Both the position numbers and the translations under genes were made by a program. The notes under the pieces are model-generated. The model ran no database searches. It was given only the letters and a program-made list of their open reading frames with translations, and was not told where the DNA came from. Below are positions 1 to 64,000 of a stretch of DNA of 64,000 nt, in pieces; position 1 is the first letter of the stretch, and the number at the start of each line of letters is the position of its first letter. The DNA is from Oceanispirochaeta sp. (lineage in GTDB: Bacteria; Spirochaetota; Spirochaetia; DSM-2461), in the NCBI GenBank assembly GCA_963663385.2, contig CAXXXD010000003.1, forward strand, positions 736,001-800,000, read 5' to 3'.

Positions 1-867
1 AAGCCTCTATATGATTTGCTGAAAGAAAACATTAAATCCGGTTCCATTATTAATGCCGATGAGACGAGAGTTCAGGTTCTAAAGGAACCGAAACGAAAAG
101 CTTCAGATAAATCATGGATGTGGGTCTTTCTCAGAGGAGATCCCGATAAAAAATGTGTCATATTTCAGTATGAGCAAGGCCGATCCCATGCAATTCCGTT
201 GGATTTCTTGGAAAATTACTCTGGCTGGGTTCAAACTGATGATTTTGAGGCCTACCATACTGCCCGAAAAAAAGTTGATGGAGATATAAAGCATGTCTTA
301 TGCTGGGCCCATGCCAGAAGAAAGTTCTTCCAATATTGGGAATCAACCAAGAAAAAAGATGCAGAAGCAAAGCAAATTCTCGACCTGATAAAGGATCTGT
401 TTGAACTGGAATCATTACGGGATAATTATTCGCTAAAAGGGTTTCATAAACAGCGACAAAATAGAGCAGAACCGATACTAGATAAGTTACAGAAAAAACT
501 GACGAAGCTTTATCCTCAAGTACCTCCTTCTTTAGAGTTCGGTAAGGCGATGAAGTATACATTGAGCAACTGGGAGCAGTTGGTTCTATATCTGAAAAAT
601 CCTGTTTTGACTCCTTCGAACAATAGCGCTGAAAATGCAATCAGACCCTTCGTAATCGGGAGAAAAAACTGGCTTTTTGCCGGAAGCCCGAAAGGTGCTG
701 AATCATCGGCAATTCTGTACAGTCTCGTTGAATCTGCGAAGATGAACAATCTTCCAGTTTATGCTTACTTGTACTTTATCTTCCGGGAATTGCCCTGCTG
801 TGAAAAACAGAGTGATTATGAAAAATTACTTCCCTATAATTTAACTGCTGAAGATATTGCAATCTGA
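1..867 (+). CDS. tnpC: IS66 transposase TnpC, C-terminal part (5' end outside window)
   Basis: ADET, CWAHARRKF, SNNSAENAIRPFVIGRKNWLF motifs; same sequence as the 520-aa copies. Confidence 0.95.
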   Translation, partial: KPLYDLLKENIKSGSIINADETRVQVLKEPKRKASDKSWMWVFLRGDPDKKCVIFQYEQGRSHAIPLDFLENYSGWVQTDDFEAYHTARKKVDGDIKHVLCWAHARRKFFQYWESTKKKDAEAKQILDLIKDLFELESLRDNYSLKGFHKQRQNRAEPILDKLQKKLTKLYPQVPPSLEFGKAMKYTLSNWEQLVLYLKNPVLTPSNNSAENAIRPFVIGRKNWLFAGSPKGAESSAILYSLVESAKMNNLPVYAYLYFIFRELPCCEKQSDYEKLLPYNLTAEDIAI

Positions 868-914
868 TCCATCAGTCCTAAAATGCTGTCAATGTGGGAA
901 GAATTACCGCTTAC
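1..914 (+). mobile_element. IS66-family element, copy 1 (partial, runs off the window start)
   Basis: Ends ...AGAATTACCGCTTAC at 914, the reverse complement of the GTAAGCGGTAATTCT terminus of the copies at 11913 and 14413; same TnpC sequence. Confidence 0.95.
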
Positions 915-2703
915 AGAAAAAGTCACCTTTTCTACAGCTCTCAGCCAAAACATGGTAAAATTCTATAAAAGGGAGGTTTTCAATAATGGCCAGATATAAA
1001 GAGTATTCTTATGCCCAAACAATGATGATCCCCGTAAGCTTTGAAAAACAGATTTTACCAGGAACATTCGAATATACATTATGCCATCTGATAGACAATC
1101 AAATTGACATTGATATGTCAGTTTTTGAAAACCACTACGAAAATGATGAAACCGGAGCTCCCGCCTACGACCCTGCCATCCTCTTAAAAATAGTCCTTTA
1201 CGCCTATTCAAAAGGAATAAACAGCAGCAGAAAAATTGAACAATTATGTCGGGAAAACATAGTCTGTATGGCACTGGCCGCCGATTCCAGACCCCACTTT
1301 ACAACAATCGCCGACTTTATCTCTTCTCGTCACAAAGAGTGCCAATCCCTCTTTACCATGATACTCTCTGTTTGTTACTCCCAGGGACTCATTGGAAAAA
1401 ACATGTTTGCCATAGACGGCTGTAAAATCTCCTCCAACTGCTCTAAGGAATGGAGCGGAACCAAAGCTGAACTATTTGCCAAAACAAAAAAAATAGAGAA
1501 ATCCGTAAACTACCTGATTGAGAAACACAAAAGCACGGATATTAAATGGGATGATAAGAATCAGCGGAAAAAAGAAAAGCAGGCCATCAAAAAGCTAAAG
1601 ACTAAAACAGATAAAATCTACAAATGGCTTGATACCCATTATGACCGTTTCGGGAGTCAGGATCAGCCCATTAAAAGCAATATAGTTGATAACGAAAGCG
1701 CTAAAATGTCCACCGGACATGGCGTTATACAGGGATATAATGGCATTGCTGCAGTAGACGACAAGCATCAATTAATTATATTTGCCGATACATACGGTGA
1801 TGTAAACGAATCAGGACACCTAACAGAGATACTTGAGGGGATTGATAAGAGCTGCAAAGAATCTCACATAGATGACCACATCTATAATAATGTCACCATA
1901 ACTGCTGATACAGGCTTTCATAATAAAAAGAACATGCAGATGATCTGCGAGAAGAAGATAGATGCCTATATCCCGGACAATCAGTTCAGAAAAAGGCACG
2001 TAGCCTTTCAGGATGCCGGCAGATACAAAAAGAAAGTCGCCAACTGGAAACCGGAAAAAGGAAAACACTATTTTAGTCCGGAAGACTTTTATATGGATAC
2101 GGCAACCAACCAGCTTATCTGCCCTGCCGGTCATGCCATGTGGCTGAAATCCCCCAACTTCAGAAGCAATGACGGTCGGTATACCGGAAAGTCCTATCAA
2201 GGGCATATACGCAATTGTCGTGACTGTAAACTTCGTTCAAAATGTATAAGAAAGGAAACGACAAAGGCCCGTCAGGTTGCCATACTGAAGGAAGTGCCGG
2301 ATGGAAAAGGGAGCAATCCCATGGCCGGTATGAAGGAGAAAATTGATACGCCCTATGGACGATCAGTTTATGCAAAACGGATGAGTACGGTAGAACCTGT
2401 ATTCGGACATATTGCCGGAATGAAAAAGCTGAATCGCTTTACTTTACGGGGTACGGAAAAGGTCCGGACACAGTGGTTGTTGTACTGTATGGTGCATAAT
2501 ATCGGGAAAATCCAGCAGTATAGTGCGTAGGAATACGGAAAAGTGCTAAAGAATGGGTATAGCGTTGGATAAAACCAATTGTAGTTGAATATAGCCGGTT
2601 TTAATCGGATTTAATATTGAAATCAAAGAGATGAATGATTTTTCCAAATGAGTGCTTTCAGGGGAGCCTTGAAAATACCCAGTTTGAGTTTTTCTACAGT
2701 CTC
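915..2703 (+). mobile_element. IS1182-family element; left end interrupted by IS66 copy 1
   Basis: Right end TTTTTCTACAGTCTC at 2689-2703; left remnant AGAAAAAGTCACCTTTTCTACAGCTCTC directly after IS66; transposase in between. Confidence 0.8.
986..2530 (+). CDS. IS1182-family transposase
   Basis: GAPAYDP..LLKIVLYAY, PHFTTIADF, AIDG, ADTGF, CPAG zinc-finger segment, KRMSTVEPVFG, RFTLRG motifs. Confidence 0.9.
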   Translation: MARYKEYSYAQTMMIPVSFEKQILPGTFEYTLCHLIDNQIDIDMSVFENHYENDETGAPAYDPAILLKIVLYAYSKGINSSRKIEQLCRENIVCMALAADSRPHFTTIADFISSRHKECQSLFTMILSVCYSQGLIGKNMFAIDGCKISSNCSKEWSGTKAELFAKTKKIEKSVNYLIEKHKSTDIKWDDKNQRKKEKQAIKKLKTKTDKIYKWLDTHYDRFGSQDQPIKSNIVDNESAKMSTGHGVIQGYNGIAAVDDKHQLIIFADTYGDVNESGHLTEILEGIDKSCKESHIDDHIYNNVTITADTGFHNKKNMQMICEKKIDAYIPDNQFRKRHVAFQDAGRYKKKVANWKPEKGKHYFSPEDFYMDTATNQLICPAGHAMWLKSPNFRSNDGRYTGKSYQGHIRNCRDCKLRSKCIRKETTKARQVAILKEVPDGKGSNPMAGMKEKIDTPYGRSVYAKRMSTVEPVFGHIAGMKKLNRFTLRGTEKVRTQWLLYCMVHNIGKIQQYSA

Positions 2704-2731
2704 GTTATACAACAAGAATCAAGGATCACAT

Positions 2732-4057
2732 ATGATATCTTCGGAATTCAAGAATAATTTTCTCAAAAGGATTACTAGAATTGATTCAATAAATGTTACA
2801 GCTACACAATGTATTGAAAAAGATCCTAATACGATAAATGGAACAGCAACTATCTTTTTTGAGAATGAAATTTTAAAAATAGTTTTTTATCCAACAAATG
2901 ATGAATTAGATTTTTTCTACCCTCCATATGAAATTGGAGCAATAATAAAAAAAGAATATTATTATAAAATTACTTTCAGCGACAAAAATGGAAAATTATG
3001 GGAAACAGATCGATTTCTGCCAAAAAGAACAATTTCTTTACCAAAAAATGAAGTTATTTGGAATTGTTCTATTAGATCGATAAAAACAATATTCTCAATG
3101 CAGGATGTGGGTGCTGCAAAAAAGTTAAATTATTTGACTATATCAGTTAAAAATAATTTAGAAATTCCAATTAATGACTACTATTGTCAAAAATGTTTAA
3201 CCGATAATTTTACATTTACAGATAATAATGTTGGAATTTGGCATATAAGGGAAGAAAATGAAAATTTCAAAATAATGAATTTAAATGGAAGCACAATAAT
3301 TAAGTTCGAAACAAATGATTTATTTCCTCAAAAGACAATAGCATCTTTACTTGGTACTATATCCTTTATGTGGGGAGAAAAAATTGAATATGAATATATT
3401 GAATATCTATATGATGATAAAAAAAGTATAGAATTATTTAATTCTCCAAATGCTGATAATAATAAGCTCAATACACCACTTGTAATGAAAACTCATGAGC
3501 ATAAAGATAATTATGACAAACTTTTTTATAAGTATTTCAAATTTATTGATAATGAAGCGAATAAGTTGATATATATACAAAATCAAATTATTGCTTCTAA
3601 TAAAACAATATTGGAAGTTTATTCATTAGTACTTTCAACTTGTATCGAAAATTTGATTAAAAATCGGTTTGATATGAAAGATAAAAAGACTATCACTGAA
3701 GTTGATTCAATAATAACATTAGTCAGAAAAAAGAATATTGAGGAAAAAATAAAAAATAGAATTTTAGGATCTTTAAATTCAATACGTAAATCACCCAAAA
3801 GAGCAAAAGACATTCTAAATGAATTATTGAACAACGGAGTCATTACAAAAGAGCAAAAAAAATCATGGGACAAACTTAGAAACTCTACAGCACATGGTTC
3901 ATATGATTTTGAGGTTTCAGATCTCTTAAAATTAACCAATGATGTATTAACACTTTATTATTTGATAATCTTTGAAATTATTGGATATAAGGGAGAATAT
4001 GTAAATTACTCAAAAAAGAATTTCCCTGTAGAATTAAATTATGCAAATGATGAATAA
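2732..4057 (+). CDS. HEPN-domain protein (ApeA-like architecture), cassette gene
   Basis: C-terminal RNSTAH (RxxxxH) motif. Start moved to ATG 2732 after AAGGA because the ORF-track start lies inside the IS end. Confidence 0.65.
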   Translation: MISSEFKNNFLKRITRIDSINVTATQCIEKDPNTINGTATIFFENEILKIVFYPTNDELDFFYPPYEIGAIIKKEYYYKITFSDKNGKLWETDRFLPKRTISLPKNEVIWNCSIRSIKTIFSMQDVGAAKKLNYLTISVKNNLEIPINDYYCQKCLTDNFTFTDNNVGIWHIREENENFKIMNLNGSTIIKFETNDLFPQKTIASLLGTISFMWGEKIEYEYIEYLYDDKKSIELFNSPNADNNKLNTPLVMKTHEHKDNYDKLFYKYFKFIDNEANKLIYIQNQIIASNKTILEVYSLVLSTCIENLIKNRFDMKDKKTITEVDSIITLVRKKNIEEKIKNRILGSLNSIRKSPKRAKDILNELLNNGVITKEQKKSWDKLRNSTAHGSYDFEVSDLLKLTNDVLTLYYLIIFEIIGYKGEYVNYSKKNFPVELNYANDE

Positions 4058-4063
4058 ATTGTT

Positions 4064-4160
4064 GTATAACAAAGCCTTGCAACTGTCATGGCAAACTGTC
4101 ACAGAAAATGCGTGGCATTTTCTGCGCCAATTCACCATGCAGCTGAAGGCGACGTTATAT
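4064..4160 (+). other. attC site (97 bp)
   Basis: GTATAAC...GTTATAT; paired arms GCCTTGCAACTG/CAGCTGAAGGC, CATGG/CCATG, CAGAAAATGC/GCATTTTCTG; 6 bp after a stop codon. Confidence 0.9.
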
Positions 4161-4396
4161 CGAACACATTTTGTACTTCTGGTTCTTTCATAATTGCCAG
4201 ATGATTTAGTAGGTTTTAGGGTTTTGATACGGGTTGATTGATGCTCACACTACACTGATTATCAATCTTTGATGTGAGCAACGGTGCTAGAGTTCCTACA
4301 TTCAGCGGCGAAAAAGTTCCGCTTTTACTGACATAAAAAGGGGCAAATATCCTAAAGTAGAGATTACCACACCTACTACAAAAGGAACCTGCCCCT

Positions 4397-5680
4397 ATGT
4401 GTCAAAAGGAAGATCGCATGCATGTAGCACGCATCATGGCCAACGAAGGCCATACTCAAAAGTATATCGCTGAGTATCTTGGTGTCAGCGACCGGATGGT
4501 AAGGAAATACCTGAATCCGGACTTCAGAACCCGTCCCAGGAAATCCCGGGAAAGCATCCTTAAACCATTCTACCCCATAATAGAAGATACCTTGGAAAAT
4601 GATCCATACTTCAACCTCGTTTATCTTCATGAGAGACTACAAAACTCCGGTTATTCTGGAAAAATGACAATCCTACGTGACTATGCCCGGAAGTACAGGA
4701 AGAAACTGATTGAGAAAGCAGTAATCCGCTTTGAAACAGAGCCGGGAAGACAGGCCCAAGTTGACTGGAAAGAATGCGGAAAAATGGAGATTGATGGCAA
4801 ACTTCAGAAAGTATATGCATTTGTCATGCTGCTGGGATATAGTAGGATCCCGTTTGTCCTTTTCTCCTTGGATATGACCTCGCCGACATTGCTCCAAGCC
4901 CATCTGATGGCATTCCGGTTCTTCGGTGCTGTTCCGAAGGAAATTCTTTACGACAACATGAGAACAGCCTGGTACAACAACGGCGGTGTCTGGCACGTGA
5001 ACTCAAAGCTCCTGGCCTTTGCTTCAGCCTGTGGTTTCACTCCTCTTCGCTGCCAAGTTCGTAGACCGCAAACTAAGGGAAAGGTAGAGCGTTTTATCGG
5101 TTACCTGGGCCACAACTTCTTGATCCGTGAAGAAGCAATGAAGAGCCGCTCAATAAACGATTTAAACCTGACTGTCTCCAAATGGATCAAAACAGTAGTG
5201 GAACAGCAGATGAGCCAATTTAAACAGACTCGAAAAGAGAGATTTGAGTACGAAAGGCAGTTTATGAACCCTTGGAACCCTGAGGCAGCTCCAGATGTAA
5301 GGCTGGTTAAAGAACTGCTTGTCTCCAGAGAAGGGTTTATTCGTTTTGAATCAAACAAGTACAGCATTCCCGCGGACTTCATAGGACAAGTTGCGACACT
5401 GAAAGTAGATACGCTGGCAAGAACTGCCGCTATCTTCATTGATGGGGCCCCTGTTAGAACCTTCAAGCTTCTGACAAAAGGTGCGAAATTAGAATCTATC
5501 CGAAAGATTGATACCGACTCACTGGTTAAACGCTGGAAGAAAGAGAATCGCATGACAAAAAGGAATGTCGTTGCCAGTGTCCCGGAAATAAAGAATACTC
5601 CCAGGTCATCATTGATGCATACAGAGGTTGATACACGCCATCCTGAAAGCTACGACAAGCTTATGGGGGTAACAGCATGA
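4397..5680 (+). CDS. istA: IS21 transposase IstA
   Basis: N-terminal HTH; RFETEPGRQAQVDW, YDNM, PQTKGKVER motifs. Confidence 0.95.
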   Translation: MCQKEDRMHVARIMANEGHTQKYIAEYLGVSDRMVRKYLNPDFRTRPRKSRESILKPFYPIIEDTLENDPYFNLVYLHERLQNSGYSGKMTILRDYARKYRKKLIEKAVIRFETEPGRQAQVDWKECGKMEIDGKLQKVYAFVMLLGYSRIPFVLFSLDMTSPTLLQAHLMAFRFFGAVPKEILYDNMRTAWYNNGGVWHVNSKLLAFASACGFTPLRCQVRRPQTKGKVERFIGYLGHNFLIREEAMKSRSINDLNLTVSKWIKTVVEQQMSQFKQTRKERFEYERQFMNPWNPEAAPDVRLVKELLVSREGFIRFESNKYSIPADFIGQVATLKVDTLARTAAIFIDGAPVRTFKLLTKGAKLESIRKIDTDSLVKRWKKENRMTKRNVVASVPEIKNTPRSSLMHTEVDTRHPESYDKLMGVTA

Positions 5681-6441
5681 ATGTACTGCAGGAGACCATA
5701 GAGATCAGGATGAACGACTTAGGGCTGGAGTTTATGGCGGCGGGGTTGGAGAGCTTCCTTGAAGCTCAATCTCACACAGAAAACACTCTCTCTCAGTCAA
5801 TTGCAGACCTATTGGAACTGGAGTACGTTCCCCGTAAGGAGAGAGCTGCAAAAAGCCGTCTGAAGCTCTCTGGAATGCCATCGATCAAGCTATTAGAGGA
5901 CTTCGACCTATCCTGGTTGAAGGGAGGATTGACCGCTGCTCAACTGGCAGAGTTTTCTAGTCTGGCTTTCATTGAAAGAAAGGAAAATCTAGTACTGATG
6001 GGGCCAAGTGGATTGGGTAAAACCCATTTGATGCTAGCTCTGGCTCATAAAGCCTGTCAGAATGGTTATACTGTATGGTATACAAGCTGCATCGATCTGA
6101 TGGAGAATCTGACCCATGCCCGGGAGCAGGGGCGGTTGAAGCGACGGCTTACCTGGCTTAGAAAGCCTCATCTCATCCTTATCGATGAAGTTGGCTACGA
6201 GAACCTGACGAAAGAACAGGCCAACTTGTTTTTTCAGATTGTAAACACCCGCTATGAACAAGGCAGTATGATCATCACCACAAACAAGTCTTTCGGTCGT
6301 TGGGCTGAGATTCTGGATGATGAAGCCATTGCGACAGCGACTATAGACAGGCTCCTTCACCATGCACATGTCCTGAGTCTTAAAGGGGATTCATACCGGA
6401 TGAAAGACCGGTTGAAAATAGGGATCGTTGATCCTGTTTAA
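5677..6441 (+). CDS. istB: IS21 helper ATPase IstB
   Basis: GPSGLGKTHL Walker A, LIDEVGY, IITTN, DRLLHH; overlaps istA stop. Confidence 0.95.
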   Translation: MNVLQETIEIRMNDLGLEFMAAGLESFLEAQSHTENTLSQSIADLLELEYVPRKERAAKSRLKLSGMPSIKLLEDFDLSWLKGGLTAAQLAEFSSLAFIERKENLVLMGPSGLGKTHLMLALAHKACQNGYTVWYTSCIDLMENLTHAREQGRLKRRLTWLRKPHLILIDEVGYENLTKEQANLFFQIVNTRYEQGSMIITTNKSFGRWAEILDDEAIATATIDRLLHHAHVLSLKGDSYRMKDRLKIGIVDPV

Positions 6442-6617
6442 TTTTACCCAGAAGCGGAACTTTTAAACCGTTGAAATGAGGAACTTTTTCACCGCTGTTG
6501 ACAATCTTTGACGCCGGTTGCGGCTGGCAGAAGTGGAAATAAGGGCATTCGCCTTCACCTACGTTTATTAAGATATTCTTGCCTGATATGGCATCGGTGA
6601 TTTACAAAATGCTGTAG

Positions 6618-6792
6618 ACATAACAAGAAAATGATACTGTCGTCGCTACAGATCACATTTCTTGCAGAGATACAGTATGCTGATAAATAGTTCTTTCTTA
6701 AAAACAAATTACTGTTTAAAATAAGTCTGCAAGAAAAGCGCCTGTACCTGTCCTTCGGCCAGGCCGCTCCGCAGCATATTTTGGCGTTATAC
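6618..6792 (+). other. attC site, unusually long (175 bp)
   Basis: ACATAAC...GTTATAC; arms AAAATGATACTG/CAGCATATTTT and TTTCTTGCAGA/TCTGCAAGAAA. Confidence 0.75.
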
Positions 6793-6811
6793 CGATACAG
6801 GGAGTTAAAAA

Positions 6812-8320
6812 ATGAAGATCTTACTTGATACAAATATTCTAATACATCGAGAATCAAATCGAGTCATAAATCAAGATATAGGTCTTCTTTTTTATTGGCT
6901 TGATAAAATGGGTTATGAAAAATGGATACACCCAGATTCAATAAATGAAATTGAAAATTACCAAGATCGTATTGTTGTTGAAACCATACGAGCTAAAATA
7001 CAAAATTATAGATTATTAAATACGTTATCCGAAGACAATGTTGATATTCAAAGAATAAGAAAAGAATTTGATAATAACAGAAATGATGAAATAGATACTA
7101 ACCTTTTAAAAGAAGTCCATAATCAGAGAATAGAATATTTCATTACAGAAGATAGAAAAATACATAAGAAAGCAAAAAGTTTAAATATTCATGATAAAGT
7201 TTTCACAATAGATTCTATTATCGAAAAATTAACCTTTGAAAATCCAGATCTAATCGAGTATCCAATCCCATCAATTAAGAAAATTTACTTTGGGAATATC
7301 GATGTAAATCAATCTTTCTTCGATTCATTTCGGGAGGATTATCCAGGATTTAACGAATGGTTCAATAAAAAATCGGAGAATGAAGCATATATTTCAGAAG
7401 TGAGTAATCATATTGTTGCCTTTTTGTATATCAAAATTGAAGACGAAAGAGAAAATTATAAAAATATAACTCCAAATTTCGCACCTCATAGAAGGTTGAA
7501 AATTGGAACTTTTAAGGTTATTTCTAATGGATATAAAATAGGTGAGCGATTCCTAAAAATAATCTTCGATAATGCTGTAATAAACAAAGTTGATGAAATA
7601 TATGTTACAATATTCTCAAATAGCTTAGAGAAAAAAATGTTGATAAATCTTCTATGCGATTGGTGTTTTACAGAATTTGGAAAAAAACATAATGCTTATG
7701 GAAATGAATTAGTTTTTATACGTAAGATATCTTCATTTGAAAATGGATATTGTAAAAATATTTTTCCAAAGATACCCTTAAATACAGATAAGTATATTGT
7801 CCCTATATATCCTGCATATCATACAAATCTTTTCCCTGATTCAATATTAAATAATGAAAGCCCAATAGATTTTATCGAGAATGAACCATTTAGAAATGCG
7901 ATACAAAAAGTTTATATCTCACGATCGATAAATAGAGAATTTAAAGAAAATGACCTTATTGTTTTTTATAGAACAGGTGGTTTCTATAAAAGTGTTATTA
8001 CTACAATAGGTATTGTGCATTCTGTTATTGACGATATTAGTTCGGAAAGAGACTTTTTAAGTCTTTGTAGAAAACGATCAGTGTTTACTGATAAAGAATT
8101 ATCAGAACATTGGAACTATAATCGAGGGAATAGACCTTTTATAGTAAATTTTCTATATTCATATTCTTTCCCTAAACGGATAAATATGGAAAAATTAATA
8201 AATTTAGGTATAATACCGGATAGATTCTCAGCTCCCAGAGGGTTTGAGCCATTATCAGACTCAAAATTTGACACAATACTTAAGGAGACCAATTCTGATG
8301 AACGTTATTTTATCCATTAA
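6812..8320 (+). CDS. PIN + GNAT + ASCH/EVE-like multidomain protein, cassette gene
   Basis: PIN motifs LLDTNILI and FITEDRKI; GNAT-like LKIGTFKV...GYKIGERFL; C-terminal IVPIYPAYH...LIVFYR segment resembling PUA-like folds. Confidence 0.7.
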   Translation: MKILLDTNILIHRESNRVINQDIGLLFYWLDKMGYEKWIHPDSINEIENYQDRIVVETIRAKIQNYRLLNTLSEDNVDIQRIRKEFDNNRNDEIDTNLLKEVHNQRIEYFITEDRKIHKKAKSLNIHDKVFTIDSIIEKLTFENPDLIEYPIPSIKKIYFGNIDVNQSFFDSFREDYPGFNEWFNKKSENEAYISEVSNHIVAFLYIKIEDERENYKNITPNFAPHRRLKIGTFKVISNGYKIGERFLKIIFDNAVINKVDEIYVTIFSNSLEKKMLINLLCDWCFTEFGKKHNAYGNELVFIRKISSFENGYCKNIFPKIPLNTDKYIVPIYPAYHTNLFPDSILNNESPIDFIENEPFRNAIQKVYISRSINREFKENDLIVFYRTGGFYKSVITTIGIVHSVIDDISSERDFLSLCRKRSVFTDKELSEHWNYNRGNRPFIVNFLYSYSFPKRINMEKLINLGIIPDRFSAPRGFEPLSDSKFDTILKETNSDERYFIH

Positions 8321-8693
8321 ACCAAAGTATGTTGATAAAATATTCAAAGGTGAGAAAACATTTGAATATAGAAAAAGTATATTTAAAAGAAATGACATAG
8401 AGAAAGTCATAATATATTCTTCATCTCCAGTAATGAAAGTTGTAGGTGAATTCAAGATTAAAGATATTTATTGTGCCAATCCTGATGAGATATGGGAGAA
8501 TACAAAATTAGAATCTGGAATTGATGAAACTTTCTTTAGGAAATATTTTGACGGGAAGGATAAAGCATTTGCAATAAAAATAAACAACCTAAAACAATAT
8601 AAAGATGAATATGATTTATTTAAAAGCTTTGGAATAAAACCACCTCAATCATTTGCATATGTAGACAACGGTATAACAAAGCTATGCAACTGA
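8298..8693 (+). CDS. ASCH-domain protein
   Basis: LSIKPKYVDKIFKGEKTFEYRK (GxKxxExR) and PPQSF; AAGGAG RBS before ATG 8298; stop codon falls inside attC. Confidence 0.85.
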   Translation: MNVILSIKPKYVDKIFKGEKTFEYRKSIFKRNDIEKVIIYSSSPVMKVVGEFKIKDIYCANPDEIWENTKLESGIDETFFRKYFDGKDKAFAIKINNLKQYKDEYDLFKSFGIKPPQSFAYVDNGITKLCN

Positions 8694-8805
8694 CCCAATT
8701 TTTGTCACGATTTTTGCCTTCGGCCGTTACGGAACTAATCGTTCCTACACTCAAAAATCACGCCAACCCTTCGGGACAATTGGGCAGCTGATAGCGATGT
8801 TATAC
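8671..8805 (+). other. attC site (135 bp)
   Basis: GTATAAC...GTTATAC; arms GCTATGCAACTG/CAGCTGATAGC, CCCAATT/AATTGGG, GATTTTTG/CAAAAATC. Confidence 0.9.
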
Positions 8806-8846
8806 GGAAAAAGATATACAAATGAATAGTATCGGAGATAATTCCA

Positions 8847-8875
8847 TTGTCTGAAATTATTGAGACTGTTAGAAT
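8847..8875 (+). promoter_or_regulatory. Putative sigma70 promoter inside the RM cassette (leaderless mRNA)
   Basis: TTGTCT-17-TAGAAT; ATG 6 nt downstream; no RBS. Confidence 0.5.
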
Positions 8876-8881
8876 ACAAAA

Positions 8882-10255
8882 ATGATGAATAATAATACGA
8901 AATATCGAATCGTTAGCCTTTTTAGTGGGTGCGGTGGCTTAGATATTCCTTTTTCAGAAGATAAATATGAATTTGCAGGAGCATATGATAATGATCCTGC
9001 TGCTATTAAATGTTTAAATCATAATCTACGATGCAATGCTAAAGTTCTAGATGTTTTAAGTGAGGACTTTACTCCAGAAATGAAGGCTGTTGGTTCCGCT
9101 GATATTGTACTTGGAGGATTTCCGTGTCAAGGTTTTTCAAAATCAGGTCCTAAAAAAGAGAATGATCCACGAAATAAATTATATAAGTCGATGCTAAATG
9201 CAGTTGATATTTTACAACCAAAAATATTCATTGCAGAAAATGTCGATGGCTTAGTTCAGAATTTCAAGGGATCTTTTGTAGAGCAAATAATAACAGATTT
9301 TAATGAAATCGGATATGATGTCGAGCATAGAATCCTAAATGCAGTAAATTATGGTGTTTCACAATATAGAAGAAGAATATTCTTTGTTGGTAAAAAAAAG
9401 GAATCAAATTCTAAATTTGATTGGCCTGAACCCAAACATGAAGGAAAAAGTAGGAATGGAGAATTCAAAACAAAATGGGATGTATTTGATCGCGATTCGT
9501 TGTTTTTTCAACATGAGATTCTACCTAGCAAAACAATAAAAGATAGTATTGAGGATTTATTAGATATAAAATCCAATATTCCTGATCATATACATTTACC
9601 AATTTCAGAGAAAGATGTTGAGATAATGAAAAATATTGGAGAAGGTAAGAAGTTATGCAATGTAAGATTTTCTAATACATCTGTATATACTTGGAACATA
9701 CCAAAAGTATTTGGAGAGATTTCTGAAAAAGAAAAAGCTATTTTGGAAATAATAGGTAAAAATCGCAGAAAAAAAATATATGGAAATATACCAAATGGTA
9801 ATCCATTATCGATTGAAGTTATTAAGGAATTATCTGGATTTGATATTTTACCAAATGAACTCAATTCTCTTATCGATAAAGGATATTTAAAATTAAAAAA
9901 TAATAAATATGACTTAAAAGGTGCAATGTTTGCTTCTGGAATATATAAAAGACCTAATTGGAATGAACCTTCACCAACTGTTCTTACTGTATTTGATAAT
10001 CCAAGGTTCTTTTTCCATCCATTAAAAAATAGACCATTCACAATCAGAGAAGCCGCTAGATTACAGTCTTTTCCTGATAGTTTTGAGTTTATTAATTCAG
10101 GTATTTCTATAAAGGATGCTTATAGATTAATTGGAAATGCTGTTCCTCCTTTACTTGCTTCTCATTTAGAAAAAGCTATTTTTAACTACTTAAATAAAGA
10201 AGGTTTTAATGAAACTAGAACTGAAAACATTAACATTAACAGAAAAGCTCAATGA
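8882..10255 (+). CDS. C5-cytosine DNA methyltransferase
   Basis: LFSGCGG, GFPCQGFS, ENV, QYRRR, REAARLQSFP, GNAVPP motifs. Confidence 0.95.
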   Translation: MMNNNTKYRIVSLFSGCGGLDIPFSEDKYEFAGAYDNDPAAIKCLNHNLRCNAKVLDVLSEDFTPEMKAVGSADIVLGGFPCQGFSKSGPKKENDPRNKLYKSMLNAVDILQPKIFIAENVDGLVQNFKGSFVEQIITDFNEIGYDVEHRILNAVNYGVSQYRRRIFFVGKKKESNSKFDWPEPKHEGKSRNGEFKTKWDVFDRDSLFFQHEILPSKTIKDSIEDLLDIKSNIPDHIHLPISEKDVEIMKNIGEGKKLCNVRFSNTSVYTWNIPKVFGEISEKEKAILEIIGKNRRKKIYGNIPNGNPLSIEVIKELSGFDILPNELNSLIDKGYLKLKNNKYDLKGAMFASGIYKRPNWNEPSPTVLTVFDNPRFFFHPLKNRPFTIREAARLQSFPDSFEFINSGISIKDAYRLIGNAVPPLLASHLEKAIFNYLNKEGFNETRTENININRKAQ

Positions 10256-11699
10256 ATTTGATTTTTGGATAACTTCCAGATTATCAGAAATTAAAGACTC
10301 AGAAAAATTTAAATCAGAGATTAATCAAATCATTAATGCCATAGAGGTTTTGGGAACTCGAACTTCTAATTTTGATAATATCGAGGATGTATCTCCTAAG
10401 AAAATATCAGAATCTATTATTTATCATGTAAAGGGTAAGACTGGAACAGAACAAGAAGTAGCAATCCTTGGACTAATCAGCTTTATTTTTATGGTTACCG
10501 GGAAATCAGATAATAACTGTAAATGTCAGTTTCCAGTATATTTGCACAAGCAATTAAATAAGGATTCTATTCCAAAGATAAACTCGAATTCCACAATCGA
10601 AAATATTCCTATTCCTAGAACTATAAATGATTCGAGAGTCGCAAAAATTGTTGCCTCATTAGATAAATCACCTTTAGAACAATATGATTTTTTGTCTTCA
10701 TATATTCATTTTCTACTGGAAGAAAAATCATACATAGATTCTTTGTGGTCATTAGGTAGAACATATTTCCAATTAAAAGAAATTGGCTACCAAGAAGCAT
10801 TTTTATTACCACTTGTTGTTTATAGAGTCAGGGGTTCTGTAAGTGCATCTGGAGGTCATGAACCTGAAGAAATATTACGGGATCGAATGATAGAATGGGG
10901 ATTAGTAAGAGAAACAGATTTTAATACTAATGATGTGATTGTTGGAGAAGTAGATAAAAAATCTAAAACAAGGGCTTATGATTTTGTCTTACCCTATAAG
11001 ATTGATAGTTGGAGCCAAAAAATATTTATTCAAAGTCAGTTTTATGCAGGTGATAGTGGAAGTGTAAGTCATAAAAATGTTGATCAAATAAGTACTTCAA
11101 GATCTCATGTCAAATCAAAAATTTCAGAACCTATCTTTTTGGAATATGTTGATGGTGCCGGATATTATAGCTCCTTAAATGGAGATTTAAAGAAAATTCT
11201 TGCTATGGATGATACAGAAGATTTTTTCCAAGTAAAGACATCAGTTGTAAAATTAAGATTCTACCTTCAAGAGATTGGTTTTATAACTCCCATGGAGATT
11301 TTTCATGGTATTCTACTTGGTAATAATCATGAAGAAAAATGTAAAAAATTCCTAGAATCGCAGGGTTATAGTGAATCTGAAATTGAAAGAAGCATTAGCA
11401 ATGCTATTTCTAGACATCTTATATCATATGATAATTCAATTCTATCAATTGCATCTGATAATATTAGGATTGCTAAAAAGTATTTCTTATTAGATGTTAT
11501 AGTAAATCATTCTAATGAAAAAAGTAAAAGAGATAAAGGATGTTTTTTTATACCAGGTAAAGGTAATCAGATGGGAATTTCTTTTACGGATCTAGGAAAG
11601 GCAATTCAGAACTATTCCTCAGATATATGGAAAGATCCCTCTGCTTTACTTGAAGATATTCAATTCCTAATAGATAAAGGGTTTGTGAGCTCTACATAG
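10209..11699 (+). CDS. Putative type II restriction endonuclease
   Basis: Overlaps the MTase in the same cassette; GHEPE...YDF...IQSQF...EYVDGAGY resembles a PD-(D/E)XK variant. Confidence 0.65.
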   Translation: MKLELKTLTLTEKLNEFDFWITSRLSEIKDSEKFKSEINQIINAIEVLGTRTSNFDNIEDVSPKKISESIIYHVKGKTGTEQEVAILGLISFIFMVTGKSDNNCKCQFPVYLHKQLNKDSIPKINSNSTIENIPIPRTINDSRVAKIVASLDKSPLEQYDFLSSYIHFLLEEKSYIDSLWSLGRTYFQLKEIGYQEAFLLPLVVYRVRGSVSASGGHEPEEILRDRMIEWGLVRETDFNTNDVIVGEVDKKSKTRAYDFVLPYKIDSWSQKIFIQSQFYAGDSGSVSHKNVDQISTSRSHVKSKISEPIFLEYVDGAGYYSSLNGDLKKILAMDDTEDFFQVKTSVVKLRFYLQEIGFITPMEIFHGILLGNNHEEKCKKFLESQGYSESEIERSISNAISRHLISYDNSILSIASDNIRIAKKYFLLDVIVNHSNEKSKRDKGCFFIPGKGNQMGISFTDLGKAIQNYSSDIWKDPSALLEDIQFLIDKGFVSST

Positions 11700-11959
11700 A
11701 AATCCGTATAAATCGGGTAGCCGGAGGCTTTTAACCTCCAGCCCCCACACCACCCTGCATGCGGGTCCGCACAGGGCGGTTCACTCCATGGAGCAAACGA
11801 AACTATAATTTGATCATGTGTAGCCCTGGATTTTACACCAGAGGGCCTTAATATTGATCAATCCTTGCTCTTCCAACCATTTATTGGACATAGCGGCATT
11901 GGTTGCATAGCCGTAAGCGGTAATTCTTCCCACATTGACAGCATTTTAGGACTGATGGA

Positions 11960-13522
11960 TCAGATTGCAATATCTTCAGCAGTTAAGTTATAGGGAAGTA
12001 ATTTTTCATAATCACTCTGTTTTTCACAGCAGGGCAATTCCCGGAAGATAAAGTACAAGTAAGCATAAACTGGAAGATTGTTCATCTTCGCAGATTCAAC
12101 GAGACTGTACAGAATTGCCGATGATTCAGCACCTTTCGGGCTTCCGGCAAAAAGCCAGTTTTTTCTCCCGATTACGAAGGGTCTGATTGCATTTTCAGCG
12201 CTATTGTTCGAAGGAGTCAAAACAGGATTTTTCAGATATAGAACCAACTGCTCCCAGTTGCTCAATGTATACTTCATCGCCTTACCGAACTCTAAAGAAG
12301 GAGGTACTTGAGGATAAAGCTTCGTCAGTTTTTTCTGTAACTTATCTAGTATCGGTTCTGCTCTATTTTGTCGCTGTTTATGAAACCCTTTTAGCGAATA
12401 ATTATCCCGTAATGATTCCAGTTCAAACAGATCCTTTATCAGGTCGAGAATTTGCTTTGCTTCTGCATCTTTTTTCTTGGTTGATTCCCAATATTGGAAG
12501 AACTTTCTTCTGGCATGGGCCCAGCATAAGACATGCTTTATATCTCCATCAACTTTTTTTCGGGCAGTATGGTAGGCCTCAAAATCATCAGTTTGAACCC
12601 AGCCAGAGTAATTTTCCAAGAAATCCAACGGAATTGCATGGGATCGGCCTTGCTCATACTGAAATATGACACATTTTTTATCGGGATCTCCTCTGAGAAA
12701 GACCCACATCCATGATTTATCTGAAGCTTTTCGTTTCGGTTCCTTTAGAACCTGAACTCTCGTCTCATCGGCATTAATAATGGAACCGGATTTAATGTTT
12801 TCTTTCAGCAAATCATATAGAGGCTTACATGCCGTTGCCGATTTTATCGTAAGATTGCTCAATGTCGCCCGGGGGATCGGTATGCCTATCTGGTTTAACC
12901 GTTTTGATTGCCTGTAGAAAGGAAGAGCGAACTCAAACTTTTCGCTTATACTCCAAGCGAGCAGGCTTTCATCGGCAATACTGCCCGCGACCAGATGCTT
13001 TGCTCCTTCTGCGGTCTGTACAGCAGCTTCATCAAGAGTCGTCCCTTCACAATTCTTGCAGGAGTACTTTTTTCTACGTTCCTGAATAACAACGACTTTT
13101 GACGGAATAATTTTTGCTCTCTCGGAAACATCTTCACCGATACAGGTCTTTTCTGTTCCGCAGGCACAGATCTTATCTTTATCCGGAATATCATATTCCA
13201 CGATCTCTCTCGGCAGATCTGCCGGCAGAGGTTTCCGGCCGGATTTTTTAATATTTTTCTTGTAGGAACCGACCTCAACCGTTTCAATAACATTTTTCTC
13301 CTGCTCTTCATCATTCTGAGCAAAAGCACTATCTTCCGCTTCATTGAAGAGAGAAGCTTGTTTCTTATCTTCGGCAGTTATCTTCTCTGATTTTGTTCCA
13401 AAGTGCAGGAGGTTCAGTTTTGCTACTTGCTCCTGGAGAATGGCATTAAGTCTTTTCAGTTCAGCAATTTCTATTTTTTGTGCATCAAGTTGTTCTCTTA
13501 AATGCTGTTCTTCATTCTCCAT
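11960..13522 (-). CDS. tnpC: IS66 transposase TnpC
   Basis: Coiled coil, CxC...CxxC finger, DDE core, GRKNWLF. Confidence 0.95.
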   Translation of the reverse strand: MENEEQHLREQLDAQKIEIAELKRLNAILQEQVAKLNLLHFGTKSEKITAEDKKQASLFNEAEDSAFAQNDEEQEKNVIETVEVGSYKKNIKKSGRKPLPADLPREIVEYDIPDKDKICACGTEKTCIGEDVSERAKIIPSKVVVIQERRKKYSCKNCEGTTLDEAAVQTAEGAKHLVAGSIADESLLAWSISEKFEFALPFYRQSKRLNQIGIPIPRATLSNLTIKSATACKPLYDLLKENIKSGSIINADETRVQVLKEPKRKASDKSWMWVFLRGDPDKKCVIFQYEQGRSHAIPLDFLENYSGWVQTDDFEAYHTARKKVDGDIKHVLCWAHARRKFFQYWESTKKKDAEAKQILDLIKDLFELESLRDNYSLKGFHKQRQNRAEPILDKLQKKLTKLYPQVPPSLEFGKAMKYTLSNWEQLVLYLKNPVLTPSNNSAENAIRPFVIGRKNWLFAGSPKGAESSAILYSLVESAKMNNLPVYAYLYFIFRELPCCEKQSDYEKLLPYNLTAEDIAI

Positions 13523-13561
13523 ACGGGGAATTCTATCAAAGTTTCTATAATTATAAAATCT

Positions 13562-13906
13562 CTAAATACGGGAATATGATAATTTTTTATGCGCTTTGAA
13601 AAAGTCTATTCCCGTCAGGAGCATTTTCAATTCATCCATGCTGATCTCTTTAGCATCTTCATCTGTTTCCGGCCAGGGATATCTGTTCTCTTCCAGTCTC
13701 TTCTGCCAGAGACAAAAACCGGTATTATCCCAGTAGACAATTTTCAGAAGTTTTCTCTGCCGGTTACAAAAGAGGAATAGCGATTTGGCGAATAAATCAT
13801 GATTCATTTCATTCTGGATAAACAGAGATAATCCGTTGATCGCTTTTCTTAAGTCTGTCGTGCCGGGTCTCAGAAAGATCCGGTATTCGTTCAGGTCAAC
13901 AAACAT
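13562..13906 (-). CDS. tnpB: IS66 accessory protein TnpB
   Basis: TDLRKAINGL, FLFCNR, KIVYWD.TGFCLWQKRLE. Confidence 0.95.
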   Translation of the reverse strand: MFVDLNEYRIFLRPGTTDLRKAINGLSLFIQNEMNHDLFAKSLFLFCNRQRKLLKIVYWDNTGFCLWQKRLEENRYPWPETDEDAKEISMDELKMLLTGIDFFKAHKKLSYSRI

Positions 13907-14202
13907 TACAACTCTCTCAGAATCTTCAGAAGATCTATCAGGGATTGCCTGTTATAACCTGATGCCAGATCCAATGAGAAATCCTTGTATCTGAGTATCA
14001 TTGTGGGGTTTTGTGGCTGTAATACCGGGGCTTTCTGTTTGATTTCAATAAAACTGCTTTTCTTTAATTTTTTTCGATTCTTGTAGAAAGATGTATAGTG
14101 AACTCCTTTATCTGCGCAGAACTCAGAAATTGTTTTCCCGCTCTGTTTTTGTTCTTCGATTAATTCAGGCCAATTCCAGTTGGTCATATTAGGTTCCTCC
14201 AT
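13906..14202 (-). CDS. tnpA: IS66 accessory protein TnpA
   Basis: W..LIEEQ..SG.TISEFC HTH; first gene of the IS66 operon. Confidence 0.85.
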   Translation of the reverse strand: MEEPNMTNWNWPELIEEQKQSGKTISEFCADKGVHYTSFYKNRKKLKKSSFIEIKQKAPVLQPQNPTMILRYKDFSLDLASGYNRQSLIDLLKILREL

Positions 14203-14459
14203 GATTTTTCATGGAGTATATAATCATTTCGAAATCACGCAAGATGGAGAGAATTACCGCTTACGCATAGCCTTTTGACAGATGCCAGTAGGACTTACTA
14301 CTTGCTCCTGTCATAATGGCAAAATCTTTCGGAATACCCAGCTCCATCAGTTTCCTGACTTTTGTTCTGGGGTAACGCCACTGTTTCCAGTAGCACATAC
14401 GGATTCTTCTTCGTAAGCGGTAATTCTTCCCACATTGACAGCATTTTAGGACTGATGGA

Positions 14460-16022
14460 TCAGATTGCAATATCTTCAGCAGTTAAGTTATAGGGAAGTA
14501 ATTTTTCATAATCACTCTGTTTTTCACAGCAGGGCAATTCCCGGAAGATAAAGTACAAGTAAGCATAAACTGGAAGATTGTTCATCTTCGCAGATTCAAC
14601 GAGACTGTACAGAATTGCCGATGATTCAGCACCTTTCGGGCTTCCGGCAAAAAGCCAGTTTTTTCTCCCGATTACGAAGGGTCTGATTGCATTTTCAGCG
14701 CTATTGTTCGAAGGAGTCAAAACAGGATTTTTCAGATATAGAACCAACTGCTCCCAGTTGCTCAATGTATACTTCATCGCCTTACCGAACTCTAAAGAAG
14801 GAGGTACTTGAGGATAAAGCTTCGTCAGTTTTTTCTGTAACTTATCTAGTATCGGTTCTGCTCTATTTTGTCGCTGTTTATGAAACCCTTTTAGCGAATA
14901 ATTATCCCGTAATGATTCCAGTTCAAACAGATCCTTTATCAGGTCGAGAATTTGCTTTGCTTCTGCATCTTTTTTCTTGGTTGATTCCCAATATTGGAAG
15001 AACTTTCTTCTGGCATGGGCCCAGCATAAGACATGCTTTATATCTCCATCAACTTTTTTTCGGGCAGTATGGTAGGCCTCAAAATCATCAGTTTGAACCC
15101 AGCCAGAGTAATTTTCCAAGAAATCCAACGGAATTGCATGGGATCGGCCTTGCTCATACTGAAATATGACACATTTTTTATCGGGATCTCCTCTGAGAAA
15201 GACCCACATCCATGATTTATCTGAAGCTTTTCGTTTCGGTTCCTTTAGAACCTGAACTCTCGTCTCATCGGCATTAATAATGGAACCGGATTTAATGTTT
15301 TCTTTCAGCAAATCATATAGAGGCTTACATGCCGTTGCCGATTTTATCGTAAGATTGCTCAATGTCGCCCGGGGGATCGGTATGCCTATCTGGTTTAACC
15401 GTTTTGATTGCCTGTAGAAAGGAAGAGCGAACTCAAACTTTTCGCTTATACTCCAAGCGAGCAGGCTTTCATCGGCAATACTGCCCGCGACCAGATGCTT
15501 TGCTCCTTCTGCGGTCTGTACAGCAGCTTCATCAAGAGTCGTCCCTTCACAATTCTTGCAGGAGTACTTTTTTCTACGTTCCTGAATAACAACGACTTTT
15601 GACGGAATAATTTTTGCTCTCTCGGAAACATCTTCACCGATACAGGTCTTTTCTGTTCCGCAGGCACAGATCTTATCTTTATCCGGAATATCATATTCCA
15701 CGATCTCTCTCGGCAGATCTGCCGGCAGAGGTTTCCGGCCGGATTTTTTAATATTTTTCTTGTAGGAACCGACCTCAACCGTTTCAATAACATTTTTCTC
15801 CTGCTCTTCATCATTCTGAGCAAAAGCACTATCTTCCGCTTCATTGAAGAGAGAAGCTTGTTTCTTATCTTCGGCAGTTATCTTCTCTGATTTTGTTCCA
15901 AAGTGCAGGAGGTTCAGTTTTGCTACTTGCTCCTGGAGAATGGCATTAAGTCTTTTCAGTTCAGCAATTTCTATTTTTTGTGCATCAAGTTGTTCTCTTA
16001 AATGCTGTTCTTCATTCTCCAT
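14460..16022 (-). CDS. tnpC: IS66 transposase TnpC
   Basis: Identical translation to 11960-13522. Confidence 0.95.
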   Translation of the reverse strand: MENEEQHLREQLDAQKIEIAELKRLNAILQEQVAKLNLLHFGTKSEKITAEDKKQASLFNEAEDSAFAQNDEEQEKNVIETVEVGSYKKNIKKSGRKPLPADLPREIVEYDIPDKDKICACGTEKTCIGEDVSERAKIIPSKVVVIQERRKKYSCKNCEGTTLDEAAVQTAEGAKHLVAGSIADESLLAWSISEKFEFALPFYRQSKRLNQIGIPIPRATLSNLTIKSATACKPLYDLLKENIKSGSIINADETRVQVLKEPKRKASDKSWMWVFLRGDPDKKCVIFQYEQGRSHAIPLDFLENYSGWVQTDDFEAYHTARKKVDGDIKHVLCWAHARRKFFQYWESTKKKDAEAKQILDLIKDLFELESLRDNYSLKGFHKQRQNRAEPILDKLQKKLTKLYPQVPPSLEFGKAMKYTLSNWEQLVLYLKNPVLTPSNNSAENAIRPFVIGRKNWLFAGSPKGAESSAILYSLVESAKMNNLPVYAYLYFIFRELPCCEKQSDYEKLLPYNLTAEDIAI

Positions 16023-16061
16023 ACGGGGAATTCTATCAAAGTTTCTATAATTATAAAATCT

Positions 16062-16406
16062 CTAAATACGGGAATATGATAATTTTTTATGCGCTTTGAA
16101 AAAGTCTATTCCCGTCAGGAGCATTTTCAATTCATCCATGCTGATCTCTTTAGCATCTTCATCTGTTTCCGGCCAGGGATATCTGTTCTCTTCCAGTCTC
16201 TTCTGCCAGAGACAAAAACCGGTATTATCCCAGTAGACAATTTTCAGAAGTTTTCTCTGCCGGTTACAAAAGAGGAATAGCGATTTGGCGAATAAATCAT
16301 GATTCATTTCATTCTGGATAAACAGAGATAATCCGTTGATCGCTTTTCTTAAGTCTGTCGTGCCGGGTCTCAGAAAGATCCGGTATTCGTTCAGGTCAAC
16401 AAACAT
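16062..16406 (-). CDS. tnpB: IS66 accessory protein TnpB
   Basis: Identical translation to 13562-13906. Confidence 0.95.
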   Translation of the reverse strand: MFVDLNEYRIFLRPGTTDLRKAINGLSLFIQNEMNHDLFAKSLFLFCNRQRKLLKIVYWDNTGFCLWQKRLEENRYPWPETDEDAKEISMDELKMLLTGIDFFKAHKKLSYSRI

Positions 16407-16702
16407 TACAACTCTCTCAGAATCTTCAGAAGATCTATCAGGGATTGCCTGTTATAACCTGATGCCAGATCCAATGAGAAATCCTTGTATCTGAGTATCA
16501 TTGTGGGGTTTTGTGGCTGTAATACCGGGGCTTTCTGTTTGATTTCAATAAAACTGCTTTTCTTTAATTTTTTTCGATTCTTGTAGAAAGATGTATAGTG
16601 AACTCCTTTATCTGCGCAGAACTCAGAAATTGTTTTCCCGCTCTGTTTTTGTTCTTCGATTAATTCAGGCCAATTCCAGTTGGTCATATTAGGTTCCTCC
16701 AT
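16406..16702 (-). CDS. tnpA: IS66 accessory protein TnpA
   Basis: Identical translation to 13906-14202. Confidence 0.85.
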   Translation of the reverse strand: MEEPNMTNWNWPELIEEQKQSGKTISEFCADKGVHYTSFYKNRKKLKKSSFIEIKQKAPVLQPQNPTMILRYKDFSLDLASGYNRQSLIDLLKILREL

Positions 16703-16764
16703 GATTTTTCATGGAGTATATAATCATTTCGAAATCACGCAAGATGGAGAGAATTACCGCTTAC

Positions 16765-19152
16765 ACTTTAAAAGAAGAATTAGACGAGTATATCCCACTT
16801 TATGACAGATTCAAGAAATATTTCGGTTATATGGACAAGGGATTTAAAGGTAAAAAGTATGAAATTTATGCCTATAATGGCGGGCTTTTTGCACCTGATG
16901 AGATTCTAGATAATATTTGTATCGATGATGAAATTCTCCATGAACATACTGTTAAGCTCAGTACTTATGATTTTGATACAGAAGTTGATGTAAATATTCT
17001 CGGGCATATTTTTGAACACTCATTAGGAGAAATCGAAAATGTACAAGCTCAAATCTTAGGCGAGAAAGTTGATAATCAAAAGACCAAACGTAAAAAAGAT
17101 GGCATCTTCTATACACCAAAATATATTACTAAATACATAGTTGAAAACACATTGGGCAAGTTTTGTGAGCAAAAGCGAAAAGAGCTTGACATTATTGACG
17201 AGGAATATGCTAAGGGTCGTAAGAATCGGAAGAAATCAACCATAATAGACTTAAATGATAAACTAAACATATATCGTGAATGGTTGTTGTCATTATCAAT
17301 ACTCGACCCAGCCTGTGGGTCTGGTGCATTTCTAAATCAGACTGTAGAATTCTTAATTGAAGAACATAAGAAAATTGACGAACTCCGTGCTCGAATGTAT
17401 GAAGATAGTTTGGTTTTTTCCGATATAACAACTGAAATCCTTGAAAAAAATATTTACGGTGTCGATTTAAATGAAGAATCAGTAGAAATTGCTAAACTGT
17501 CTCTTTGGTTACGTACAGCCGAAAAAGGGCGGAAACTAAATTCGCTCAGCAAAAATATTAAATGCGGAAATTCATTGATTGTGGATCCTAAAGTTGCAGG
17601 TGAAAAAGCATTTATCTGGGAAAACGAATTCCCTGAAATATTTGCGAATGGTGGGTTTGATGTGATTATTGGGAATCCGCCATATGTTCACCTTGAAAAA
17701 ATAAAAGAGACATCTGTTGCATTGAAAGATGCAAAATACGAAACTTACCATAGCCAGGGTGATATTTATTGTGTATTTGTAGAAAAAGGAATTGATATAT
17801 TAAAACAGAATGGGTTGATTTCTTATATTATGCCAAACAAGTGGTTGCAGGCAGGGTATGGAAGACCTCTCAGAGAGTATTTTCTTAAATACAAAATGTT
17901 AGAATTAATTGATTTCGGTGATATTCAAATATTTGAAGGAGCAACCACCTATCCTTGTATTTTTATTTCTCAAAAAGCAGAACCTCAAGAAGAAATTTCT
18001 ATTTCAGTATTAAAAGAATCAAATTCAATTGACTTTAAATTTAATGTAACCGAAACAGCTGAAATATTTGATGCAAAAACGTTTAGTGGTGATACTTGGG
18101 TAATAACCTCAAAAAAGGAAAAAGCGTTTTTAGAAACACTACAAAAAAAATATAATAAACTATCTGATTTTATAGATGGACAGGCTTTTTATGGGTTAAA
18201 AACAGGCTTGACTGAAGCTTTTTTAATTAATGAAGAAACAAAGCATAATATCATAAATAAAGATCAAAAAGCAAGTGAAAGAATTGAGCCATTTCTGCAA
18301 GGACGGGATATCATCAGATACAATACTGTAACACCATCAAGTCATTTAATTTTATTCGAAAAAGGTTTTACTAATGAACATATTAAGGATTCATCACAAG
18401 CTACAAGCTGGTTAAATTCAAAATATCCATCAATTGCAAGCTGGTTAGCTCCATTTGAAGAAAAAGGTAAGAAACGTACAGACAAAGGAGATTACTGGTG
18501 GGAACTACGGGCTTGCGATTATTATTCAGAATTTGCTAAGCCCAAAATAATGTATCAAAAATTTCAAGTAAAACCTTGCTTTATTTATGATGAGCAAGGA
18601 TTGTATTGTAATGATTCCATGTGGATTATACCAACAGAAAATAAAGCCCTTTTAGGTGTATTGAACTCAAAAATGGGGTGGTGGCTAATAACAAAATACT
18701 GTACACAAATACAAAATGGCTGCCAGTTAATTTGGAAATACTTCGGACAAATCCCTATACCTAATATTGATTCATCTGAATTAACTGAATTGGTGGAAAC
18801 AATGTTGGATAGAACTAGTGTTCATCAGGCTAGAACAAGATCGTTTCTTAAATATTTGTCTTCAAAGTTTAGTATAGAAAATTTTACTAAAAAACTTGAA
18901 AACTGGTCAGAATTAGATTTCTCAAACTTCTTAAAAGAACTGAATATAGGCATTAAAAAATCAGGTAGTAACAAACTCTCCAAGTCTGATGAAATGGAAT
19001 GGATGGAACTATTTGAAACAAAAAAAACTGAAGTTCAGGCATTAAAAACATTAATTGTAAATACAGATAATGAAATAAACAAATTGGTTTATGAATTGTA
19101 TGGTTTGAATGAAGAGGAGATAAAAATTGTTGAAGGTTCACATTCTTCATGA
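16765..19152 (+). pseudogene. 5'-truncated type IIG-like (Eco57I/TaqI-like) N6-adenine MTase-specificity protein
   Basis: GIFYTP, ILDPACGSGAFL, FDVIIGNPPY motifs and a C-terminal TRD; the first 18 codons of the ORF call are IS66 sequence. Confidence 0.8.
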
Positions 19153-19211
19153 CGGTTTATGGTAAAGAAGTCACCTAATTCATACATATGTACCGATGTG
19201 GGCCTTATTTA

Positions 19212-19306
19212 GTATCAAAGCCTTGCAACTGTCATGGCAAACTGTCACAGAAAATGCTTGGCATTTTCTGCGCCAATTCACCATGCAGCTGAAGGCGATG
19301 TTGAGA
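19212..19306 (+). other. attC site with damaged inverse core; near-copy of attC 4064-4160
   Basis: 19216-19302 matches 4070-4156 at 85 of 87 positions; GTATAAC reduced to GTATC. Confidence 0.85.
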
Positions 19307-19335
19307 CTTCGGAAAAATTATTAAGAAAAGGATTG

Positions 19336-19367
19336 TTGATAGTATCATATGATACTATTATTAGTAT
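19336..19367 (+). promoter_or_regulatory. Putative promoter with 20-bp perfect palindromic operator upstream of fic
   Basis: ATAGTATCATATGATACTAT at 19339-19358 overlapping TTGATA; ATG follows with no RBS. Confidence 0.6.
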
Positions 19368-20333
19368 ATGAAACCACCGTATGATATAACTAAAACGATA
19401 TTGGATTTATATGGGCAAATAACAGAAGCATTAGGAATATGCCAGAGTTTAATGCTTGTAAAACCAGAAGCTCGTTTACGCCGGCAAAATCGTATTAAAA
19501 CAATACAATCATCTCTAGCGATCGAAGGTAATACATTAAATATTGAGAACGTAACAGCATTACTTGATAATCAAAGAATTATTGGACCTGAAAAAGATAT
19601 TATTGAAGTACAAAATGCCATAAAGGCATATGAGAGCCTGATCACATTAAAGCCTCACAATAAAAAAGATTTCCTTTTAGCGCATAAAATACTAATGAAT
19701 GATTTAGTGAAAACACCTGGAGAATATAGAAAATCCCAGGTTGGAATAATGAAGGGAAAAGAAGTAGCACATATTGCTCCCACATCAGATATGGTTCCTG
19801 GTCTTATGAATGATTTGTTCAAATACTTGAAAGAAGATTCCGACTTAGAAATTATTAAAAGTTGCGTCTTTCATTATGAGGTGGAGTTCATCCATCCATT
19901 TGAAGATGGTAATGGAAGAATGGGAAGATATTGGCAAACACGAATACTAATGAATGTAAACCCAATCTTTGAGTTTGTACCCATTGAGAAACTTATAAAA
20001 GATAATCAAAAAGAATATTACCATGCCTTAGCACTATCAGAGAATACAGGCAAATCAACCGTATTTATCGAGTTTATGTTGAATGTCATAAATGAAGCAT
20101 TAAGAGATACAATTAATAAATCAAAGCCAACAAGTCCTGATTTTCATAAACGTTCAGAGATAGCTCTCTCTCAGCTGGATGGTTGGTTTGATAGAAAAGA
20201 GTACATGCAAGTCTGTAAAGGAATCTCAAGTGCTACAGCGAGCAGAGATTTAAAGCAATTACTTGATGAAAACAGAATTGAATCTTCCGGAAAGGGGAGA
20301 ATGACAAAATATAGAAATAAAAGGGATGGATAA
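19368..20333 (+). CDS. Fic-family protein with C-terminal wHTH
   Basis: HPFEDGNGRMGR catalytic loop; SSLAIEGN inhibitory motif; ISSATASRDL HTH. Confidence 0.92.
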   Translation: MKPPYDITKTILDLYGQITEALGICQSLMLVKPEARLRRQNRIKTIQSSLAIEGNTLNIENVTALLDNQRIIGPEKDIIEVQNAIKAYESLITLKPHNKKDFLLAHKILMNDLVKTPGEYRKSQVGIMKGKEVAHIAPTSDMVPGLMNDLFKYLKEDSDLEIIKSCVFHYEVEFIHPFEDGNGRMGRYWQTRILMNVNPIFEFVPIEKLIKDNQKEYYHALALSENTGKSTVFIEFMLNVINEALRDTINKSKPTSPDFHKRSEIALSQLDGWFDRKEYMQVCKGISSATASRDLKQLLDENRIESSGKGRMTKYRNKRDG

Positions 20334-20347
20334 CAAAAACTTGCAGC
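20328..20347 (+). other. Left part of an attC site, cut by intron insertion
   Basis: GGATAACAAAAACTTGCAGC parallels GTATAACAAAGCCTTGCAAC; overlaps the fic stop codon. Confidence 0.65.
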
Positions 20348-20995
20348 GTGTGCCACGAGAAGGCACCTTAATCTAAAAGATGGAGGTATTTTCATAACTG
20401 TAATATTGATGAGGGAAGGACCCTCGGGATCGGTTTTCAGGAACAGGTTTCAAACCACCGCAAGCTGCATTGGTAAAGAGCCTTTGTGGTGAACGTTGTC
20501 GGAAAAAGCAGGAATTAGAACCTGTCAGGTGAGTCTTTGGAAGGTGAACAAAAGTGAACCGTCGATGAGGTCTTTGACACAATTGATCATGAGTTATTGC
20601 TTAAAGCAGTGCGGTTTCATAATCCTCCTGCCTGGGTAGTTCTCTATATCGCTAGATGGTTAAAGGCCTCTGCAGAAGATTCGAATGGAGTTGTGATTAA
20701 GCGAGAGCAGGGGACACCACAGGGCGGAGTTATCAGCCCATTGTTGGCGAATCTGTTTATACACTATGCCTTTGATGAATGGATGACGAGGACTTATCCA
20801 CATGTTGAGTTTGCTCGATATGCGGATGACGTTGTAATTCATTGTCGGAGAAGAAGTGAAGCAGAGTCATTGCTCTCGGGAGTTAAAAATCGTTTAAGTG
20901 ACTGCAAATTATCGGTGCATCCTGAGAAGACAAAAATTGTGTTTTGTAAAGACGACAATCGCAAAGGTGATTACGAATATACGGAATTTGACTTC
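20348..20995 (+). mobile_element. Degenerate group II intron, class D-like (5' domain I plus RT fragment)
   Basis: Starts GTGTG; structured domain I-like sequence with candidate EBS1 GCTGCA and EBS2 GTTTT; RT fragment follows; no domain V/VI seen. Confidence 0.75.
20573..20995 (+). pseudogene. Group II intron reverse transcriptase internal fragment
   Basis: FDTIDH, GTPQGGVISPLLANLF, RYADD, HPEKTKIV, ends at EFDF. Confidence 0.9.
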
Positions 20996-21053
20996 CAGCT
21001 TTACGGTCTGCTGCTGAAAACGGTGTTCTAAAGACAAAGGTAAAATACATTGA

Positions 21054-21656
21054 ATGAAACATAATGATTTCCTTTCAAAAACATTAAGGCAATACTGTCA
21101 CATCTCTGATAATGAAATCGATCTAATCAGGCCTAAAATTATAAAAAGGAATATCAATAGAAATGATCATTTTCTAAATCAGGGTGATAATATAAATCGT
21201 ATTTGTTTGATAAGGGAAGGTTTGTTCCGGGTATATTGTAATGATTTGTCAGGAGATGAAAAGACTTTGGCCTTTAGAAGTCAAGGTCAGTTTCTTGCCG
21301 GTTATTCCCCATTTATAGAAAACAAAGAAATTTGGTATTCGATAGAAGCTCTTGAGGATAGTGTAATCCTCGCAATGAGGTTTGAAGACTATCTGGACTT
21401 GGAGAGAAATTCGAATAGCTGGAATGAATTAATCAAAAACTACATGACTAGATTGTTTATTGAGAAGGAAGAAAGGGAACGTTCTTTTCTTCTTGATGAT
21501 GCCACAACCCGATATCTGGAATTTGTAAGGAAAAATCCGGATTTCGAGGAAAGAATTCCGCAGTTTATCATCGCATCATATCTTGGAATAACACCGGTTT
21601 CATTAAGTAGGATCAGGTCAAAGCTAAAAAAAAATAAATCAGATCAATTATCCTAG
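21054..21656 (+). CDS. Crp/Fnr-family transcriptional regulator
   Basis: cNMP-binding fold; IPQFIIASYLGITPVSLSRIR HTH. Confidence 0.92.
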   Translation: MKHNDFLSKTLRQYCHISDNEIDLIRPKIIKRNINRNDHFLNQGDNINRICLIREGLFRVYCNDLSGDEKTLAFRSQGQFLAGYSPFIENKEIWYSIEALEDSVILAMRFEDYLDLERNSNSWNELIKNYMTRLFIEKEERERSFLLDDATTRYLEFVRKNPDFEERIPQFIIASYLGITPVSLSRIRSKLKKNKSDQLS

Positions 21657-21663
21657 GATAATT
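21646..21663. promoter_or_regulatory. Palindromic operator, probably for the adjacent Crp/Fnr regulator
   Basis: Perfect 18-bp palindrome AATTATCCTAGGATAATT between the regulator and the epimerase. Confidence 0.55.
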
Positions 21664-21718
21664 ACAGAAGTTTATTTCGATTGTATTGTTTTTTTTAAAT
21701 CTATATTGGGAGAACAAT

Positions 21719-22714
21719 ATGTCAAAAGCTTTTGTAACAGGAGCGGCAGGCTTCCTGGGAAACAATGTTATCAGGGAATTGCTTGATCAAGGTTGGGATG
21801 TTACGGCATTTCACTTGCCTTCAGACAATTTGAAATACTTATCTGGTTTGAATATTAAGTTTGCAGAAGGTGACATTCTTGATTATCAGTCTTTACTTGA
21901 TTCAATCCCTCAGGATGAGAATGTAATTGTCTTTCATATTGCCGGAGACACAAGCATGTGGGACAGACATAATGAGCGACAATACATGATCAACGTAAAA
22001 GGAACGGCTAATGTCGCCAAGGCGGCTCTGGATAGAGGCGTGAAAAAATTTGTTTTTACGTCTTCTATATCTGCCTATGGATATCATTCAGAAAGGATCG
22101 ATGAAGAAACACCATCGAATGCCCTGACATGTAAAATGAATTACAACAAGACCAAATATCTGGCAGAGCTGGAAGTCCATAAGGTTATTGAAAAAGGTTT
22201 AAATGCTGTCATTCTCAATCCCTGTAATATGATGGGGCCCTTTGATATAAAAGGATGGTCTACGCTTATTAAGAGTGTACTTAATAACGATGTTCCCGCT
22301 GTTTCCCTTGGTGTTGGAACTTTCGCTCATGTCCGCGATGTAGCAAAGGCTCATATTAAAGCTGCAGAAGTCGGGAAAAAAGGGGAAAACTATTTAATAG
22401 GCGGCGTTGAAATAGTATTCAGAGACATTTACCGGGAAATTAATGAAATACTGGGTAAAGATATGAATCTGAGAACTGTTTCCAGTCCAGTTTTTCGAAT
22501 GGCTATGTATTTAATAAGATTGAAAGCCTTTTTGAAAAGGGAAGAACCTATTTTGACATATCCGAGATATAAAAGACTGACTGGCAGAATTATCTGCAAT
22601 GATGAAAAAGCCAGGAAGGAACTGTCATTTCAGACTTCCAGTATGAAAGAGATGTTAAGTGATTCCTATGCATGGCTACAGCAGGAAGGTCTTACCATAA
22701 AGGAAAATTCATGA
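21719..22714 (+). CDS. NAD-dependent epimerase/dehydratase (dihydroflavonol-reductase-like SDR)
   Basis: TGAAGFLG, FTSS, YNKTK motifs; GGGAG RBS before ATG 21719. Confidence 0.9.
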   Translation: MSKAFVTGAAGFLGNNVIRELLDQGWDVTAFHLPSDNLKYLSGLNIKFAEGDILDYQSLLDSIPQDENVIVFHIAGDTSMWDRHNERQYMINVKGTANVAKAALDRGVKKFVFTSSISAYGYHSERIDEETPSNALTCKMNYNKTKYLAELEVHKVIEKGLNAVILNPCNMMGPFDIKGWSTLIKSVLNNDVPAVSLGVGTFAHVRDVAKAHIKAAEVGKKGENYLIGGVEIVFRDIYREINEILGKDMNLRTVSSPVFRMAMYLIRLKAFLKREEPILTYPRYKRLTGRIICNDEKARKELSFQTSSMKEMLSDSYAWLQQEGLTIKENS

Positions 22715-23406
22715 AATCCAGGACAGCCTTTGTAGAAGTAAGTGATGAACCCCTTCATCAGGAAGTATATAGAAATGATCATGTTCGTGTTTATCGTGCT
22801 ATATTGAAGCCTGGTTATTCTACCGATTTTCATAGACATTCAAAAAATACTTTATATGTTACCATTCGGGGAGGTAACATAATGACAAGGACAATGAAAG
22901 GAACCCATGCTTGTCCTACTGTTCTATCAAAGAGGGTTTCTTTGATTAAGCGTATTTGTTTATTGTTTCAAAAAATTTTTTCCAATTCCCTGAATCTCTT
23001 CAACGGTTTTGTATTTTACATGGCAAGTGAAAGGAATCCTGTAATTCACAAGGCAACAGCCTCAAGTAAAAACGGTTTCAATATGGATTTAATGGGAATT
23101 GAAGTCCTGTATTCAAATCAAATGAAATACAGAGTTAAGAATATCTATGGTAAGATTGAGATTGAATCAGATGAAATAATGGCCTGTCGAATCACTTTGA
23201 ATTCTCATCAAAAATTATCAGGTGAAAATTTACATAGAGACGGACTCATTATTGTTTTATCAGGAAAATTAGGTATAAAAGTAAATCAGGAATATTCTTA
23301 TCTGAAAGCAGGAGAACTTTATTCTACTGGCGATGAATCTATTCAAGAAACAGAGAATCAGGGACTTAAACAGATGGAAATTCTATATATTGTTTTCAAA
23401 AAATAG
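22711..23406 (+). CDS. Cupin-fold hypothetical protein
   Basis: LKPGYSTDFHRH cupin motif; ATGA overlap with upstream gene. Confidence 0.6.
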   Translation: MKSRTAFVEVSDEPLHQEVYRNDHVRVYRAILKPGYSTDFHRHSKNTLYVTIRGGNIMTRTMKGTHACPTVLSKRVSLIKRICLLFQKIFSNSLNLFNGFVFYMASERNPVIHKATASSKNGFNMDLMGIEVLYSNQMKYRVKNIYGKIEIESDEIMACRITLNSHQKLSGENLHRDGLIIVLSGKLGIKVNQEYSYLKAGELYSTGDESIQETENQGLKQMEILYIVFKK

Positions 23407-23417
23407 ACTAATAAAAA

Positions 23418-23451
23418 TGAAAATACCCAGTTTGAGTTTTTCTACAGTCTC
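23418..23451 (+). mobile_element. Isolated IS1182 right-end remnant
   Basis: 34 bp identical to 2670-2703, again followed by GTTAT. Confidence 0.85.
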
Positions 23452-23469
23452 GTTATGAATAATTCAGGA

Positions 23470-23498
23470 TTGATGGCTAAGTCTAAATGTGGTACAAT
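23470..23498 (+). promoter_or_regulatory. Putative sigma70 promoter of the TA cassette
   Basis: TTGATG-17-TACAAT with extended TG; GGAGG RBS downstream. Confidence 0.6.
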
Positions 23499-23520
23499 AT
23501 ATGCACTTGGAGGTTGATAA

Positions 23521-23808
23521 ATGAATTTAAAAGACGATATAAAGCCAATTTCATATATAAAGACAAATGCTGCTGATATGCTTAAACGCGTGAATGAAAC
23601 ACACAATCCAATAGTTATTACTCAAAACGGAGAAGCAAAAGCAGTATTGTTAGACACTGAATCATATCAGGATATGCGTAATAGTTTAGGAATTTTAAAG
23701 ATTCTTGCAGAAGGTGAGAAAGCTGCAGAAGATGGACAAGTATATACTCAAGATGAAGTTTTCGACTACATGGAAGAAAAATTAAGAAAATTAAAAGAAA
23801 AAGAATAG
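23521..23808 (+). CDS. Phd/YefM-family antitoxin
   Basis: IKPISYIK, PIVITQNGEAKAVL motifs. Confidence 0.92.
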   Translation: MNLKDDIKPISYIKTNAADMLKRVNETHNPIVITQNGEAKAVLLDTESYQDMRNSLGILKILAEGEKAAEDGQVYTQDEVFDYMEEKLRKLKEKE

Positions 23809-23809
23809 A

Positions 23810-24133
23810 ATGGATAAATTCAAAGTTATATGGACGAAACCTGCGTTAGATGATTTAGACGAGATAATTGGTTATATCGCAAAGGATTCAGTAGATATCG
23901 CACTAAAGCAATATGAAAGAATTAAGGATACATCTCTGGAGATTGGAAAATTCCCAAAACAAGGAAGAATAATACCAGAATTGCAGAATGAGAATATAAT
24001 AAAATTTAGAGAAATAGTTTTAACGCCATGGCGAATGATGTATCGAATTGAAGAGACGAGAATTCTGATATTAGCAATATTAGATGGCAGAAGAAATATT
24101 GAAGAAATAATGATGAAAAGACAGCTTAGGTAA
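23810..24133 (+). CDS. RelE/ParE-family toxin
   Basis: VIWTKPALDDLDEI, FPKQGRIIPEL, ILDGRR; directly after antitoxin. Confidence 0.92.
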   Translation: MDKFKVIWTKPALDDLDEIIGYIAKDSVDIALKQYERIKDTSLEIGKFPKQGRIIPELQNENIIKFREIVLTPWRMMYRIEETRILILAILDGRRNIEEIMMKRQLR

Positions 24134-24166
24134 TTGACTTTATAAAATTTTAAATAAGCTTCAAAT

Positions 24167-24243
24167 AACAGATTTTACCAGGAACATTTGAATAAACATT
24201 ATGCCATGCGGCTTAAATCTCCCAACTTTTAAAAGCAATGACG
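24167..24243 (+). mobile_element. Internally deleted IS1182 transposase relic
   Basis: Similar to 1047-1087 joined to 2133-2173 through a shared ATGCCAT. Confidence 0.7.
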
Positions 24244-24385
24244 ACCAGCCCCTCCCTGTCTGAGGGATATTCTCTTTATTCCGGGAAAGCTGTCGGGAAA
24301 AAAGAGAATTGACACGCCAACCTGCAGATTATATGCTTGGATATTGTTTGTAAATTAGTCATTCCAAACATAAAGAGGAGACATT

Positions 24386-25462
24386 ATGAGAAAATTGTCA
24401 GGTTTTATTTTTCTGCTGCTGACAGCACTGCTTTTCCTGTCATGCGGAAAAGAAAAGGAGACCGATGAAAAACCTGCTGTTCAGACCGTATATCTGGGGC
24501 AGGACTGGTCTTCCCCTCATTACCGGGAGGATATGGCGGGAACAGTTCTGAATCTCTACGGGGTTACCGACAAAGTTCGCCCCATACTTGATGTTTTTAC
24601 AGAAGATACAGGTATCAAGGTTGAGCATCTGACTCTTAAAAACGGGGAAATTCTACAGAGGCTTACCCACGAAGCCGATTCGGGAGTCGTCATCGCCGAT
24701 CTCTGGTTTACCGGAGGAGCTGACACATTTATCATAGCCGGGCAGAATGATCTGTTGCTCTCTTACGAATCTTCCAACGGAGATGTTCTGGATAAGGATA
24801 TGAAAGATTCCGATCATTACTGGTACGGAACATCCCTGACTCTGGTCAACTGGGTTGTCAACAAAGAGCTAATCGAAGAGAAAGGGTTGAAAATGCCTGA
24901 AGTCTGGGACGATCTTCTTCAACCGGGCCTGAAGGGGCAGGTTTCCATGTCCAATCCGGCTTCCTCCGGTACCGCATACAATGTAGTCAGTGCCGTGCTG
25001 CAGACAAGAGGGGAAGTGAGGGGCTGGGGCTACCTCAAGGAACTTATCGGACAGGTTCCGTTCTTTACGGCCCGTGGCAGTGACCCCGCCAATATGGTTG
25101 TCAATGGCGAGGCTATTGTCGGTATCAATGCCAGTAATGGTGACCGGGAGCTGGAAATCAACAATTCCCATATCAAACTGGTTTATCCTTCGGACGGAAC
25201 CGGATGGTGGCCTCAGCCTGCGGCTATTATCAAAGGGACAAAACACGAAGAGGAAGCTAAAGTCTTTATCGACTGGATCATTTCAAAAAGGGGGATGGAA
25301 ACTGTAGCCTCATCCCGTTATGCTGCGGTAGCCCGCAAGGATGTTAAAATCCCCGAGGGAATAGAGGACATTCAGGATATTGCTCTGTTTCCCACTGATT
25401 TTCAGGCCAATGCGCTGGAGCGTGACGCTATTCTCGCACAATGGGCTGAATATGTAGAATAA
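24386..25462 (+). CDS. ABC transporter substrate-binding lipoprotein (Fe3+/AfuA-like family)
   Basis: Lipobox LFLSC; DLWFTGG, NPASSGTAY. Confidence 0.88.
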   Translation: MRKLSGFIFLLLTALLFLSCGKEKETDEKPAVQTVYLGQDWSSPHYREDMAGTVLNLYGVTDKVRPILDVFTEDTGIKVEHLTLKNGEILQRLTHEADSGVVIADLWFTGGADTFIIAGQNDLLLSYESSNGDVLDKDMKDSDHYWYGTSLTLVNWVVNKELIEEKGLKMPEVWDDLLQPGLKGQVSMSNPASSGTAYNVVSAVLQTRGEVRGWGYLKELIGQVPFFTARGSDPANMVVNGEAIVGINASNGDRELEINNSHIKLVYPSDGTGWWPQPAAIIKGTKHEEEAKVFIDWIISKRGMETVASSRYAAVARKDVKIPEGIEDIQDIALFPTDFQANALERDAILAQWAEYVE

Positions 25463-25464
25463 TC

Positions 25465-27111
25465 GTGAAAGCCGATGCCATGAAGGGGGTATATTACCTC
25501 CTCGCTTTTGCTCTCCTTTGCTTTACCGCTTTTCCGGTCCTCTCCGTTTTCCTGTACGGGTTATTCCCCCTTTCGGCAGACGGGGAGCTGGGGAGCATGG
25601 TGCTCAGATCTCTACCCTATCTGAAAAACAGCTTTTTTATTGCTTTAATTGTCACACCGGCAGCAGTCCTCATCGGGCTGGCTGCCACACTGGCCGTTCA
25701 CAGGTTCGCATCTCCGTTTAACAGATTTTTCAGACCTGTAATTCTTCTCTCACTGATCCATCCCCCTTTTGTGGGAAGTATAGCCTTTATCATGCTCTTC
25801 GGTAAAAGAGGGCTTGTAACCCACGATCTGCTTCATCTCGACGTCAGTCCCTACGGATGGCAGGGAATAGCCCTGATGCAGTTTCTGGGAATGGGATCCA
25901 TGGCTTATCTTATCATCTCCAGCTCTGTAGGGAAATCAGATCCCCTTATTGAGGATGCGGCGCGGAACCTTGGAATCTCTGAATGGAAAATCTTCCGGGA
26001 TATCACCCTGAGATCCATGTCTCCCGAACTTTCATCCGCAGCCATCCTGGTTTTTCTGGCATCGATGGCCGATTTCGGTACGCCTTTAATTATCGGCGGT
26101 CCTTTTCAGACTCTGGCATCCGATCTCTACATACAGATTACCGGACTATACGATATGCGATCGGCCTCTGTTTCGGGAATCCTGCTTCTTGTCCCCTGCA
26201 TAGTCCTTTTTGTATATCAGAGGCGGCTCAACAGGAAAAAGGCTTATTACGCCATGGCTCTTTCCGGCGGATCTATTCACTTCCGGCATTTCAGCCGCTT
26301 TGTAAAGATCCCTGCTGTCGGTATAACCCTGCTCTATACTCTTTTTATCCTTCTCAAATACGGCTTTATTTTTATCGGTGCCTTTACCGAGCACTGGGGA
26401 TACGATTATTCTCTGACTCTGCGCCATCTGATAAAAGTTCTTCAGAAAGACCTGTCCCCCTTTGTCAACAGTGTGCTTCTGGCATTTTTTACAGCATTGT
26501 TCTCTTCGCTGGCGGGTGTTTTTCTCAGTTATGTCGTAAAAACAAAAAAATGGGCTTTTCTGGCTGTTTCCGATGTTCTGGCGACTCTTCCCGCCGCTGT
26601 TCCGGGAATACTTCTGGGGATCGGGTATCTGGTTACGTTTAAGTACCCTGTGCTGGGGATCGGTCGTTTTATTCTGAAGGACCTGTCACCCCTTATTCTT
26701 CTGGGTACGGGAATCATCATTTACATCATCTGTATTTTCCGGTATATGAATGTGGGGCTGAGAACCGGGTATGCCCTGCTGGAGCATATCAATCCCAATA
26801 TCGAGGAAGCAGCCAGAAATCTGGGACAAAGTGAAAACAGAATTTTCTCAGGTATCATGCTGCCCCTTCTGTCTCCGGCTTTCCGGACATCGTTTTTCAA
26901 GGTTTTTTCCACAACCATGACCACTCTCGGGGCAATTATATTCCTGCTGCTCCCTTCAAATAAAGTAGCTGTTCAGTCTATATTTCAGATTATCACGAGC
27001 AGCGAAAGAGGGGTAGCGGCTTCAATGGCTTTACTTCTTTCTCTGACTACCGGGCTTATGCTCGGTATATTCCGGTTATTAAATGCATTGATAGCAAAGA
27101 AGAGAATATGA
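25465..27111 (+). CDS. ABC transporter permease (two-domain, FbpB-like)
   Basis: Two EAA loops (EDAARNLG, EEAARNLG); many TM helices. Confidence 0.9.
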   Translation: MKADAMKGVYYLLAFALLCFTAFPVLSVFLYGLFPLSADGELGSMVLRSLPYLKNSFFIALIVTPAAVLIGLAATLAVHRFASPFNRFFRPVILLSLIHPPFVGSIAFIMLFGKRGLVTHDLLHLDVSPYGWQGIALMQFLGMGSMAYLIISSSVGKSDPLIEDAARNLGISEWKIFRDITLRSMSPELSSAAILVFLASMADFGTPLIIGGPFQTLASDLYIQITGLYDMRSASVSGILLLVPCIVLFVYQRRLNRKKAYYAMALSGGSIHFRHFSRFVKIPAVGITLLYTLFILLKYGFIFIGAFTEHWGYDYSLTLRHLIKVLQKDLSPFVNSVLLAFFTALFSSLAGVFLSYVVKTKKWAFLAVSDVLATLPAAVPGILLGIGYLVTFKYPVLGIGRFILKDLSPLILLGTGIIIYIICIFRYMNVGLRTGYALLEHINPNIEEAARNLGQSENRIFSGIMLPLLSPAFRTSFFKVFSTTMTTLGAIIFLLLPSNKVAVQSIFQIITSSERGVAASMALLLSLTTGLMLGIFRLLNALIAKKRI

Positions 27112-28175
27112 AAAAAGTAAAACTATCCATCAGTCAGCTTCGGCAGAATTACGGAGGAGAACCGGTTCTGAAAGGGATCTCCCTGGATATTTATGAAGGA
27201 GAAACCCTGGTTGTTCTCGGCCCTTCGGGGTGCGGTAAAACATCTCTGCTTAAATCGATTGCCGGGCTGGTCCCTGTCGATGGGGGAACACTTCTTCTCG
27301 ACGGCGCAAATGTTGAAGCTCTTCCTCCCCAGGAAAGAAAAACTGCTATGATTTTCCAGAATTATGCTCTTTTCCCCCATATGACTGTTGAGGAAAATCT
27401 GTCATATGGATTGACTGTTAAAGGCCGGAAACCGGAGAACCGCAGTGAAAATATCCGCAATATTCTCAGACTTCTCAAACTCGAAGGGTTTGAGAACAGA
27501 CCGGTTACGGAGCTTAGCGGCGGACAGCAGCAGCGGGTCGCTATCGGTCGTGCCATGATCATAGGGCCTTCGGTTCTCCTCTTTGATGAACCCCTGAGCA
27601 ACCTGGATGAAAACCTGCGAAAACTGATGAGGAGAGAGATAAGAACCATTCTGCGTGATGCCAATGTCACAAGCCTGTATGTAACCCACGACCAGAACGA
27701 AGCCCTTGCAATGGCAGACAGGATTGTTGTGATGAAAGAGGGGGTGATCGAACAGATTGCAACTCCCGGGGAGCTGCACTTCAAGCCGGCAAATACCTAT
27801 GTCGCCCGCTTTCTCGGTTACGGGAATATTTTTACCTGTGAACAGCGGGACGGCCGGTTTTTTCTTTTCGGTCAGGAAGTCCCTGTTTCACCCGGAAGAG
27901 GATCGGATCCGGTTTCCGTACTTATCAGGCCTGAGGATCTGGAGCTTCTGGCAGCGGGTGAACCACCGCAGGGCGCTCTAAGCGGAACCGTAACGGATGT
28001 GGAAATTCAGAGCAGTGTTATCCGGTATAAAGTGAAAACCGCAGAAGCGGAGTTTGATGTCGCCCTTCTCAACTGCCGTGACGGTGCCATGCTTTCTCCA
28101 GGCCATTCCGTTTTTCTCAAGGTGAAAAGTGAAAATTTTCATATTCTCCGTTCTGTAGAGAGGGTAGATCCGTGA
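27108..28175 (+). CDS. ABC transporter ATP-binding protein with TOBE domain
   Basis: GPSGCGKT, LSGGQQQR, DEPLSNLD. Confidence 0.93.
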   Translation: MKKVKLSISQLRQNYGGEPVLKGISLDIYEGETLVVLGPSGCGKTSLLKSIAGLVPVDGGTLLLDGANVEALPPQERKTAMIFQNYALFPHMTVEENLSYGLTVKGRKPENRSENIRNILRLLKLEGFENRPVTELSGGQQQRVAIGRAMIIGPSVLLFDEPLSNLDENLRKLMRREIRTILRDANVTSLYVTHDQNEALAMADRIVVMKEGVIEQIATPGELHFKPANTYVARFLGYGNIFTCEQRDGRFFLFGQEVPVSPGRGSDPVSVLIRPEDLELLAAGEPPQGALSGTVTDVEIQSSVIRYKVKTAEAEFDVALLNCRDGAMLSPGHSVFLKVKSENFHILRSVERVDP

Positions 28176-28804
28176 TAATTGACCTGCATTTCCATACGAA
28201 AGCTTATTCCTCCTGCAGCCGCATCATCCTGGAAGAGGGGGTGGCGCGGGCTGCTTCCATTGGCCTTGATGCCATCTGTCTTACTGAACACGATGTGTTT
28301 CCCCGGTACCGGGAGATTCCAGAGTTAGAAAAGCGATTTGGAATCAGGATCTTTTCCGGTGTGGAAATTTATACGGTTCAGGGAGACATACTCTGCTTCG
28401 GTCTCGACAGGCTTCCTTCGGGAAGAGTTGATGCCGCTGCGCTTGTAAACCGGGTGGCGGAACAGGGGGGGGCCACCATAGCCGCACATCCTTTCAGGAA
28501 TAACGACAGAGGCGTGGGGGAGCTGATCACCGCGCTTCCGGGGCTTTCCGCCGTTGAAGCCTGGAATGGAAATACCTCTTATGAGAATAATCTGAAAGCA
28601 TTGAAAATGGCTGAATCACAGAGTATTCCCGTTACGGGCTCCAGTGATTCCCATCGTCTGGAGAGGATAGGCCTTTACGCAACGGAATTCCGGGATAGGA
28701 TAGGAACAAAGAGAGAACTGATTTCAGCTCTCAGAAGCGGTTCATTCAAACCGGTTATATACAATGCGGAGACCGGGGTATTCGACACGATATCCATTAG
28801 CTGA
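28172..28804 (+). CDS. PHP-domain phosphoesterase
   Basis: DLHFHT, TEHD, AHPFR, SDSH. Confidence 0.88.
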   Translation: MIIDLHFHTKAYSSCSRIILEEGVARAASIGLDAICLTEHDVFPRYREIPELEKRFGIRIFSGVEIYTVQGDILCFGLDRLPSGRVDAAALVNRVAEQGGATIAAHPFRNNDRGVGELITALPGLSAVEAWNGNTSYENNLKALKMAESQSIPVTGSSDSHRLERIGLYATEFRDRIGTKRELISALRSGSFKPVIYNAETGVFDTISIS

Positions 28805-29295
28805 TCATTTCAGTGTCAACTTCATTAATCAACTCACCGGAATATATTCAATTATAAAGGGATATAAATGGTTTTTAATGAATACAGAATGGAAAACAGT
28901 GCGGTGAAGAATACCCGCACGGAACTATAGGTAAATTGGGCCGGTACGGGATTTAAGCTCGTTCAGCTTTTCCCGCACCACATCAGGTATATTTCTCTGT
29001 TTTCCGGCTGACCTGAGAAGAGACTCTATCAGAGGTCAGTATCCGAATGACCGCCGTAAAGCAGGCGGCCTCCAGGATAGCTGTTTTCAAATATACTTCT
29101 GTCTTCCTATGGTTTCTAGCTCTTAAAAACAGATCTGACCGGGACCACTGCAGTGGCTCTGCGGTATTTGCATTTAAAAATGAATGTGCAATAATTAAAA
29201 AAGCGGACCGGTTGCGTGGAATAGACAGGCTTTCCGCAGCAAAAGGGGTATTCCCATCAGATGCGTTTGGTGAAAAGGAAGAGGAGGTGCATTCA

Positions 29296-30300
29296 ATGTC
29301 TCGGAATGAACGACACAATGATTTTCTGAAAAATGCCTGGAACCAGTGCACCGCAAATTGTGCCGAATATTTTTCATCCACCTACAACCTTCATTATTCC
29401 ATGAAAGACAGGATAGACAATATTGATCTGTACGGATCCACCTTTACCTCCAGCCCCCACAGATACATCGGCAGAGACAGTCTGACAGCCGAAGGCGGAA
29501 TCAATCTTTCTCAGAATATCAGTCCTCTCCAGGACAATCTCGGCGATATTTATCTGAAATACAGCCATTACAATCTGATTGCCTATCTGAAATCAGTCAG
29601 ACAGGAGATTCTGGCGATGGTCAATGGAGATGAGGCATCCGTTCTCGCTCTCCCGGAAAGTTTTAAAGACTCAATAGACAGTCTGCTCTCCATCTGGAAA
29701 TTCCGGATCAACAGTGAGTTTGATTATTCCACAATAACCTATACGGATCACCTTGAAGATCCGCTGAACGAGGACGACAGGGTTACCATTCAGCCGGTAT
29801 ACAGCGTCATGATCTACCATGAGCTGGGGCACCTTTATTATAACCTTTACAACGGAAGAATCATAAAGGACATCCCCGAATATCTGCTGGAGGACTCCGG
29901 GATAAATGAGAAGAGAAGGGTCTTTGAACAAATTGTGGAAGACAACCATATGGGGTCGCTGTGTCCCGATAAATATGAAGAGTATTTTGCTGATAATTTT
30001 TCTTATATGAATTGTTCCCGCCTGCTGGGCGGATTATCCCGTATAGAACCATTCTACCTTTCTCTATACGGCATAATCATGAATCTGGTTATACTGGAGA
30101 TCAAGAATTACTACCTGGGAATCGATGAGTCCGACAGTCATCCAACTTCCCGTGAAAGAATCGAGTTTATATACGGGTATATCAAGGTTGTAAACACTGG
30201 GCGATTCCCGGATTATTTCCGAAACTCCGGCAGAATCTGCCGGGCGGGAATGGATATTGTTTCTCTGGTTAGAGATCATTTAAGGAGTAATCATGCATAA
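29296..30300 (+). CDS. HEXXH zinc metallopeptidase (M48/Lit-U49-like)
   Basis: YHELGH, EEYFAD, SHPTSRER; GGAGGTG RBS before ATG 29296. Confidence 0.7.
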   Translation: MSRNERHNDFLKNAWNQCTANCAEYFSSTYNLHYSMKDRIDNIDLYGSTFTSSPHRYIGRDSLTAEGGINLSQNISPLQDNLGDIYLKYSHYNLIAYLKSVRQEILAMVNGDEASVLALPESFKDSIDSLLSIWKFRINSEFDYSTITYTDHLEDPLNEDDRVTIQPVYSVMIYHELGHLYYNLYNGRIIKDIPEYLLEDSGINEKRRVFEQIVEDNHMGSLCPDKYEEYFADNFSYMNCSRLLGGLSRIEPFYLSLYGIIMNLVILEIKNYYLGIDESDSHPTSRERIEFIYGYIKVVNTGRFPDYFRNSGRICRAGMDIVSLVRDHLRSNHA

Positions 30301-30643
30301 TTTGAAGATTGTAGGGCCATCCACGGAACTGGAAATACTGTCGGGGCTTCTGCCGGGTTCCTTTGAGTACAGGGAACAGACGGTCAGGCCCGGACTCTCG
30401 GAGAAAAAAGATTTCGGTGATGTAGGGGCGGTCATCCTGGGTTCCTTTGCAAGCGGAACACTTGGTCAGATCCTGGTGATCATAGCCCGGTACATCAAAG
30501 ATAAAAAAGAAAAATATATTGATATTGAGACCGAAGACGGCATGAAATTCCGGGTGCCCTACAATATCAGCGATGAAGATCTGGATGAATTGTTGTCAAA
30601 AATCGACAGGATCAGATCAAATCTGCATCTGACACTGAGGTGA
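30293..30643 (+). CDS. Small protein with a central hydrophobic helix, EACC1-like
   Basis: 116 aa; Gly-rich hydrophobic segment followed by YIKDKKEKYIDIETEDG; overlaps the peptidase stop. Confidence 0.5.
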   Translation: MHNLKIVGPSTELEILSGLLPGSFEYREQTVRPGLSEKKDFGDVGAVILGSFASGTLGQILVIIARYIKDKKEKYIDIETEDGMKFRVPYNISDEDLDELLSKIDRIRSNLHLTLR

Positions 30644-30729
30644 TGAAATTGATTACGACAAATGTATTTAGAAAGCACCTGTGAAAATTTAAATAAGTCG
30701 GGTAGGATGTTAAAAGGAAAATATAAACA

Positions 30730-31560
30730 GTGATCAACCATAAGAAAATACTGGGTTCCTATAGAAATGACTGGTACAACACTGACTTTCTGGAATTATT
30801 AAATAAAAGGTATGATTTTAAATCAAAAAACAAGATTCTCGATGTGGGATGCGGGGAGTATCACTGGATACTCAATTTTATCAATTTCTTTAATCAGAAT
30901 GCGCAAATTACAGGTATAGATATCAATGACATTGATGCTGAAATCTTATCTGGCTTACAGGCCGCTGCAAAAGATACCATCAGAGAACTGAACTTTATAA
31001 AATCATCATCTGATAAACTTCCCTTCGATGATGAGTCATTTGATCTGGTTACATGTCAGACACTTATGATACATCTGGAGAATCCATTGGAAACATTAGC
31101 TGAAATGAAGAGGGTAGTAAAACAGGGCGGCCTGATTCTAATATCAGAACCTAATAATCTAGCTCAGGCGGTTTTTATTAATAGCATAAACATTAAAGAA
31201 TCAATCGACGAGAAGATACACTTTATCAGAGAAAAAATGAAAAGTGATGAATTAAAAATAGAAAGCTGTCAGGGAAATAACTCGATAGGAGAATTGATTC
31301 CTGTATATCTGAAACAGATCGGTTTGGAAAATATACAGTGTTATTTAAATGACAAAGTTACTCGACTGACCAGTCCATACAGTTCTGAATCAGAAAAGCG
31401 GAAAATCAGAATGTTGAAATCTCTGATTACCGATTATCCATTTAAGTTTTCTGAATCAGAAAAAGTTAAAATACAGAGAATTGTTGATGATATAAGCAGC
31501 GGAGATTACTGGTCCTATTCACCGACAATGTTATTTATATCTTCCGGAATTAAGGGATAA
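30730..31560 (+). CDS. Class I SAM-dependent methyltransferase
   Basis: ILDVGCG, LPFDDESFDLV, RVVKQGG. Confidence 0.9.
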   Translation: MINHKKILGSYRNDWYNTDFLELLNKRYDFKSKNKILDVGCGEYHWILNFINFFNQNAQITGIDINDIDAEILSGLQAAAKDTIRELNFIKSSSDKLPFDDESFDLVTCQTLMIHLENPLETLAEMKRVVKQGGLILISEPNNLAQAVFINSINIKESIDEKIHFIREKMKSDELKIESCQGNNSIGELIPVYLKQIGLENIQCYLNDKVTRLTSPYSSESEKRKIRMLKSLITDYPFKFSESEKVKIQRIVDDISSGDYWSYSPTMLFISSGIKG

Positions 31561-31889
31561 TTCTTCGATGGCTATATAAACGGTTACTGCTAAGTGTGAG
31601 AAGCCTGTTGACTGCGGATCTACAGTAAAAGAGAATCTTGAAATTATAAAATGGAATGGATGCAAAATAAGAATCCTCCCTATTGGATATCAGCAAAATT
31701 CAAGTAGAATACGAAGAGGAGAAGAAAGAGTAAATACGATAGAAGAATATCTTAAATTTAATGAATCAAAATATAAAGAGGCGTGTTAGAGCTATAATAT
31801 CTTACTGAAAATACTATTGGTAAATAATATTGGATGAGAAATTATATGAAAAATATAATAATTAATAAGATGAAAAAGCAGGTGGAAAA

Positions 31890-32381
31890 ATGGAATTGAG
31901 AATTGAACGAGTTTATGAAGAATGCCGTAAAGAAGTCCTTGATATATTTAACTACTATATAAAAAATACGACAGCAGCATATAGAGAAGATATTGTTGAT
32001 GACTCTTTTTTTGATGATTTGTTTGAAGACGCTATTGGTGATGCCAAATATATTATGAAAATTGGAGAAGAAATAATTGGTTTCTGTTTGTTGGAATACT
32101 TCATGCCAATAAGAACATTTCGCGAAGTCGCCGAGGTAACATACTTTATAAAAAAGGAATATATTGGCAGGGGAATTGGAAAAATGGCTTTGGAAATACT
32201 GGAACAGGATGCTAAACAAAAAGGAATAAAAACAATAGTAGCCAATATTACCTCCGATAACAAAGGCAGTATTAGATTTCATGAAAAAAACGGTTTCATA
32301 AAATACGGAGAATTGGAAAATGCCGGAATAAAATTTGGCAGATATTTTAACATAATTTACATGAAAAAAAATATTGCTTGA
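31890..32381 (+). CDS. GNAT N-acetyltransferase (YncA/Pat-like)
   Basis: GRGIGK, N..SIRFHEKNGF, GIKFGR. Confidence 0.9.
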   Translation: MELRIERVYEECRKEVLDIFNYYIKNTTAAYREDIVDDSFFDDLFEDAIGDAKYIMKIGEEIIGFCLLEYFMPIRTFREVAEVTYFIKKEYIGRGIGKMALEILEQDAKQKGIKTIVANITSDNKGSIRFHEKNGFIKYGELENAGIKFGRYFNIIYMKKNIA

Positions 32382-32401
32382 AATAACCGGGTATAAAGAA
32401 C

Positions 32402-32933
32402 ATGGAAATATCTTATAGAGAACCGAATATTCACGACTTCCACAATATTCAGACATTGTTTAAAGACGCAATAGCGGGAGCTTTTAAACAGAACAGTATT
32501 ATGGATAAAGAAGAATTGGCCTATGAGATAAATGAAAAAAGCGATCGTATTGATAAATATCTGAATCATCAATTAAAGGACTCTTTTTTTCTGATAGCTG
32601 TCGATAAAATCCGAATAGCGGGAATCGCCGGTATTTTATCCCGTAAAACAACTGATAATGGATAATACAAATGATATTTCCAGTCATGCTCTGGAACTGG
32701 GTTCCGTGTATATTCATCCCGAATATCAGAAACAGGGCGTTGCCGGGAATCTTGTTGACAGGCTGATAAATAAAATGGCTTCTCTGGGTATCGGGGAGTA
32801 TTACCTGGATTGCGGGTATGCAACAAGCCAGAAATACTGGAAAAGGGTTATGGGAAAACCGATCAAGACAATAGAAAACTATTTTGGTGAAAATGAATCA
32901 TACATGATCTGGAAAAAGAAAATAGAGCAGTAA
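32402..32933 (+). pseudogene. GNAT acetyltransferase split by a one-base frameshift
   Basis: ORFs 32402-32665 and 32658-32933 fuse if one T of the run near 32635 is removed; YIHPEYQKQG motif. Confidence 0.7.
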
Positions 32934-32992
32934 CGTAGTGGCATCTGAACCACGACCTGTCCGGTATACAGCAGGCGGTAGGCAGGGGTATT

Positions 32993-33835
32993 ATGCAGGA
33001 AGAAGAGGGTAAGATGATGCATGAAATAATGGATGTAAGAAGAATTTACAGGCAGCTTTTTGATCAGACAATAACAGAATTTGCCAAAATCCCGTCGGAT
33101 AAATTCTATGGCCCCACAGTGCTTCCATCCTGGAAAGTAAACAACATAATAAGTCATCTTACCGGAAATGCCTTATATAAAACTACGGATATCAGGAGAA
33201 TGGCAGAACAGCAGGAGAAATCTTCCATCGATTTTGATTCCCTGGCGCATATCATAAACGCAAACAATGAACGGTGGGTCGAGGCGCTGGATTACCTTGA
33301 TCAAACCGTCCTTCTGGATTTGTATGAGTCTTCGTATAGTGCAATGCTCCTGGAGTTTGAAAAAATACAAGATCTGAAGTCTCACGCGGTTCATGATGTT
33401 TTGTGGTACAGCGATGATCCCTCTCCCTGGTGGCTGGATATGGCGCGGGAATATACCGAATTATGGATGCATACCGCCCAGATCTGCGGTTATCTTGATA
33501 TAGCATTCCCTTTCGAAAAGCAGTATTCCACTTTGTTTCACAGGATATGCCTGCTGGCCGTCAGGAGGCTGTTTAAATCAGAAGAAAATGAAGTTATTTT
33601 AAGGATTCAGATCGGAACGGAGACTTATAATATCAGCAGTGAAAATGGCTTTGGAATACCGGAAAAGGGAAAACCCGCAGATGCAGTTATAACCATGACA
33701 GACAATGCGGCATGGAAACTGTTTTCGGGTATTTCTCCAACCCCGGAGGAAGCCTCGTCCATACAGATAGAGGGAGACAGGCGCATAGGCGGGAAATTCC
33801 TGAAAATAGAATCCGTAATGGTAAAAGCTGAATAG
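32993..33835 (+). CDS. DinB/MDMPI (maleylpyruvate isomerase-like) family protein
   Basis: W.V..IISHL and EYTELWMH..QI; C-terminal SCP2-like segment. Confidence 0.7.
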   Translation: MQEEEGKMMHEIMDVRRIYRQLFDQTITEFAKIPSDKFYGPTVLPSWKVNNIISHLTGNALYKTTDIRRMAEQQEKSSIDFDSLAHIINANNERWVEALDYLDQTVLLDLYESSYSAMLLEFEKIQDLKSHAVHDVLWYSDDPSPWWLDMAREYTELWMHTAQICGYLDIAFPFEKQYSTLFHRICLLAVRRLFKSEENEVILRIQIGTETYNISSENGFGIPEKGKPADAVITMTDNAAWKLFSGISPTPEEASSIQIEGDRRIGGKFLKIESVMVKAE

Positions 33836-33864
33836 CAGAGACTGCGGAATACCTTCCTCTCAAA

Positions 33865-34632
33865 TCAGGACCAGATATAACTTAAAACCTCTTCCCGCAT
33901 TTCTACGAACTCCGGGAGTGATTTTACCTGCCGTATGTCCCTGTCTGCGTACTTCGTACTGAAAGGGGTTTCCACCTTCTTGATAAAATGGCCCGGCAGT
34001 TTTGACATCACATAAACCGAAGTGGACAGATAGATGGCCTCCTCAACGCTGTGGGTAATCAGTATTACGGTTTTATGGGTTTCCCGCCAGATTTTGAGAA
34101 GTTCATCCTGCATATGTTCCCTGGTAAGAACATCAAGGGCTCCGAAGGGTTCGTCCATCAGGAGGATTTCCGGGTCGTTCGCCAGGATGCGGGCAATGGC
34201 CACTCTCTGTCTCATCCCCCCCGACAGTTCGTAGCAGTGCATATGGCCGAAATCCGTAAGCTTGACCCTTTCCAGATTCTCCTTAACGATCCGCTGCCTT
34301 TTCCGCTTTTCAACCCTGTTCGCCTTAAGACCGAAGGCAACATTCTGTTCTATATTGAGCCAGGGATAGAGGGCCGGTTTCTGAAAAACCACCCCCCTGT
34401 TTCTGCTTGGACCTTCTAAGGGCCCCTTCTTATCAAAGATCGTCCCCCTTGTGGGAGGAAGAAAACCGCCGATAACATTGAGGAGTGTTGATTTTCCGCA
34501 GCCCGAGGGGCCGACAATACTGATAAAGTCTCCCTTTTCAACGGTCATGGAGACATCTTTTACGGCATTGAGAAGGCCCTTCCTGGTACTGAAATCAACA
34601 CAGATATCCTTTAGTTCAAGCAGATTGTCCAA
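33865..34632 (-). CDS. tauB: Taurine/sulfonate ABC transporter ATPase
   Basis: GPSGCGKS, LSGGMRQR, DEPFGALD; operon context. Confidence 0.8.
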   Translation of the reverse strand: MDNLLELKDICVDFSTRKGLLNAVKDVSMTVEKGDFISIVGPSGCGKSTLLNVIGGFLPPTRGTIFDKKGPLEGPSRNRGVVFQKPALYPWLNIEQNVAFGLKANRVEKRKRQRIVKENLERVKLTDFGHMHCYELSGGMRQRVAIARILANDPEILLMDEPFGALDVLTREHMQDELLKIWRETHKTVILITHSVEEAIYLSTSVYVMSKLPGHFIKKVETPFSTKYADRDIRQVKSLPEFVEMREEVLSYIWS

Positions 34633-34635
34633 TTC

Positions 34636-35661
34636 CTATTTCTCCAGTGCCTGCTGTATGTATTCGGGGTGCAGCGCCTTTTTGAAAACAGCCACATCCG
34701 GTGCGGATCTGATGGTCTTCTGTTCTGCAAGGAAATCGGCTGTCGCCTTCAGAACGGAGGCAAGATCGCCTATGGCGTCCTTCTTTCCCATAAACCGGGA
34801 TTCCAGCTGTTCCTCTCCCGAAAGCAGAAGGAGGCTGTTCATCTGCCTGAGGGCTTCTTCCCTGGGAATGTCAAACTGGCGGCTGACAGCTTCGGCCGCC
34901 TTATCCCGGTCGCTCCTGTAAAGCTCTACCGCTCTAATCTCTCCGGCCAGATACTCCACGACCAGTTCGGGATATTTTTCGGCAAAACCCTTTCTGACTA
35001 CCGTTATATCGCCTGTCAGATAACCTGCTTCAGCAAGCTTGCGGGAGTAGACCAGGACCTTGCCGTCCGCTTCCAGCATCTTGGCAAGTGTGGGTTCCCA
35101 AATAAAACTGCCGTCGATATCCCCCCTGTGCCAGGCGGCCAGGGCATCCGGCGGCTGCATATCAAAAATTTCCACCGTTTCCGGATCAATCCCTTCCAGT
35201 TCCAGAGCGGCCAGCAGATGGTAATGCGTTGTGGCGCCGAAGGGAACCGCAATTTTTTTGCCGGCCAGGCTCTTCAGATCGTTTATACCGGAGCCCTTTT
35301 TTACCACAAGAGCTTCATTGTCGCCTATGATGTCGTGAATCCAGATGACATCGAAGGGAACCGAATTGGCGATACCCGCCGCTATGCCGCTGCTTCCGGA
35401 AAGCCCTATGTCGATGCTGCCTGCGGCCAGGCCCGTATTCAGTTCGGAGCCTGAGTTGATCTGCACCCATTCTACGGGAATTCCGGTAGCGTCCTCAAAC
35501 CAGCTGAAATCCTTGGAGATTATCTGTCCGTTGGGGATGGCCTGGTAGCCGATTACGATTTTTTCCGGCCGGCCGGCTGTTTCACCTTGTCCGGCTGCAG
35601 AGACATTTATCCCGGAGAGGCAGAAAAACACCAGCAGGCTAAGGGCTGCTCTCTTTTTCAT
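34636..35661 (-). CDS. tauA: Taurine ABC transporter substrate-binding protein
   Basis: NEALVV, AVPFGATTHYHL, FIWEP typical of TauA; signal peptide. Confidence 0.78.
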   Translation of the reverse strand: MKKRAALSLLVFFCLSGINVSAAGQGETAGRPEKIVIGYQAIPNGQIISKDFSWFEDATGIPVEWVQINSGSELNTGLAAGSIDIGLSGSSGIAAGIANSVPFDVIWIHDIIGDNEALVVKKGSGINDLKSLAGKKIAVPFGATTHYHLLAALELEGIDPETVEIFDMQPPDALAAWHRGDIDGSFIWEPTLAKMLEADGKVLVYSRKLAEAGYLTGDITVVRKGFAEKYPELVVEYLAGEIRAVELYRSDRDKAAEAVSRQFDIPREEALRQMNSLLLLSGEEQLESRFMGKKDAIGDLASVLKATADFLAEQKTIRSAPDVAVFKKALHPEYIQQALEK

Positions 35662-35712
35662 CTTTAAGCTCCTATTTTTTTGTTTTTGGACTTTTACAGT
35701 AAAAATCCAGAC

Positions 35713-36501
35713 CTAACACTCTTTCCCTTTCCAGGGAACCAGAATCTTTTCGGCAAATCTTATAATCCTGTCCAGTATTATACCGGTGACGCCCATCACA
35801 ATAATACCCATAAACATAACATCCCCTCTCAGGAATTTTCCCGCGTCCAGAACCATCCAGCCTATGCCCGAGGTCGCCGCGACAATCTCGGAGGAAACCA
35901 GGGTGGTATAGGTAAACCCTATACTGACGCGCATCCCTGTGAAAATACCGGGAAGACAGGAGGGGAAGATCACATGCCTGAGGATGTATTTTTTTCCTGC
36001 CCCCAGGGATTGGGCTGTCTGAATTTTTTCCATCGAAACCGATGCCACAGCCGACATGGCATTGATGGACAGGGGAGGGAACGCCGCCAGAAAGAGCAGG
36101 GTGATTTTCGATTCGTTCCCGATTCCCAGCCATATGACCAGTATGGTGTAGTAGGCAAGAGGGGGGAGGGGACGGTAGAATTCAACGATGGGATCAAAAA
36201 CGGCCTTTACCTTCCAGTTGTATCCCATAAACATACCGAGGGGGATGGCTATCAGACAAGCCAGAATAAAACCGGATATAACCCGGAACAGACTGTCACC
36301 CAGGTGCTGAAGGAGAGTTCCCCCCCTATACCCGGAAAGGGCTATATCCTTAAAGGAATCGAGTACGCTGGCCGGTGAGGGAATAAAGTATTCCGGAAAT
36401 ATCCGCAGTCTGGCAATGGTGTACCACACCAGGAAAATTACCAGGACAGTAGATGTAGAAAGGAAAAATTCCGCTAGTTTTCTCTTGGTATATTTATTCA
36501 T
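35713..36501 (-). CDS. tauC: Taurine/sulfonate ABC transporter permease
   Basis: RPLPPLAY, WLGIGNESKI, EAA loop. Confidence 0.8.
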   Translation of the reverse strand: MNKYTKRKLAEFFLSTSTVLVIFLVWYTIARLRIFPEYFIPSPASVLDSFKDIALSGYRGGTLLQHLGDSLFRVISGFILACLIAIPLGMFMGYNWKVKAVFDPIVEFYRPLPPLAYYTILVIWLGIGNESKITLLFLAAFPPLSINAMSAVASVSMEKIQTAQSLGAGKKYILRHVIFPSCLPGIFTGMRVSIGFTYTTLVSSEIVAATSGIGWMVLDAGKFLRGDVMFMGIIVMGVTGIILDRIIRFAEKILVPWKGKEC

Positions 36502-36590
36502 GTAAATTAATTATAGTTAGAAACGAACCGTTCAGACAAGCCGAATCCTGAAACCGGCCTGTCCGAATCGGATAATAATTGGAACCTGAA

Positions 36591-37868
36591 TCAGTTCACA
36601 CAGCGGGAACTTGTCATTTTGGCAACACGGTTACCCGCAATACCCCCGGCTACCAGGAAGACCAGAAAGATCCATCCCGAGAGGGAGAAGTTGGCTATCG
36701 GCGTGTAGAGGGCTCCCACATTACAGCCGTTGGCCAGTCTGGTTCCGAATCCCATAAAAAGACCGCCCATGGCAAAGAGCAGAAGATCCTTGACAGTGAC
36801 TTTGAACTCGGAAAAGAAGGTTGCCCTGAAAGTCCCGGCCAGCAGCAGGGTGATCAGGGTTCCCAGAACGATACCGATATTCTGTACCGATACGGGATTG
36901 GCAAAAATGGAGGTTTCGAAAAATCCGGCAGACATATGCGTAAAGGACGCCAGAGACTCCGGAGACACACCAAAGAGCATCAGGACTTTCCCAAACCAGA
37001 AACCGTAAATGGTGGATGCTCCCCAACCGGCTCTGGTCACTCCCATAAGCAGGGTGAAAACGGAGGCAATAATAATGGCTCCGGTCTGCATCTTCCAGGG
37101 TCTTACAAAAAGGATCTCATAGGTTTCGCTGCTGAACAGTTTGAAAGGCTTTCTTTCGTATTCCTTTTCCTGTTCGATTTCAGATCCTACACCCGTAAAT
37201 TTTCCTCCGGCTTTTACACTGTCTTCAAACCTTCTGGAGAAGTAGATGACTACCGCTGCAAAAAAGGCTGTGAGCAAAAGAGCTCCCAGGTAGCCGCTCA
37301 TGCCATCCCACATAAACCAGTCCGGCAGGTACACCCCGCCATAGAGCTGTTCCCCCGTTACAGAGGAGAACCAGGAATCTGTAACCCAGGAGGCCGTCTT
37401 CTGTACTGGAAATCCGATAAAAACGCCGAGGGCAAAAAATACCAGTGTTGTAATGGCTCTGGGCAGACCTGTCACCAGGTCTGTCAGTACACCGGATGCG
37501 CAGCAGGATGAAAAGGTCATACCGAAACCGAAGAACAGACCGCCCAGAATGAGTCCCAGGTTTATAGGGTTAACCCACAAGTCGTAACTGGTTGCATCGG
37601 ATCCGTAGAGGAGGGATACGGACAGAGCTGCTGTTCCCAGAAACATCCACATCAGGATTCTCATCAGTTTGGAAGAACCTGTTCTGTAAGGTCTGTTTAC
37701 GCTGCCCGCAAAACCCATAAAGCCTCTTGTCAGGGCGTATCCGAATCCCATACCTGCCATCAGTCTGATGAAAAGCATCTGGGACCCGAGAAAGGCTCCG
37801 CCGAAAACAAGGATAACCAGTACCAGTGCAAATCCGATAATGTTTTCTACTTTGTTATTCACAAACAA
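36591..37868 (-). CDS. YeeE/YedE-family (thiosulfate/sulfur) transporter
   Basis: FGFGM..SSCCASG and MGFGTRLANGCN repeats. Confidence 0.85.
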   Translation of the reverse strand: MFVNNKVENIIGFALVLVILVFGGAFLGSQMLFIRLMAGMGFGYALTRGFMGFAGSVNRPYRTGSSKLMRILMWMFLGTAALSVSLLYGSDATSYDLWVNPINLGLILGGLFFGFGMTFSSCCASGVLTDLVTGLPRAITTLVFFALGVFIGFPVQKTASWVTDSWFSSVTGEQLYGGVYLPDWFMWDGMSGYLGALLLTAFFAAVVIYFSRRFEDSVKAGGKFTGVGSEIEQEKEYERKPFKLFSSETYEILFVRPWKMQTGAIIIASVFTLLMGVTRAGWGASTIYGFWFGKVLMLFGVSPESLASFTHMSAGFFETSIFANPVSVQNIGIVLGTLITLLLAGTFRATFFSEFKVTVKDLLLFAMGGLFMGFGTRLANGCNVGALYTPIANFSLSGWIFLVFLVAGGIAGNRVAKMTSSRCVN

Positions 37869-37872
37869 TCTC

Positions 37873-39574
37873 CTAATCGAAATTATAGTCGGTTAAAATC
37901 GGCTCTCTGCCCGTAATTTTATCGTTGAAGTATTCATGGAAGGAAACACCCATAAAGCCGCCGGAAATATTCCAGACATTTTTATATCCCAGGTTCTGCA
38001 GAGCCAGAACCGCATTGTAGCTTCTCTGACCGCTCCGGCAGTGCAGATAGACCGGTTTATCCCTGGGGATTTCTTCCACTCTGTCCCGCAGCTGGCTCAG
38101 GGGGATATTTTTTGGCTGTTTTCAGATGAGAGAGTTCATACTCATCCTCTTCTCTTACATCAAAGATGGCTGCCTTATTCTCTATCAGTTCTCTGACCTG
38201 ATAGGCATGCACCTGTCTGAAATCATCATGCATCAGGTTTGTGGCTACATAACCGGCAAAGTTGACAACATCCTTGGCTGTTCCGAAGGGCGGGGCATAA
38301 CAGAGTTCCAGATCTTTCAGATCCCGGATGGTCCCGCCGAATTTAATAACTGTGGCAATAACGTCGATTCTTTTGTCCACATTTCCCTTGCCGATAGCCT
38401 GGGCTCCCAGAATCTTTCCTGTAGGAACTTCATAAACCAGTTTAAAGTGCATACTCCGGCTGGAGGGCATTAAACCGACCTTGTCCCCGGGGATAATTCT
38501 GACACAGTCAAAGTCGATATTCAGATTGGCATTGCGGATGAATCCGCCGGTCAGACCGGTGGAGGCGGCATTATAATCAAATACTTTCAGAATGGAAGAA
38601 CCGATATACCCTCTGTTGTCAATGGTCATACCGTTAATATGGTCTGCCACCCCTCTGGCCTGTTTCTGCGCCGGTCCGGCAAGGGGGAGTTTGAAATAGT
38701 CGTTAAAGAGGTAGCTGTAGACTTCTATGGCATCGCCCACCGCATAGATATCCCTGTCATTGGTCCGGTAGTTCTGATCTACCTTCATGGCTCCGGTTTT
38801 GCCAATATCCAGTCCGGCCTGTCTGGCCAGGTCGGTTTCGGGAGAAACACCAATTGCCATGATTACCAGATCCGCATCAACCTTGTTCCCGGATTCCAGG
38901 ATAATTCCTTTTTCATCAAAGGAGGTTACCTTGTCATTAAGGATCAGATTGACTCCCTTATCATAAATTTCCTTATGAAGTATCTGAACCATATCGTAAT
39001 CGAGTATTCTTAATATCTGGGGCATCGCTTCAATCAGGGTAACGTTGAAGCCTGCTTCCTTCAGGTTTTCTACCGTTTCAACGCCGATAAAACCGCCGCC
39101 GATTACAGAAACATTTCTGACGCCTTCTTCTTTTACCGCTTTTGCCAGTTTTGAAATATCCACAACATTTCTGATCGAAAAGTGTTTAATTTTATCCAGT
39201 CCGGGGATCGGGGGAACAATGGGTTTACCCCCGGGAGAGAGTACCAGTTTGTCATAGGATTCGGTGTAACTGTTGTCTGTTTTTAAATCCTTTACAGTAA
39301 CTTCTTTCTTCTTTCTGTCAATCGATACCACTTCGTTTTCTGTTTTGACATCGATATTGTACTGAGTTTTAAACAGTTCCGGTGTCATGAGGACCAGATC
39401 ATCAGATTCTTGGATAAGTCCGCTTAGATGGTAGGGCAGGCAGCAGTTTGAAAAGGATACATGGGGCCCCTTTTCAAACATGATAATTTGATCTTCTTCG
39501 CTTAATCTTCTTAATCTGGCCGCGGCTGATGCTCCGCCGGCAACTCCGCCGACTACTAAGATTTTTCTAGACAT
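37873..39574 (-). pseudogene. CoA-disulfide reductase-rhodanese fusion, frameshifted near 38110 (real or sequencing error)
   Basis: GGVAGG, SFSNCCLPY, YAPPF, then rhodanese HCRSGQRS in another frame; one extra A in a 6-A run. Confidence 0.8.
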
Positions 39575-39833
39575 ATGGTTACTCCTTATCAAGAATACAA
39601 AAAAAAATAAAGAAAATAGATATTTTTTTATGTATATAATCTTATTTATATAACTTTATCTAAATTATTTAACTGCAAAATAGATGCTATGTCCAGTAAA
39701 TTCTGTAAAATACTTGCCATGACCAGTAAATTCCCTCTAAAATAGAGAAAATCATTGCGATTTCTCTAAAATCGTTAATAATTTATTTAATCAGGATTTT
39801 TATAATTCTAGTTTTTAACAAGGACATTATCAA

Positions 39834-40760
39834 ATGAGAAACAATAAATTTTATTCTGGACTGATCCTTACGGCGCTGGTGCTTCTGACCGCCGTATCCT
39901 GTTCTTTTATTGATTATGCCGAGTCCGGCACCCTTATAGTCAGCGGAAAAGACGCGGTGAAACTGCTGGATAAAGGGTATATCCTTGTTGATGCCCAGAA
40001 GACGTCATCTTACAACAAGGAGCACATTGAATCGGCCGTTAATATTCAGCGTAAGGATATTATGGGCAGTAAGCCGGTTGCCAACAGCCTTGCCTCAGGG
40101 GATACTGTAGCAAAGGCAGCGGGGAATGCCGGACTGACCGAAGAATCGGATATCATCATTTACGACGACAATAACAATATGGACGCTTCCCGTTTATACT
40201 GGACCCTGAAAATATGGGGGCACAAGGGGAACATGGTTATTGTCTCCGGAGGACTCCGCAGTCTGACAGATGCCGGTCTGAGTATTACGGATGCAGCAAC
40301 GGATATCACTCCGGCCGCCTATATAACCGGTCCTCTTGATACTTCGATGATAGCTGAAAAGGAAGAAATCCTGGCCATGATTGATGATCCCGCGGCTGAT
40401 TTTGTGCTGATCGATGTTCGTTCCGATGAGGAATATCATGCAGGAACAATCCCCGGTTCCATCCATATCAATCATGAAAAGAACCTTTTTATCAATGAAG
40501 AAAAGGGGAGCACCTTCCGTCCGGTTTCCCACAACAGAATTCTGTATAAGGAGCTGGGAATTACACCGGAATGTGAAATCGTTATGTACTGCAAGAGTTC
40601 TGTCCGGGCAGCCAATACCTATGCCGCCCTGTATAATGCGGGTTACCGCAACCTGAAAATCTATGACGGCGCCTGGATCGAATGGTCAAGTTTGGACCTG
40701 CCCGTTTTTAAACCCGAATTTACAGCTGAAACATCTGTGGAATCATCAGATAATTCCTGA
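39834..40760 (+). CDS. Two-domain rhodanese/sulfurtransferase lipoprotein
   Basis: Lipobox-like AVSC; DVRS..EY..GTIPG, YCKSSVRA, YDGAWIEW. Confidence 0.88.
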   Translation: MRNNKFYSGLILTALVLLTAVSCSFIDYAESGTLIVSGKDAVKLLDKGYILVDAQKTSSYNKEHIESAVNIQRKDIMGSKPVANSLASGDTVAKAAGNAGLTEESDIIIYDDNNNMDASRLYWTLKIWGHKGNMVIVSGGLRSLTDAGLSITDAATDITPAAYITGPLDTSMIAEKEEILAMIDDPAADFVLIDVRSDEEYHAGTIPGSIHINHEKNLFINEEKGSTFRPVSHNRILYKELGITPECEIVMYCKSSVRAANTYAALYNAGYRNLKIYDGAWIEWSSLDLPVFKPEFTAETSVESSDNS

Positions 40761-40787
40761 TATTGGGATAGTATCGAATGAAAAAAA

Positions 40788-40902
40788 CCGGGATCCCCGA
40801 GCGAAGCTGAGAGGTCGGGGAGTCGGGTAGTCGGGGGCTGAATACCCCTCTCAATCTCCCCGGAGGGGAGACGTCGGTAAGGATTCCCTCCTGCGGAGGG
40901 TG
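40788..40902. repeat. GC-rich REP-like hairpin cluster between convergent genes
   Basis: CCCCGA...TCGGGG, TCTCCCC/GGGGAGA and CCCTCC/GGAGGG inverted repeats. Confidence 0.4.
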
Positions 40903-40904
40903 AT

Positions 40905-42380
40905 TTAATAAAACCGTTCCAGTGTCAGGGCAATGGCTTCGGCCGGACCGTTTTCCTGAATCAGTTTCAGGGATTCATCAAATCTTTCCAGAAAGACCGG
41001 GCTGGTGCGAAGGGTCTGTGAAAAAAGTTCGGGAAAAGCTTCTATGAAAAATCTTCCGCCCTCATCTGCAGCCTTTTTTGCCGCAGCCAGCAGTCGGTTT
41101 CTCAGGGGGTCTTCAAAAAAGAGATCCTTTGAAAGGGCATAGGCCCAGCCTGCCACTCCCAGAGTCAAAAGGGGAGGCGCCTCGTTCTTCTGTTTCAGGG
41201 AGTCTTCTATGGTGGGGAGTATAAACTTGGTGGTTCTGCTGGATGTATCGGTTGCCAGTCTGAGAGTCTGGTCCTTGATCCGGGTATTTTTGAATCTTCT
41301 GACCGTATTCTCCAGGAATCCTGTAACATCAAAGCCGGGAACTTCGCCGACAAAGGGCAGGGCTTCTTTTCTCATCATTGTTTCAACGGCTCTGTCAAAG
41401 GGGGACGCCGTCATAAAATCGCTGGAAAACTCAAGCCCCTCATAAAGAGCCATATGGGCAAATACAACATGCCCGGCATTCAGAAGGCGCATCTTCATTT
41501 TTTCATGGGATGAGACATCCTTCACAAAGTAGACTTCTTCCAGAATATCCAGATCCGGACGGGGGTTGTTGAACTCATCTTCAATTACCCAGAGGATAAA
41601 TGGTTCGCATGGTACGGGAGCATTATCCCTGTAGCCATAGGTCTCTTTAACATACTCCTTATCCGCGTCGCTTGTCAGGGGGGTTATCCTGTCTACCATG
41701 GAACAGGGGAAAGCCACATTTTTTTCTATCCACTCTTTCATTTCTGCGGATTTTTCCCCGGCAAAGGTAAGAACTCCCTTTTTCAGCATCCGTCCGTTCT
41801 TTTCCACATTGTCACAGGACAGGAGGTCATAGGGGGGAATCCCTTTTTCTCTTCTTAATCTCAGGGATTCGTAAATTAAACCGTAAAATGTCTTTGGTCC
41901 GGAGGAGGCTGTCAGGTCATGCTGTATATCCGGATTGGAGAGCTGAAACTCGCCGGTGGAATCATTGAAATTGTATCCCCCTTCCGTCACGGTCAGCGTC
42001 ACAAGGGTTGTCCCGGGATCGGTGAGTTTTTCCATAATCTGCGCACACCCTTCCGAGAGGATATTGTGGGATAGAAGGGAAGATATTATATAATCCCCGG
42101 TTTCATCACAGTCACTCTGTTCCAGTACCGTATAAAGACAGTCCTGCTCATTCAGCAGGGATGCCAGCGCCTTGTCATTATCCCTTGTGCTTATTCCGTA
42201 TACACCAAGATTCCGGGCGCCGCTTTTTTCCATATACCGCTGAAAAAAGACCTCCTGATGGGATCTGTGAAAATTCCCCACCCCGATATGTACGACGGAG
42301 CTGGTCAGTTCACCTCTTTCCATACCCGGCAGGATCGGGGATTTAGAAGCAAATTTCATACTGTTATTCAGTGTCTGCAT
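40905..42380 (-). CDS. Mannitol dehydrogenase family oxidoreductase
   Basis: HIGVGNFHRSHQ, TVTEGGY, SCDN, MVDRITP, KMRLLNAGH. Confidence 0.92.
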   Translation of the reverse strand: MQTLNNSMKFASKSPILPGMERGELTSSVVHIGVGNFHRSHQEVFFQRYMEKSGARNLGVYGISTRDNDKALASLLNEQDCLYTVLEQSDCDETGDYIISSLLSHNILSEGCAQIMEKLTDPGTTLVTLTVTEGGYNFNDSTGEFQLSNPDIQHDLTASSGPKTFYGLIYESLRLRREKGIPPYDLLSCDNVEKNGRMLKKGVLTFAGEKSAEMKEWIEKNVAFPCSMVDRITPLTSDADKEYVKETYGYRDNAPVPCEPFILWVIEDEFNNPRPDLDILEEVYFVKDVSSHEKMKMRLLNAGHVVFAHMALYEGLEFSSDFMTASPFDRAVETMMRKEALPFVGEVPGFDVTGFLENTVRRFKNTRIKDQTLRLATDTSSRTTKFILPTIEDSLKQKNEAPPLLTLGVAGWAYALSKDLFFEDPLRNRLLAAAKKAADEGGRFFIEAFPELFSQTLRTSPVFLERFDESLKLIQENGPAEAIALTLERFY

Positions 42381-42412
42381 AGTGATCTCCCAAAAAATCA
42401 GATTTTAACACG

Positions 42413-42442
42413 TAATCGATTAAATATCCAGTTAATCGATTA
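42413..42442. promoter_or_regulatory. Two palindromic TAATCGATTA boxes (LacI-type operator-like)
   Basis: Boxes at 42413-42422 and 42433-42442, upstream of the mannitol dehydrogenase gene. Confidence 0.55.
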
Positions 42443-42507
42443 TATCACTACTTAGAGTGATATACGCAAGCCCCCATTTCCTGCAATTCTCCGGATATAA
42501 CGGAATT

Positions 42508-43683
42508 TCATGATATTTTTATAATGCTGTTCCCGTTTTTGATAATTGATCTGTAAATTTCTGCAGCCATTATCAGCTGTTCAATCCTGATGCACTCGTT
42601 TGGTTTGTGGGCCAGGCTGATATCTCCGGGACCGAGGATGACAGTGGGAATCCCCGATTTCCCCGCACTGGCCAGGGCATTGCAGCCGTAAGGGGCGGCA
42701 TACAACTCAACATCCATTCCATTTTCCATTAAGGACTTTTCTACAAGGGAAACAAATGGACTTTCCTTATCCCCCCGCCAGCCGGGAAGGAAATCCTCCA
42801 TGATCATCCGCTTACCCGTATAGGACAGAAGATCATACCGGGCAATCTTCAACTGAATTTTATTCCTGTCCCCGAGAGCCGTTTCCAGGCGTTTTATAAA
42901 GCCTTCCCTTGTTTCTCCCTGGAGCAGACGACACTCCCATAAACTCCGGCATTCACCGGGAACGGAGCCGTTGCCGGGGGAGGGAAGGGAGCTTATCTCC
43001 ACCAGTTCAATCACTTCTTCTCCCAGAAAAGGGTCTGTCCGGCGTGGGATCTTTCTGATTTTCTCAACCGCCTCTGTCATCCTGTATACGGCATTATCTC
43101 CCAGATCGGGGCGGCTGCTGTGGGCGACCCTGCCGTAACTGGTTATCTCAATCCCTGCCCGTCCCTTTTCGGCTATACCCAGTTTCAGATCAGTAGGTTC
43201 TCCTATCACAACGGCATCCACCTTATAGCGGTCCAGGATGCTGCTGAAAGCTGTTCCAATGAGCAGCTCCTCCGCCACGCTGGCGGATACCAGAACGGTC
43301 CCTGCAAAATCCGTTCGTTTAAGGAAGGCCGGTGCACAGATCATGGCGGCAAGGGCTCCCTTCATATCGCTGGCGCCTCTCCCCCAGATTCTGTTTTCCC
43401 CTATTATTCCCCCATAGGGGTCGTGTTTCCATAAACCGGGATCCCGAACAGGAACAGCATCCATATGCCCGTCAAAGAGAAGGACAGGGCCCGGAGAGGC
43501 TCCCTTTAATTGACCGGTTACATTTCCAAAGTCGTCAACAACCACTTTATCGTATCCCAGTTCTTCCATCTTTCCTTTTACAATGCGGGCGGTGTTTCCT
43601 TCATTTCCCGATTCTCCGTGGGATCGGATAAGTTCCTGTGTAAAGGAGATGATTTCCTCTTTCTGTTTCGGGCTCAGGTTCAT
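42508..43683 (-). CDS. M20 metallohydrolase (YgeY/ArgE/DapE family)
   Basis: DGHMD, GRGASDMKG, EE, GEPT, AHSS, AH.PNE. Confidence 0.88.
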   Translation of the reverse strand: MNLSPKQKEEIISFTQELIRSHGESGNEGNTARIVKGKMEELGYDKVVVDDFGNVTGQLKGASPGPVLLFDGHMDAVPVRDPGLWKHDPYGGIIGENRIWGRGASDMKGALAAMICAPAFLKRTDFAGTVLVSASVAEELLIGTAFSSILDRYKVDAVVIGEPTDLKLGIAEKGRAGIEITSYGRVAHSSRPDLGDNAVYRMTEAVEKIRKIPRRTDPFLGEEVIELVEISSLPSPGNGSVPGECRSLWECRLLQGETREGFIKRLETALGDRNKIQLKIARYDLLSYTGKRMIMEDFLPGWRGDKESPFVSLVEKSLMENGMDVELYAAPYGCNALASAGKSGIPTVILGPGDISLAHKPNECIRIEQLIMAAEIYRSIIKNGNSIIKIS

Positions 43684-43825
43684 GGGGATGGTACTTCCTT
43701 TGTTCTCCCTTTCGAATTTGTAAACAATTGTGCGCCTGTTTTTTAACATAGGCAATACGGTGCATACAAACTTTTCTGTTAATGGTACGTTTAATACAGG
43801 ATTAATTTCAAAAGGAGACTGGCAT

Positions 43826-44656
43826 ATGAAACTGACAGTACTGGTGGATAATAATACACTGATCGACCGTTACTTTACGGGAGAACCGGGGCTCTGTTTT
43901 CACATACAGGATGGTCATACAAATCTTCTGCTGGATGTGGGGTATTCGGATATCTTTATAGGGAATGCTAATAAAATGAAACTCTCCCTGAGGAACCTGG
44001 ACTACCTCGTTTTATCCCACAGTCATCTGGATCACACCTGGGGACTGGAGCCTTTGATAAGGTATTACACGGAAATGAAAATTGAAAATATCCCCCACAG
44101 GGTTCCCGTTCTCATGGGGCATACAGAACTGTTTAAAACTGTTGCGGCTCCGGATATTCCGGAAATAGGATGCCTTCTGCCGGAAGAGAAACTGCGTCGT
44201 CATTTTGAAATGAGTCTGGAAAGAACGCCTCAATGGATCAGTGAGAACCTGGTTTTTCTGGGGGAGATCCCGCGGGTAAACAGTTTTGAGGGGACCCATA
44301 CATTCGGCAGAAAGGAGGGGGCGGACGAGGACGATCCGGTTCCGGAAGATTCCGCCCTTGTCTATAAATCCTCCAGAGGTCTGGTTGTAATAACCGGCTG
44401 CTCCCATTCCGGTATCTGTAATATTGCAGAGTATGCCAGAGAGGTCTGCCGTGAGGAACGGGTCTATGATATTATCGGCGGCTTTCACCTGTTGTCGCCT
44501 TCTGAAAAACAGATTCAGGGGACAATGGATTATTTCAGGCAGCTGAAACCTCATGTAATACACCCCTGTCACTGTACGGATCTGTCTTCAAAAATCAGAC
44601 TGGCTTCTGCGGCGCCGCTGGAAGAAGTGGGGGTAGGTCTGATCCTGAACTATTGA
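43826..44656 (+). CDS. MBL-fold metallohydrolase
   Basis: SHSHLDH, TGCSHSG, GGFHL, PCHCT; AAGGAG RBS. Confidence 0.88.
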   Translation: MKLTVLVDNNTLIDRYFTGEPGLCFHIQDGHTNLLLDVGYSDIFIGNANKMKLSLRNLDYLVLSHSHLDHTWGLEPLIRYYTEMKIENIPHRVPVLMGHTELFKTVAAPDIPEIGCLLPEEKLRRHFEMSLERTPQWISENLVFLGEIPRVNSFEGTHTFGRKEGADEDDPVPEDSALVYKSSRGLVVITGCSHSGICNIAEYAREVCREERVYDIIGGFHLLSPSEKQIQGTMDYFRQLKPHVIHPCHCTDLSSKIRLASAAPLEEVGVGLILNY

Positions 44657-44741
44657 TTATTATAAGGTAGAAATGCAAATACCAATCTACTAAGGTTTTA
44701 TATAGAGAGCATGATCCTGTGACTGTTTCAAGGAGGATTCT

Positions 44742-45881
44742 ATGAAAAAAGAGGGTAAAACTCTTGCGGGACTATTAGTATTTGTTCTGCCCGGTCTGCT
44801 GTTTGCTCAGGTAACAATAAAACCTCCCACGGTTGTACCGGGAAGCAGCGACTTCGGTTTGGCTGTGGAACAGGCTATAAACGAGATCCTGATTTTTGCC
44901 TCTCTGGAGATGCAGAACCAGATCAATACGGAAATCGATCCCTATCTGGGACAGGACGATCTGGCCCGGGGATTTGCCAATGCGGGAGCTTCGGCGGCTC
45001 ACATCGGAACCCAGAGGAGTTTTAACGATTATAAAATTTTTGCCTTTACCCTGGGAACCGGTTTTGCCCTGTCCGCCCCTTCCAGCGATCCCGCCCTGAT
45101 AGAACAGGCCATAAACGATATAGAGGATGAGGGGGACATCTACTTCGGTGCAGCCGCACAGCCCATAGCCGCCTCTCTGGGGATCAATCTGGGGCATTTT
45201 GTAGATAACCTGTACGGCACCATTAAATTCGGTTACGCCGATATTCAGGAAGGCACACTGACAGAGGACTTTTCCTTTAAATCCCTGAGTCTGGGGGCCA
45301 TGCTGGATTATCAGCTGCTGAAGGCACGGCAGATGCCCCTCGGTTTTCTCCGCTGGCGCGGCCTTTCTGCTGGAACCGGGCTCCTTTATCAGCGCAATGA
45401 GTCCATTTTTGTAATCAATTTTCCCGTTGATCCGGTGGAAACCGATACGGTTGATCTCCCGGATCCCCATACGGATCTGACTGCTGTACTGGAGGTGGAT
45501 CCTGAACTAACCCTCGGCGCTTCATCCAGCTCCTGGTCCATTCCCATCGAGGCAACCACCGGGCTTCGTATCCTGTGGCTCCTGGACATTAATCTGGGGG
45601 CGGGCGTCGACCTGGCATTCGGCGGTTCCGATATTGATGTTACTATAGGAAGCCCTGTCCGGGCCTCCCAGTCCAGCGACTATAACATGAGCTTTACAGA
45701 GGGCTCTGTAGAAATAGATGCGGGGACGGAAGGAGAGGGGCCGCAATTTGTACGGCCCAGGCTTACAGCGGGACTGAGCCTTAATCTGGGGCTTGTCAAA
45801 CTGGATGTCCCCTTTATGTACTACTTCGATACGGAAGGAAACAGCGCCATGGTTGGTGTAAATGCGGGGATTGTCTGGTAA
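44742..45881 (+). CDS. Putative outer-membrane beta-barrel protein
   Basis: Signal peptide; alternating beta-strand pattern; C-terminal Trp. Confidence 0.55.
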   Translation: MKKEGKTLAGLLVFVLPGLLFAQVTIKPPTVVPGSSDFGLAVEQAINEILIFASLEMQNQINTEIDPYLGQDDLARGFANAGASAAHIGTQRSFNDYKIFAFTLGTGFALSAPSSDPALIEQAINDIEDEGDIYFGAAAQPIAASLGINLGHFVDNLYGTIKFGYADIQEGTLTEDFSFKSLSLGAMLDYQLLKARQMPLGFLRWRGLSAGTGLLYQRNESIFVINFPVDPVETDTVDLPDPHTDLTAVLEVDPELTLGASSSSWSIPIEATTGLRILWLLDINLGAGVDLAFGGSDIDVTIGSPVRASQSSDYNMSFTEGSVEIDAGTEGEGPQFVRPRLTAGLSLNLGLVKLDVPFMYYFDTEGNSAMVGVNAGIVW

Positions 45882-46110
45882 AAAGGACAGAGTCATACAT
45901 AAAACACCCTACAGCAGTCGAACTGCCGGAGGAGTGAAACTACCGGGTAATTCGGCTTTTTACTGAACCCTTGTGTCTTGTATTAATGTTTCCACACCAT
46001 ATATATTATAGGGACGAATAAAAAACGGGACGTTTCCGGCTAAACATATCTGTTTAAATATAATAAACCGGAATATCCCTTCCAGATAAAAAATTGGAGT
46101 AAAAACAGTT

Positions 46111-47280
46111 ATGAAAACGAATGATTTTGAAGAAAAAGAAGAAAATTTTGCAGACCTTTTTGAAAATAGTATCGCTGAAATAGACTCTTTTGAACCGGGA
46201 CAGCAGGTTGAGACGGAAATCGTTTCCATTTCCGGCAATACCATCTTCCTTCAGTTGAGCGGAAAAAGCGAAGGTGTTATGGATATTGAAGAAATGATGG
46301 ATAAGGATGGTAATGTCACTGTTCAGGAGGGTGAAACCATCAAGGTGTATTTTCTTAATGCAGAAAACGGCGAAATGCATTTTACAACCCGTATCAGCGG
46401 TGAAAAAGCCGGAAAGGCCGTTCTGGAAAATGCCTTTGAAAACGGCATCCCCGTAGAAGGTGTTGTTGAAAAAGAGATAAAGGGCGGATTTGAAATAAAG
46501 ATAGGCGATTCCAGAGCCTTCTGCCCCTATTCCCAGATAGGCCTGAAACGTGTGGAGAATGCCGCCGAGTATATCGGGCAGCACCTTACTTTTAAAATCA
46601 TTGAACACAGTGAAAGAGGACGGAATATCCTTGTTTCCAGCAGAGCCATACTGGAAGATGAGCATAAGAAACAGATTGAAGTTCTGAAAGAGACCCTGAA
46701 GAAGGGTGCCGCCGTTAAGGGTACTGTCAAGTCCCTTAGAGACTTTGGCGCTTTTGTCGATATTGATGGTATACAGGCTTTGCTCCCCATTTCGGAAATC
46801 AGCAGAAGCCGTGTAGACGATATTAAAACCGTTCTATCCGTGGGACAGGAGATCGAAGCGGTTATCCTTAACCTTGACTGGCAGAATGAGCGTATTTCGG
46901 TCAGTATGAAATCTCTGGAAGCCGATCCCTGGGACAAGGCAAAAGCAAATTATCCCGAAGGCTCCAAACATACCGGTACAATTGTACGGATTACGGAGTT
47001 TGGCGCATTTGTCTCCCTGGAACCGGGACTGGACGGACTGATCCATGTTTCCGAACTGAAAGGGGATGATCCCCGGGAGGATAATCCTCAGTATACTCTG
47101 AAAAAGGGCGATTCCATTGATATTCAGATCAACAGTGTGGATGAGGAGACAAAAAGAATTTCCCTCCGACCGGCTTCCAGGGCGAAGGAAGAGGAGAGCT
47201 TTAAAAAATATATGGAAAGTGATACGGAAACCTATAATCCATTTGCCGCACTACTGAAAGACAGAATGGATAAAAAATAA
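46111..47280 (+). CDS. Ribosomal protein S1-like protein with four S1 domains
   Basis: AFCPYSQI, DFGAFVDI, EFGAFVSLEPGLDGLIHVSEL; NPFA tail. Confidence 0.85.
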   Translation: MKTNDFEEKEENFADLFENSIAEIDSFEPGQQVETEIVSISGNTIFLQLSGKSEGVMDIEEMMDKDGNVTVQEGETIKVYFLNAENGEMHFTTRISGEKAGKAVLENAFENGIPVEGVVEKEIKGGFEIKIGDSRAFCPYSQIGLKRVENAAEYIGQHLTFKIIEHSERGRNILVSSRAILEDEHKKQIEVLKETLKKGAAVKGTVKSLRDFGAFVDIDGIQALLPISEISRSRVDDIKTVLSVGQEIEAVILNLDWQNERISVSMKSLEADPWDKAKANYPEGSKHTGTIVRITEFGAFVSLEPGLDGLIHVSELKGDDPREDNPQYTLKKGDSIDIQINSVDEETKRISLRPASRAKEEESFKKYMESDTETYNPFAALLKDRMDKK

Positions 47281-47313
47281 TCCTGCTTGAGAATTATCCG
47301 ACCTGTAAAATCG

Positions 47314-47354
47314 CCTGGTTTCCCGAGCGTAGTCGAGGGGAAACCGGTTTTTTT
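47314..47354 (+). terminator. Rho-independent terminator with REP-like core
   Basis: GGTTTCCC-GAGCGTAGTCGAG-GGGAAACC followed by a T run. Confidence 0.65.
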
Positions 47355-47386
47355 ATGGGATATACTGTTGAGCCCGACAAATTCTG

Positions 47387-48100
47387 TCAAAGGCTCAGTT
47401 TCATAACGTCCAGAAAACGTTCCAGAGTGGTGTTGGCGATCAGTTCTTCCGGAAACTGAAGTTCCTTCAGAAGTTTTTCACTGAAATCTGTTTCTCCCAC
47501 ACGGGAACTGTAGTGGGCATCACTGCCCAGTGTGATCATGACACCCTGTTTCCGGCACTCCGAAAGGATATTCCTGCAGTTTTCCTCGGCACCGACCCGG
47601 AATCCCCTGGGGCTTAAGCTGGTATTATTGACTTCAATAAGGGTTCCCGTCTCTCCCGCCGCTTTGATTACAGATGGTATATCAAAGGGAAAACGGCTGT
47701 CATCGGGATGTCCCAGTATTTTTACATGGGGGTTTTTCGCTGCACATATCAGTGCATTTGTATGCTCTTCCATGGTTCCGGGAGGGAAGGTGGGGATATG
47801 GAGGGAGGCAATGACGACTTCCAGCTGCTGGAGAACATCATTGTCCATATCAATTTCTCCGCTGCTGTCAATTATGTTGGCTTCCGCTCCGTGAAATACC
47901 AGTGTCCCGTGGATCTTGCGGGGAAGCACCCTCAGGTTATAAAAATGGTAAAGGTGGGCCCCTCCGGGCATCCCCGGGCTGTGATCGGTCAAAACAAAAC
48001 CCTCAAGTCCCTGTTTCCGGGCGGCCTGGGCCATCTCTTCCAGAGTAGAGTAGGCGTGTCCCGAGGCAATGGAATGTGTATGTGTATCAATCGCTATCAT
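47387..48100 (-). CDS. PHP-family phosphatase (YcdX-like)
   Basis: DTHTHSIASGHAYST, TDH, GHPD, GSDAH. Confidence 0.88.
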   Translation of the reverse strand: MIAIDTHTHSIASGHAYSTLEEMAQAARKQGLEGFVLTDHSPGMPGGAHLYHFYNLRVLPRKIHGTLVFHGAEANIIDSSGEIDMDNDVLQQLEVVIASLHIPTFPPGTMEEHTNALICAAKNPHVKILGHPDDSRFPFDIPSVIKAAGETGTLIEVNNTSLSPRGFRVGAEENCRNILSECRKQGVMITLGSDAHYSSRVGETDFSEKLLKELQFPEELIANTTLERFLDVMKLSL

Positions 48101-48253
48101 GGGGACAGTGTTTCTTTTTTATCCTGAAAATGCAAGACATGGGCGAAAATTCTCTCCCGAATAGGGAACTGTTCCTGTTATAATGTAAAATATTGCCTGT
48201 ACACGGCAACAATGGATGACCGGATAAGGGTTAAACTTCTATAAGGAGTCATT

Positions 48254-48565
48254 ATGAAAAATCGAGATTTTATCATTATTGTTCTGCTGGTACTGATTCT
48301 TCTGACGGGCTGTACGGCAGGTCCGAACAGTTACAGGGGAATTCCGGACGGAGAGGGAAATACGGCAGGATTCCTGTTGGGGGTCTGGCATGGGGCTATC
48401 TCGTTTATAACTTTTATCATATCCCTGTTTAATGATAAGGTAAGTGTCTATGAAGTCCATAATAACGGCGGATGGTATAACCTGGGATTTATTCTGGGGA
48501 TTACGATAGCCTACGGCAGCAGCGGCAAAACCACGGGCTGCGGCAGGAGAAAAAGGAAATTCTGA
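48254..48565 (+). CDS. Small lipoprotein/membrane protein of unknown function
   Basis: LLTGC lipobox; two hydrophobic segments; AAGGAG RBS. Confidence 0.75.
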   Translation: MKNRDFIIIVLLVLILLTGCTAGPNSYRGIPDGEGNTAGFLLGVWHGAISFITFIISLFNDKVSVYEVHNNGGWYNLGFILGITIAYGSSGKTTGCGRRKRKF

Positions 48566-48597
48566 AAATACGGAAACAAAACCGGACAGGAGGGATT

Positions 48598-49587
48598 ATG
48601 ACAAAACTGGATCAATTGGTTGATCTGCTGAAAAAGGCCCCGGATGAAGTGTTCATTCAACCCCATAATGTTCCGGATCCCGATGCCATCGCCAGTTCCT
48701 TCGGCCTGCAGCATCTGCTGAAAGTGCGGGGGATCGAAACTGTTATTATTTATGAAAATGAGGTGGAGAAGGCCAACTCCCTTAAAATGCTTGAGCTTTT
48801 CGGGATCGAAATAGTGCCGGCAGCAGAGGTGGTGACTCTGGGAGAGGAGGACTGGACGGTTCTGGTGGATGTACAGAAGTTCAATTCCAATGTGACAGAC
48901 CTGGTAACTGATGAAGTGGCCTGTATCGACCATCATGAATTGAACGGAAAGGACGGGGGGTGCGGGTTTACCGATATCAGACCCGAAGCCGGTGCCTGCT
49001 CCAGTATCATTACAGAGTACTTTATTGAAAATGGAATTGAGATTCCCCGCAATGTGGCTACGGCACTCCTGTACGGGATCTTTATGGATACAGATGACCT
49101 TTCCCGCGGGGTCTCCGAGCTTGATATCAATATGTTCTATCACCTTTACCGCCTGTCGGATATCTCCCGGATTACCCAGCTGAAGGGGAATCAGATCAGC
49201 CAGAATGACCTGGCAGACTATGCCCGGGCGTTTCAGACCGTGGAAGTCTATGATGAGATAGGTTTTCTCTATCTGGATAACTGCAATGACTCCCTTCTGG
49301 GGGCCGCCGGGGATATTGTCCTTTCCATAGCGGGGGTCAACATAGTCGTTGCCTACTCTCCAAGGGCGGAAGGTATCAAATTCTCCCTGCGCAGTATTGA
49401 CGAGAATATCAGTGCGGAAGAACTGGTAAAGTATATCCTCAAGGGCAGAGGATTCGGGGGCGGGCACAAAACCATGGCCGGCGGATTCCTGCCCACTGGA
49501 AACCTTGAAGAAAACAGAAGCATCCATACCTATGTGAGGCATAAGGTTTTATCCCGCCTGGATCAGCGAGAGCAGCCCGATCAATGA
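48598..49587 (+). CDS. DHH/DHHA1 phosphoesterase
   Basis: HNVPDPDA, IDHH, GGGHKTMAGG. Confidence 0.92.
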   Translation: MTKLDQLVDLLKKAPDEVFIQPHNVPDPDAIASSFGLQHLLKVRGIETVIIYENEVEKANSLKMLELFGIEIVPAAEVVTLGEEDWTVLVDVQKFNSNVTDLVTDEVACIDHHELNGKDGGCGFTDIRPEAGACSSIITEYFIENGIEIPRNVATALLYGIFMDTDDLSRGVSELDINMFYHLYRLSDISRITQLKGNQISQNDLADYARAFQTVEVYDEIGFLYLDNCNDSLLGAAGDIVLSIAGVNIVVAYSPRAEGIKFSLRSIDENISAEELVKYILKGRGFGGGHKTMAGGFLPTGNLEENRSIHTYVRHKVLSRLDQREQPDQ

Positions 49588-50285
49588 TAGATGGAAACAA
49601 CCCCCTCAATGGTTTTTTTAAGGGATAGCTGGAATGTTTCCAGGGCGGCTTCCCTGTCTCTGTTTCTAAGATGGGTGTACAGCTCTCTGGTATTCTCCAG
49701 TAAATCCTCCTTGCCGTGCAGGGAAAAATACCTCTCCCACATGCCTGCGGACAGTTCCCTGAAGGAATAAAAAACAACCGGGAGCAGGGAGTTTTCCGAC
49801 AGGATGCACAATTCATGATGAAAGCGGAATATGCACTCCGCCGATTCGGAAGCTCCCCGGGCAGCAGTGAAATTATTCAGAAGGATTTTCAGCTGATCCA
49901 TCCTCTCTTCCGTAAGCAGGGGCGTGGCCAGATCGATGGCCAGGTTTTCCATGACCATACGGATTTCCAGCAGGGATTTCATCTCTGAATTTGTCAGAAT
50001 TCCCCCTTTGTATTTCAGTATGGCATTGAGCGTTTCTATGGTTCCCTTTCTGTGAAAGTCTGCCACAAAGGCTCCAATCCGGGGTTGTATCTCTATAAAG
50101 CCGATCCTGGCCAGTTCCGCAAGGCCCGAGTTGACAACGGTACGGCTGACGGACATTCTTTCTGACAGCTCCCTCTCGGGAGGAAGCTTGTCTCCCACGC
50201 TGAGTTTACCCGAAAGGATCATATTCTCTATCTCTCTGACAAAGAGATCCTTCAGAGAGGGGGAGGACAGTTTTGAAAATTCCAT
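49581..50285 (-). CDS. GntR/FadR-family regulator
   Basis: GDKLPPERELS..MSVSR HTH; FCD domain FHH. Confidence 0.92.
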   Translation of the reverse strand: MEFSKLSSPSLKDLFVREIENMILSGKLSVGDKLPPERELSERMSVSRTVVNSGLAELARIGFIEIQPRIGAFVADFHRKGTIETLNAILKYKGGILTNSEMKSLLEIRMVMENLAIDLATPLLTEERMDQLKILLNNFTAARGASESAECIFRFHHELCILSENSLLPVVFYSFRELSAGMWERYFSLHGKEDLLENTRELYTHLRNRDREAALETFQLSLKKTIEGVVSIYH

Positions 50286-50300
50286 ATCTTGAACTCCTTT

Positions 50301-50436
50301 TATCTGGTCAGACCAGATACCACGAACCTTATTTTAATGATTAAAATAATAGAAATCAATATATAACAAGTAAATAATATACATTAGATAAAAAATTATT
50401 GACATTTTATTCCTGTAAACATAGACTGGTCCAGTC
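50301..50436. promoter_or_regulatory. Two FadR-type operator palindromes in a divergent promoter region
   Basis: TATCTGGTCAGACCAGATA at 50301-50319 and GACTGGTCCAGTC at 50424-50436. Confidence 0.65.
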
Positions 50437-50470
50437 AATTTTATAAACAGATTCTTCTGGAGGCTTATTA

Positions 50471-51472
50471 ATGTTTACTTTTAATACGGCAGCCGGAGCC
50501 ACGCCGCTCTCCATCTGGGGAATGTGGGTTCTTGTTCTTGCCGCACTCTTTCTTTTCAATGAACTGTCCAGGCGCTGGAAAACAGCAGGTTTTATCTCTT
50601 TCGTTGTTCTGCCCCTGGTATTGACTGTATTGTGGTTTACTGTTTTCAGGAACACAACCTATACGGACTGGTTCCATCTGGTTAAAGTGTACTCTGCAAC
50701 AGCCGGGTGTATCGGCTTCTGGCTGATCAGGCACCTGAAGGGAAAAAATCAAACTACCGGACAGGAGTGGCATCTGGCCGATAAAAAGTGGGCCCTCTGT
50801 TTTCCTCCCCTGATTCTGGCCATAAATATAATGGAAGCCTGTGTGCGGGATTTCCAGATCGGTCTGAATTATACCGGAGGCGGAATTACCGCCGATGAAG
50901 GTGTGTATGTGCTGGGCGGGATCTGGAATCATATGAACGGGATGGCAGGAATCCTCAATATTATTGCCATCACCGGCTGGTTCGGTATTGTTATCAGAAA
51001 GAAAACCGCCGGAGACAAGAGTCAGGATATGCTCTGGCCCGATATGCTCTGGTTCTGGATTCTCGCTTACGATCTGTGGAACTTCGTGTACACCTACAAC
51101 TGCCTGCCTCACCATGCCTGGTACTGCGGGCTTGCCCTGCTGCTGGCGCCGACTCTCTGTGCCTTTACAATCGGAAAAGGAGCCTGGCTGCAGCACAGGG
51201 CCCATACCCTGGCCATCTGGTGTATGTTTGCCCAGACTTTTCCTTCCTTTCAGGACGACAGCCTGTTTTCTGTTACATCCACTTTCAATCCGTCCATCTA
51301 TAGGACGCTGGGGGTGCTTTCTCTGGCTGCCAATACGGCCCTGGTGGTTTATATGCTTACTAAAATGATACAAACCGGAAGGAACCCCTATACAGGTGAG
51401 TTGTATACGGATCATCCCCAATCCAGGGAAGTTTTGTCATTGTCCGATAAGATCCGGAAAGAGAGCGCCTGA
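50471..51472 (+). CDS. Integral membrane protein (DUF5692-like)
   Basis: Multiple TM helices; WFHLVKVYS, YDLWNF.YTYNC, WLQHRAHTL. Confidence 0.7.
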   Translation: MFTFNTAAGATPLSIWGMWVLVLAALFLFNELSRRWKTAGFISFVVLPLVLTVLWFTVFRNTTYTDWFHLVKVYSATAGCIGFWLIRHLKGKNQTTGQEWHLADKKWALCFPPLILAINIMEACVRDFQIGLNYTGGGITADEGVYVLGGIWNHMNGMAGILNIIAITGWFGIVIRKKTAGDKSQDMLWPDMLWFWILAYDLWNFVYTYNCLPHHAWYCGLALLLAPTLCAFTIGKGAWLQHRAHTLAIWCMFAQTFPSFQDDSLFSVTSTFNPSIYRTLGVLSLAANTALVVYMLTKMIQTGRNPYTGELYTDHPQSREVLSLSDKIRKESA

Positions 51473-51591
51473 AATACGGCAATAGAGCCGTTTCGGATGG
51501 AACGGCTTATATGGAAGGATTGTTTAAAACACTTGATTGACTTCCGATCCTGCACCGCTTCATAATAGCCCATGGGATTTCTACAGGAGAG

Positions 51592-54500
51592 GTGAGCATG
51601 AAAGAGACCGAAACAGCCGGAAAAAAACAGATGGAATTGATTACGTCTCTGGTAAATCTGACTGCAGGAAACACTTCCTTTGAACAGACGATGAGAGATT
51701 TCATCGATCTTATTACGGACTATGGAAGGGGGGATGGAATTCAGTCTGTCCGCATCCTGCTGGATGAACAATCCTTTCAAAGCAGCTGCTTTAACGAAAC
51801 CCTGTCGGACAGCCTTCGTAAGGATACCCTTCTCCTTGATGTGCCGGACTGTAATACCGCCAGTCTGGAAATCCTTCATAAACCCCGTATCAGCGGCAAT
51901 GCTGCTCCGGCTGTTCTGGATGATACTGCTTTCTCCCGTCTTCTGGCGAACGTTCTGAGTGGCTATATCGCCCGCATCCGTCTGAAAAAACTGCATTATG
52001 ATAACAGGGAGCGTCTTAAGGAACTTAACAGCATAAACCTGACGAATTCCATTTTGAAAAGGAACGGAACCCTCCTGGATTCCCTTCAGGATATATGTTC
52101 TCTGCTGCCTGAAGCCTGGCAGTACCCCGCCGACACGGTGGCACGTATTATTTTTGACGGGAATGTATTTGAAAGCAGCGGATTTGCTGAGACCGAGTGG
52201 GAACTGAAACAGATGTTCGAAACCCCGGACGGGAAGAAAGGCCTGCTTGAGGTGTTCTATCTCAGGGAATTCCCGGAGGCGGATGAAGGTCCCTTTCTGA
52301 AGGAGGAACGTTCTCTGCTGGATATCCTGGCATCCATCATTTCCGGAACCTATACGAACAGATCTCTGCATGATCTGCTTATCCGCAATACGGAACGTCT
52401 GAAGGAACTGCGCTGCATCAATCAGACTTCGGAAATACTGAAGTCCTGTTCATCCTTTGAAGATATGCTGAAGCAGGTGTGTAAAATCCTGCCGGAAGCC
52501 TGGCAGTATCCGGAGCATACTGCTGTCCGGATCCGGTACAACGACCGGATTTTTCTCAGCAGGGATTTTGAAGAGACCCCATGGATGCAGAGTCAGACTT
52601 TTGAGGCTCCCCGTAATAAACAGGGGCTGATAGAGGTTTTCCTGCTGGATGAATTCCCCCCTGAGGATGAGGGACCTTTCCTTAAGGAAGAGAGAAACCT
52701 CCTGAATAACATTGCCGGCATGATCGGCGGTTCCGCCGGGTCGGATGTTCTGAAAAAACTGCTTTATGAGAATAATGAGCGTCTCAAGGAGCTGGGGGCC
52801 ATAAACAGAACATCCCGGCTGATTTCCGAGTGCCGCCCTGTTAACGAAACCCTCACTGAGGTGGCGGGTATCCTGAGTCAGTCCTGGCAGTATCCGGAGT
52901 ATACGGAAGTTAATATACATTTTGAGGGGGAGGATTATACCACTCCCGGGTTCCGGGAAACTATCTGGAACCAGAAACAGAACTTTATCACCATAGATAA
53001 TAAAAAAGGTTCCATTCAGGTGGTCTACCTGAAGGAATTCCCTCCCTGCGATGAAGGGCCGTTCCTGAGGGAGGAAAGGGACCTCCTGACGAATATCAGC
53101 AAACTGATAAGCGGGTATCTGAATAACACCAAAGGCCGGGACATATACAGGAGAAGTATCCATAAAAAGCAGGAGATCGAGAAACAGGAGGAGTATAAAA
53201 AATCTCTTGTCACCAACAAGGGGCCTCTTCAGCTGTTTTTTAATCAGCAGGTGCTGGATAAGTATATCTACCTGGATATGATGAAGTACAAGGTAAAGGA
53301 GATCCTTTTTGTATCAACCCTCTATGACGCTTTCATTCTGGGGAATGAAGACGGTTTTTTTGAGCGTTTTATGGGAGAAATATACCAGTACAGTCTTTTT
53401 TCCCTTCCCCGGATTACGGGAGTAACCACGGAAGAGGAAGCCCTTGATATGCTGGAAACCAAATCCTTTGATCTGGTTTTGATTATGGTCGGTCTGGATA
53501 CGGATATGCCCGAATCCCTGGGCAGGCGGGTCAAACAGAAAATTCCGTCCCTGCCGGTCTACCTTTTATTGAATCAGAAGAACCAGATCAGGCATTTTGA
53601 AGAGCTGGTGGCTTCCTCCCATTACCTGGATAATGTCTTTTTCTGGAATGGGGACTCTCAGATCATATTCTCTATTGTTAAATCCATTGAAGATAAAGCC
53701 AATGTCGCCAATGATACCCAGGTAGGGCTGGTGAGGGTTATCCTTCTGGTGGAGGATTCCGCTCTCTACTACTCCAAATACCTTCAGATCCTCTATGAAA
53801 TTGTCTTCGGTCAGGTTCAGCAGCTTCTGCCGGAGGTGGAGAAGAACGAGCTTGATAAAATATGCAAGATGCGTTCACGCCCTAAAATCCTTCTGGCCCG
53901 GAATTATGAAGATGCCATGCACCTGTTCAATAAATACAAGGATTATCTGCTCTGTGTTATATCGGATATCGAGTTCGAACATCAGGGGATGCCCGAAAAA
54001 GAAGCGGGTATAAACTTCATCAAATATGTAAAGTCTCATATGATGAAACTGCCTATCATTCTGCAGTCTTCTGATAATAAAAACCTCCGTCAGGCGGATG
54101 ATCTGGATGTCTTTTTTATAAACAAGAACTCGGAAACATTGATGAATGATCTGAAAAACTATCTGACTTCCTATCTCGGTTTCGGCGATTTTATTTTCCG
54201 GGACAGAAACGGGAATCAGATCGGTATAGCCAGGACGCTTAAGGAGTTCGAAAAGCAGCTTGAGATTATTCCGGATGAAACCTATTACCTTCATGCTATC
54301 GAGAATCAGTTCTCCATATGGCTTATGTCCCGGGGGGAGATCAAACTGGCCAAAACCATCAATCCCATGAAAGTCTCCACCCTGGAAAATGTTCCTAAAT
54401 TCAAGCAGGACGTTCTTGATACAATCAGAAACTATCAGGAGGAAAAAAAGCGGGGGAAGATCTTCCGTCTTGAAGAGACCCCTCTGGTAGATGAGAAAAA

Positions 54501-56187
54501 CATTGTAACCCTTGCAGAGGGTTCTCTTGGCGGGAAGGGGCGTGGTCTGGCGTTTATAAACACCCTGATTTACAACTTTGATTTTTCTGCTGTCTCCGGC
54601 CGGATCAATATCCGAACACCCAAAACAGTGATCATAGGAACAAATGAGTTTGATTCTTTTATACAGGAGAACCGCCTGTATGATCTGATAATGGGAAATG
54701 ATCAGGGATTCGACCGTATCAAGGAACATTTTCTGTCGGGTAAGCTGTCTCCGGGGCTGGAGAGGAAACTGGCTGCTTTTCTGGAACAGGTGGATAAGCC
54801 CCTTGCCATCCGCTCCTCAAGCCTTTCGGAAGATTCCTTTACCCAGCCCTTTGCAGGTGTATTCCACACCTATATCATACCCAACAGCCCCGATAAGCGG
54901 GATGTGGTGCTGAAAAAAATGAAGCAGGCTATCAAGCTGGTATTTGCTTCCATATTCTCATCAGAGGCAAAGGGTTATTTCAATGCCATACACCACCGGG
55001 TGGAAGATGAAAAAATGGCAGTTGTTCTGCAGGAGCTGGTGGGTAACAGGTATGGGGATTACTACTATCCCCATATCAGCGGAACAGCCTGTTCGTATAA
55101 CTATTACCCCGTTGCCCATATGGAACCGGAGGAGGGGTTTGCCATGGCTGCTCTCGGGCTGGGCACCTATGTGGTGGACGGGATGTCCTCATACAGGTTT
55201 TCTCCCAAATACCCTAAAACGGAGATGTATTCCCTTAAGGATATGATCAACAGCTCCCAGGTGAAATTCTATGCGGTAGACTGTACAAAAATCAATATGG
55301 ACTATGCCTCGGACGGCGAGCTGGCGTCTCTTGTTCTGCTTGATATAAGCGAGGCGGAAAAACATGGTTCCCTCAAACACTGCGCCTCCGTATACGATTA
55401 TCAGAATGATAGGATCCTGCCGGGATTATCGGTTCCGGGACCGCGCATTCTGAATTTTGCCAATATCCTTAAATATGACTATATTCCACTGGCGAAAACC
55501 CTGGAGATGCTTCTTGGAACAATCAAGGAGGCCCTGGGATCGCCTGTCGAGATCGAATTCGCTGTAGATTTGAACAGGGCCGAGAATGGGCTTCCCACTT
55601 TTTATCTGCTTCAGACCAAGCCTATGGTGGAAAACAGGGGGCGCATGCATTTCGAACTGGAACAGTTCAAGAGGGATGAGGCTCTGCTCTATACGGAAAC
55701 AAGCCTGGGGAACGGCTGTATCGATGATGTATATGACGTGATCTATGTGGACACGGAGAAATTTGACAAGATGAAAACTCTGGATATGGCCGGAGAGATT
55801 GAATACCTCAACAATCTTCTGATAAAGGAGAACCGCCGCTATATTCTGATAGGTCCGGGGCGTTGGGGGACAAGGGACCGGTTTCTGGGGATCCCCGTTA
55901 CCTGGGCCCAGATATCCCATGCCAGGATAATAGTGGAAATCAGTCTGGCCAACTTTCCACTGGATTCTTCTCTGGGATCTCATTTCTTTCATAATGTAAC
56001 CTCCATGAATATTGGTTATTTCTCCATCAATACGATTAAGGACGCGGAGTTTATCAATTGGGATCGGCTTCACAGGGAGGAGGCTGTTCACAGGACCAGG
56101 TACTTTCGCCATGTCCGTTTCAGGAATCCTCTGAAAATTCTGATGGACGGAAAGGAGAAAAAATCTATAATACTGGATAACAACTGA
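51592..56187 (+). CDS. Multidomain protein: three GAF-like repeats, receiver domains, PEP-synthase/PPDK nucleotide-binding domain, C-terminal His domain
   Basis: 128-aa repeats at 52009, 52393, 52777; LLVED...ISD receiver; GGKGRGLAF, AIRSSSLSED, FAG, VEIEFA, LLQTKP; SLGSHFFHN. Confidence 0.85.
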   Translation: MSMKETETAGKKQMELITSLVNLTAGNTSFEQTMRDFIDLITDYGRGDGIQSVRILLDEQSFQSSCFNETLSDSLRKDTLLLDVPDCNTASLEILHKPRISGNAAPAVLDDTAFSRLLANVLSGYIARIRLKKLHYDNRERLKELNSINLTNSILKRNGTLLDSLQDICSLLPEAWQYPADTVARIIFDGNVFESSGFAETEWELKQMFETPDGKKGLLEVFYLREFPEADEGPFLKEERSLLDILASIISGTYTNRSLHDLLIRNTERLKELRCINQTSEILKSCSSFEDMLKQVCKILPEAWQYPEHTAVRIRYNDRIFLSRDFEETPWMQSQTFEAPRNKQGLIEVFLLDEFPPEDEGPFLKEERNLLNNIAGMIGGSAGSDVLKKLLYENNERLKELGAINRTSRLISECRPVNETLTEVAGILSQSWQYPEYTEVNIHFEGEDYTTPGFRETIWNQKQNFITIDNKKGSIQVVYLKEFPPCDEGPFLREERDLLTNISKLISGYLNNTKGRDIYRRSIHKKQEIEKQEEYKKSLVTNKGPLQLFFNQQVLDKYIYLDMMKYKVKEILFVSTLYDAFILGNEDGFFERFMGEIYQYSLFSLPRITGVTTEEEALDMLETKSFDLVLIMVGLDTDMPESLGRRVKQKIPSLPVYLLLNQKNQIRHFEELVASSHYLDNVFFWNGDSQIIFSIVKSIEDKANVANDTQVGLVRVILLVEDSALYYSKYLQILYEIVFGQVQQLLPEVEKNELDKICKMRSRPKILLARNYEDAMHLFNKYKDYLLCVISDIEFEHQGMPEKEAGINFIKYVKSHMMKLPIILQSSDNKNLRQADDLDVFFINKNSETLMNDLKNYLTSYLGFGDFIFRDRNGNQIGIARTLKEFEKQLEIIPDETYYLHAIENQFSIWLMSRGEIKLAKTINPMKVSTLENVPKFKQDVLDTIRNYQEEKKRGKIFRLEETPLVDEKNIVTLAEGSLGGKGRGLAFINTLIYNFDFSAVSGRINIRTPKTVIIGTNEFDSFIQENRLYDLIMGNDQGFDRIKEHFLSGKLSPGLERKLAAFLEQVDKPLAIRSSSLSEDSFTQPFAGVFHTYIIPNSPDKRDVVLKKMKQAIKLVFASIFSSEAKGYFNAIHHRVEDEKMAVVLQELVGNRYGDYYYPHISGTACSYNYYPVAHMEPEEGFAMAALGLGTYVVDGMSSYRFSPKYPKTEMYSLKDMINSSQVKFYAVDCTKINMDYASDGELASLVLLDISEAEKHGSLKHCASVYDYQNDRILPGLSVPGPRILNFANILKYDYIPLAKTLEMLLGTIKEALGSPVEIEFAVDLNRAENGLPTFYLLQTKPMVENRGRMHFELEQFKRDEALLYTETSLGNGCIDDVYDVIYVDTEKFDKMKTLDMAGEIEYLNNLLIKENRRYILIGPGRWGTRDRFLGIPVTWAQISHARIIVEISLANFPLDSSLGSHFFHNVTSMNIGYFSINTIKDAEFINWDRLHREEAVHRTRYFRHVRFRNPLKILMDGKEKKSIILDNN

Positions 56188-56189
56188 TT

Positions 56190-56852
56190 ATGGATACAAT
56201 AAGCGTAGGGGTGTGCAGCAATCATAAGCTGCTTCTGGAGGGCGTCTGTCGGCTGATCGAAAGTACGGAGGGATTTACTATCCCCCTGAAAGAGACCGAT
56301 ATGGGAATGCTCCTGAAATCACCCGGACTGGAACAGGTTAATATACTCATACTGAATCCTCATGAAATAGATGCCAGGGTTCTCAATATGATAGTACAGC
56401 TGGGGGTTCTCTATCCCAAAACAGGAGTGCTTATCCTCTCCGGGACGGAAAATGAACGGATCATTCTGAAAACCATTAAAGCGGGAGCAAAGGGGTTCCT
56501 GGCCAGGGAAAGCGACCGGAATGATCTGCTGGAAGCTTTGTACACCCTGCGGAACGGACATGATTACTATAGCAAATCCATAACCAGCCTGCTTTTGAAA
56601 AAGTACCTGTCCGATCTGAAATCCGGAGACCCGGCTGATGAAAAGGATGAGATGAAACTGCTGAGCACCAGGGAACTGGAGGTCCTGACTCTCTGGGGAA
56701 ACAGTTATACCAATAACGAAATTTCAGAAAAACTGTTTATCAGCGTGCGTACCGTGGAATCCCATAAAAACCATATTATGCAGAAACTGAACCTGAAAAC
56801 AGCAGTGGATATGGTCAAGTTCGCCATAAAAAACAATATCATTGAAGTCTGA
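56190..56852 (+). CDS. NarL/LuxR-family regulator with atypical receiver domain
   Basis: LSTRELEVL...ISVRTVESHKNHIMQKL HTH; acidic receiver residues replaced. Confidence 0.9.
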   Translation: MDTISVGVCSNHKLLLEGVCRLIESTEGFTIPLKETDMGMLLKSPGLEQVNILILNPHEIDARVLNMIVQLGVLYPKTGVLILSGTENERIILKTIKAGAKGFLARESDRNDLLEALYTLRNGHDYYSKSITSLLLKKYLSDLKSGDPADEKDEMKLLSTRELEVLTLWGNSYTNNEISEKLFISVRTVESHKNHIMQKLNLKTAVDMVKFAIKNNIIEV

Positions 56853-56946
56853 AAGATAGGGGATATACGGAATCTTCTCCGTGTTTCACGTAAAAAACAG
56901 AAAACCTCTTTTTCCCGTGATATAAATGGGCTACTGATTAAAATAA

Positions 56947-58314
<1,368 letters not shown>

Positions 58315-58429
58315 TTCCCGAGAGGCTGTCTGCTTCAGCAGAGTCGGGTTTCGAAACCCGTCTCTGCCGGACCGATTCTGCTGGTCACGATTTGAAACTT
58401 TCACTAGAATGGTAATCCGAGGAGTTTTC

Positions 58430-59386
58430 ATGATCAGGATTATCTGGAAAGGATTCATTGCGGTTTCCATTATATTTCTGGCGGCAGCCTGTGCCAGTGT
58501 GGAGGAGCCTGTATATCCTCCCGAAGTAATCAGTGCGGAAACAGGTGTAACAGACCTCTCTTTTTCCGAGGTCACCCTTGAAAAGAGACTGGTGCTGTTT
58601 AATCCCAATGCTGTTCCTGTAGAGCTGACGTCCTGCGACTCCAGTCTGATCATTGGCGGATCCTCCTTTCTGAGAGAGGAATACAGGCCCCCTGTGCAAC
58701 TGGCGCCGAAGGAAACCCTGGAACTGACCATCCCTTTTATCCTGTCGTATAAAGACCTCTATAAAATTTCCGATTCCCTGAAAGAAAAGCATGCATCCGG
58801 TTACAGTATTGATACCCGGTTCCGGTATATTCAGCCCGCCGGTGAAGACGGGATTGAAGAAACATTTTCTGCTGCAGCAGAGGGCGTTGTCCCCCTTATA
58901 AAGAAACCCCTATACCATTTTCAGAGGCTCTATGTTAACAGTCTGGGGATGATGGGGGCTGATATAACAGTCTGGATGTACGCCCTGAATAACAACGATT
59001 TTGATATTACTCTGAAGGACTTTCAGGGTTGGCTGATTGTGAATAACGAAAACTGGTCCGGACTCGCCCTTAAAAAACCTGTTGTTCTGAAACCCGGCGA
59101 AATAAGCGAGAGTATTTTCCGCTTCCGCCTGGAATTTCTCTCCATGGGGAAAACCGTACGGGACCTTCTGTCGGGAGAACCTGAACTTTTCTATGATTTT
59201 GCCGGTGAATCCCTTCTTGAAACAAGTGTCGAGTTTCTGGAAGAGGAGACGCTGGGACTGGCCCTTAAAGGGGAGATCGAACTTGATAAACCGGACACCA
59301 CAACCAAAGGCGCACATAGTTCCGTTAAAATTGAAAATTCCATAGAAGAAAATCTGCTTCATATTTTCGGGCGCTATTCTCCCTGA
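58430..59386 (+). CDS. LEA-2/WHy-domain lipoprotein
   Basis: LAAAC lipobox; two NPN/NNN WHy-like repeats; GGAG RBS before 58430. Confidence 0.7.
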   Translation: MIRIIWKGFIAVSIIFLAAACASVEEPVYPPEVISAETGVTDLSFSEVTLEKRLVLFNPNAVPVELTSCDSSLIIGGSSFLREEYRPPVQLAPKETLELTIPFILSYKDLYKISDSLKEKHASGYSIDTRFRYIQPAGEDGIEETFSAAAEGVVPLIKKPLYHFQRLYVNSLGMMGADITVWMYALNNNDFDITLKDFQGWLIVNNENWSGLALKKPVVLKPGEISESIFRFRLEFLSMGKTVRDLLSGEPELFYDFAGESLLETSVEFLEEETLGLALKGEIELDKPDTTTKGAHSSVKIENSIEENLLHIFGRYSP

Positions 59387-59397
59387 TCAGTGCGGCC

Positions 59398-61623
59398 CTA
59401 TGAGTAGAGCGACTTGTTTACAGCATCTATCAGCTGATTGATGGTAAAGGGTTTCTGAAGGAAGTGTCCGGGAATCTTTTCGGCTTCAGGAATCAGATCG
59501 CCTGTGTAACCGGATATTATCAGTATTTTCACAACCGGATTAATTTTCAGCGCCTCCCTGCACAGTTCATGCCCCTTCATTTCAGGCATAATTAAATCTG
59601 TCAGCAACAGGGACAACCGGGAAGGATTGTTCTTAAGAATCTCCAGGGCTTCCCTTCCGCTGCCTGCGGAAACAACCGTAAATCCGTATCTCTTCAGAAT
59701 GGTTTCAGTCGAATTCCTGACAGATATGTCATCTTCGACAAGCAGAATGGATTCGGGCTTAATAATGTTGTTGATATCCCTGTGAATTTCACTGCTTTTT
59801 TCCTTTTTCCGGTTTTCCAACTCAATTACAGGGAGAAGAATGGTAAATGTTGAGCCTGTTCCCGGTTCGCTCTGTACGGTAATCAATCCATTATGCTGCT
59901 TGATTATTCCAAAACTGGTCGCCAGGCCCAATCCGGTGCCCAACTCTCCTTTTGTTGAAAAAAAAGGATCAAATATTTTATTCCTGGTTTCCCTGTCCAT
60001 TCCCATGCCATTGTCCGTTATACTGACGGCTGCATAATGGATTTGCTTCAGTTCGCCGGCTGTTGCAATTTGTGCTTCAGTGGGAGAAAGCATTTTTGTC
60101 TGGATAGTCAGTTCACCGCCATCCGGCATGGCATCTCTGGCGTTTATGGTCATATTCATAAGAACCTGTTCTATCTGCCCTTTGTCAACGAAAATATCCT
60201 TCATATCCCGGGCCAGTTTGATGCTGATGCGTATATCCTCCCGGACTGATCCCCGGATCAATTGCTCAAAATCCCGTATTATGGTGTTCAGATTTATTCT
60301 GACAGTATTCTGAGTCTGTTTCCGGCTGAACGTTAAAAGCTGGTTGATCAGTTCAGAAGCTCGTAATGCGGCTTTGTATATTTCCGAAATCGGCATGGCG
60401 TAATCGGATTCGTTCAACCTGTTTCTCAGAAGATCGCTGAATCCCAGAACAGGTGTCATCAGATTATTCAGGTCGTGAGCGATACCTCCGGTAAGCCGTC
60501 CAAGAGATTCCACTTTCTGAATATGGTAATACTGTTCCTGAAGAGAGCGTTTTTCCTTTTCCAGAAGCTCCCGCCGGGACACATCACGCATAACTGCAAT
60601 ACAATTGGAAACTGCACTGTTTGCGTGTTTCACGGCTGATATGCTTACATCTTCAAGGATAATATTACCCGTTCTCCCCTTCATTTGAAGACGACCGGTC
60701 CAGTTCTGTCCTGTTCTAATGGCATTCTCTACCTCTTTTACGGGATTCGATTCTATGCTGTCCCAGATTTCCATAAAACTGTGTTCCAGTAACTCACTGT
60801 CCTTTATTCCCGTAAGTTCTGTAAAAATCGGGTTTGAAAACTGTATTATTCCCAGGTCGTTCATAACAATAATGGAGTCATTGCTCTGGTTGATTGCAGA
60901 AATCATCCGGTTCTTTTCCAGCTGATCTTCTATGAGCCGGATACTCATTGTATTCAGGGCTTCCTCAAGGAAATCAAATTCATCGGGTCTGAAAAAACCG
61001 GCAGTTTTGCGGTCCAGTTTAATACTGTGACTCAGCTGATCGGGTTTAAAGGAATTGGTAAACTGGGCAATTTTCGAAAGATGCCTTGTGATCATCCGGT
61101 GCGTAATCAGGTAGATTACAAAAGAGATCATCATTATCAGGGCAATCCGTTCTACAAGCAGAGGCATGATCCTGTTTTTCATCTCCATAAAATAGGATTC
61201 CAGATTTAAATAAACCTTTAAGGTTCCCAGTTTAAATGTTTCAGAGTCTTCTATATCAAACAGAAGAGGGTATTCTGCACTGAATGACCGATCGGCAGAA
61301 GGATTGCCCGATTCGAACAGGGTAATCTCTTCACCTTTTACTTCTTCCAGAACAATATAGACTACCGAGTCCAAATGCAGTAAACCATTGATCTGTACTT
61401 TCAGAAGCTCTTCGTTGAAGTGAAATACACTGTTTGATATGGAATCCAGATAACTGTTCTGTATGATCCTTTTTGTGCTCTCAACATTGGCCAATCCTCT
61501 GTTGTATTCAATGGCAAGCTGAATTGTGGAGCTTATAAGGGAAAACACCAGTCCTGTTATGATGATGTAAATGGTCAGCTTTAGTGATAACAGATTAAAT
61601 CTGGATCTGTTCTGCCGGTTCAA
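59398..61623 (-). CDS. Hybrid sensor histidine kinase (TM, PAS, HisKA, HATPase, receiver)
   Basis: GGIAHDLNN, NARDAM, GTGLGL, LLVEDD...TDLIMP...KPF. Confidence 0.93.
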   Translation of the reverse strand: MNRQNRSRFNLLSLKLTIYIIITGLVFSLISSTIQLAIEYNRGLANVESTKRIIQNSYLDSISNSVFHFNEELLKVQINGLLHLDSVVYIVLEEVKGEEITLFESGNPSADRSFSAEYPLLFDIEDSETFKLGTLKVYLNLESYFMEMKNRIMPLLVERIALIMMISFVIYLITHRMITRHLSKIAQFTNSFKPDQLSHSIKLDRKTAGFFRPDEFDFLEEALNTMSIRLIEDQLEKNRMISAINQSNDSIIVMNDLGIIQFSNPIFTELTGIKDSELLEHSFMEIWDSIESNPVKEVENAIRTGQNWTGRLQMKGRTGNIILEDVSISAVKHANSAVSNCIAVMRDVSRRELLEKEKRSLQEQYYHIQKVESLGRLTGGIAHDLNNLMTPVLGFSDLLRNRLNESDYAMPISEIYKAALRASELINQLLTFSRKQTQNTVRINLNTIIRDFEQLIRGSVREDIRISIKLARDMKDIFVDKGQIEQVLMNMTINARDAMPDGGELTIQTKMLSPTEAQIATAGELKQIHYAAVSITDNGMGMDRETRNKIFDPFFSTKGELGTGLGLATSFGIIKQHNGLITVQSEPGTGSTFTILLPVIELENRKKEKSSEIHRDINNIIKPESILLVEDDISVRNSTETILKRYGFTVVSAGSGREALEILKNNPSRLSLLLTDLIMPEMKGHELCREALKINPVVKILIISGYTGDLIPEAEKIPGHFLQKPFTINQLIDAVNKSLYS

Positions 61624-61847
61624 AATGGCTATTACTCCCTTATTGTTTATAACATAAGAATAAAGTTTTAATTGGAGTTATGCAAAATAAAATATTGCAT
61701 CCTGTCTTCAGAATCCATCTTGACACTTAACCGGTGTATAAATATACGGCATATTTGACATGTTTTTTCAGATATTCTATTATTCCCTATCTTAGCAAAT
61801 TATCATTAATTGTTAAAGAATCAAAAATTATCACAAAAGGATGAAAC

Positions 61848-63314
61848 ATGACGATTCTGTATATTCAGTTTGCTTTTTACCTCGTAATGATGCTGGCCAT
61901 CGGTTACATCTCTATGAAGCGGACTAAAACAAACGAAGATTTTATTATTGGAGGGAGGACCATCGGTCCCGTTACATCGGCTATTTCGGCGGGTGCTTCG
62001 GATATGTCCAGCTGGCTGCTCCTGGGGGTTCCCGGTGCTGTTTTTGCGGGAGGACTGTCGGAAGGTGTCTGGATCTGTCTGGGACTGCTTATCGGCGCGT
62101 ATTTCAACTGGCTGATTGTAGCCGGTCGCCTGCGTGTCATGACAGAAAAACTGAATGCCGTAACCCTGCCTTCCTTTATTGCCAAACGGTTTGATGACAA
62201 TACGCATATTCTGAAGTTGGTTTCCACCCTGGTAATCCTCTTTTTCTTTACCCTCTATGTAGCATCCGGTCTGAAGGGGGGGACACTGCTTTTCTCCCAC
62301 ACTTTCGGTGCCAGTGAAATGACCGCTCTGGCTGTTACCACTCTGGTTGTAGTGTCCTACACCTTTCTGGGCGGGTATGTAGCTGTCTGCTGGACAGACC
62401 TGATTCAGGGGATCCTGATGCTGGCGGCACTGACGTTCTGCGCTCTAATCGGCTTTTTCGCTATTGTCGGTACGGGTACGGATATTTCTGCGGCCAATCC
62501 TGCTGCTTTTAAAATATCCCTCAACTGGATTACGGGTATTTCCCTGATGGCCTGGGGGTTCGGGTATTTCGGTCAGCCCCATATCCTGGCCCGTTTTATC
62601 GGAATTGATGATGTAAAATCCGTAAAGAACGCCCGTCGTATCGGAATTTCCTGGATGGCCATCTGTCAGGGACTTGCAATTGCCATAGGTATTATCGGAA
62701 TCGGATATACCGCAATCAATCCTCTGCCCGGTGTGGCCGGACCTGACGGAAACAGTGAAAAAATCTTTCTGGCCATGACCAGCGCCCTTTTTCATCCTGT
62801 ATTCGGCGGTCTGGTTCTTGCAGCCGTATTGGCCGCCGTCATGTCTACCGCGGACTCACAGCTGCTGGTACTGACCTCATCCCTCACGGCTGATATTCCC
62901 GGAATAGCCAAAATGGATGATAAGAAAAAAGAGATGATCAGCCGGATTGGTGTTGCAGCTTTTGCCCTGCTGGCTTTTATCATTTCAGCCACTGATAAAG
63001 GGTCCATTCTGAATATGGTCGGGTATGCCTGGGGCGGTTTCGGCGCAGCCTTCGGTCCGCTTATGATCCTTTCTCTCTGCTGGAAAGGTACAACCAAATG
63101 GGGAGCTCTCGCCGGTATGGTTGTCGGATCCGTGACGATATTTGCCGTTAAAAACTATGTCAGTATGGAAGGGGTGTATATATACGAACTTCTGCCAGGA
63201 TTTATCCTGGCATTTATTACCATTGTTGTTGTCAGTCTGTTTACCCGGAAACCCTCTGAAGAAATTCTGAAGGCGTTTGATGAGACCCGGGAAATTGTTA
63301 AATCAGTTTCGTGA
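61848..63314 (+). CDS. putP: Sodium/proline symporter
   Basis: SAGASDMSSWLL, GYFGQPHILARF, MSTADSQLL, YELLPGF. Confidence 0.92.
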   Translation: MTILYIQFAFYLVMMLAIGYISMKRTKTNEDFIIGGRTIGPVTSAISAGASDMSSWLLLGVPGAVFAGGLSEGVWICLGLLIGAYFNWLIVAGRLRVMTEKLNAVTLPSFIAKRFDDNTHILKLVSTLVILFFFTLYVASGLKGGTLLFSHTFGASEMTALAVTTLVVVSYTFLGGYVAVCWTDLIQGILMLAALTFCALIGFFAIVGTGTDISAANPAAFKISLNWITGISLMAWGFGYFGQPHILARFIGIDDVKSVKNARRIGISWMAICQGLAIAIGIIGIGYTAINPLPGVAGPDGNSEKIFLAMTSALFHPVFGGLVLAAVLAAVMSTADSQLLVLTSSLTADIPGIAKMDDKKKEMISRIGVAAFALLAFIISATDKGSILNMVGYAWGGFGAAFGPLMILSLCWKGTTKWGALAGMVVGSVTIFAVKNYVSMEGVYIYELLPGFILAFITIVVVSLFTRKPSEEILKAFDETREIVKSVS

Positions 63315-63331
63315 TAAGAGGATAGTCTGAT

Positions 63332-63369
63332 AAAAAAGGGAACCTGCAATAAAAGGGTTCCCTTTTTTT
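63332..63369. terminator. Bidirectional rho-independent terminator
   Basis: AAAAAAGGGAACC...GGTTCCCTTTTTTT between convergent genes. Confidence 0.8.
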
Positions 63370-63402
63370 ATATCTGATTCCAGAGAGTGCAGCCAAAGAG
63401 CT

Positions 63403-64000
63403 TCAGTATCTGATGCTGTTTGCAGCAGAATACATCGCCACGATATTCTCCGGCCTGATACCCGATACGATGTTATGTACCTGATTGAATACGAAGCCTC
63501 CGTTTTTCATTAGGATTTCGCAGTTCTTCCGGATCTCATCCTCCACTTCCTGCGGGCTTGCATTGGGCAGCACATGCTGAGTGTCTATGCCGCCTCCCCA
63601 GAATACCAGATCTTTCCCGTATTCATTTTTCAGAAAAAACGGATCCATTCCTTCCGCACCTATCTGAACAGGGTTCAGTATATCAACCCCCGCTTCGATC
63701 AGATCGGGGATGAGAGGGGATATGGCACCGCAGCTATGGAGGAATACCTTGGCATTTGAATTGGCATGAATAAAATCAAACATTTTTTTGTGGTTTCTGA
63801 AAAAGAACTTAACGTACAGTTCGGGACTGATCATAAGTGAGGACTGGGTTCCCAGATCATCTCCCAGCTGGATAATATCAATGGAATCACCCAGAACAGG
63901 AAGTATCTTTCCAAGGTTTTCAAGGTGTATTTCCGTAATTCTGTCAAGTAAATCCTCCATCTCCTTCTCATTGATCATCAGATTTACCAGAAAATCATCT
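63403..64000 (-). CDS. Uroporphyrinogen decarboxylase/MtaA-CmuA family protein (5' end outside window)
   Basis: GDDLGTQ, FLHSCG, LNPVQ, FWGGGIDTQ, VHNI. Confidence 0.85.
   Translation of the reverse strand, partial: DDFLVNLMINEKEMEDLLDRITEIHLENLGKILPVLGDSIDIIQLGDDLGTQSSLMISPELYVKFFFRNHKKMFDFIHANSNAKVFLHSCGAISPLIPDLIEAGVDILNPVQIGAEGMDPFFLKNEYGKDLVFWGGGIDTQHVLPNASPQEVEDEIRKNCEILMKNGGFVFNQVHNIVSGIRPENIVAMYSAANSIRY

Follow-up and report, generated by a model that had tools for sequence, protein, structure and literature searches.

A damaged integron gene-cassette array stocked mostly with anti-phage and toxin-antitoxin genes in the chromosome of a free-living spirochaete

Clusters of attC sites that lack an integrase are reportedly called CALINs after their definition in the IntegronFinder work. 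The term is also in use in PMC7923331, attC sites of Spirochaetes have previously been modelled (PMC8352920), and integron cassettes encoding phage defence are described in "Mobile Integrons Encode Phage Defense Systems" (bioRxiv 10.1101/2024.07.02.601719) and in a paper on "biobanks" (PMC12614218). The block described here is genuinely an integron gene-cassette array, though a badly damaged one, in the chromosome of a free-living spirochaete; its stock is mostly anti-phage and toxin-antitoxin (TA) genes, and elements of its type have been well described before. Like the cassettes described in those two papers, it carries restriction-modification (RM), Fic, TA, and candidate defence systems, whereas its host is an environmental spirochaete, its cassettes are large and multi-gene, and it is known from sequence alone. 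As in sedentary chromosomal integrons and CALINs, the cassettes are unidirectional and promoterless-looking, each is closed by an attC folding on the bottom strand, a TA cassette is present, GC is foreign, and the attC sites are mutually similar. Unlike in those elements, there is no visible integrase, insertion sequences (IS) make up about 8.9 kb of the 21.4-kb array, introns interrupt two attC, the bulges hold C and A/T where G and T are usual, and one attC reaches 175 bp.

Within the window, that is, the whole 64-kb stretch of DNA analysed, positions 2705-24154 are in our judgement very probably a chromosomal integron cassette array of a free-living spirochaete and, so far as the window extends, a CALIN. 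The initial annotation had also proposed an integron array, and this proposal is supported by site anatomy, cassette-specific complementarity of ends, a single gene direction, foreign GC, and a group II intron on the bottom strand. The structure of the sites, the complementarity at the junctions, the genes carried, and the boundaries of IS and introns are read from the sequence, and the chemistry of recombination, the defence functions, and the succession of events are inferred. The array is broken by three IS66 copies, IS21, IS1182, and two intron relics, and its cassettes are as follows.

2705..4154, plus strand: cassette 1, with an ORF at 2732-4057 (441 aa); GC 0.264
4155..6786, plus strand: cassette 2, about 390 bp of own sequence, split by IS21
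6787..8799, plus strand: cassette 3, with PDC-M11A (6812-8320) and PDC-M11B/ASCH (8244-8693)
8800..11711, plus strand: cassette 4, with a C5 DNA methylase (8882-10255) and an overlapping 496-aa ORF (10209-11699), ending in the R'' stub GTATAA (11706-11711)
16765..19152, plus strand: cassette 5 fragment, a type IIG restriction-methylase without about 260 N-terminal residues
19301..20347, plus strand: cassette 6, with a Fic-domain protein (19368-20333), then an attC 5' arm, GGATAACAAAAACTTGCAGC, at 20328-20347
21026..23452, plus strand: putative cassette 7, with a cNMP-binding regulator (21054-21656), an SDR epimerase (21686-22714), and a cupin-like ORF (22672-23406)
23453..24154, plus strand: cassette 8, with a Phd antitoxin (23521-23808) and a ParE toxin (23810-24133); own attC missing

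All cassette genes share one direction, left to right, and the eight cassettes are low in GC, at 0.26-0.35 versus 0.47-0.49 in the host backbone. The named matches of the S1 protein point to the same host, being Spirochaetales. The recombination sites and the sequences related to them are listed next.

2670..2708, plus strand: 39-nt sequence ending GTTAT, directly to the left of the junction of cassette 1, with an exact copy at 23418-23456
4064..4160, plus strand: attC 1, 97 bp; minus-strand fold z -6.3
6618..6792, plus strand: attC 2, 175 bp, long and of divergent sequence; fold z -3.4; L box with compensatory changes
8671..8805, plus strand: attC 3, 135 bp; fold z -4.9
19210..19306, plus strand: attC 4, 97 bp; R'' = GTATC (AA missing), R' = GTTGAGA
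21008..21031, plus strand: probable 3' arm and R' (GTTCTAA) of the cassette 6 attC, CTGCTGAAAACGGTGTT, a 3'-arm motif with 2 mismatches

The three sites first called intact (4064, 6618, and 8671) do have TAAC...GTTA boxes and paired arms, with R'' reading GTATAAC or ACATAAC and R' reading GTTATAT or GTTATAC. Compared with the consensus RYYYAAC / GTTRRRY quoted in PMC5027507, these boxes fit at 6 of 7 positions, the exceptions being an A where Y is expected and a T where R is expected. The attC lengths of 97, 135, and 97 bp fall inside the range of 57-141 bp given in the same source (PMC5027507), and the site at 6618, at 175 bp, falls beyond it. The site near 19212 is damaged as described: 19210-19306 is 97% identical to 4067-4156, its R'' is without AAC, and its R' retains GTT; the variant R'' GTATC also occurs in an unrelated metagenome contig (L004:923-1035). 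Searches for the two arms returned 3 matches to the 5'-arm motif (0.52 expected) and 4 to the 3'-arm motif in 64 kb (0.20 expected).

Three further sites had been called interrupted, with different outcomes. The site at 11705 is indeed interrupted: R'' GTATAA abuts a group II intron, on the minus strand, at the intron's 3' end. The call at 20328 held in part, for the 20-nt 5' arm is consensus-like and has a 3'-arm match at 21011-21027, but the model gives it only 7.9 bits (E 9.6). The sequence CTGCTGAAAACGGTGTT is the sole extra 3'-arm match in 64 kb (whole-search expectation 0.20), and 20328 and 21011-21031 are probably the 5' and 3' arms of one attC. The third call, at 24163, is not an attC: the stretch at 24155-24243 matches two parts of an IS1182-family transposase gene (91% to 1035-1087 and 86% to 2133-2174).

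The bottom strands fold, as the initial annotation had expected, into hairpins of R box, spacer, and L box, and z for the minus-strand folds is -6.3, -4.9, -6.0, and -3.4 (attC 1, 3, 4, and 2), none of 200 shuffles folding equally well. Of the 45 pairs in a consensus fold of five sequences, 18 show compensatory changes, and the fold follows the order 8-bp R box, 2-nt unpaired spacer, 5-bp stem, bulge, 6-bp stem, bulge, and variable stem. In the minus-strand hairpins, the arm facing the AAC triplet has two bulged bases at a distance of 6 bp; in all five aligned minus-strand sequences these occupy columns 174 and 167 of the 3' arm and are separated by 6 pairs, and AAC is on the 5' arm. PMC5027507 describes bottom-strand extrahelical bases across from the AAC triplet, a 6-bp stem separating the first from the last of them, and gives the first base as usually G and the last as a conserved T (PMC5027507). 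The usual G and T are not what the alignment of five sequences holds, the first bulge being C in 5/5 and the last A in 3/5 and T in 2/5.

The sites are, moreover, strongly asymmetric between strands. Constrained fold energies of three sites (minus/plus strand) are -26.9/-18.6, -25.3/-20.2, and -25.1/-19.0 kcal/mol, and covariance models, built from the array's own sites, give three sites minus-strand scores of 109, 107, and 92 bits versus plus-strand scores of 41, 15.5, and 27. Taken singly, attC 1 reaches 109.6 bits (minus strand) and 41.5 bits (plus strand), and attC 3 reaches 117.2 and 15.5 bits. A model built without the site at 6618 recovers it at 30.9 bits (E 6e-7) with filters off only, the default filters missing it, and the next non-seed match below it stands at 10.2 bits. 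The sibling site at L004:923-1035, unused in model building, scores 73 bits; among 30 loci from 185,579 genomes, a collection that did not contain the source genome, its contig holds the only clear sibling site set. A scan with Rfam, which contains no attC family, returned just the two intron matches.

Hairpin energy alone is not beyond chance, as 6 of 10 local shuffles had a TAAC...GTTA candidate at or below -22 kcal/mol (best -26.3). That shuffles reach such energies would suit an ordinary defence island, with imperfect palindromes (terminators or REP/MITE-like) between independently acquired operons, and so would the lack of an integrase in the window, the deviation of R boxes and bulged bases from the canonical consensus, and the unusually large size of the cassettes (1.4-2.9 kb), several of which are multi-gene. 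We consider a non-integron origin of this kind very improbable, since it leaves unexplained the conserved AAC/GTT boxes, the canonical box spacing, the 6-bp bulge spacing, the strong strand asymmetry, and an integron-type intron at the bottom-strand R'' G/TT, and since terminators or REPs do not account for cassette-specific complementarity of 9-12 nt over distances of 1.4-2.9 kb.

This complementarity between a cassette's start and its own end had been noted for three cassettes and is exact in each: 12 nt in cassette 1 (2704-2715 versus 4059-4070), 9 nt in cassette 3 (6786-6794 versus 8669-8677), and 9 nt in cassette 4 (8800-8808 versus 11703-11711). Combinations of a start with an end other than its own all match over 1-7 nt only. 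Cassette 2 matches its own R'' exactly over 5 nt, inside an imperfect repeat of 22 nt (77%), and the start of cassette 6 (GTTGAGAC) lacks such complementarity, matching its own R'' over 3 nt only. In an integron array, the integrase would recombine the folded bottom (minus) strand of the attC hairpin at AA/C of the R box, and recombination at the R box would be why cassettes here start TTATAC..., the complement of their own R''.

The 64 kb contain no intI, none of the 55 ORFs scanned matches Phage_integrase, and no recognisable attI is present. Inside the window there are thus at least two attC with no integrase nearby, as in a CALIN, and the left edge is an IS66 copy cut by the window start. 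The earlier alternative of a CALIN or the distal part of an integron was overstated in that the choice is not narrowed, the window starting inside that IS66 copy. It is possible, and we propose this tentatively, that the block forms the distal part of a complete sedentary chromosomal integron, perhaps still active, with intI, attI, and Pc just left of the window, in which IS66 and IS1182 separate the platform from cassette 1 and the 39-nt sequence is the right half of attI. The genes read left to right, so that a platform is expected at the left; position 2704 is a genuine recombination junction, given its 12-nt complement, and to the left of it there is no attC-like fold, as expected of attI; and the source contig, at 5.46 Mb, continues upstream. 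On the other hand, the 39 nt precede cassette 8 (23418-23456) as well as cassette 1, in copies that are 100% identical, which a single attI does not predict, and at least two IS elements lie between. The 39-nt sequence does not fold as a hairpin in either copy (z -0.2 and -0.5) and would be either attI-like or the 3' portion of a non-canonical attC. Cassette 7 has no canonical attC at its end by fold and model search, and the second copy of the repeat is found there instead.

The array, which we continue to read as a CALIN within the window, has been disrupted or is bordered by the following elements.

1..914, plus strand: 3' part of IS66 copy 3, cut by the window start; Pfam DDE_Tnp_IS66 1.6e-68; its end, ...CCGCTTAC, at 914
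986..2530, plus strand: IS1182/IS5-type DDE transposase gene; Pfam DDE_Tnp_1_6, DUF772, DDE_Tnp_1
4273-6503, plus strand: IS21, with istA (4397-5680) and istB (5677-6441); Pfam rve, Mu-transpos_C_2, IstB_IS21
11712..14412, minus strand: 3' group II intron relic, domains V-VI and maturase C-terminus, in the bottom strand of the cassette 4 attC, split by IS66 copy 1
11913..14264, minus strand: IS66 copy 1, tnpA/tnpB/tnpC; 8-bp target duplication GCATAGCC
14413..16764, minus strand: IS66 copy 2, identical to copy 1; no target duplication
20348..21007, plus strand: second group II intron relic, domains I-IV and an RT fragment without its N-terminus and all past motif 7
24155..24243, plus strand: IS1182-like transposase relic with an internal deletion, the array's right edge

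Group IIC-attC introns such as S.ma.I2 and its relatives lie in the bottom strand of attC, opposite to the cassettes (PMC3001079). The relic at 11712 is placed in the same way, in an attC bottom strand, opposite to cassette transcription, and beside R''; Rfam RF00029 matches at 11712-11781 on the minus strand (48 bits), adjoining R'' GTATAA. Unlike intact members of that class, to which it is provisionally assigned, it is cut down to its 3' 340 nt and split by IS66. About 80 C-terminal maturase residues survive, and in a tblastn search 48 aa showed 56-67% identity to intron maturases from plasmids; one of these maturases (ltrA) sits in a class 1 integron and runs opposite to its cassettes. The second relic (Rfam RF01999 at 20411-20530, 103.6 bits; Pfam RVT_1, profile positions 100-193 only) differs from group IIC-attC introns in lying inside an attC in the orientation of the cassettes; the sole published case of that orientation that we found concerns a group IIB intron immediately following an attC (PMC7923331).

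The IS21 has 52-nt terminal inverted repeats and an 8-bp target duplication, ATCTTTGA, at 4265-4272 and 6504-6511. IS66 copy 3 differs from copy 1 at 1 internal position in 914, and copy 2 is flanked on the left by intron sequence and on the right by the interior of the type IIG gene. These junctions suggest an order of events in which a group IIC-attC-type intron would have entered the bottom strand of the cassette 4 attC after the array formed, a second intron would have come to lie inside the cassette 6 attC, IS21 would have split cassette 2, and a recently active IS66 would have struck the first intron. Copy 2, without a target duplication, may mark a deletion or rearrangement that cost the cassette 4 attC its remainder and the type IIG gene its 5' third. 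Cassettes 2 and 3 alone still lie between two intact attC, and therefore only these would be excisable if IntI were supplied.

It is also conceivable that the whole block arrived in one piece as cargo of an IS-bounded composite element, between the IS1182 at 986-2530 and the relic at 24155-24243. These IS1182-type sequences are in the same orientation and bracket the low-GC block, and host-type genes follow directly after the relic, the host ABC transporter genes beginning at 24386. We regard such an arrival as improbable: the relic is just 86-91% similar and internally deleted, and IS ends and target duplications are not definable; the transposase gene at 986-2530 has no useful relative in a plasmid collection. 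A composite element would explain delivery and not the attC structure, and is thus compatible with an integron array.

The defence-gene stock announced at the outset is real, with PADLOC matches in 5 of the 13 in-region proteins submitted (PDC-M11A, PDC-M11B, type II MTase, type IIG RM, and SoFic) and Phd/ParE added by Pfam. The suggestion that the uncharacterised cassettes are candidates for new defence genes was overstated, only two cassette proteins being truly uncharacterised; it is plausible for the HEPN gene at 2732-4057; the ORF at 10209-11699 has a simpler reading, given below, and the block at 21054-23406, with its regulator, SDR, and cupin genes, does not resemble a defence system.

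The 441-aa protein of cassette 1 combines a beta-rich N-terminal domain with a helical C-terminal HEPN-like domain (RNSTAH) and has 971 HMMER relatives, and no match was found in Pfam, NCBIfam, PADLOC, PHROGs, or solved structures. E306, R383, and H388 are invariant across 40 family sequences, and the Rx4H motif, R383...H388, is thus present and invariant in the family. ApeA (Pfam ApeA_NTD1 plus HEPN_Apea) likewise has about 450 aa, a beta-rich N-terminal domain, and a helical C-terminal domain with Rx4H, and neighbours of the 441-aa protein in a language-model atlas are ApeA-annotated clusters (0.98). In contrast to ApeA, it matches no Pfam or PADLOC ApeA model, with no match to the ApeA_NTD1 and HEPN_Apea profiles even at E <= 10, and HEPN_Apea touches just 2 of 40 members of its family. 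It is probably an abortive-infection RNase of an unannotated ApeA-like family. We further speculate, while thinking it rather unlikely, that it founds an unannotated single-gene abortive-infection RNase family and, jointly, that the spirochaete attC are read by a divergent integrase. If so, an RNase family with a beta-rich sensor and an Rx4H HEPN domain, with about 1000 relatives at <=35% identity and absent from Pfam, NCBIfam, and PADLOC 2.0, would be trafficked by integrons as a cassette, and there would be an integrase with another extrahelical-base specificity, the first bulge being always C, not G, and R'' GTATC recurring.

The 496-aa protein of cassette 4 has 841 relatives, of which the named ones among the matches listed are "hypothetical". 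No family was assigned to it and a structure search gave no significant match, the non-significant matches including three restriction enzymes (E 0.3-0.9); it is most simply a putative nuclease partner of the neighbouring C5 methylase (Pfam DNA_methylase 5.9e-65; PADLOC MTase_II). PDC-M11 A and B are adjacent and both match PADLOC profiles (A 1.7e-203, full length; B 2.1e-49, with Pfam ASCH). Residues 19-809 of the type IIG protein align with positions 261-1063 of the 1066 in the profile (PADLOC REase_MTase_IIG 1.6e-212; Pfam Eco57I, N6_Mtase, TaqI_C), and the Fic protein matches PADLOC SoFic at 7.7e-47 and Pfam Fic. The Phd-ParE pair of cassette 8 (Pfam PhdYeFM_antitox 1.2e-15, ParE_toxin 5.2e-15) would, in addition, stabilise the array.

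The array lies in a block at about 2.7-24.2 kb whose GC content is 26-35%, against 47-49% in the backbone of the window, and whose non-IS genes are all on the plus strand. To its right stand host-type genes, namely ABC transporters from 24386 and then ordinary metabolic and regulatory genes to 64000, among them an S1 ribosomal protein (46111-47280) whose named relatives are Spirochaetales (Sediminispirochaetaceae, Oceanispirochaeta, and Spirochaeta isovalerica, at up to 76% identity). Taken with the 5,462,537-bp contig to which the window's proteins are assigned, this makes the host a free-living spirochete of large genome size. The eight low-GC cassettes (2705-24154) and their recombination sites are listed here.

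Cassettes, attC sites, and main gene assignments
2732-4057, plus strand: cassette 1, HEPN-like ORF
4064-4160, minus-strand hairpin: attC site
Cassette 2, split by IS21
6618-6792, minus-strand hairpin: attC site
Cassette 3, plus strand: PDC-M11A (PADLOC, 1.7e-203) and PDC-M11B (PADLOC, 2.1e-49)
8671-8805, minus-strand hairpin: attC site
Cassette 4, plus strand: type II C5 methylase (PADLOC) and an overlapping 496-aa ORF (10209-11699)
16765-19152, plus strand: cassette 5, type IIG enzyme (PADLOC, 1.6e-212)
19210-19306, minus-strand hairpin: attC site with variant R''
Cassette 6, plus strand: SoFic (PADLOC, 7.7e-47)
Proposed cassette 7, plus strand: cNMP-binding regulator, SDR epimerase, and cupin-like ORF
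Cassette 8, plus strand: Phd and ParE (Pfam)

The initial annotation proposed intact attC sites at 4064, 6618, and 8671, and our results bear this out. On the minus strand, these three sites and the one at 19210 fold into R/L-box hairpins (z -6.3, -3.4, -4.9, and -6.0, in order of position), and none of 200 shuffles of any site folded equally well. When the four sites were aligned with a sibling site on an unrelated metagenome contig (L004), the consensus structure comprised an R box of 8 bp, two bases left unpaired on either side, a stem of 5 bp and then one of 6 bp, each followed by a single bulged base, and finally a variable stem-loop, with compensatory changes at 18 of the 45 consensus pairs in these five sequences. 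As described in an excerpt of PMC5027507, the recombined bottom strand carries an AAC triplet on one arm and extrahelical bases opposite, with the first and last of these set apart by a 6-bp stem. All three features are found on the minus strand of the window sites, while the plus strand does not show all of them because its bulges sit on the AAC arm. Fold energies likewise favor the minus over the plus strand (-26.9 versus -18.6, -25.3 versus -20.2, and -25.1 versus -19.0 kcal/mol), as do covariance-model scores (109, 107, and 92 bits versus 41, 15.5, and 27).

Since the covariance models derive from the window sites themselves and not from IntegronFinder's attC model, two controls were run. 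A leave-one-out model built without the site at 6618 missed that site with default filters; with filters off, it gave a minus-strand match to 6614-6803 that scored 30.9 bits (E 6e-7), and the next non-seed match in 35 kb reached only 10.2 bits (E 1.8). The sibling site at L004:923-1035, which the first model had never seen, scored 73 bits. The two arm motifs occur four and three times versus 0.20 and 0.52 expected. Some results speak against the attC reading. Hairpin energy alone is within chance, since 6 of 10 shuffles also yielded at least one candidate with an energy of -22 kcal/mol or below. An 11-mer search with two mismatches was uninformative (25 matches versus 20.4 expected), and an ungapped arm comparison gave no match because the bulges shift the register. 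Also against the reading, the family departs from the usual pattern: its R boxes differ at one position from the RYYYAAC/GTTRRRY consensus and, set against the excerpt of PMC5027507, the first bulge holds C in all five sites instead of the usual G, the last, where T is conserved, holds A in three and T in two, and the site at 6618 measures 175 bp versus a range of 57-141 bp. Elsewhere in the window, a 137-nt TAAC...GTTA hairpin candidate (52707-52843, -26.8 kcal/mol) lies inside a 1,531-aa PPDK_N-domain gene; the attC model with default filters found no match there, and it is probably a chance fold.

The core at 19212 had been called damaged. Its R'' is indeed aberrant (GTATC), but the same variant is present in L004:923-1035, which makes it a lineage variant and not random damage. 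This sibling came from a scan of genome contigs with the 5'-arm motif, which gave 30 loci with one match each, most of which look coding by eye, with a recurring YNKALQL-type reading. Only L004 (JANQEH010000129.1, a 3,981-bp metagenome contig) held sibling attC sites, two of the window family at 437-571 and 923-1035, about 490 bp apart and adjoined by IS110-family transposase fragments; no integrase was found on this contig, and its 342-aa ORF is an O-methyltransferase. Two other loci scored weakly, L013 at 14.2 bits, where the contig end cuts the site, and L016 at 20.5 bits.

The footprint of recombination is also seen at the cassette starts, which had been said to be exact complements of their own ends. 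This holds for three cassettes, whose first bases are exactly reverse-complementary to the stretch that their own R'' closes, over 12 nt in cassette 1 and 9 nt in both cassettes 3 and 4 (10 nt in the latter if an intron-displaced C is counted), while every pairing of a junction with an R'' not its own gives 1-7 nt. Cassette 2 shows five exact nucleotides within a 22-nt, 77% inverted repeat. Own-end complementarity across 1.4-2.9 kb is what a crossover at G/TT leaves, and neither terminators nor REP elements predict it.

Further attC sites appear to have been interrupted by group II introns. The R'' of cassette 4 (GTATAA, 11706-11711) directly abuts the end of a minus-strand intron (RF00029, 48 bits), in agreement with the interrupted site claimed at 11705. 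Read on the bottom strand, this intron is inserted at G/TTATAC; an excerpt of PMC3001079 describes group IIC-attC introns as inserting in the attC bottom strand, opposite to the cassettes. Over 48 aa, the maturase fragment of the window intron shares 56-67% identity with maturases of plasmid introns, among them an ltrA found between catB3 and qacEdelta1 in a class 1 integron, where it runs opposite to the cassettes. At 20328, the stop codon of the Fic gene falls within GGATAAC, the next 13 nt (AAAAACTTGCAGC) fit the 5'-arm pattern of the attC family, and a plus-strand intron begins after this arm (RF01999, 103.6 bits), a relic whose reverse transcriptase lacks its N-terminal third and ends after motif 7. 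The sole extra 3'-arm motif match in the window, CTGCTGAAAACGGTGTT at 21011-21027, falls precisely where this relic ends, 27 nt ahead of the next gene. We infer that the match supplies this attC with its 3' arm (R' GTTCTAA), which would place the intron inside the site and the start of the seventh cassette at 21026. The interruption claimed at 20328 is borne out in part: its 5' arm resembles the consensus, but the attC model scores it at only 7.9 bits (E 9.6). A reading of the two relics as halves of one intron parted by an IS66 inversion was rejected as unsupported, as their flanks misfit one insertion site and about 100 reverse transcriptase residues are missing between them. The probable attC proposed at 24163 has to be withdrawn: 24155-24243 matches two separate parts of the IS1182-type transposase gene at 986-2530 (91% and 86%), which makes the ATAAC at this point a piece of a decayed transposase gene.

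Insertion sequences have also damaged the array. IS21 (4273-6503) splits cassette 2 and is flanked by an 8-bp duplication, ATCTTTGA. Three copies of IS66 lie within 17 kb; copies 1 (11913-14264) and 2 (14413-16764) are identical over 2,352 bp, and copy 3 (1-914) differs at 1 of 914 positions, and IS66 has been active very recently in the source genome. Copy 1 interrupts the maturase region of the intron and is flanked by the duplication GCATAGCC. Around copy 2 there is no such duplication; intron sequence lies to its left and the interior of the type IIG restriction-methylase to its right, which marks an IS66-mediated deletion or rearrangement. Lost in this event were what remained of the cassette 4 attC, the intron's 5' part, and the beginning of cassette 5. 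As a consequence, cassettes 2 and 3 would be the only ones that two intact attC sites still bracket. The array illustrates how such an element decays: group II introns, two in number, and ISs of three families have cut its recombination sites, and two cassettes are presumably still movable.

None of the 55 ORFs scanned across the 64-kb window matched Phage_integrase, and the window's left edge lies inside IS66, so the array is either a CALIN (an attC cluster without integrase) or the distal end of a complete integron. Plasmid searches with the array gave no match, those with IS1182 gave no useful relative, and a promoter scan stayed at chance level (43 found versus 40 expected). An identical 39-nt sequence ending in GTTAT precedes cassettes 1 and 8 (2670-2708 and 23418-23456) and ends at the recombination point GTT. 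It does not fold into a hairpin and could represent either a noncanonical attC's 3' portion, cut short by IS1182 at the first copy, or an attI-like element. A related 10-mer, TTTTCTACAG, is also found at 926-935, beside the IS66 end. The segment 23404-23458 was considered as a short attC of cassette 7 and rejected, with a fold no better than shuffles (z -0.5) and no model match.

That the cassettes carry defense genes, as first claimed, is supported by PADLOC: of 13 proteins submitted from this region, 5 gave a match. PDC-M11 is itself a PADLOC candidate for which the literature search yielded no more than a name, and it gains a natural context here. The type IIG restriction-methylase has lost about 260 N-terminal residues. 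Its methylase and specificity domains are retained, and the truncated gene has acquired an in-frame start within the end of IS66 (ORF 16711-19152); instead of being dead, the gene might survive as an orphan methyltransferase. The 496-aa protein has 841 relatives, the named ones among those listed being "hypothetical," and a structure search with its model (pLDDT 86.7) gave no significant match; the nonsignificant ones include three restriction enzymes (E 0.3-0.9). From its position, it is a putative nuclease partner of the C5 methylase. No defense signature was found in cassette 7.

The most useful product of this analysis is one new defense candidate, the HEPN protein of cassette 1 (2732-4057). 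A word-index search found no homologues of the 441-aa product, while HMMER found 971 relatives at no more than 35% identity. Residues G69, E306, R383, and H388 are invariant in 40 aligned family members, and R383 to H388 (RNSTAH) form an Rx4H motif. In the protein model (pLDDT 88.1) the N-terminal half is rich in beta structure and the C-terminal half is helical; the model gave no significant match among solved structures. Its language-model neighbors are ApeA-annotated clusters (0.98), but ApeA profiles did not match the protein, nor did PADLOC, and HEPN_Apea touched just 2 of the 40 family members. We consider it a candidate HEPN abortive-infection-like protein and do not assign it to ApeA.

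Every component of this array is of a known kind. In the excerpts of the respective reports, spirochete attC sites have already been modeled (PMC8352920), defense systems have been published as integron cassettes (bioRxiv 10.1101/2024.07.02.601719; PMC12614218), and CALINs with truncated introns and toxin-antitoxin systems have been reported (PMC7923331). What is added is that a non-Treponema, free-living spirochete joins the hosts whose integron arrays store antiphage genes, a modest extension of a 2013 statement, excerpted from PMC3607928, that Treponema is the sole spirochete clade with integrons.

A second low-GC island lies at 29047-33900 (GC 0.39 versus 0.47-0.49), in which the attC models found no match. 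It begins with a 417-aa ORF (29047-30300) that Pfam, NCBIfam, PADLOC, and PHROGs all left without a match and whose language-model neighbors are Peptidase_U49 (Lit-like) clusters (0.94). After it come an unknown ORF of 116 aa, a SAM methyltransferase with a weak PADLOC match to mad2 (1.1e-8), a GNAT fragment, and a DinB/MDMPI-like protein.

Follow-up and report, generated by a model that had tools for sequence, protein, structure and literature searches.

In DarT-DarG and in the systems of the GNAT toxins AtaT, TacT and ItaT, the toxin chemically modifies nucleic acid or charged tRNA and is counteracted by its partner, which in the case of DarG acts as an enzyme. Operons that combine a (PIN)-GNAT-EVE gene with an ASCH gene were reportedly described computationally by Iyer et al. 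in 2013. The (PIN)-GNAT-EVE operons were also described computationally by Matelska et al. 2017 (as PIN_15/PIN_17; PMC5499597), and Bell, Wolf & Koonin 2020 (PMC7641849) predicted the (PIN)-GNAT-EVE + ASCH operons to be toxin-antitoxin or defence modules, whose PIN form adjoins restriction-modification (RM) and CRISPR loci. The PADLOC catalogue holds this kind of gene pair as the candidate system PDC-M11, which is defined by genomic association. Our search of the accessible literature returned two survey mentions but no functional test of PDC-M11, Bell et al. 2020 and Matelska et al. 2017 as the only sources on GNAT-EVE proteins, and no experiment or experimental mechanism for any PIN-bearing member of the family. 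The statement of an earlier sequence-only reading of this locus that similar fusions had been noted computationally, with no established mechanism, holds for this searchable literature.

Here, we compare these systems with a gene pair from Oceanispirochaeta sp., analysed within a stretch of 64,000 nucleotides (the window). Gene A (6812..8320, + strand, ATG start) encodes a PIN-GNAT-like-EVE protein of 502 aa (PDC-M11A) and gene B (8298..8693, + strand, ATG start) a stand-alone ASCH protein of 131 aa (PDC-M11B). The A protein matches the PDC-M11A profile PDLC04422 with residues 1-501 on profile positions 1-500 of 501 (E 1.7e-203, 675 bits) as well as five more M11A profiles, and B matches the PDC-M11B profile PDLC04425 over its full length (E 1.4e-49). 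As in PDC-M11, from which A/B shows no structural difference, the two genes adjoin each other in the same orientation. Judged by these profile matches, the pair is a member of an already catalogued candidate system and is not new. The sequence-only reading had implied novelty and had itself named a match to a known system as the finding that would remove it; the PADLOC check gave such a match, and the novelty is lost with it. Its interpretation of the pair as a defence or toxin-antitoxin system agrees with PDC-M11, with the predictions in Bell et al. 2020 and with the annotation of the phage relatives GevT/GevA. A/B likewise has the hallmarks of the (PIN)-GNAT-EVE + ASCH operons, namely an N-terminal PIN domain with acidic residues, a GNAT fold, an EVE domain and a separate ASCH gene, and shares with the operons as described by Matelska et al. 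and Bell et al. the domain order, the separate ASCH gene and the closeness to RM genes. The frequent, non-obligatory accessories of these operons, an AAA_17 ATPase and an adjacent type I RM system, were both absent at A/B, where the cassette consists of A and B only. The RM neighbours of A/B are type II and type IIG cassettes, not type I as in the described operons, and the passages on these operons in Matelska et al. and Bell et al. make no mention of packaging as an integron cassette.

Genes A and B alone fill one integron-type gene cassette (about 6787..8799, + strand, ~2.0 kb, 26-32% GC), the GC content of which (0.263-0.316) is well below that of the core genome (about 0.45-0.52). Two overlapping genes in one self-contained cassette had been read from the sequence, and the 23-nt overlap on the same strand and the attC-bounded limits 6787-8799 bear this out. 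The 9-bp inverted repeat that had been taken for the cassette ends (GTTATACCG at 6786-6794 and CGGTATAAC at 8669-8677) is real, but the right end had been misplaced. The left arm combines the core site that closes the attC of the upstream cassette with the opening bases of the A/B cassette: the attC-like site of an IS21-disrupted upstream cassette (6618..6792, + strand) ends with its R' core GTTATAC (6786-6792), where the A/B cassette has its left boundary. The right arm corresponds to the R'' box of the attC-like recombination site that the A/B cassette itself carries (8671..8805, + strand; R'' GTATAAC at 8671-8677), and we rejected it as a cassette end, as it belongs to a 135-nt attC-like hairpin. 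The R' box of this hairpin (GTTATAC) lies at 8799-8805, which sets the cassette limits at about 6787-8799. Within the window, GTTATAC occurs in 13 copies against 4.08 expected, a number reached by none of 100 shuffles.

The attC sites were assigned manually, by folding and by complementarity of the cassette ends. The hairpin 8671-8805 folds with -28.2 kcal/mol on the bottom and -23.1 kcal/mol on the top strand, with R and L boxes paired and unpaired bases within the stem. The sites 4064-4160, 6618-6792 and 19210-19306 fold in the same manner; of these, 6618-6792 (-26.5 kcal/mol on the bottom versus -23.3 kcal/mol on the top strand, R boxes paired) is less regular than the remaining attC sites. 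The opening 22 nt of the A/B site are found again at 4064 and 19210 (repeat family D9). The 5' end of the A/B cassette matches the reverse complement of its own R'' region in 10 of 12 positions (9 contiguous), the start of the downstream cassette matches in 8 of 12 (7 contiguous), and the start of the neighbour cassette 2704-4160 matches its own R'' in all 12. A scan for R boxes with at most one mismatch and an energy below -18 was unspecific, as it picked up numerous long folds in the core genome as well, where GC is higher. The seven candidate attC sites align poorly with one another because their central parts vary in length.

Gene A starts 19 nt after the cassette boundary, behind a Shine-Dalgarno-like GGGAG (6800..6804, + strand) located 7 nt upstream of its ATG, and this spacing leaves no space for a cassette-borne promoter. 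A sequence scan found no promoter-like site between 6787 and 6811, and the number of such sites in 6400-9000 (16) is close to expectation (15.5). All ORFs of the cassettes, from 2732 to 24133, lie on the + strand. A complete integron would have an intI tyrosine recombinase and attI next to its array; none of the 56 distinct ORFs of the window that were scanned gave a Phage_integrase-type match. To the left, behind two IS elements, the array runs out of the window, and an integrase could therefore be located beyond it. Neighbouring cassettes carry a C5 methyltransferase, a type IIG RM remnant, a SoFic-like Fic protein and Phd/ParE.

Full-length A had no match in Pfam, even at E ≤ 10, and none in NCBIfam. 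The AlphaFold2 model of the protein has a pLDDT of 94.1 and a pTM of 0.87. The N-terminal domain (aa 1-145; 6812..7246, + strand; model pLDDT 90.0) is confirmed as PIN by its modelled fold, the best Foldseek matches in the PDB being the PIN/VapC proteins AF0591 (1o4w, E 2.3e-4), PAE2754 and VapC15. The Pfam PIN_3 match was weak (E 0.019) and below the cut-off, and an Atlas look-alike search returned PIN clusters at 0.95 and 0.94. The acidic residues D6, E14, D95 and D114 are all present, in agreement with the earlier description of an apparently intact nuclease, and they are retained in 67, 66, 67 and 71, respectively, of the 84 PIN-bearing rows of the A-family alignment (A1). VapC-type PIN toxins share both the fold and the acidic tetrad with the N-terminal domain of A; A/B differs from them in having no VapB-type antitoxin, a PIN domain fused to GNAT-EVE, and low sequence similarity, as the PIN_3 score illustrates.

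The central domain of A (aa ~150-308; 7259..7735, + strand) is confirmed by the model as a GNAT fold. Its top Foldseek matches, at E 4.6e-6 to about 3e-4, are the GNAT N-acetyltransferases Naa60 (5icw, E 4.6e-6), NatD, Ard1 and Naa50, and Naa50 (6yzz, E 0.016, positions 226-289) is also the sole match of an A profile among PDB sequences; the GNAT toxin structure 7byy appeared at rank 47 in the fold search with A. The earlier assignment as an acetyltransferase is upheld for the fold, but the classic acetyl-CoA loop motif is altered. The loop N239-G-Y-K-I-G244 replaces the classic R/Q-x-x-G-x-G/A acetyl-CoA pyrophosphate loop (motif A), so that N-G-Y-K-I-G in A is aligned with R-G-I-G-I-G in Naa50 and the classic motif is not present. 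Matelska et al. 2017 (PMC5499597) consider the GNAT-like domain to be probably without acetyltransferase activity. In alignment A1, the domain is highly conserved at W183 (100%), K230 (98%), G240 (93%), G244 (91%), Y264 (97%), T266 (98%) and E299 (98%), and conservation of the two glycines makes a variant acetyl-CoA loop possible. The most conserved polar residues of the entire protein, K208, E210, K230, E245, Y264, T266 and E299 (each 94-98%), also lie here, and some relatives pass the Pfam Acetyltransf_1 threshold (P0269, E 5.9e-5; P0256, E 1.8e-4).

The C-terminal domain of A (aa ~315-502; 7754..8317, + strand) is PUA-like, as had been read from the sequence, but it is of the EVE type and not ASCH. 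Foldseek retrieved the THYN1 EVE domain bound to 5mC DNA (5j3e_B, E 1.8e-4) and ZmASCH (5y6c_A, TM 0.76), and the Pfam EVE domain is present in the A homologues P0014 (E 1.2e-5), P0247 and P0160. Precomputed Pfam annotation gave EVE in 2 of the 120 homologues listed, and on A itself EVE had no match at E ≤ 10. Conserved residues of this domain are P319, K366, Y386 and R422.

Gene B most likely starts at ATG 8298, as homologue alignment, PADLOC profile and the position of a Shine-Dalgarno AAGGAG (8282..8287, + strand) within the 3' end of A agree. In A2, an alignment of 44 rows of B homologues, each of the 22 rows displayed aligns from this methionine, M1 is conserved in at least 90% over all 44 rows, and the PADLOC profile aligns to B from residue 1. 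The TTG start of the ORF list (8244-8693) is disfavoured. The last ~8 codons of B fall within the attC. That the partner is a stand-alone ASCH protein, as proposed from the letters, is corroborated by its Pfam ASCH match (E 3.4e-6) and by the match of its profile to the ZmASCH structures 5gus/5guq (E ~1e-19, residues 3-125). B carries an intact GxKxxExR motif (G18, K20, E23, R25), which is invariant at K, E and R in the homologues of A2, and a C-terminal PPQS motif (P, Q and S at 116-118). ZmASCH of Zymomonas mobilis (PDB 5GUQ, 5GUS, 5Y6B, 5Y6C), the closest solved relative of B, shares GxKxxExR, a tyrosine equivalent to Y40 of B and the PPQS serine (Ser128, corresponding to S118 of B). ZmASCH binds nucleic acids and has been reported as a weak Mg-dependent ssRNA nuclease (PMC5615036). 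ASCH proteins with a GxKxxExR-type motif, in which K and E are essential, were reported to deacetylate N4-acetylcytidine (ac4C) in tRNA (10.64898/2026.02.27.708502). By the text of that source all tested ASCH proteins were active on tRNA in vitro; ZmASCH was the least active on ac4C, showed no hydrolysis of the free nucleoside and, in E. coli cells, caused no significant decrease of ac4C in tRNA. A complex prediction for A and B from alignments A1 and A2 scored 0.00 against a mark of 0.32, was run without controls and is not weighed either way.

Relatives of A number at least 5,539 at E ≤ 0.001 among 8,000 candidates scored and form 1,839 cluster representatives at 50% identity. They occur in bacteria, archaea, plasmids (33 records) and prophages, and their distribution across bacteria and archaea, at 55-60% identity, is patchy. 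At each of four related genome loci obtained with a single-protein query, three of them in archaeal MAGs and one in Paenibacillus faecis, the gene immediately after A is a B homologue and the GC content of the pair is below that of the flanks; three of the four also have a 23-26 nt overlap of the genes by ORF coordinates. None of the four has an attC-like hairpin after B, and the flanking ORFs scanned contain no clear defence genes except for an AAA_17 ATPase upstream of the pair in the Paenibacillus locus; the flanks of one other locus (L004) gave generic helicase matches. Of the relatives with atypical length, 16 of the 34 scanned have an N-terminally fused ASCH/DUF3850 domain. In relative P0127, the C-terminal domain is 39.5% identical to B and has both motifs, in P0269 a TIR domain replaces PIN (TIR_2, E 1.7e-13), and many relatives lack the N-terminal domain altogether. 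Variation between PIN, TIR and nothing is the effector-swapping pattern typical of defence proteins. Together with the fused ASCH forms, the TIR-for-PIN swap suggests an exchangeable effector role for the N-terminal domain and cooperation of the ASCH part with the large protein.

Phage records mostly represent a PIN-less form, with 14 of 16 covering only about residues 131-160 to 502 of A. In Escherichia phage PhiR47_2 (PV340567.1), a lambdoid phage, PIN-less relatives of A/B directly after cI are annotated as GevT toxin and GevA antitoxin, a label that is the annotation of the database record. GevT is 38% identical to A over A residues 160-502 (E 3e-56) and GevA is 44% identical to B (E 5e-39). 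The two proteins fall into the PADLOC family of A/B, and their genes overlap as those of A/B do; unlike A, GevT has no PIN domain. A copy of GevT/GevA at ≥99% identity is present in 275 of 5,426 complete E. coli genomes. No paper on GevT with its antitoxin was found in the searchable literature; Brenes & Laub 2025 is a possible source of record PV340567.1.

We consider it slightly more probable than an even chance that the cassette carries a PDC-M11 member working as a toxin-antitoxin-like anti-phage (abortive-infection) module, and it is this mode of action that we infer for the observed gene pair. Briefly, protein A would be the harmful effector, directed at nucleic acid. Its EVE domain would dock A on nucleic acid bearing a particular (modified) base, the GNAT-like domain would acylate the docked nucleic acid or charged tRNA or bind an acyl-CoA/nucleotide signal, and the N-terminal PIN RNase would cut RNA. 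B, presumably coupled to A in translation, would keep A from doing harm as long as the cell is uninfected. It would either undo the modification as an ASCH amidohydrolase of the GxKxxExR type, comparable to DarG and DarT, or itself occupy the nucleic acid that A targets, and infection would tip the balance between A and B. B would be an ASCH antidote and possibly a deacetylase. PDC-M11 membership, the conserved pairing, the fusions, the effector swaps and the GevT/GevA label argue for such a module, as do the complete PIN acidic set, the invariant ASCH motif, the RM, Fic and Phd/ParE cassettes of the array and the genomic context described in passages of Bell et al. The altered GNAT loop, the ac4C results for ZmASCH and the scarcity of defence genes at the four related loci stand against it, and the existence of fused ASCH-A forms speaks against a labile antitoxin of the classical kind that is degraded separately. 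A/B has no sequence-level membership in DarT-DarG or AtaT/TacT/ItaT. It resembles these systems in the proposed mode of action only, a parallel also drawn by Bell et al. 2020, and differs in that its antidote would be an ASCH domain instead of a macrodomain or DNA-binding antitoxin and in the additional PIN and EVE domains of A.

In a reversible, enzymatic base-acylation toxin-antidote system, the GNAT-like domain, guided by EVE as its reader, would write an acyl mark (e.g., N4-acetylcytosine) on RNA or DNA, the ASCH protein would erase it, and the N-terminal slot (PIN in A, TIR or nothing in relatives) would contribute an execution step after the mark has built up during infection; we regard this as unlikely. 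A writer/reader/eraser acetylation switch, as already put forward in the sequence-only reading, is plausible: removal of ac4C from tRNA is reported for ASCH proteins that carry the GxKxxExR motif (10.64898/2026.02.27.708502), and Matelska et al. 2017 hold that the GNAT-like domain may be inactive. Conversely, a catalytically dead GNAT-like domain could, together with EVE, sense a ligand or nucleic acid, leaving PIN as the sole effector, while B would read a modified base and set specificity or regulate expression without acting as an eraser. Such a sensor-effector is in line with the missing motif A and the inactivity argued by Matelska et al. 2017 (PMC5499597), with the variable N-terminal slot, with nucleic-acid binding by ZmASCH (PMC5615036), and with HTH-ASCH and HsdS-ASCH fusions, on which Bell et al. 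2020 (PMC7641849) base their proposal of modified-DNA binding by the ASCH partner. However, the annotation of a PIN-less GNAT-EVE protein as toxin makes the core seem harmful without PIN, and the concentration of the most conserved polar residues of A in the GNAT-like domain and the Acetyltransf_1 matches of P0269 and P0256 also speak against this model, to which we assign a low probability.

Other roles would take the pair away from anti-phage abortive infection. The Phd/ParE cassette in the same array, the toxin/antitoxin label of GevT/GevA and the stabilisation of integrons by toxin-antitoxin cassettes (10.1101/2024.07.02.601686) are compatible with an addiction module that stabilises the cassette array, like other chromosomal-integron toxin-antitoxin cassettes, and is not primarily devoted to phage defence. 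This is rather improbable for a family that is found mostly outside integrons (the four related loci have no attC-like hairpin after B), that also occupies a cI-adjacent prophage slot and plasmids, and that PADLOC lists as a defence candidate. Removal of ac4C from tRNA by ASCH proteins (10.64898/2026.02.27.708502) and the frequency of PUA-like domains in RNA-modification enzymes (Bell et al. 2020, PMC7641849) would suit a housekeeping function outside any conflict, in which the pair would write and erase acetyl groups on tRNA or rRNA. The patchy distribution of the pair, its GC content below that of the flanks at all four related loci, its carriage by cassette, prophages and plasmids and its fusion to PIN or TIR make such a function very improbable. 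Bell et al. 2020 (PMC7641849) speculated that phage GNAT-EVE could shield the phage from restriction, with the host PIN form countering it by degrading acetylated aminoacyl-tRNA. The occurrence of the short form in prophages and of the PIN form near RM systems (PMC7641849) and the mostly PIN-less phage matches would accord with this counter-defence or inter-element weapon. The idea is pure speculation in its source, and the cI-adjacent slot of the short form, expressed in lysogeny, fits prophage-encoded protection of the host; we hold it to be highly doubtful.

The A/B instance adds no new kind of system to a family that is very large and widespread, yet for which no mechanism was found in print in the searchable literature. 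The modest additions of this analysis are the carriage as an integron cassette without a promoter, the ASCH fusions, and the relative in which TIR takes the place of PIN, the latter two of which narrow down the testable questions. As a compact 2-kb pair with a full PIN acidic set and an intact ASCH motif, A/B is a reasonable construct for a first biochemical test. Chromosomal integrons have recently come to be seen as stores of defence genes, and a PADLOC candidate carried as a promoterless cassette next to RM, Fic and Phd/ParE cassettes agrees with this. If the base-acylation reading were true, the pair would parallel DarTG on the basis of acetylation, and the recently described ASCH erasers would gain their first physiological writer.

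Genes A (6812-8320, plus strand, 502 aa) and B (8298-8693, plus strand, 131 aa) form a conserved and translationally coupled pair of a kind that is already known and catalogued, with its mechanism unexplored. The PADLOC profiles of the two-gene candidate phage-defence system PDC-M11 match both proteins over their whole length (A versus PDC-M11A, E 1.7e-203; B versus PDC-M11B, E 1.4e-49; PADLOC-DB v2). The sequence-only reading had taken the pair for a candidate defence or toxin-antitoxin (TA) system, which is reasonable, but such a role had already been predicted and PDC-M11 is catalogued by PADLOC. In the passages of Bell, Wolf and Koonin 2020 (PMC7641849) that concern these proteins, and that credit Iyer et al. 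2013, operons of (PIN)-GNAT-EVE proteins are stated to encode almost always an ASCH protein, the PIN form being located close to RM and CRISPR loci, the short form in prophages, and none of these modules was characterised at the time. The same PIN-GNAT-EVE architecture is described in the corresponding passage of Matelska et al. 2017 (PMC5499597).

The ATG at 8298 is almost certainly the start of gene B, rather than the TTG at 8244 with which the ORF listing begins. All 22 displayed rows of a 44-row homologue alignment begin at the Met of this ATG, conservation of M1 across the 44 rows is at least 90%, the PADLOC profile match begins at residue 1 of the protein read from this start, and AAGGAG lies 10 nt upstream. 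The resulting overlap with A is 23 nt, and overlaps of 23-26 nt also occur in three of four related loci; GGGAG precedes the ATG of A by 7 nt.

Full-length A has no match in Pfam even at E ≤ 10. In an AlphaFold2 model based on 104 homologues (pLDDT 94.1, pTM 0.87), the best PDB fold matches of the middle domain are GNAT acetyltransferases (Naa60, E 4.6e-6, then NatD, Ard1 and Naa50). The C-terminal domain matches the THYN1 EVE domain bound to 5mC DNA (E 1.8e-4) and superposes on ZmASCH, the solved ASCH protein of Zymomonas mobilis, with a TM of 0.76; Pfam EVE is present in some homologues. The N-terminal 148 residues, modelled alone (pLDDT 90.0), have PIN/VapC proteins as fold matches and PIN clusters as Atlas look-alikes. 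This PIN domain is intact, holding D6, E14, D95 and D114, each kept in 66-71 of 84 PIN-bearing homologues. The most conserved polar residues of A lie in the GNAT-like domain, whose site is conserved and atypical: the loop aligned with Naa50 motif A reads N-G-Y-K-I-G in place of R-G-I-G-I-G, which backs the caution on the activity of this domain voiced in the cited passage of Matelska et al. 2017 (PMC5499597).

Pfam identifies B as an ASCH protein (E 3.4e-6). It is of the GKER type: K20, E23 and R25 of the GxKxxExR motif and P-Q-S at 116-118 are invariant in the 44-row alignment. Its closest solved relative, which is also the nearest tested one, is ZmASCH (E about 1e-19).

The family is large and widespread, with at least 5,539 relatives at E ≤ 0.001 among 8,000 candidates scored and 1,839 cluster representatives at the 50% level. 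Among the matches listed, the closest one other than the query itself is 83% identical and the others 54-60%; named members belong to Nitrospirae, Thermodesulfobacteriota, Bacteroidota, Calditrichia and Gammaproteobacteria, and further ones to Paenibacillus and three archaeal MAGs. A homologue of B directly follows A in all four genome loci fetched, and in all four the pair is lower in GC than its flanks. One of them, in Paenibacillus faecis, differs from the window's cassette in an AAA_17 ATPase gene (5446-5997 of that locus, E 1.4e-13) ending 4 nt upstream of the A homologue; this ATPase is an accessory gene mentioned in the consulted text of Bell et al. 2020 (PMC7641849).

Of 34 relatives scanned because their length or match offset was unusual, 16 have an ASCH or DUF3850 domain fused to the N-terminus (ASCH-PIN-GNAT-EVE or ASCH-GNAT-EVE), and one, P0269, has a TIR domain in the expected place of PIN (TIR-GNAT-EVE). 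The homologue P0127 ends in a B-like domain that is 39.5% identical to B and has both motifs (PIN-GNAT-EVE-ASCH), making it a fusion of A and B, and P0146 is also among the architectural variants. In phage collections, 16 records match A, 14 of them over the GNAT-EVE part alone. Methanothermobacter phage psiM100 encodes a PIN-GNAT-type relative at 8233-9534 (matches H43/H44; 28% identity over residues 1-429) in a feature annotated 'inserted fragment IFa / ORFD', and the family is therefore also carried on an archaeal virus insert. In Escherichia phage PhiR47_2, a PIN-less pair directly downstream of cI is annotated 'GevT toxin' and 'GevA antitoxin'; GevT is 38% identical to residues 160-502 of A and GevA 44% to B, and both match PDC-M11. 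Among 5,426 complete E. coli genomes, 275 contain a copy at least 99% identical, in every case on the chromosome. A literature search for GevT/GevA did not find the source paper for the names.

In the window, the pair is carried by a mobile cassette. The flanking repeat proposed from sequence alone is genuine (GTTATACCG at 6786-6794, CGGTATAAC at 8669-8677), and its heptamer GTTATAC has 13 copies in the window versus 4.08 expected, a number reached in none of 100 shuffles. Its right arm, however, is not the cassette end: it opens an imperfect attC-like hairpin of 135 nt (8671-8805) that closes with a second GTTATAC at 8799-8805, which places the end near 8799 instead of 8677 or 8693. Outer and inner boxes of this hairpin are paired, with unpaired bases in the stem, and it folds at -28.2 kcal/mol on the bottom strand, the recombining strand of attC, versus -23.1 on the top. 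Similarly built sites occur at 4064-4160 (-29.0 bottom, -20.6 top), 6618-6792 (-26.5, -23.3) and 19210-19306 (-26.3, -18.7), the first and last being 97% identical over 90 nt. Judged by sequence and predicted folding, all four show features of integron attC sites.

Since the first bases of a circular cassette form part of its own attC, cassette starts were compared with the complement of R''. For the first 12 nt of the A/B cassette, 10 of 12 positions (9 contiguous) agree with the complement of the cassette's own R'' region, versus only 8 of 12 (7 contiguous) for the start of the next cassette; for the cassette at 2704-4160 the values are 12/12 and 7/12. The repeat thus consists of the old core site plus the cassette start, which pairs with the cassette's own R''. 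No attC-like hairpin was found in the four related loci, so cassette carriage is a trait of the window and not of the family.

Integron cassettes are usually promoterless. The boundary of the A/B cassette lies only 19 nt before the start codon of A, and as these 19 nt hold no promoter-like site, the cassette is promoterless; across the wider region, 16 such sites were counted versus 15.5 expected. An IS21-family element (approximately 4272-6513; IstA confirmed by its rve domain, IstB at E 7.8e-74), whose terminal inverted repeats and 8-bp duplication ATCTTTGA are visible in the sequence, splits a small cassette upstream; any transcription into the PDC-M11 cassette must cross or begin in it. 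A scan of 56 distinct ORFs in the window yielded no tyrosine recombinase, and the attC array, which continues past the left end behind IS elements, has no integrase visible inside the window. GC is 26-32% in the A/B region versus about 45-52% in the window's right half.

The array further includes the cassette at 2704-4160, whose 441-aa ORF (2732-4057, 25% GC) has no match in Pfam, NCBIfam or PADLOC. Downstream of A/B, the cassette at 8882-11699 encodes a C5 cytosine methyltransferase (E 5.9e-65) and, overlapping it, an ORF of 496 aa for which Pfam and NCBIfam give no match and PADLOC no meaningful one; by its position alone, this ORF could be a novel type II restriction enzyme. Two IS66 copies that are 100% identical follow in direct tandem at a spacing of 2,500 bp (11912-16911; TnpC E 8e-85, TnpB E 2.2e-34) and seem to lie within this cassette's attC region (candidate R'' near 11704-11712). 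The type IIG restriction-methyltransferase ORF at 16711-19152 (PADLOC E 1.6e-212) starts at the IS66 end, has a profile match that begins only at position 261 of 1066 and misses the N-terminal part, the expected nuclease region; it is probably an IS-truncated gene and is followed by the site at 19210-19306. A Fic-domain protein (19368-20333; SoFic in PADLOC, E 7.7e-47) has its own cassette position. At 20329-21031, an attC-like start (GGATAAC, spacer and a box like those of other sites) precedes an ORF for part of a reverse transcriptase (RVT_1 E 1.9e-21, covering only positions 100-193 of the profile), possibly a remnant of an attC-targeting group II intron, a kind of intron that is known. 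The last recognisable cassette encodes a Phd/YefM-ParE toxin-antitoxin pair (23418-24133; E 1.2e-15 and 5.2e-15); the 39 nt preceding its core site recur with 100% identity in front of the core site at 2704 (2670-2708). Directly past it, where GC shifts to core-genome level, 24155-24207 repeats at 91% identity a 53-nt stretch (1035-1087) near the start of a DDE transposase gene (986-2530), and this copy may be an IS remnant marking the array's right edge.

The exchangeable N-terminus (PIN, TIR or none), the short form's toxin/antitoxin label and the RM, Fic and TA cassettes nearby together point to a toxin-antitoxin-like defence module. Most economically, the EVE domain would direct A to nucleic acid, the GNAT-like domain would modify this target or sense a signal, PIN would cut RNA, and B would counteract A. 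An enzymatic antidote is an attractive role for B by analogy, as ASCH proteins sharing GxKxxExR remove tRNA ac4C, with K and E essential, according to the cited part of a preprint (10.64898/2026.02.27.708502). Against this idea, the same preprint reports for ZmASCH no activity on free ac4C and no significant in-cell effect, and the protein was earlier described, in the portion cited, as a weak ssRNA nuclease (PMC5615036). The fused ASCH forms argue that B acts jointly with A and not as a separately degraded antitoxin.
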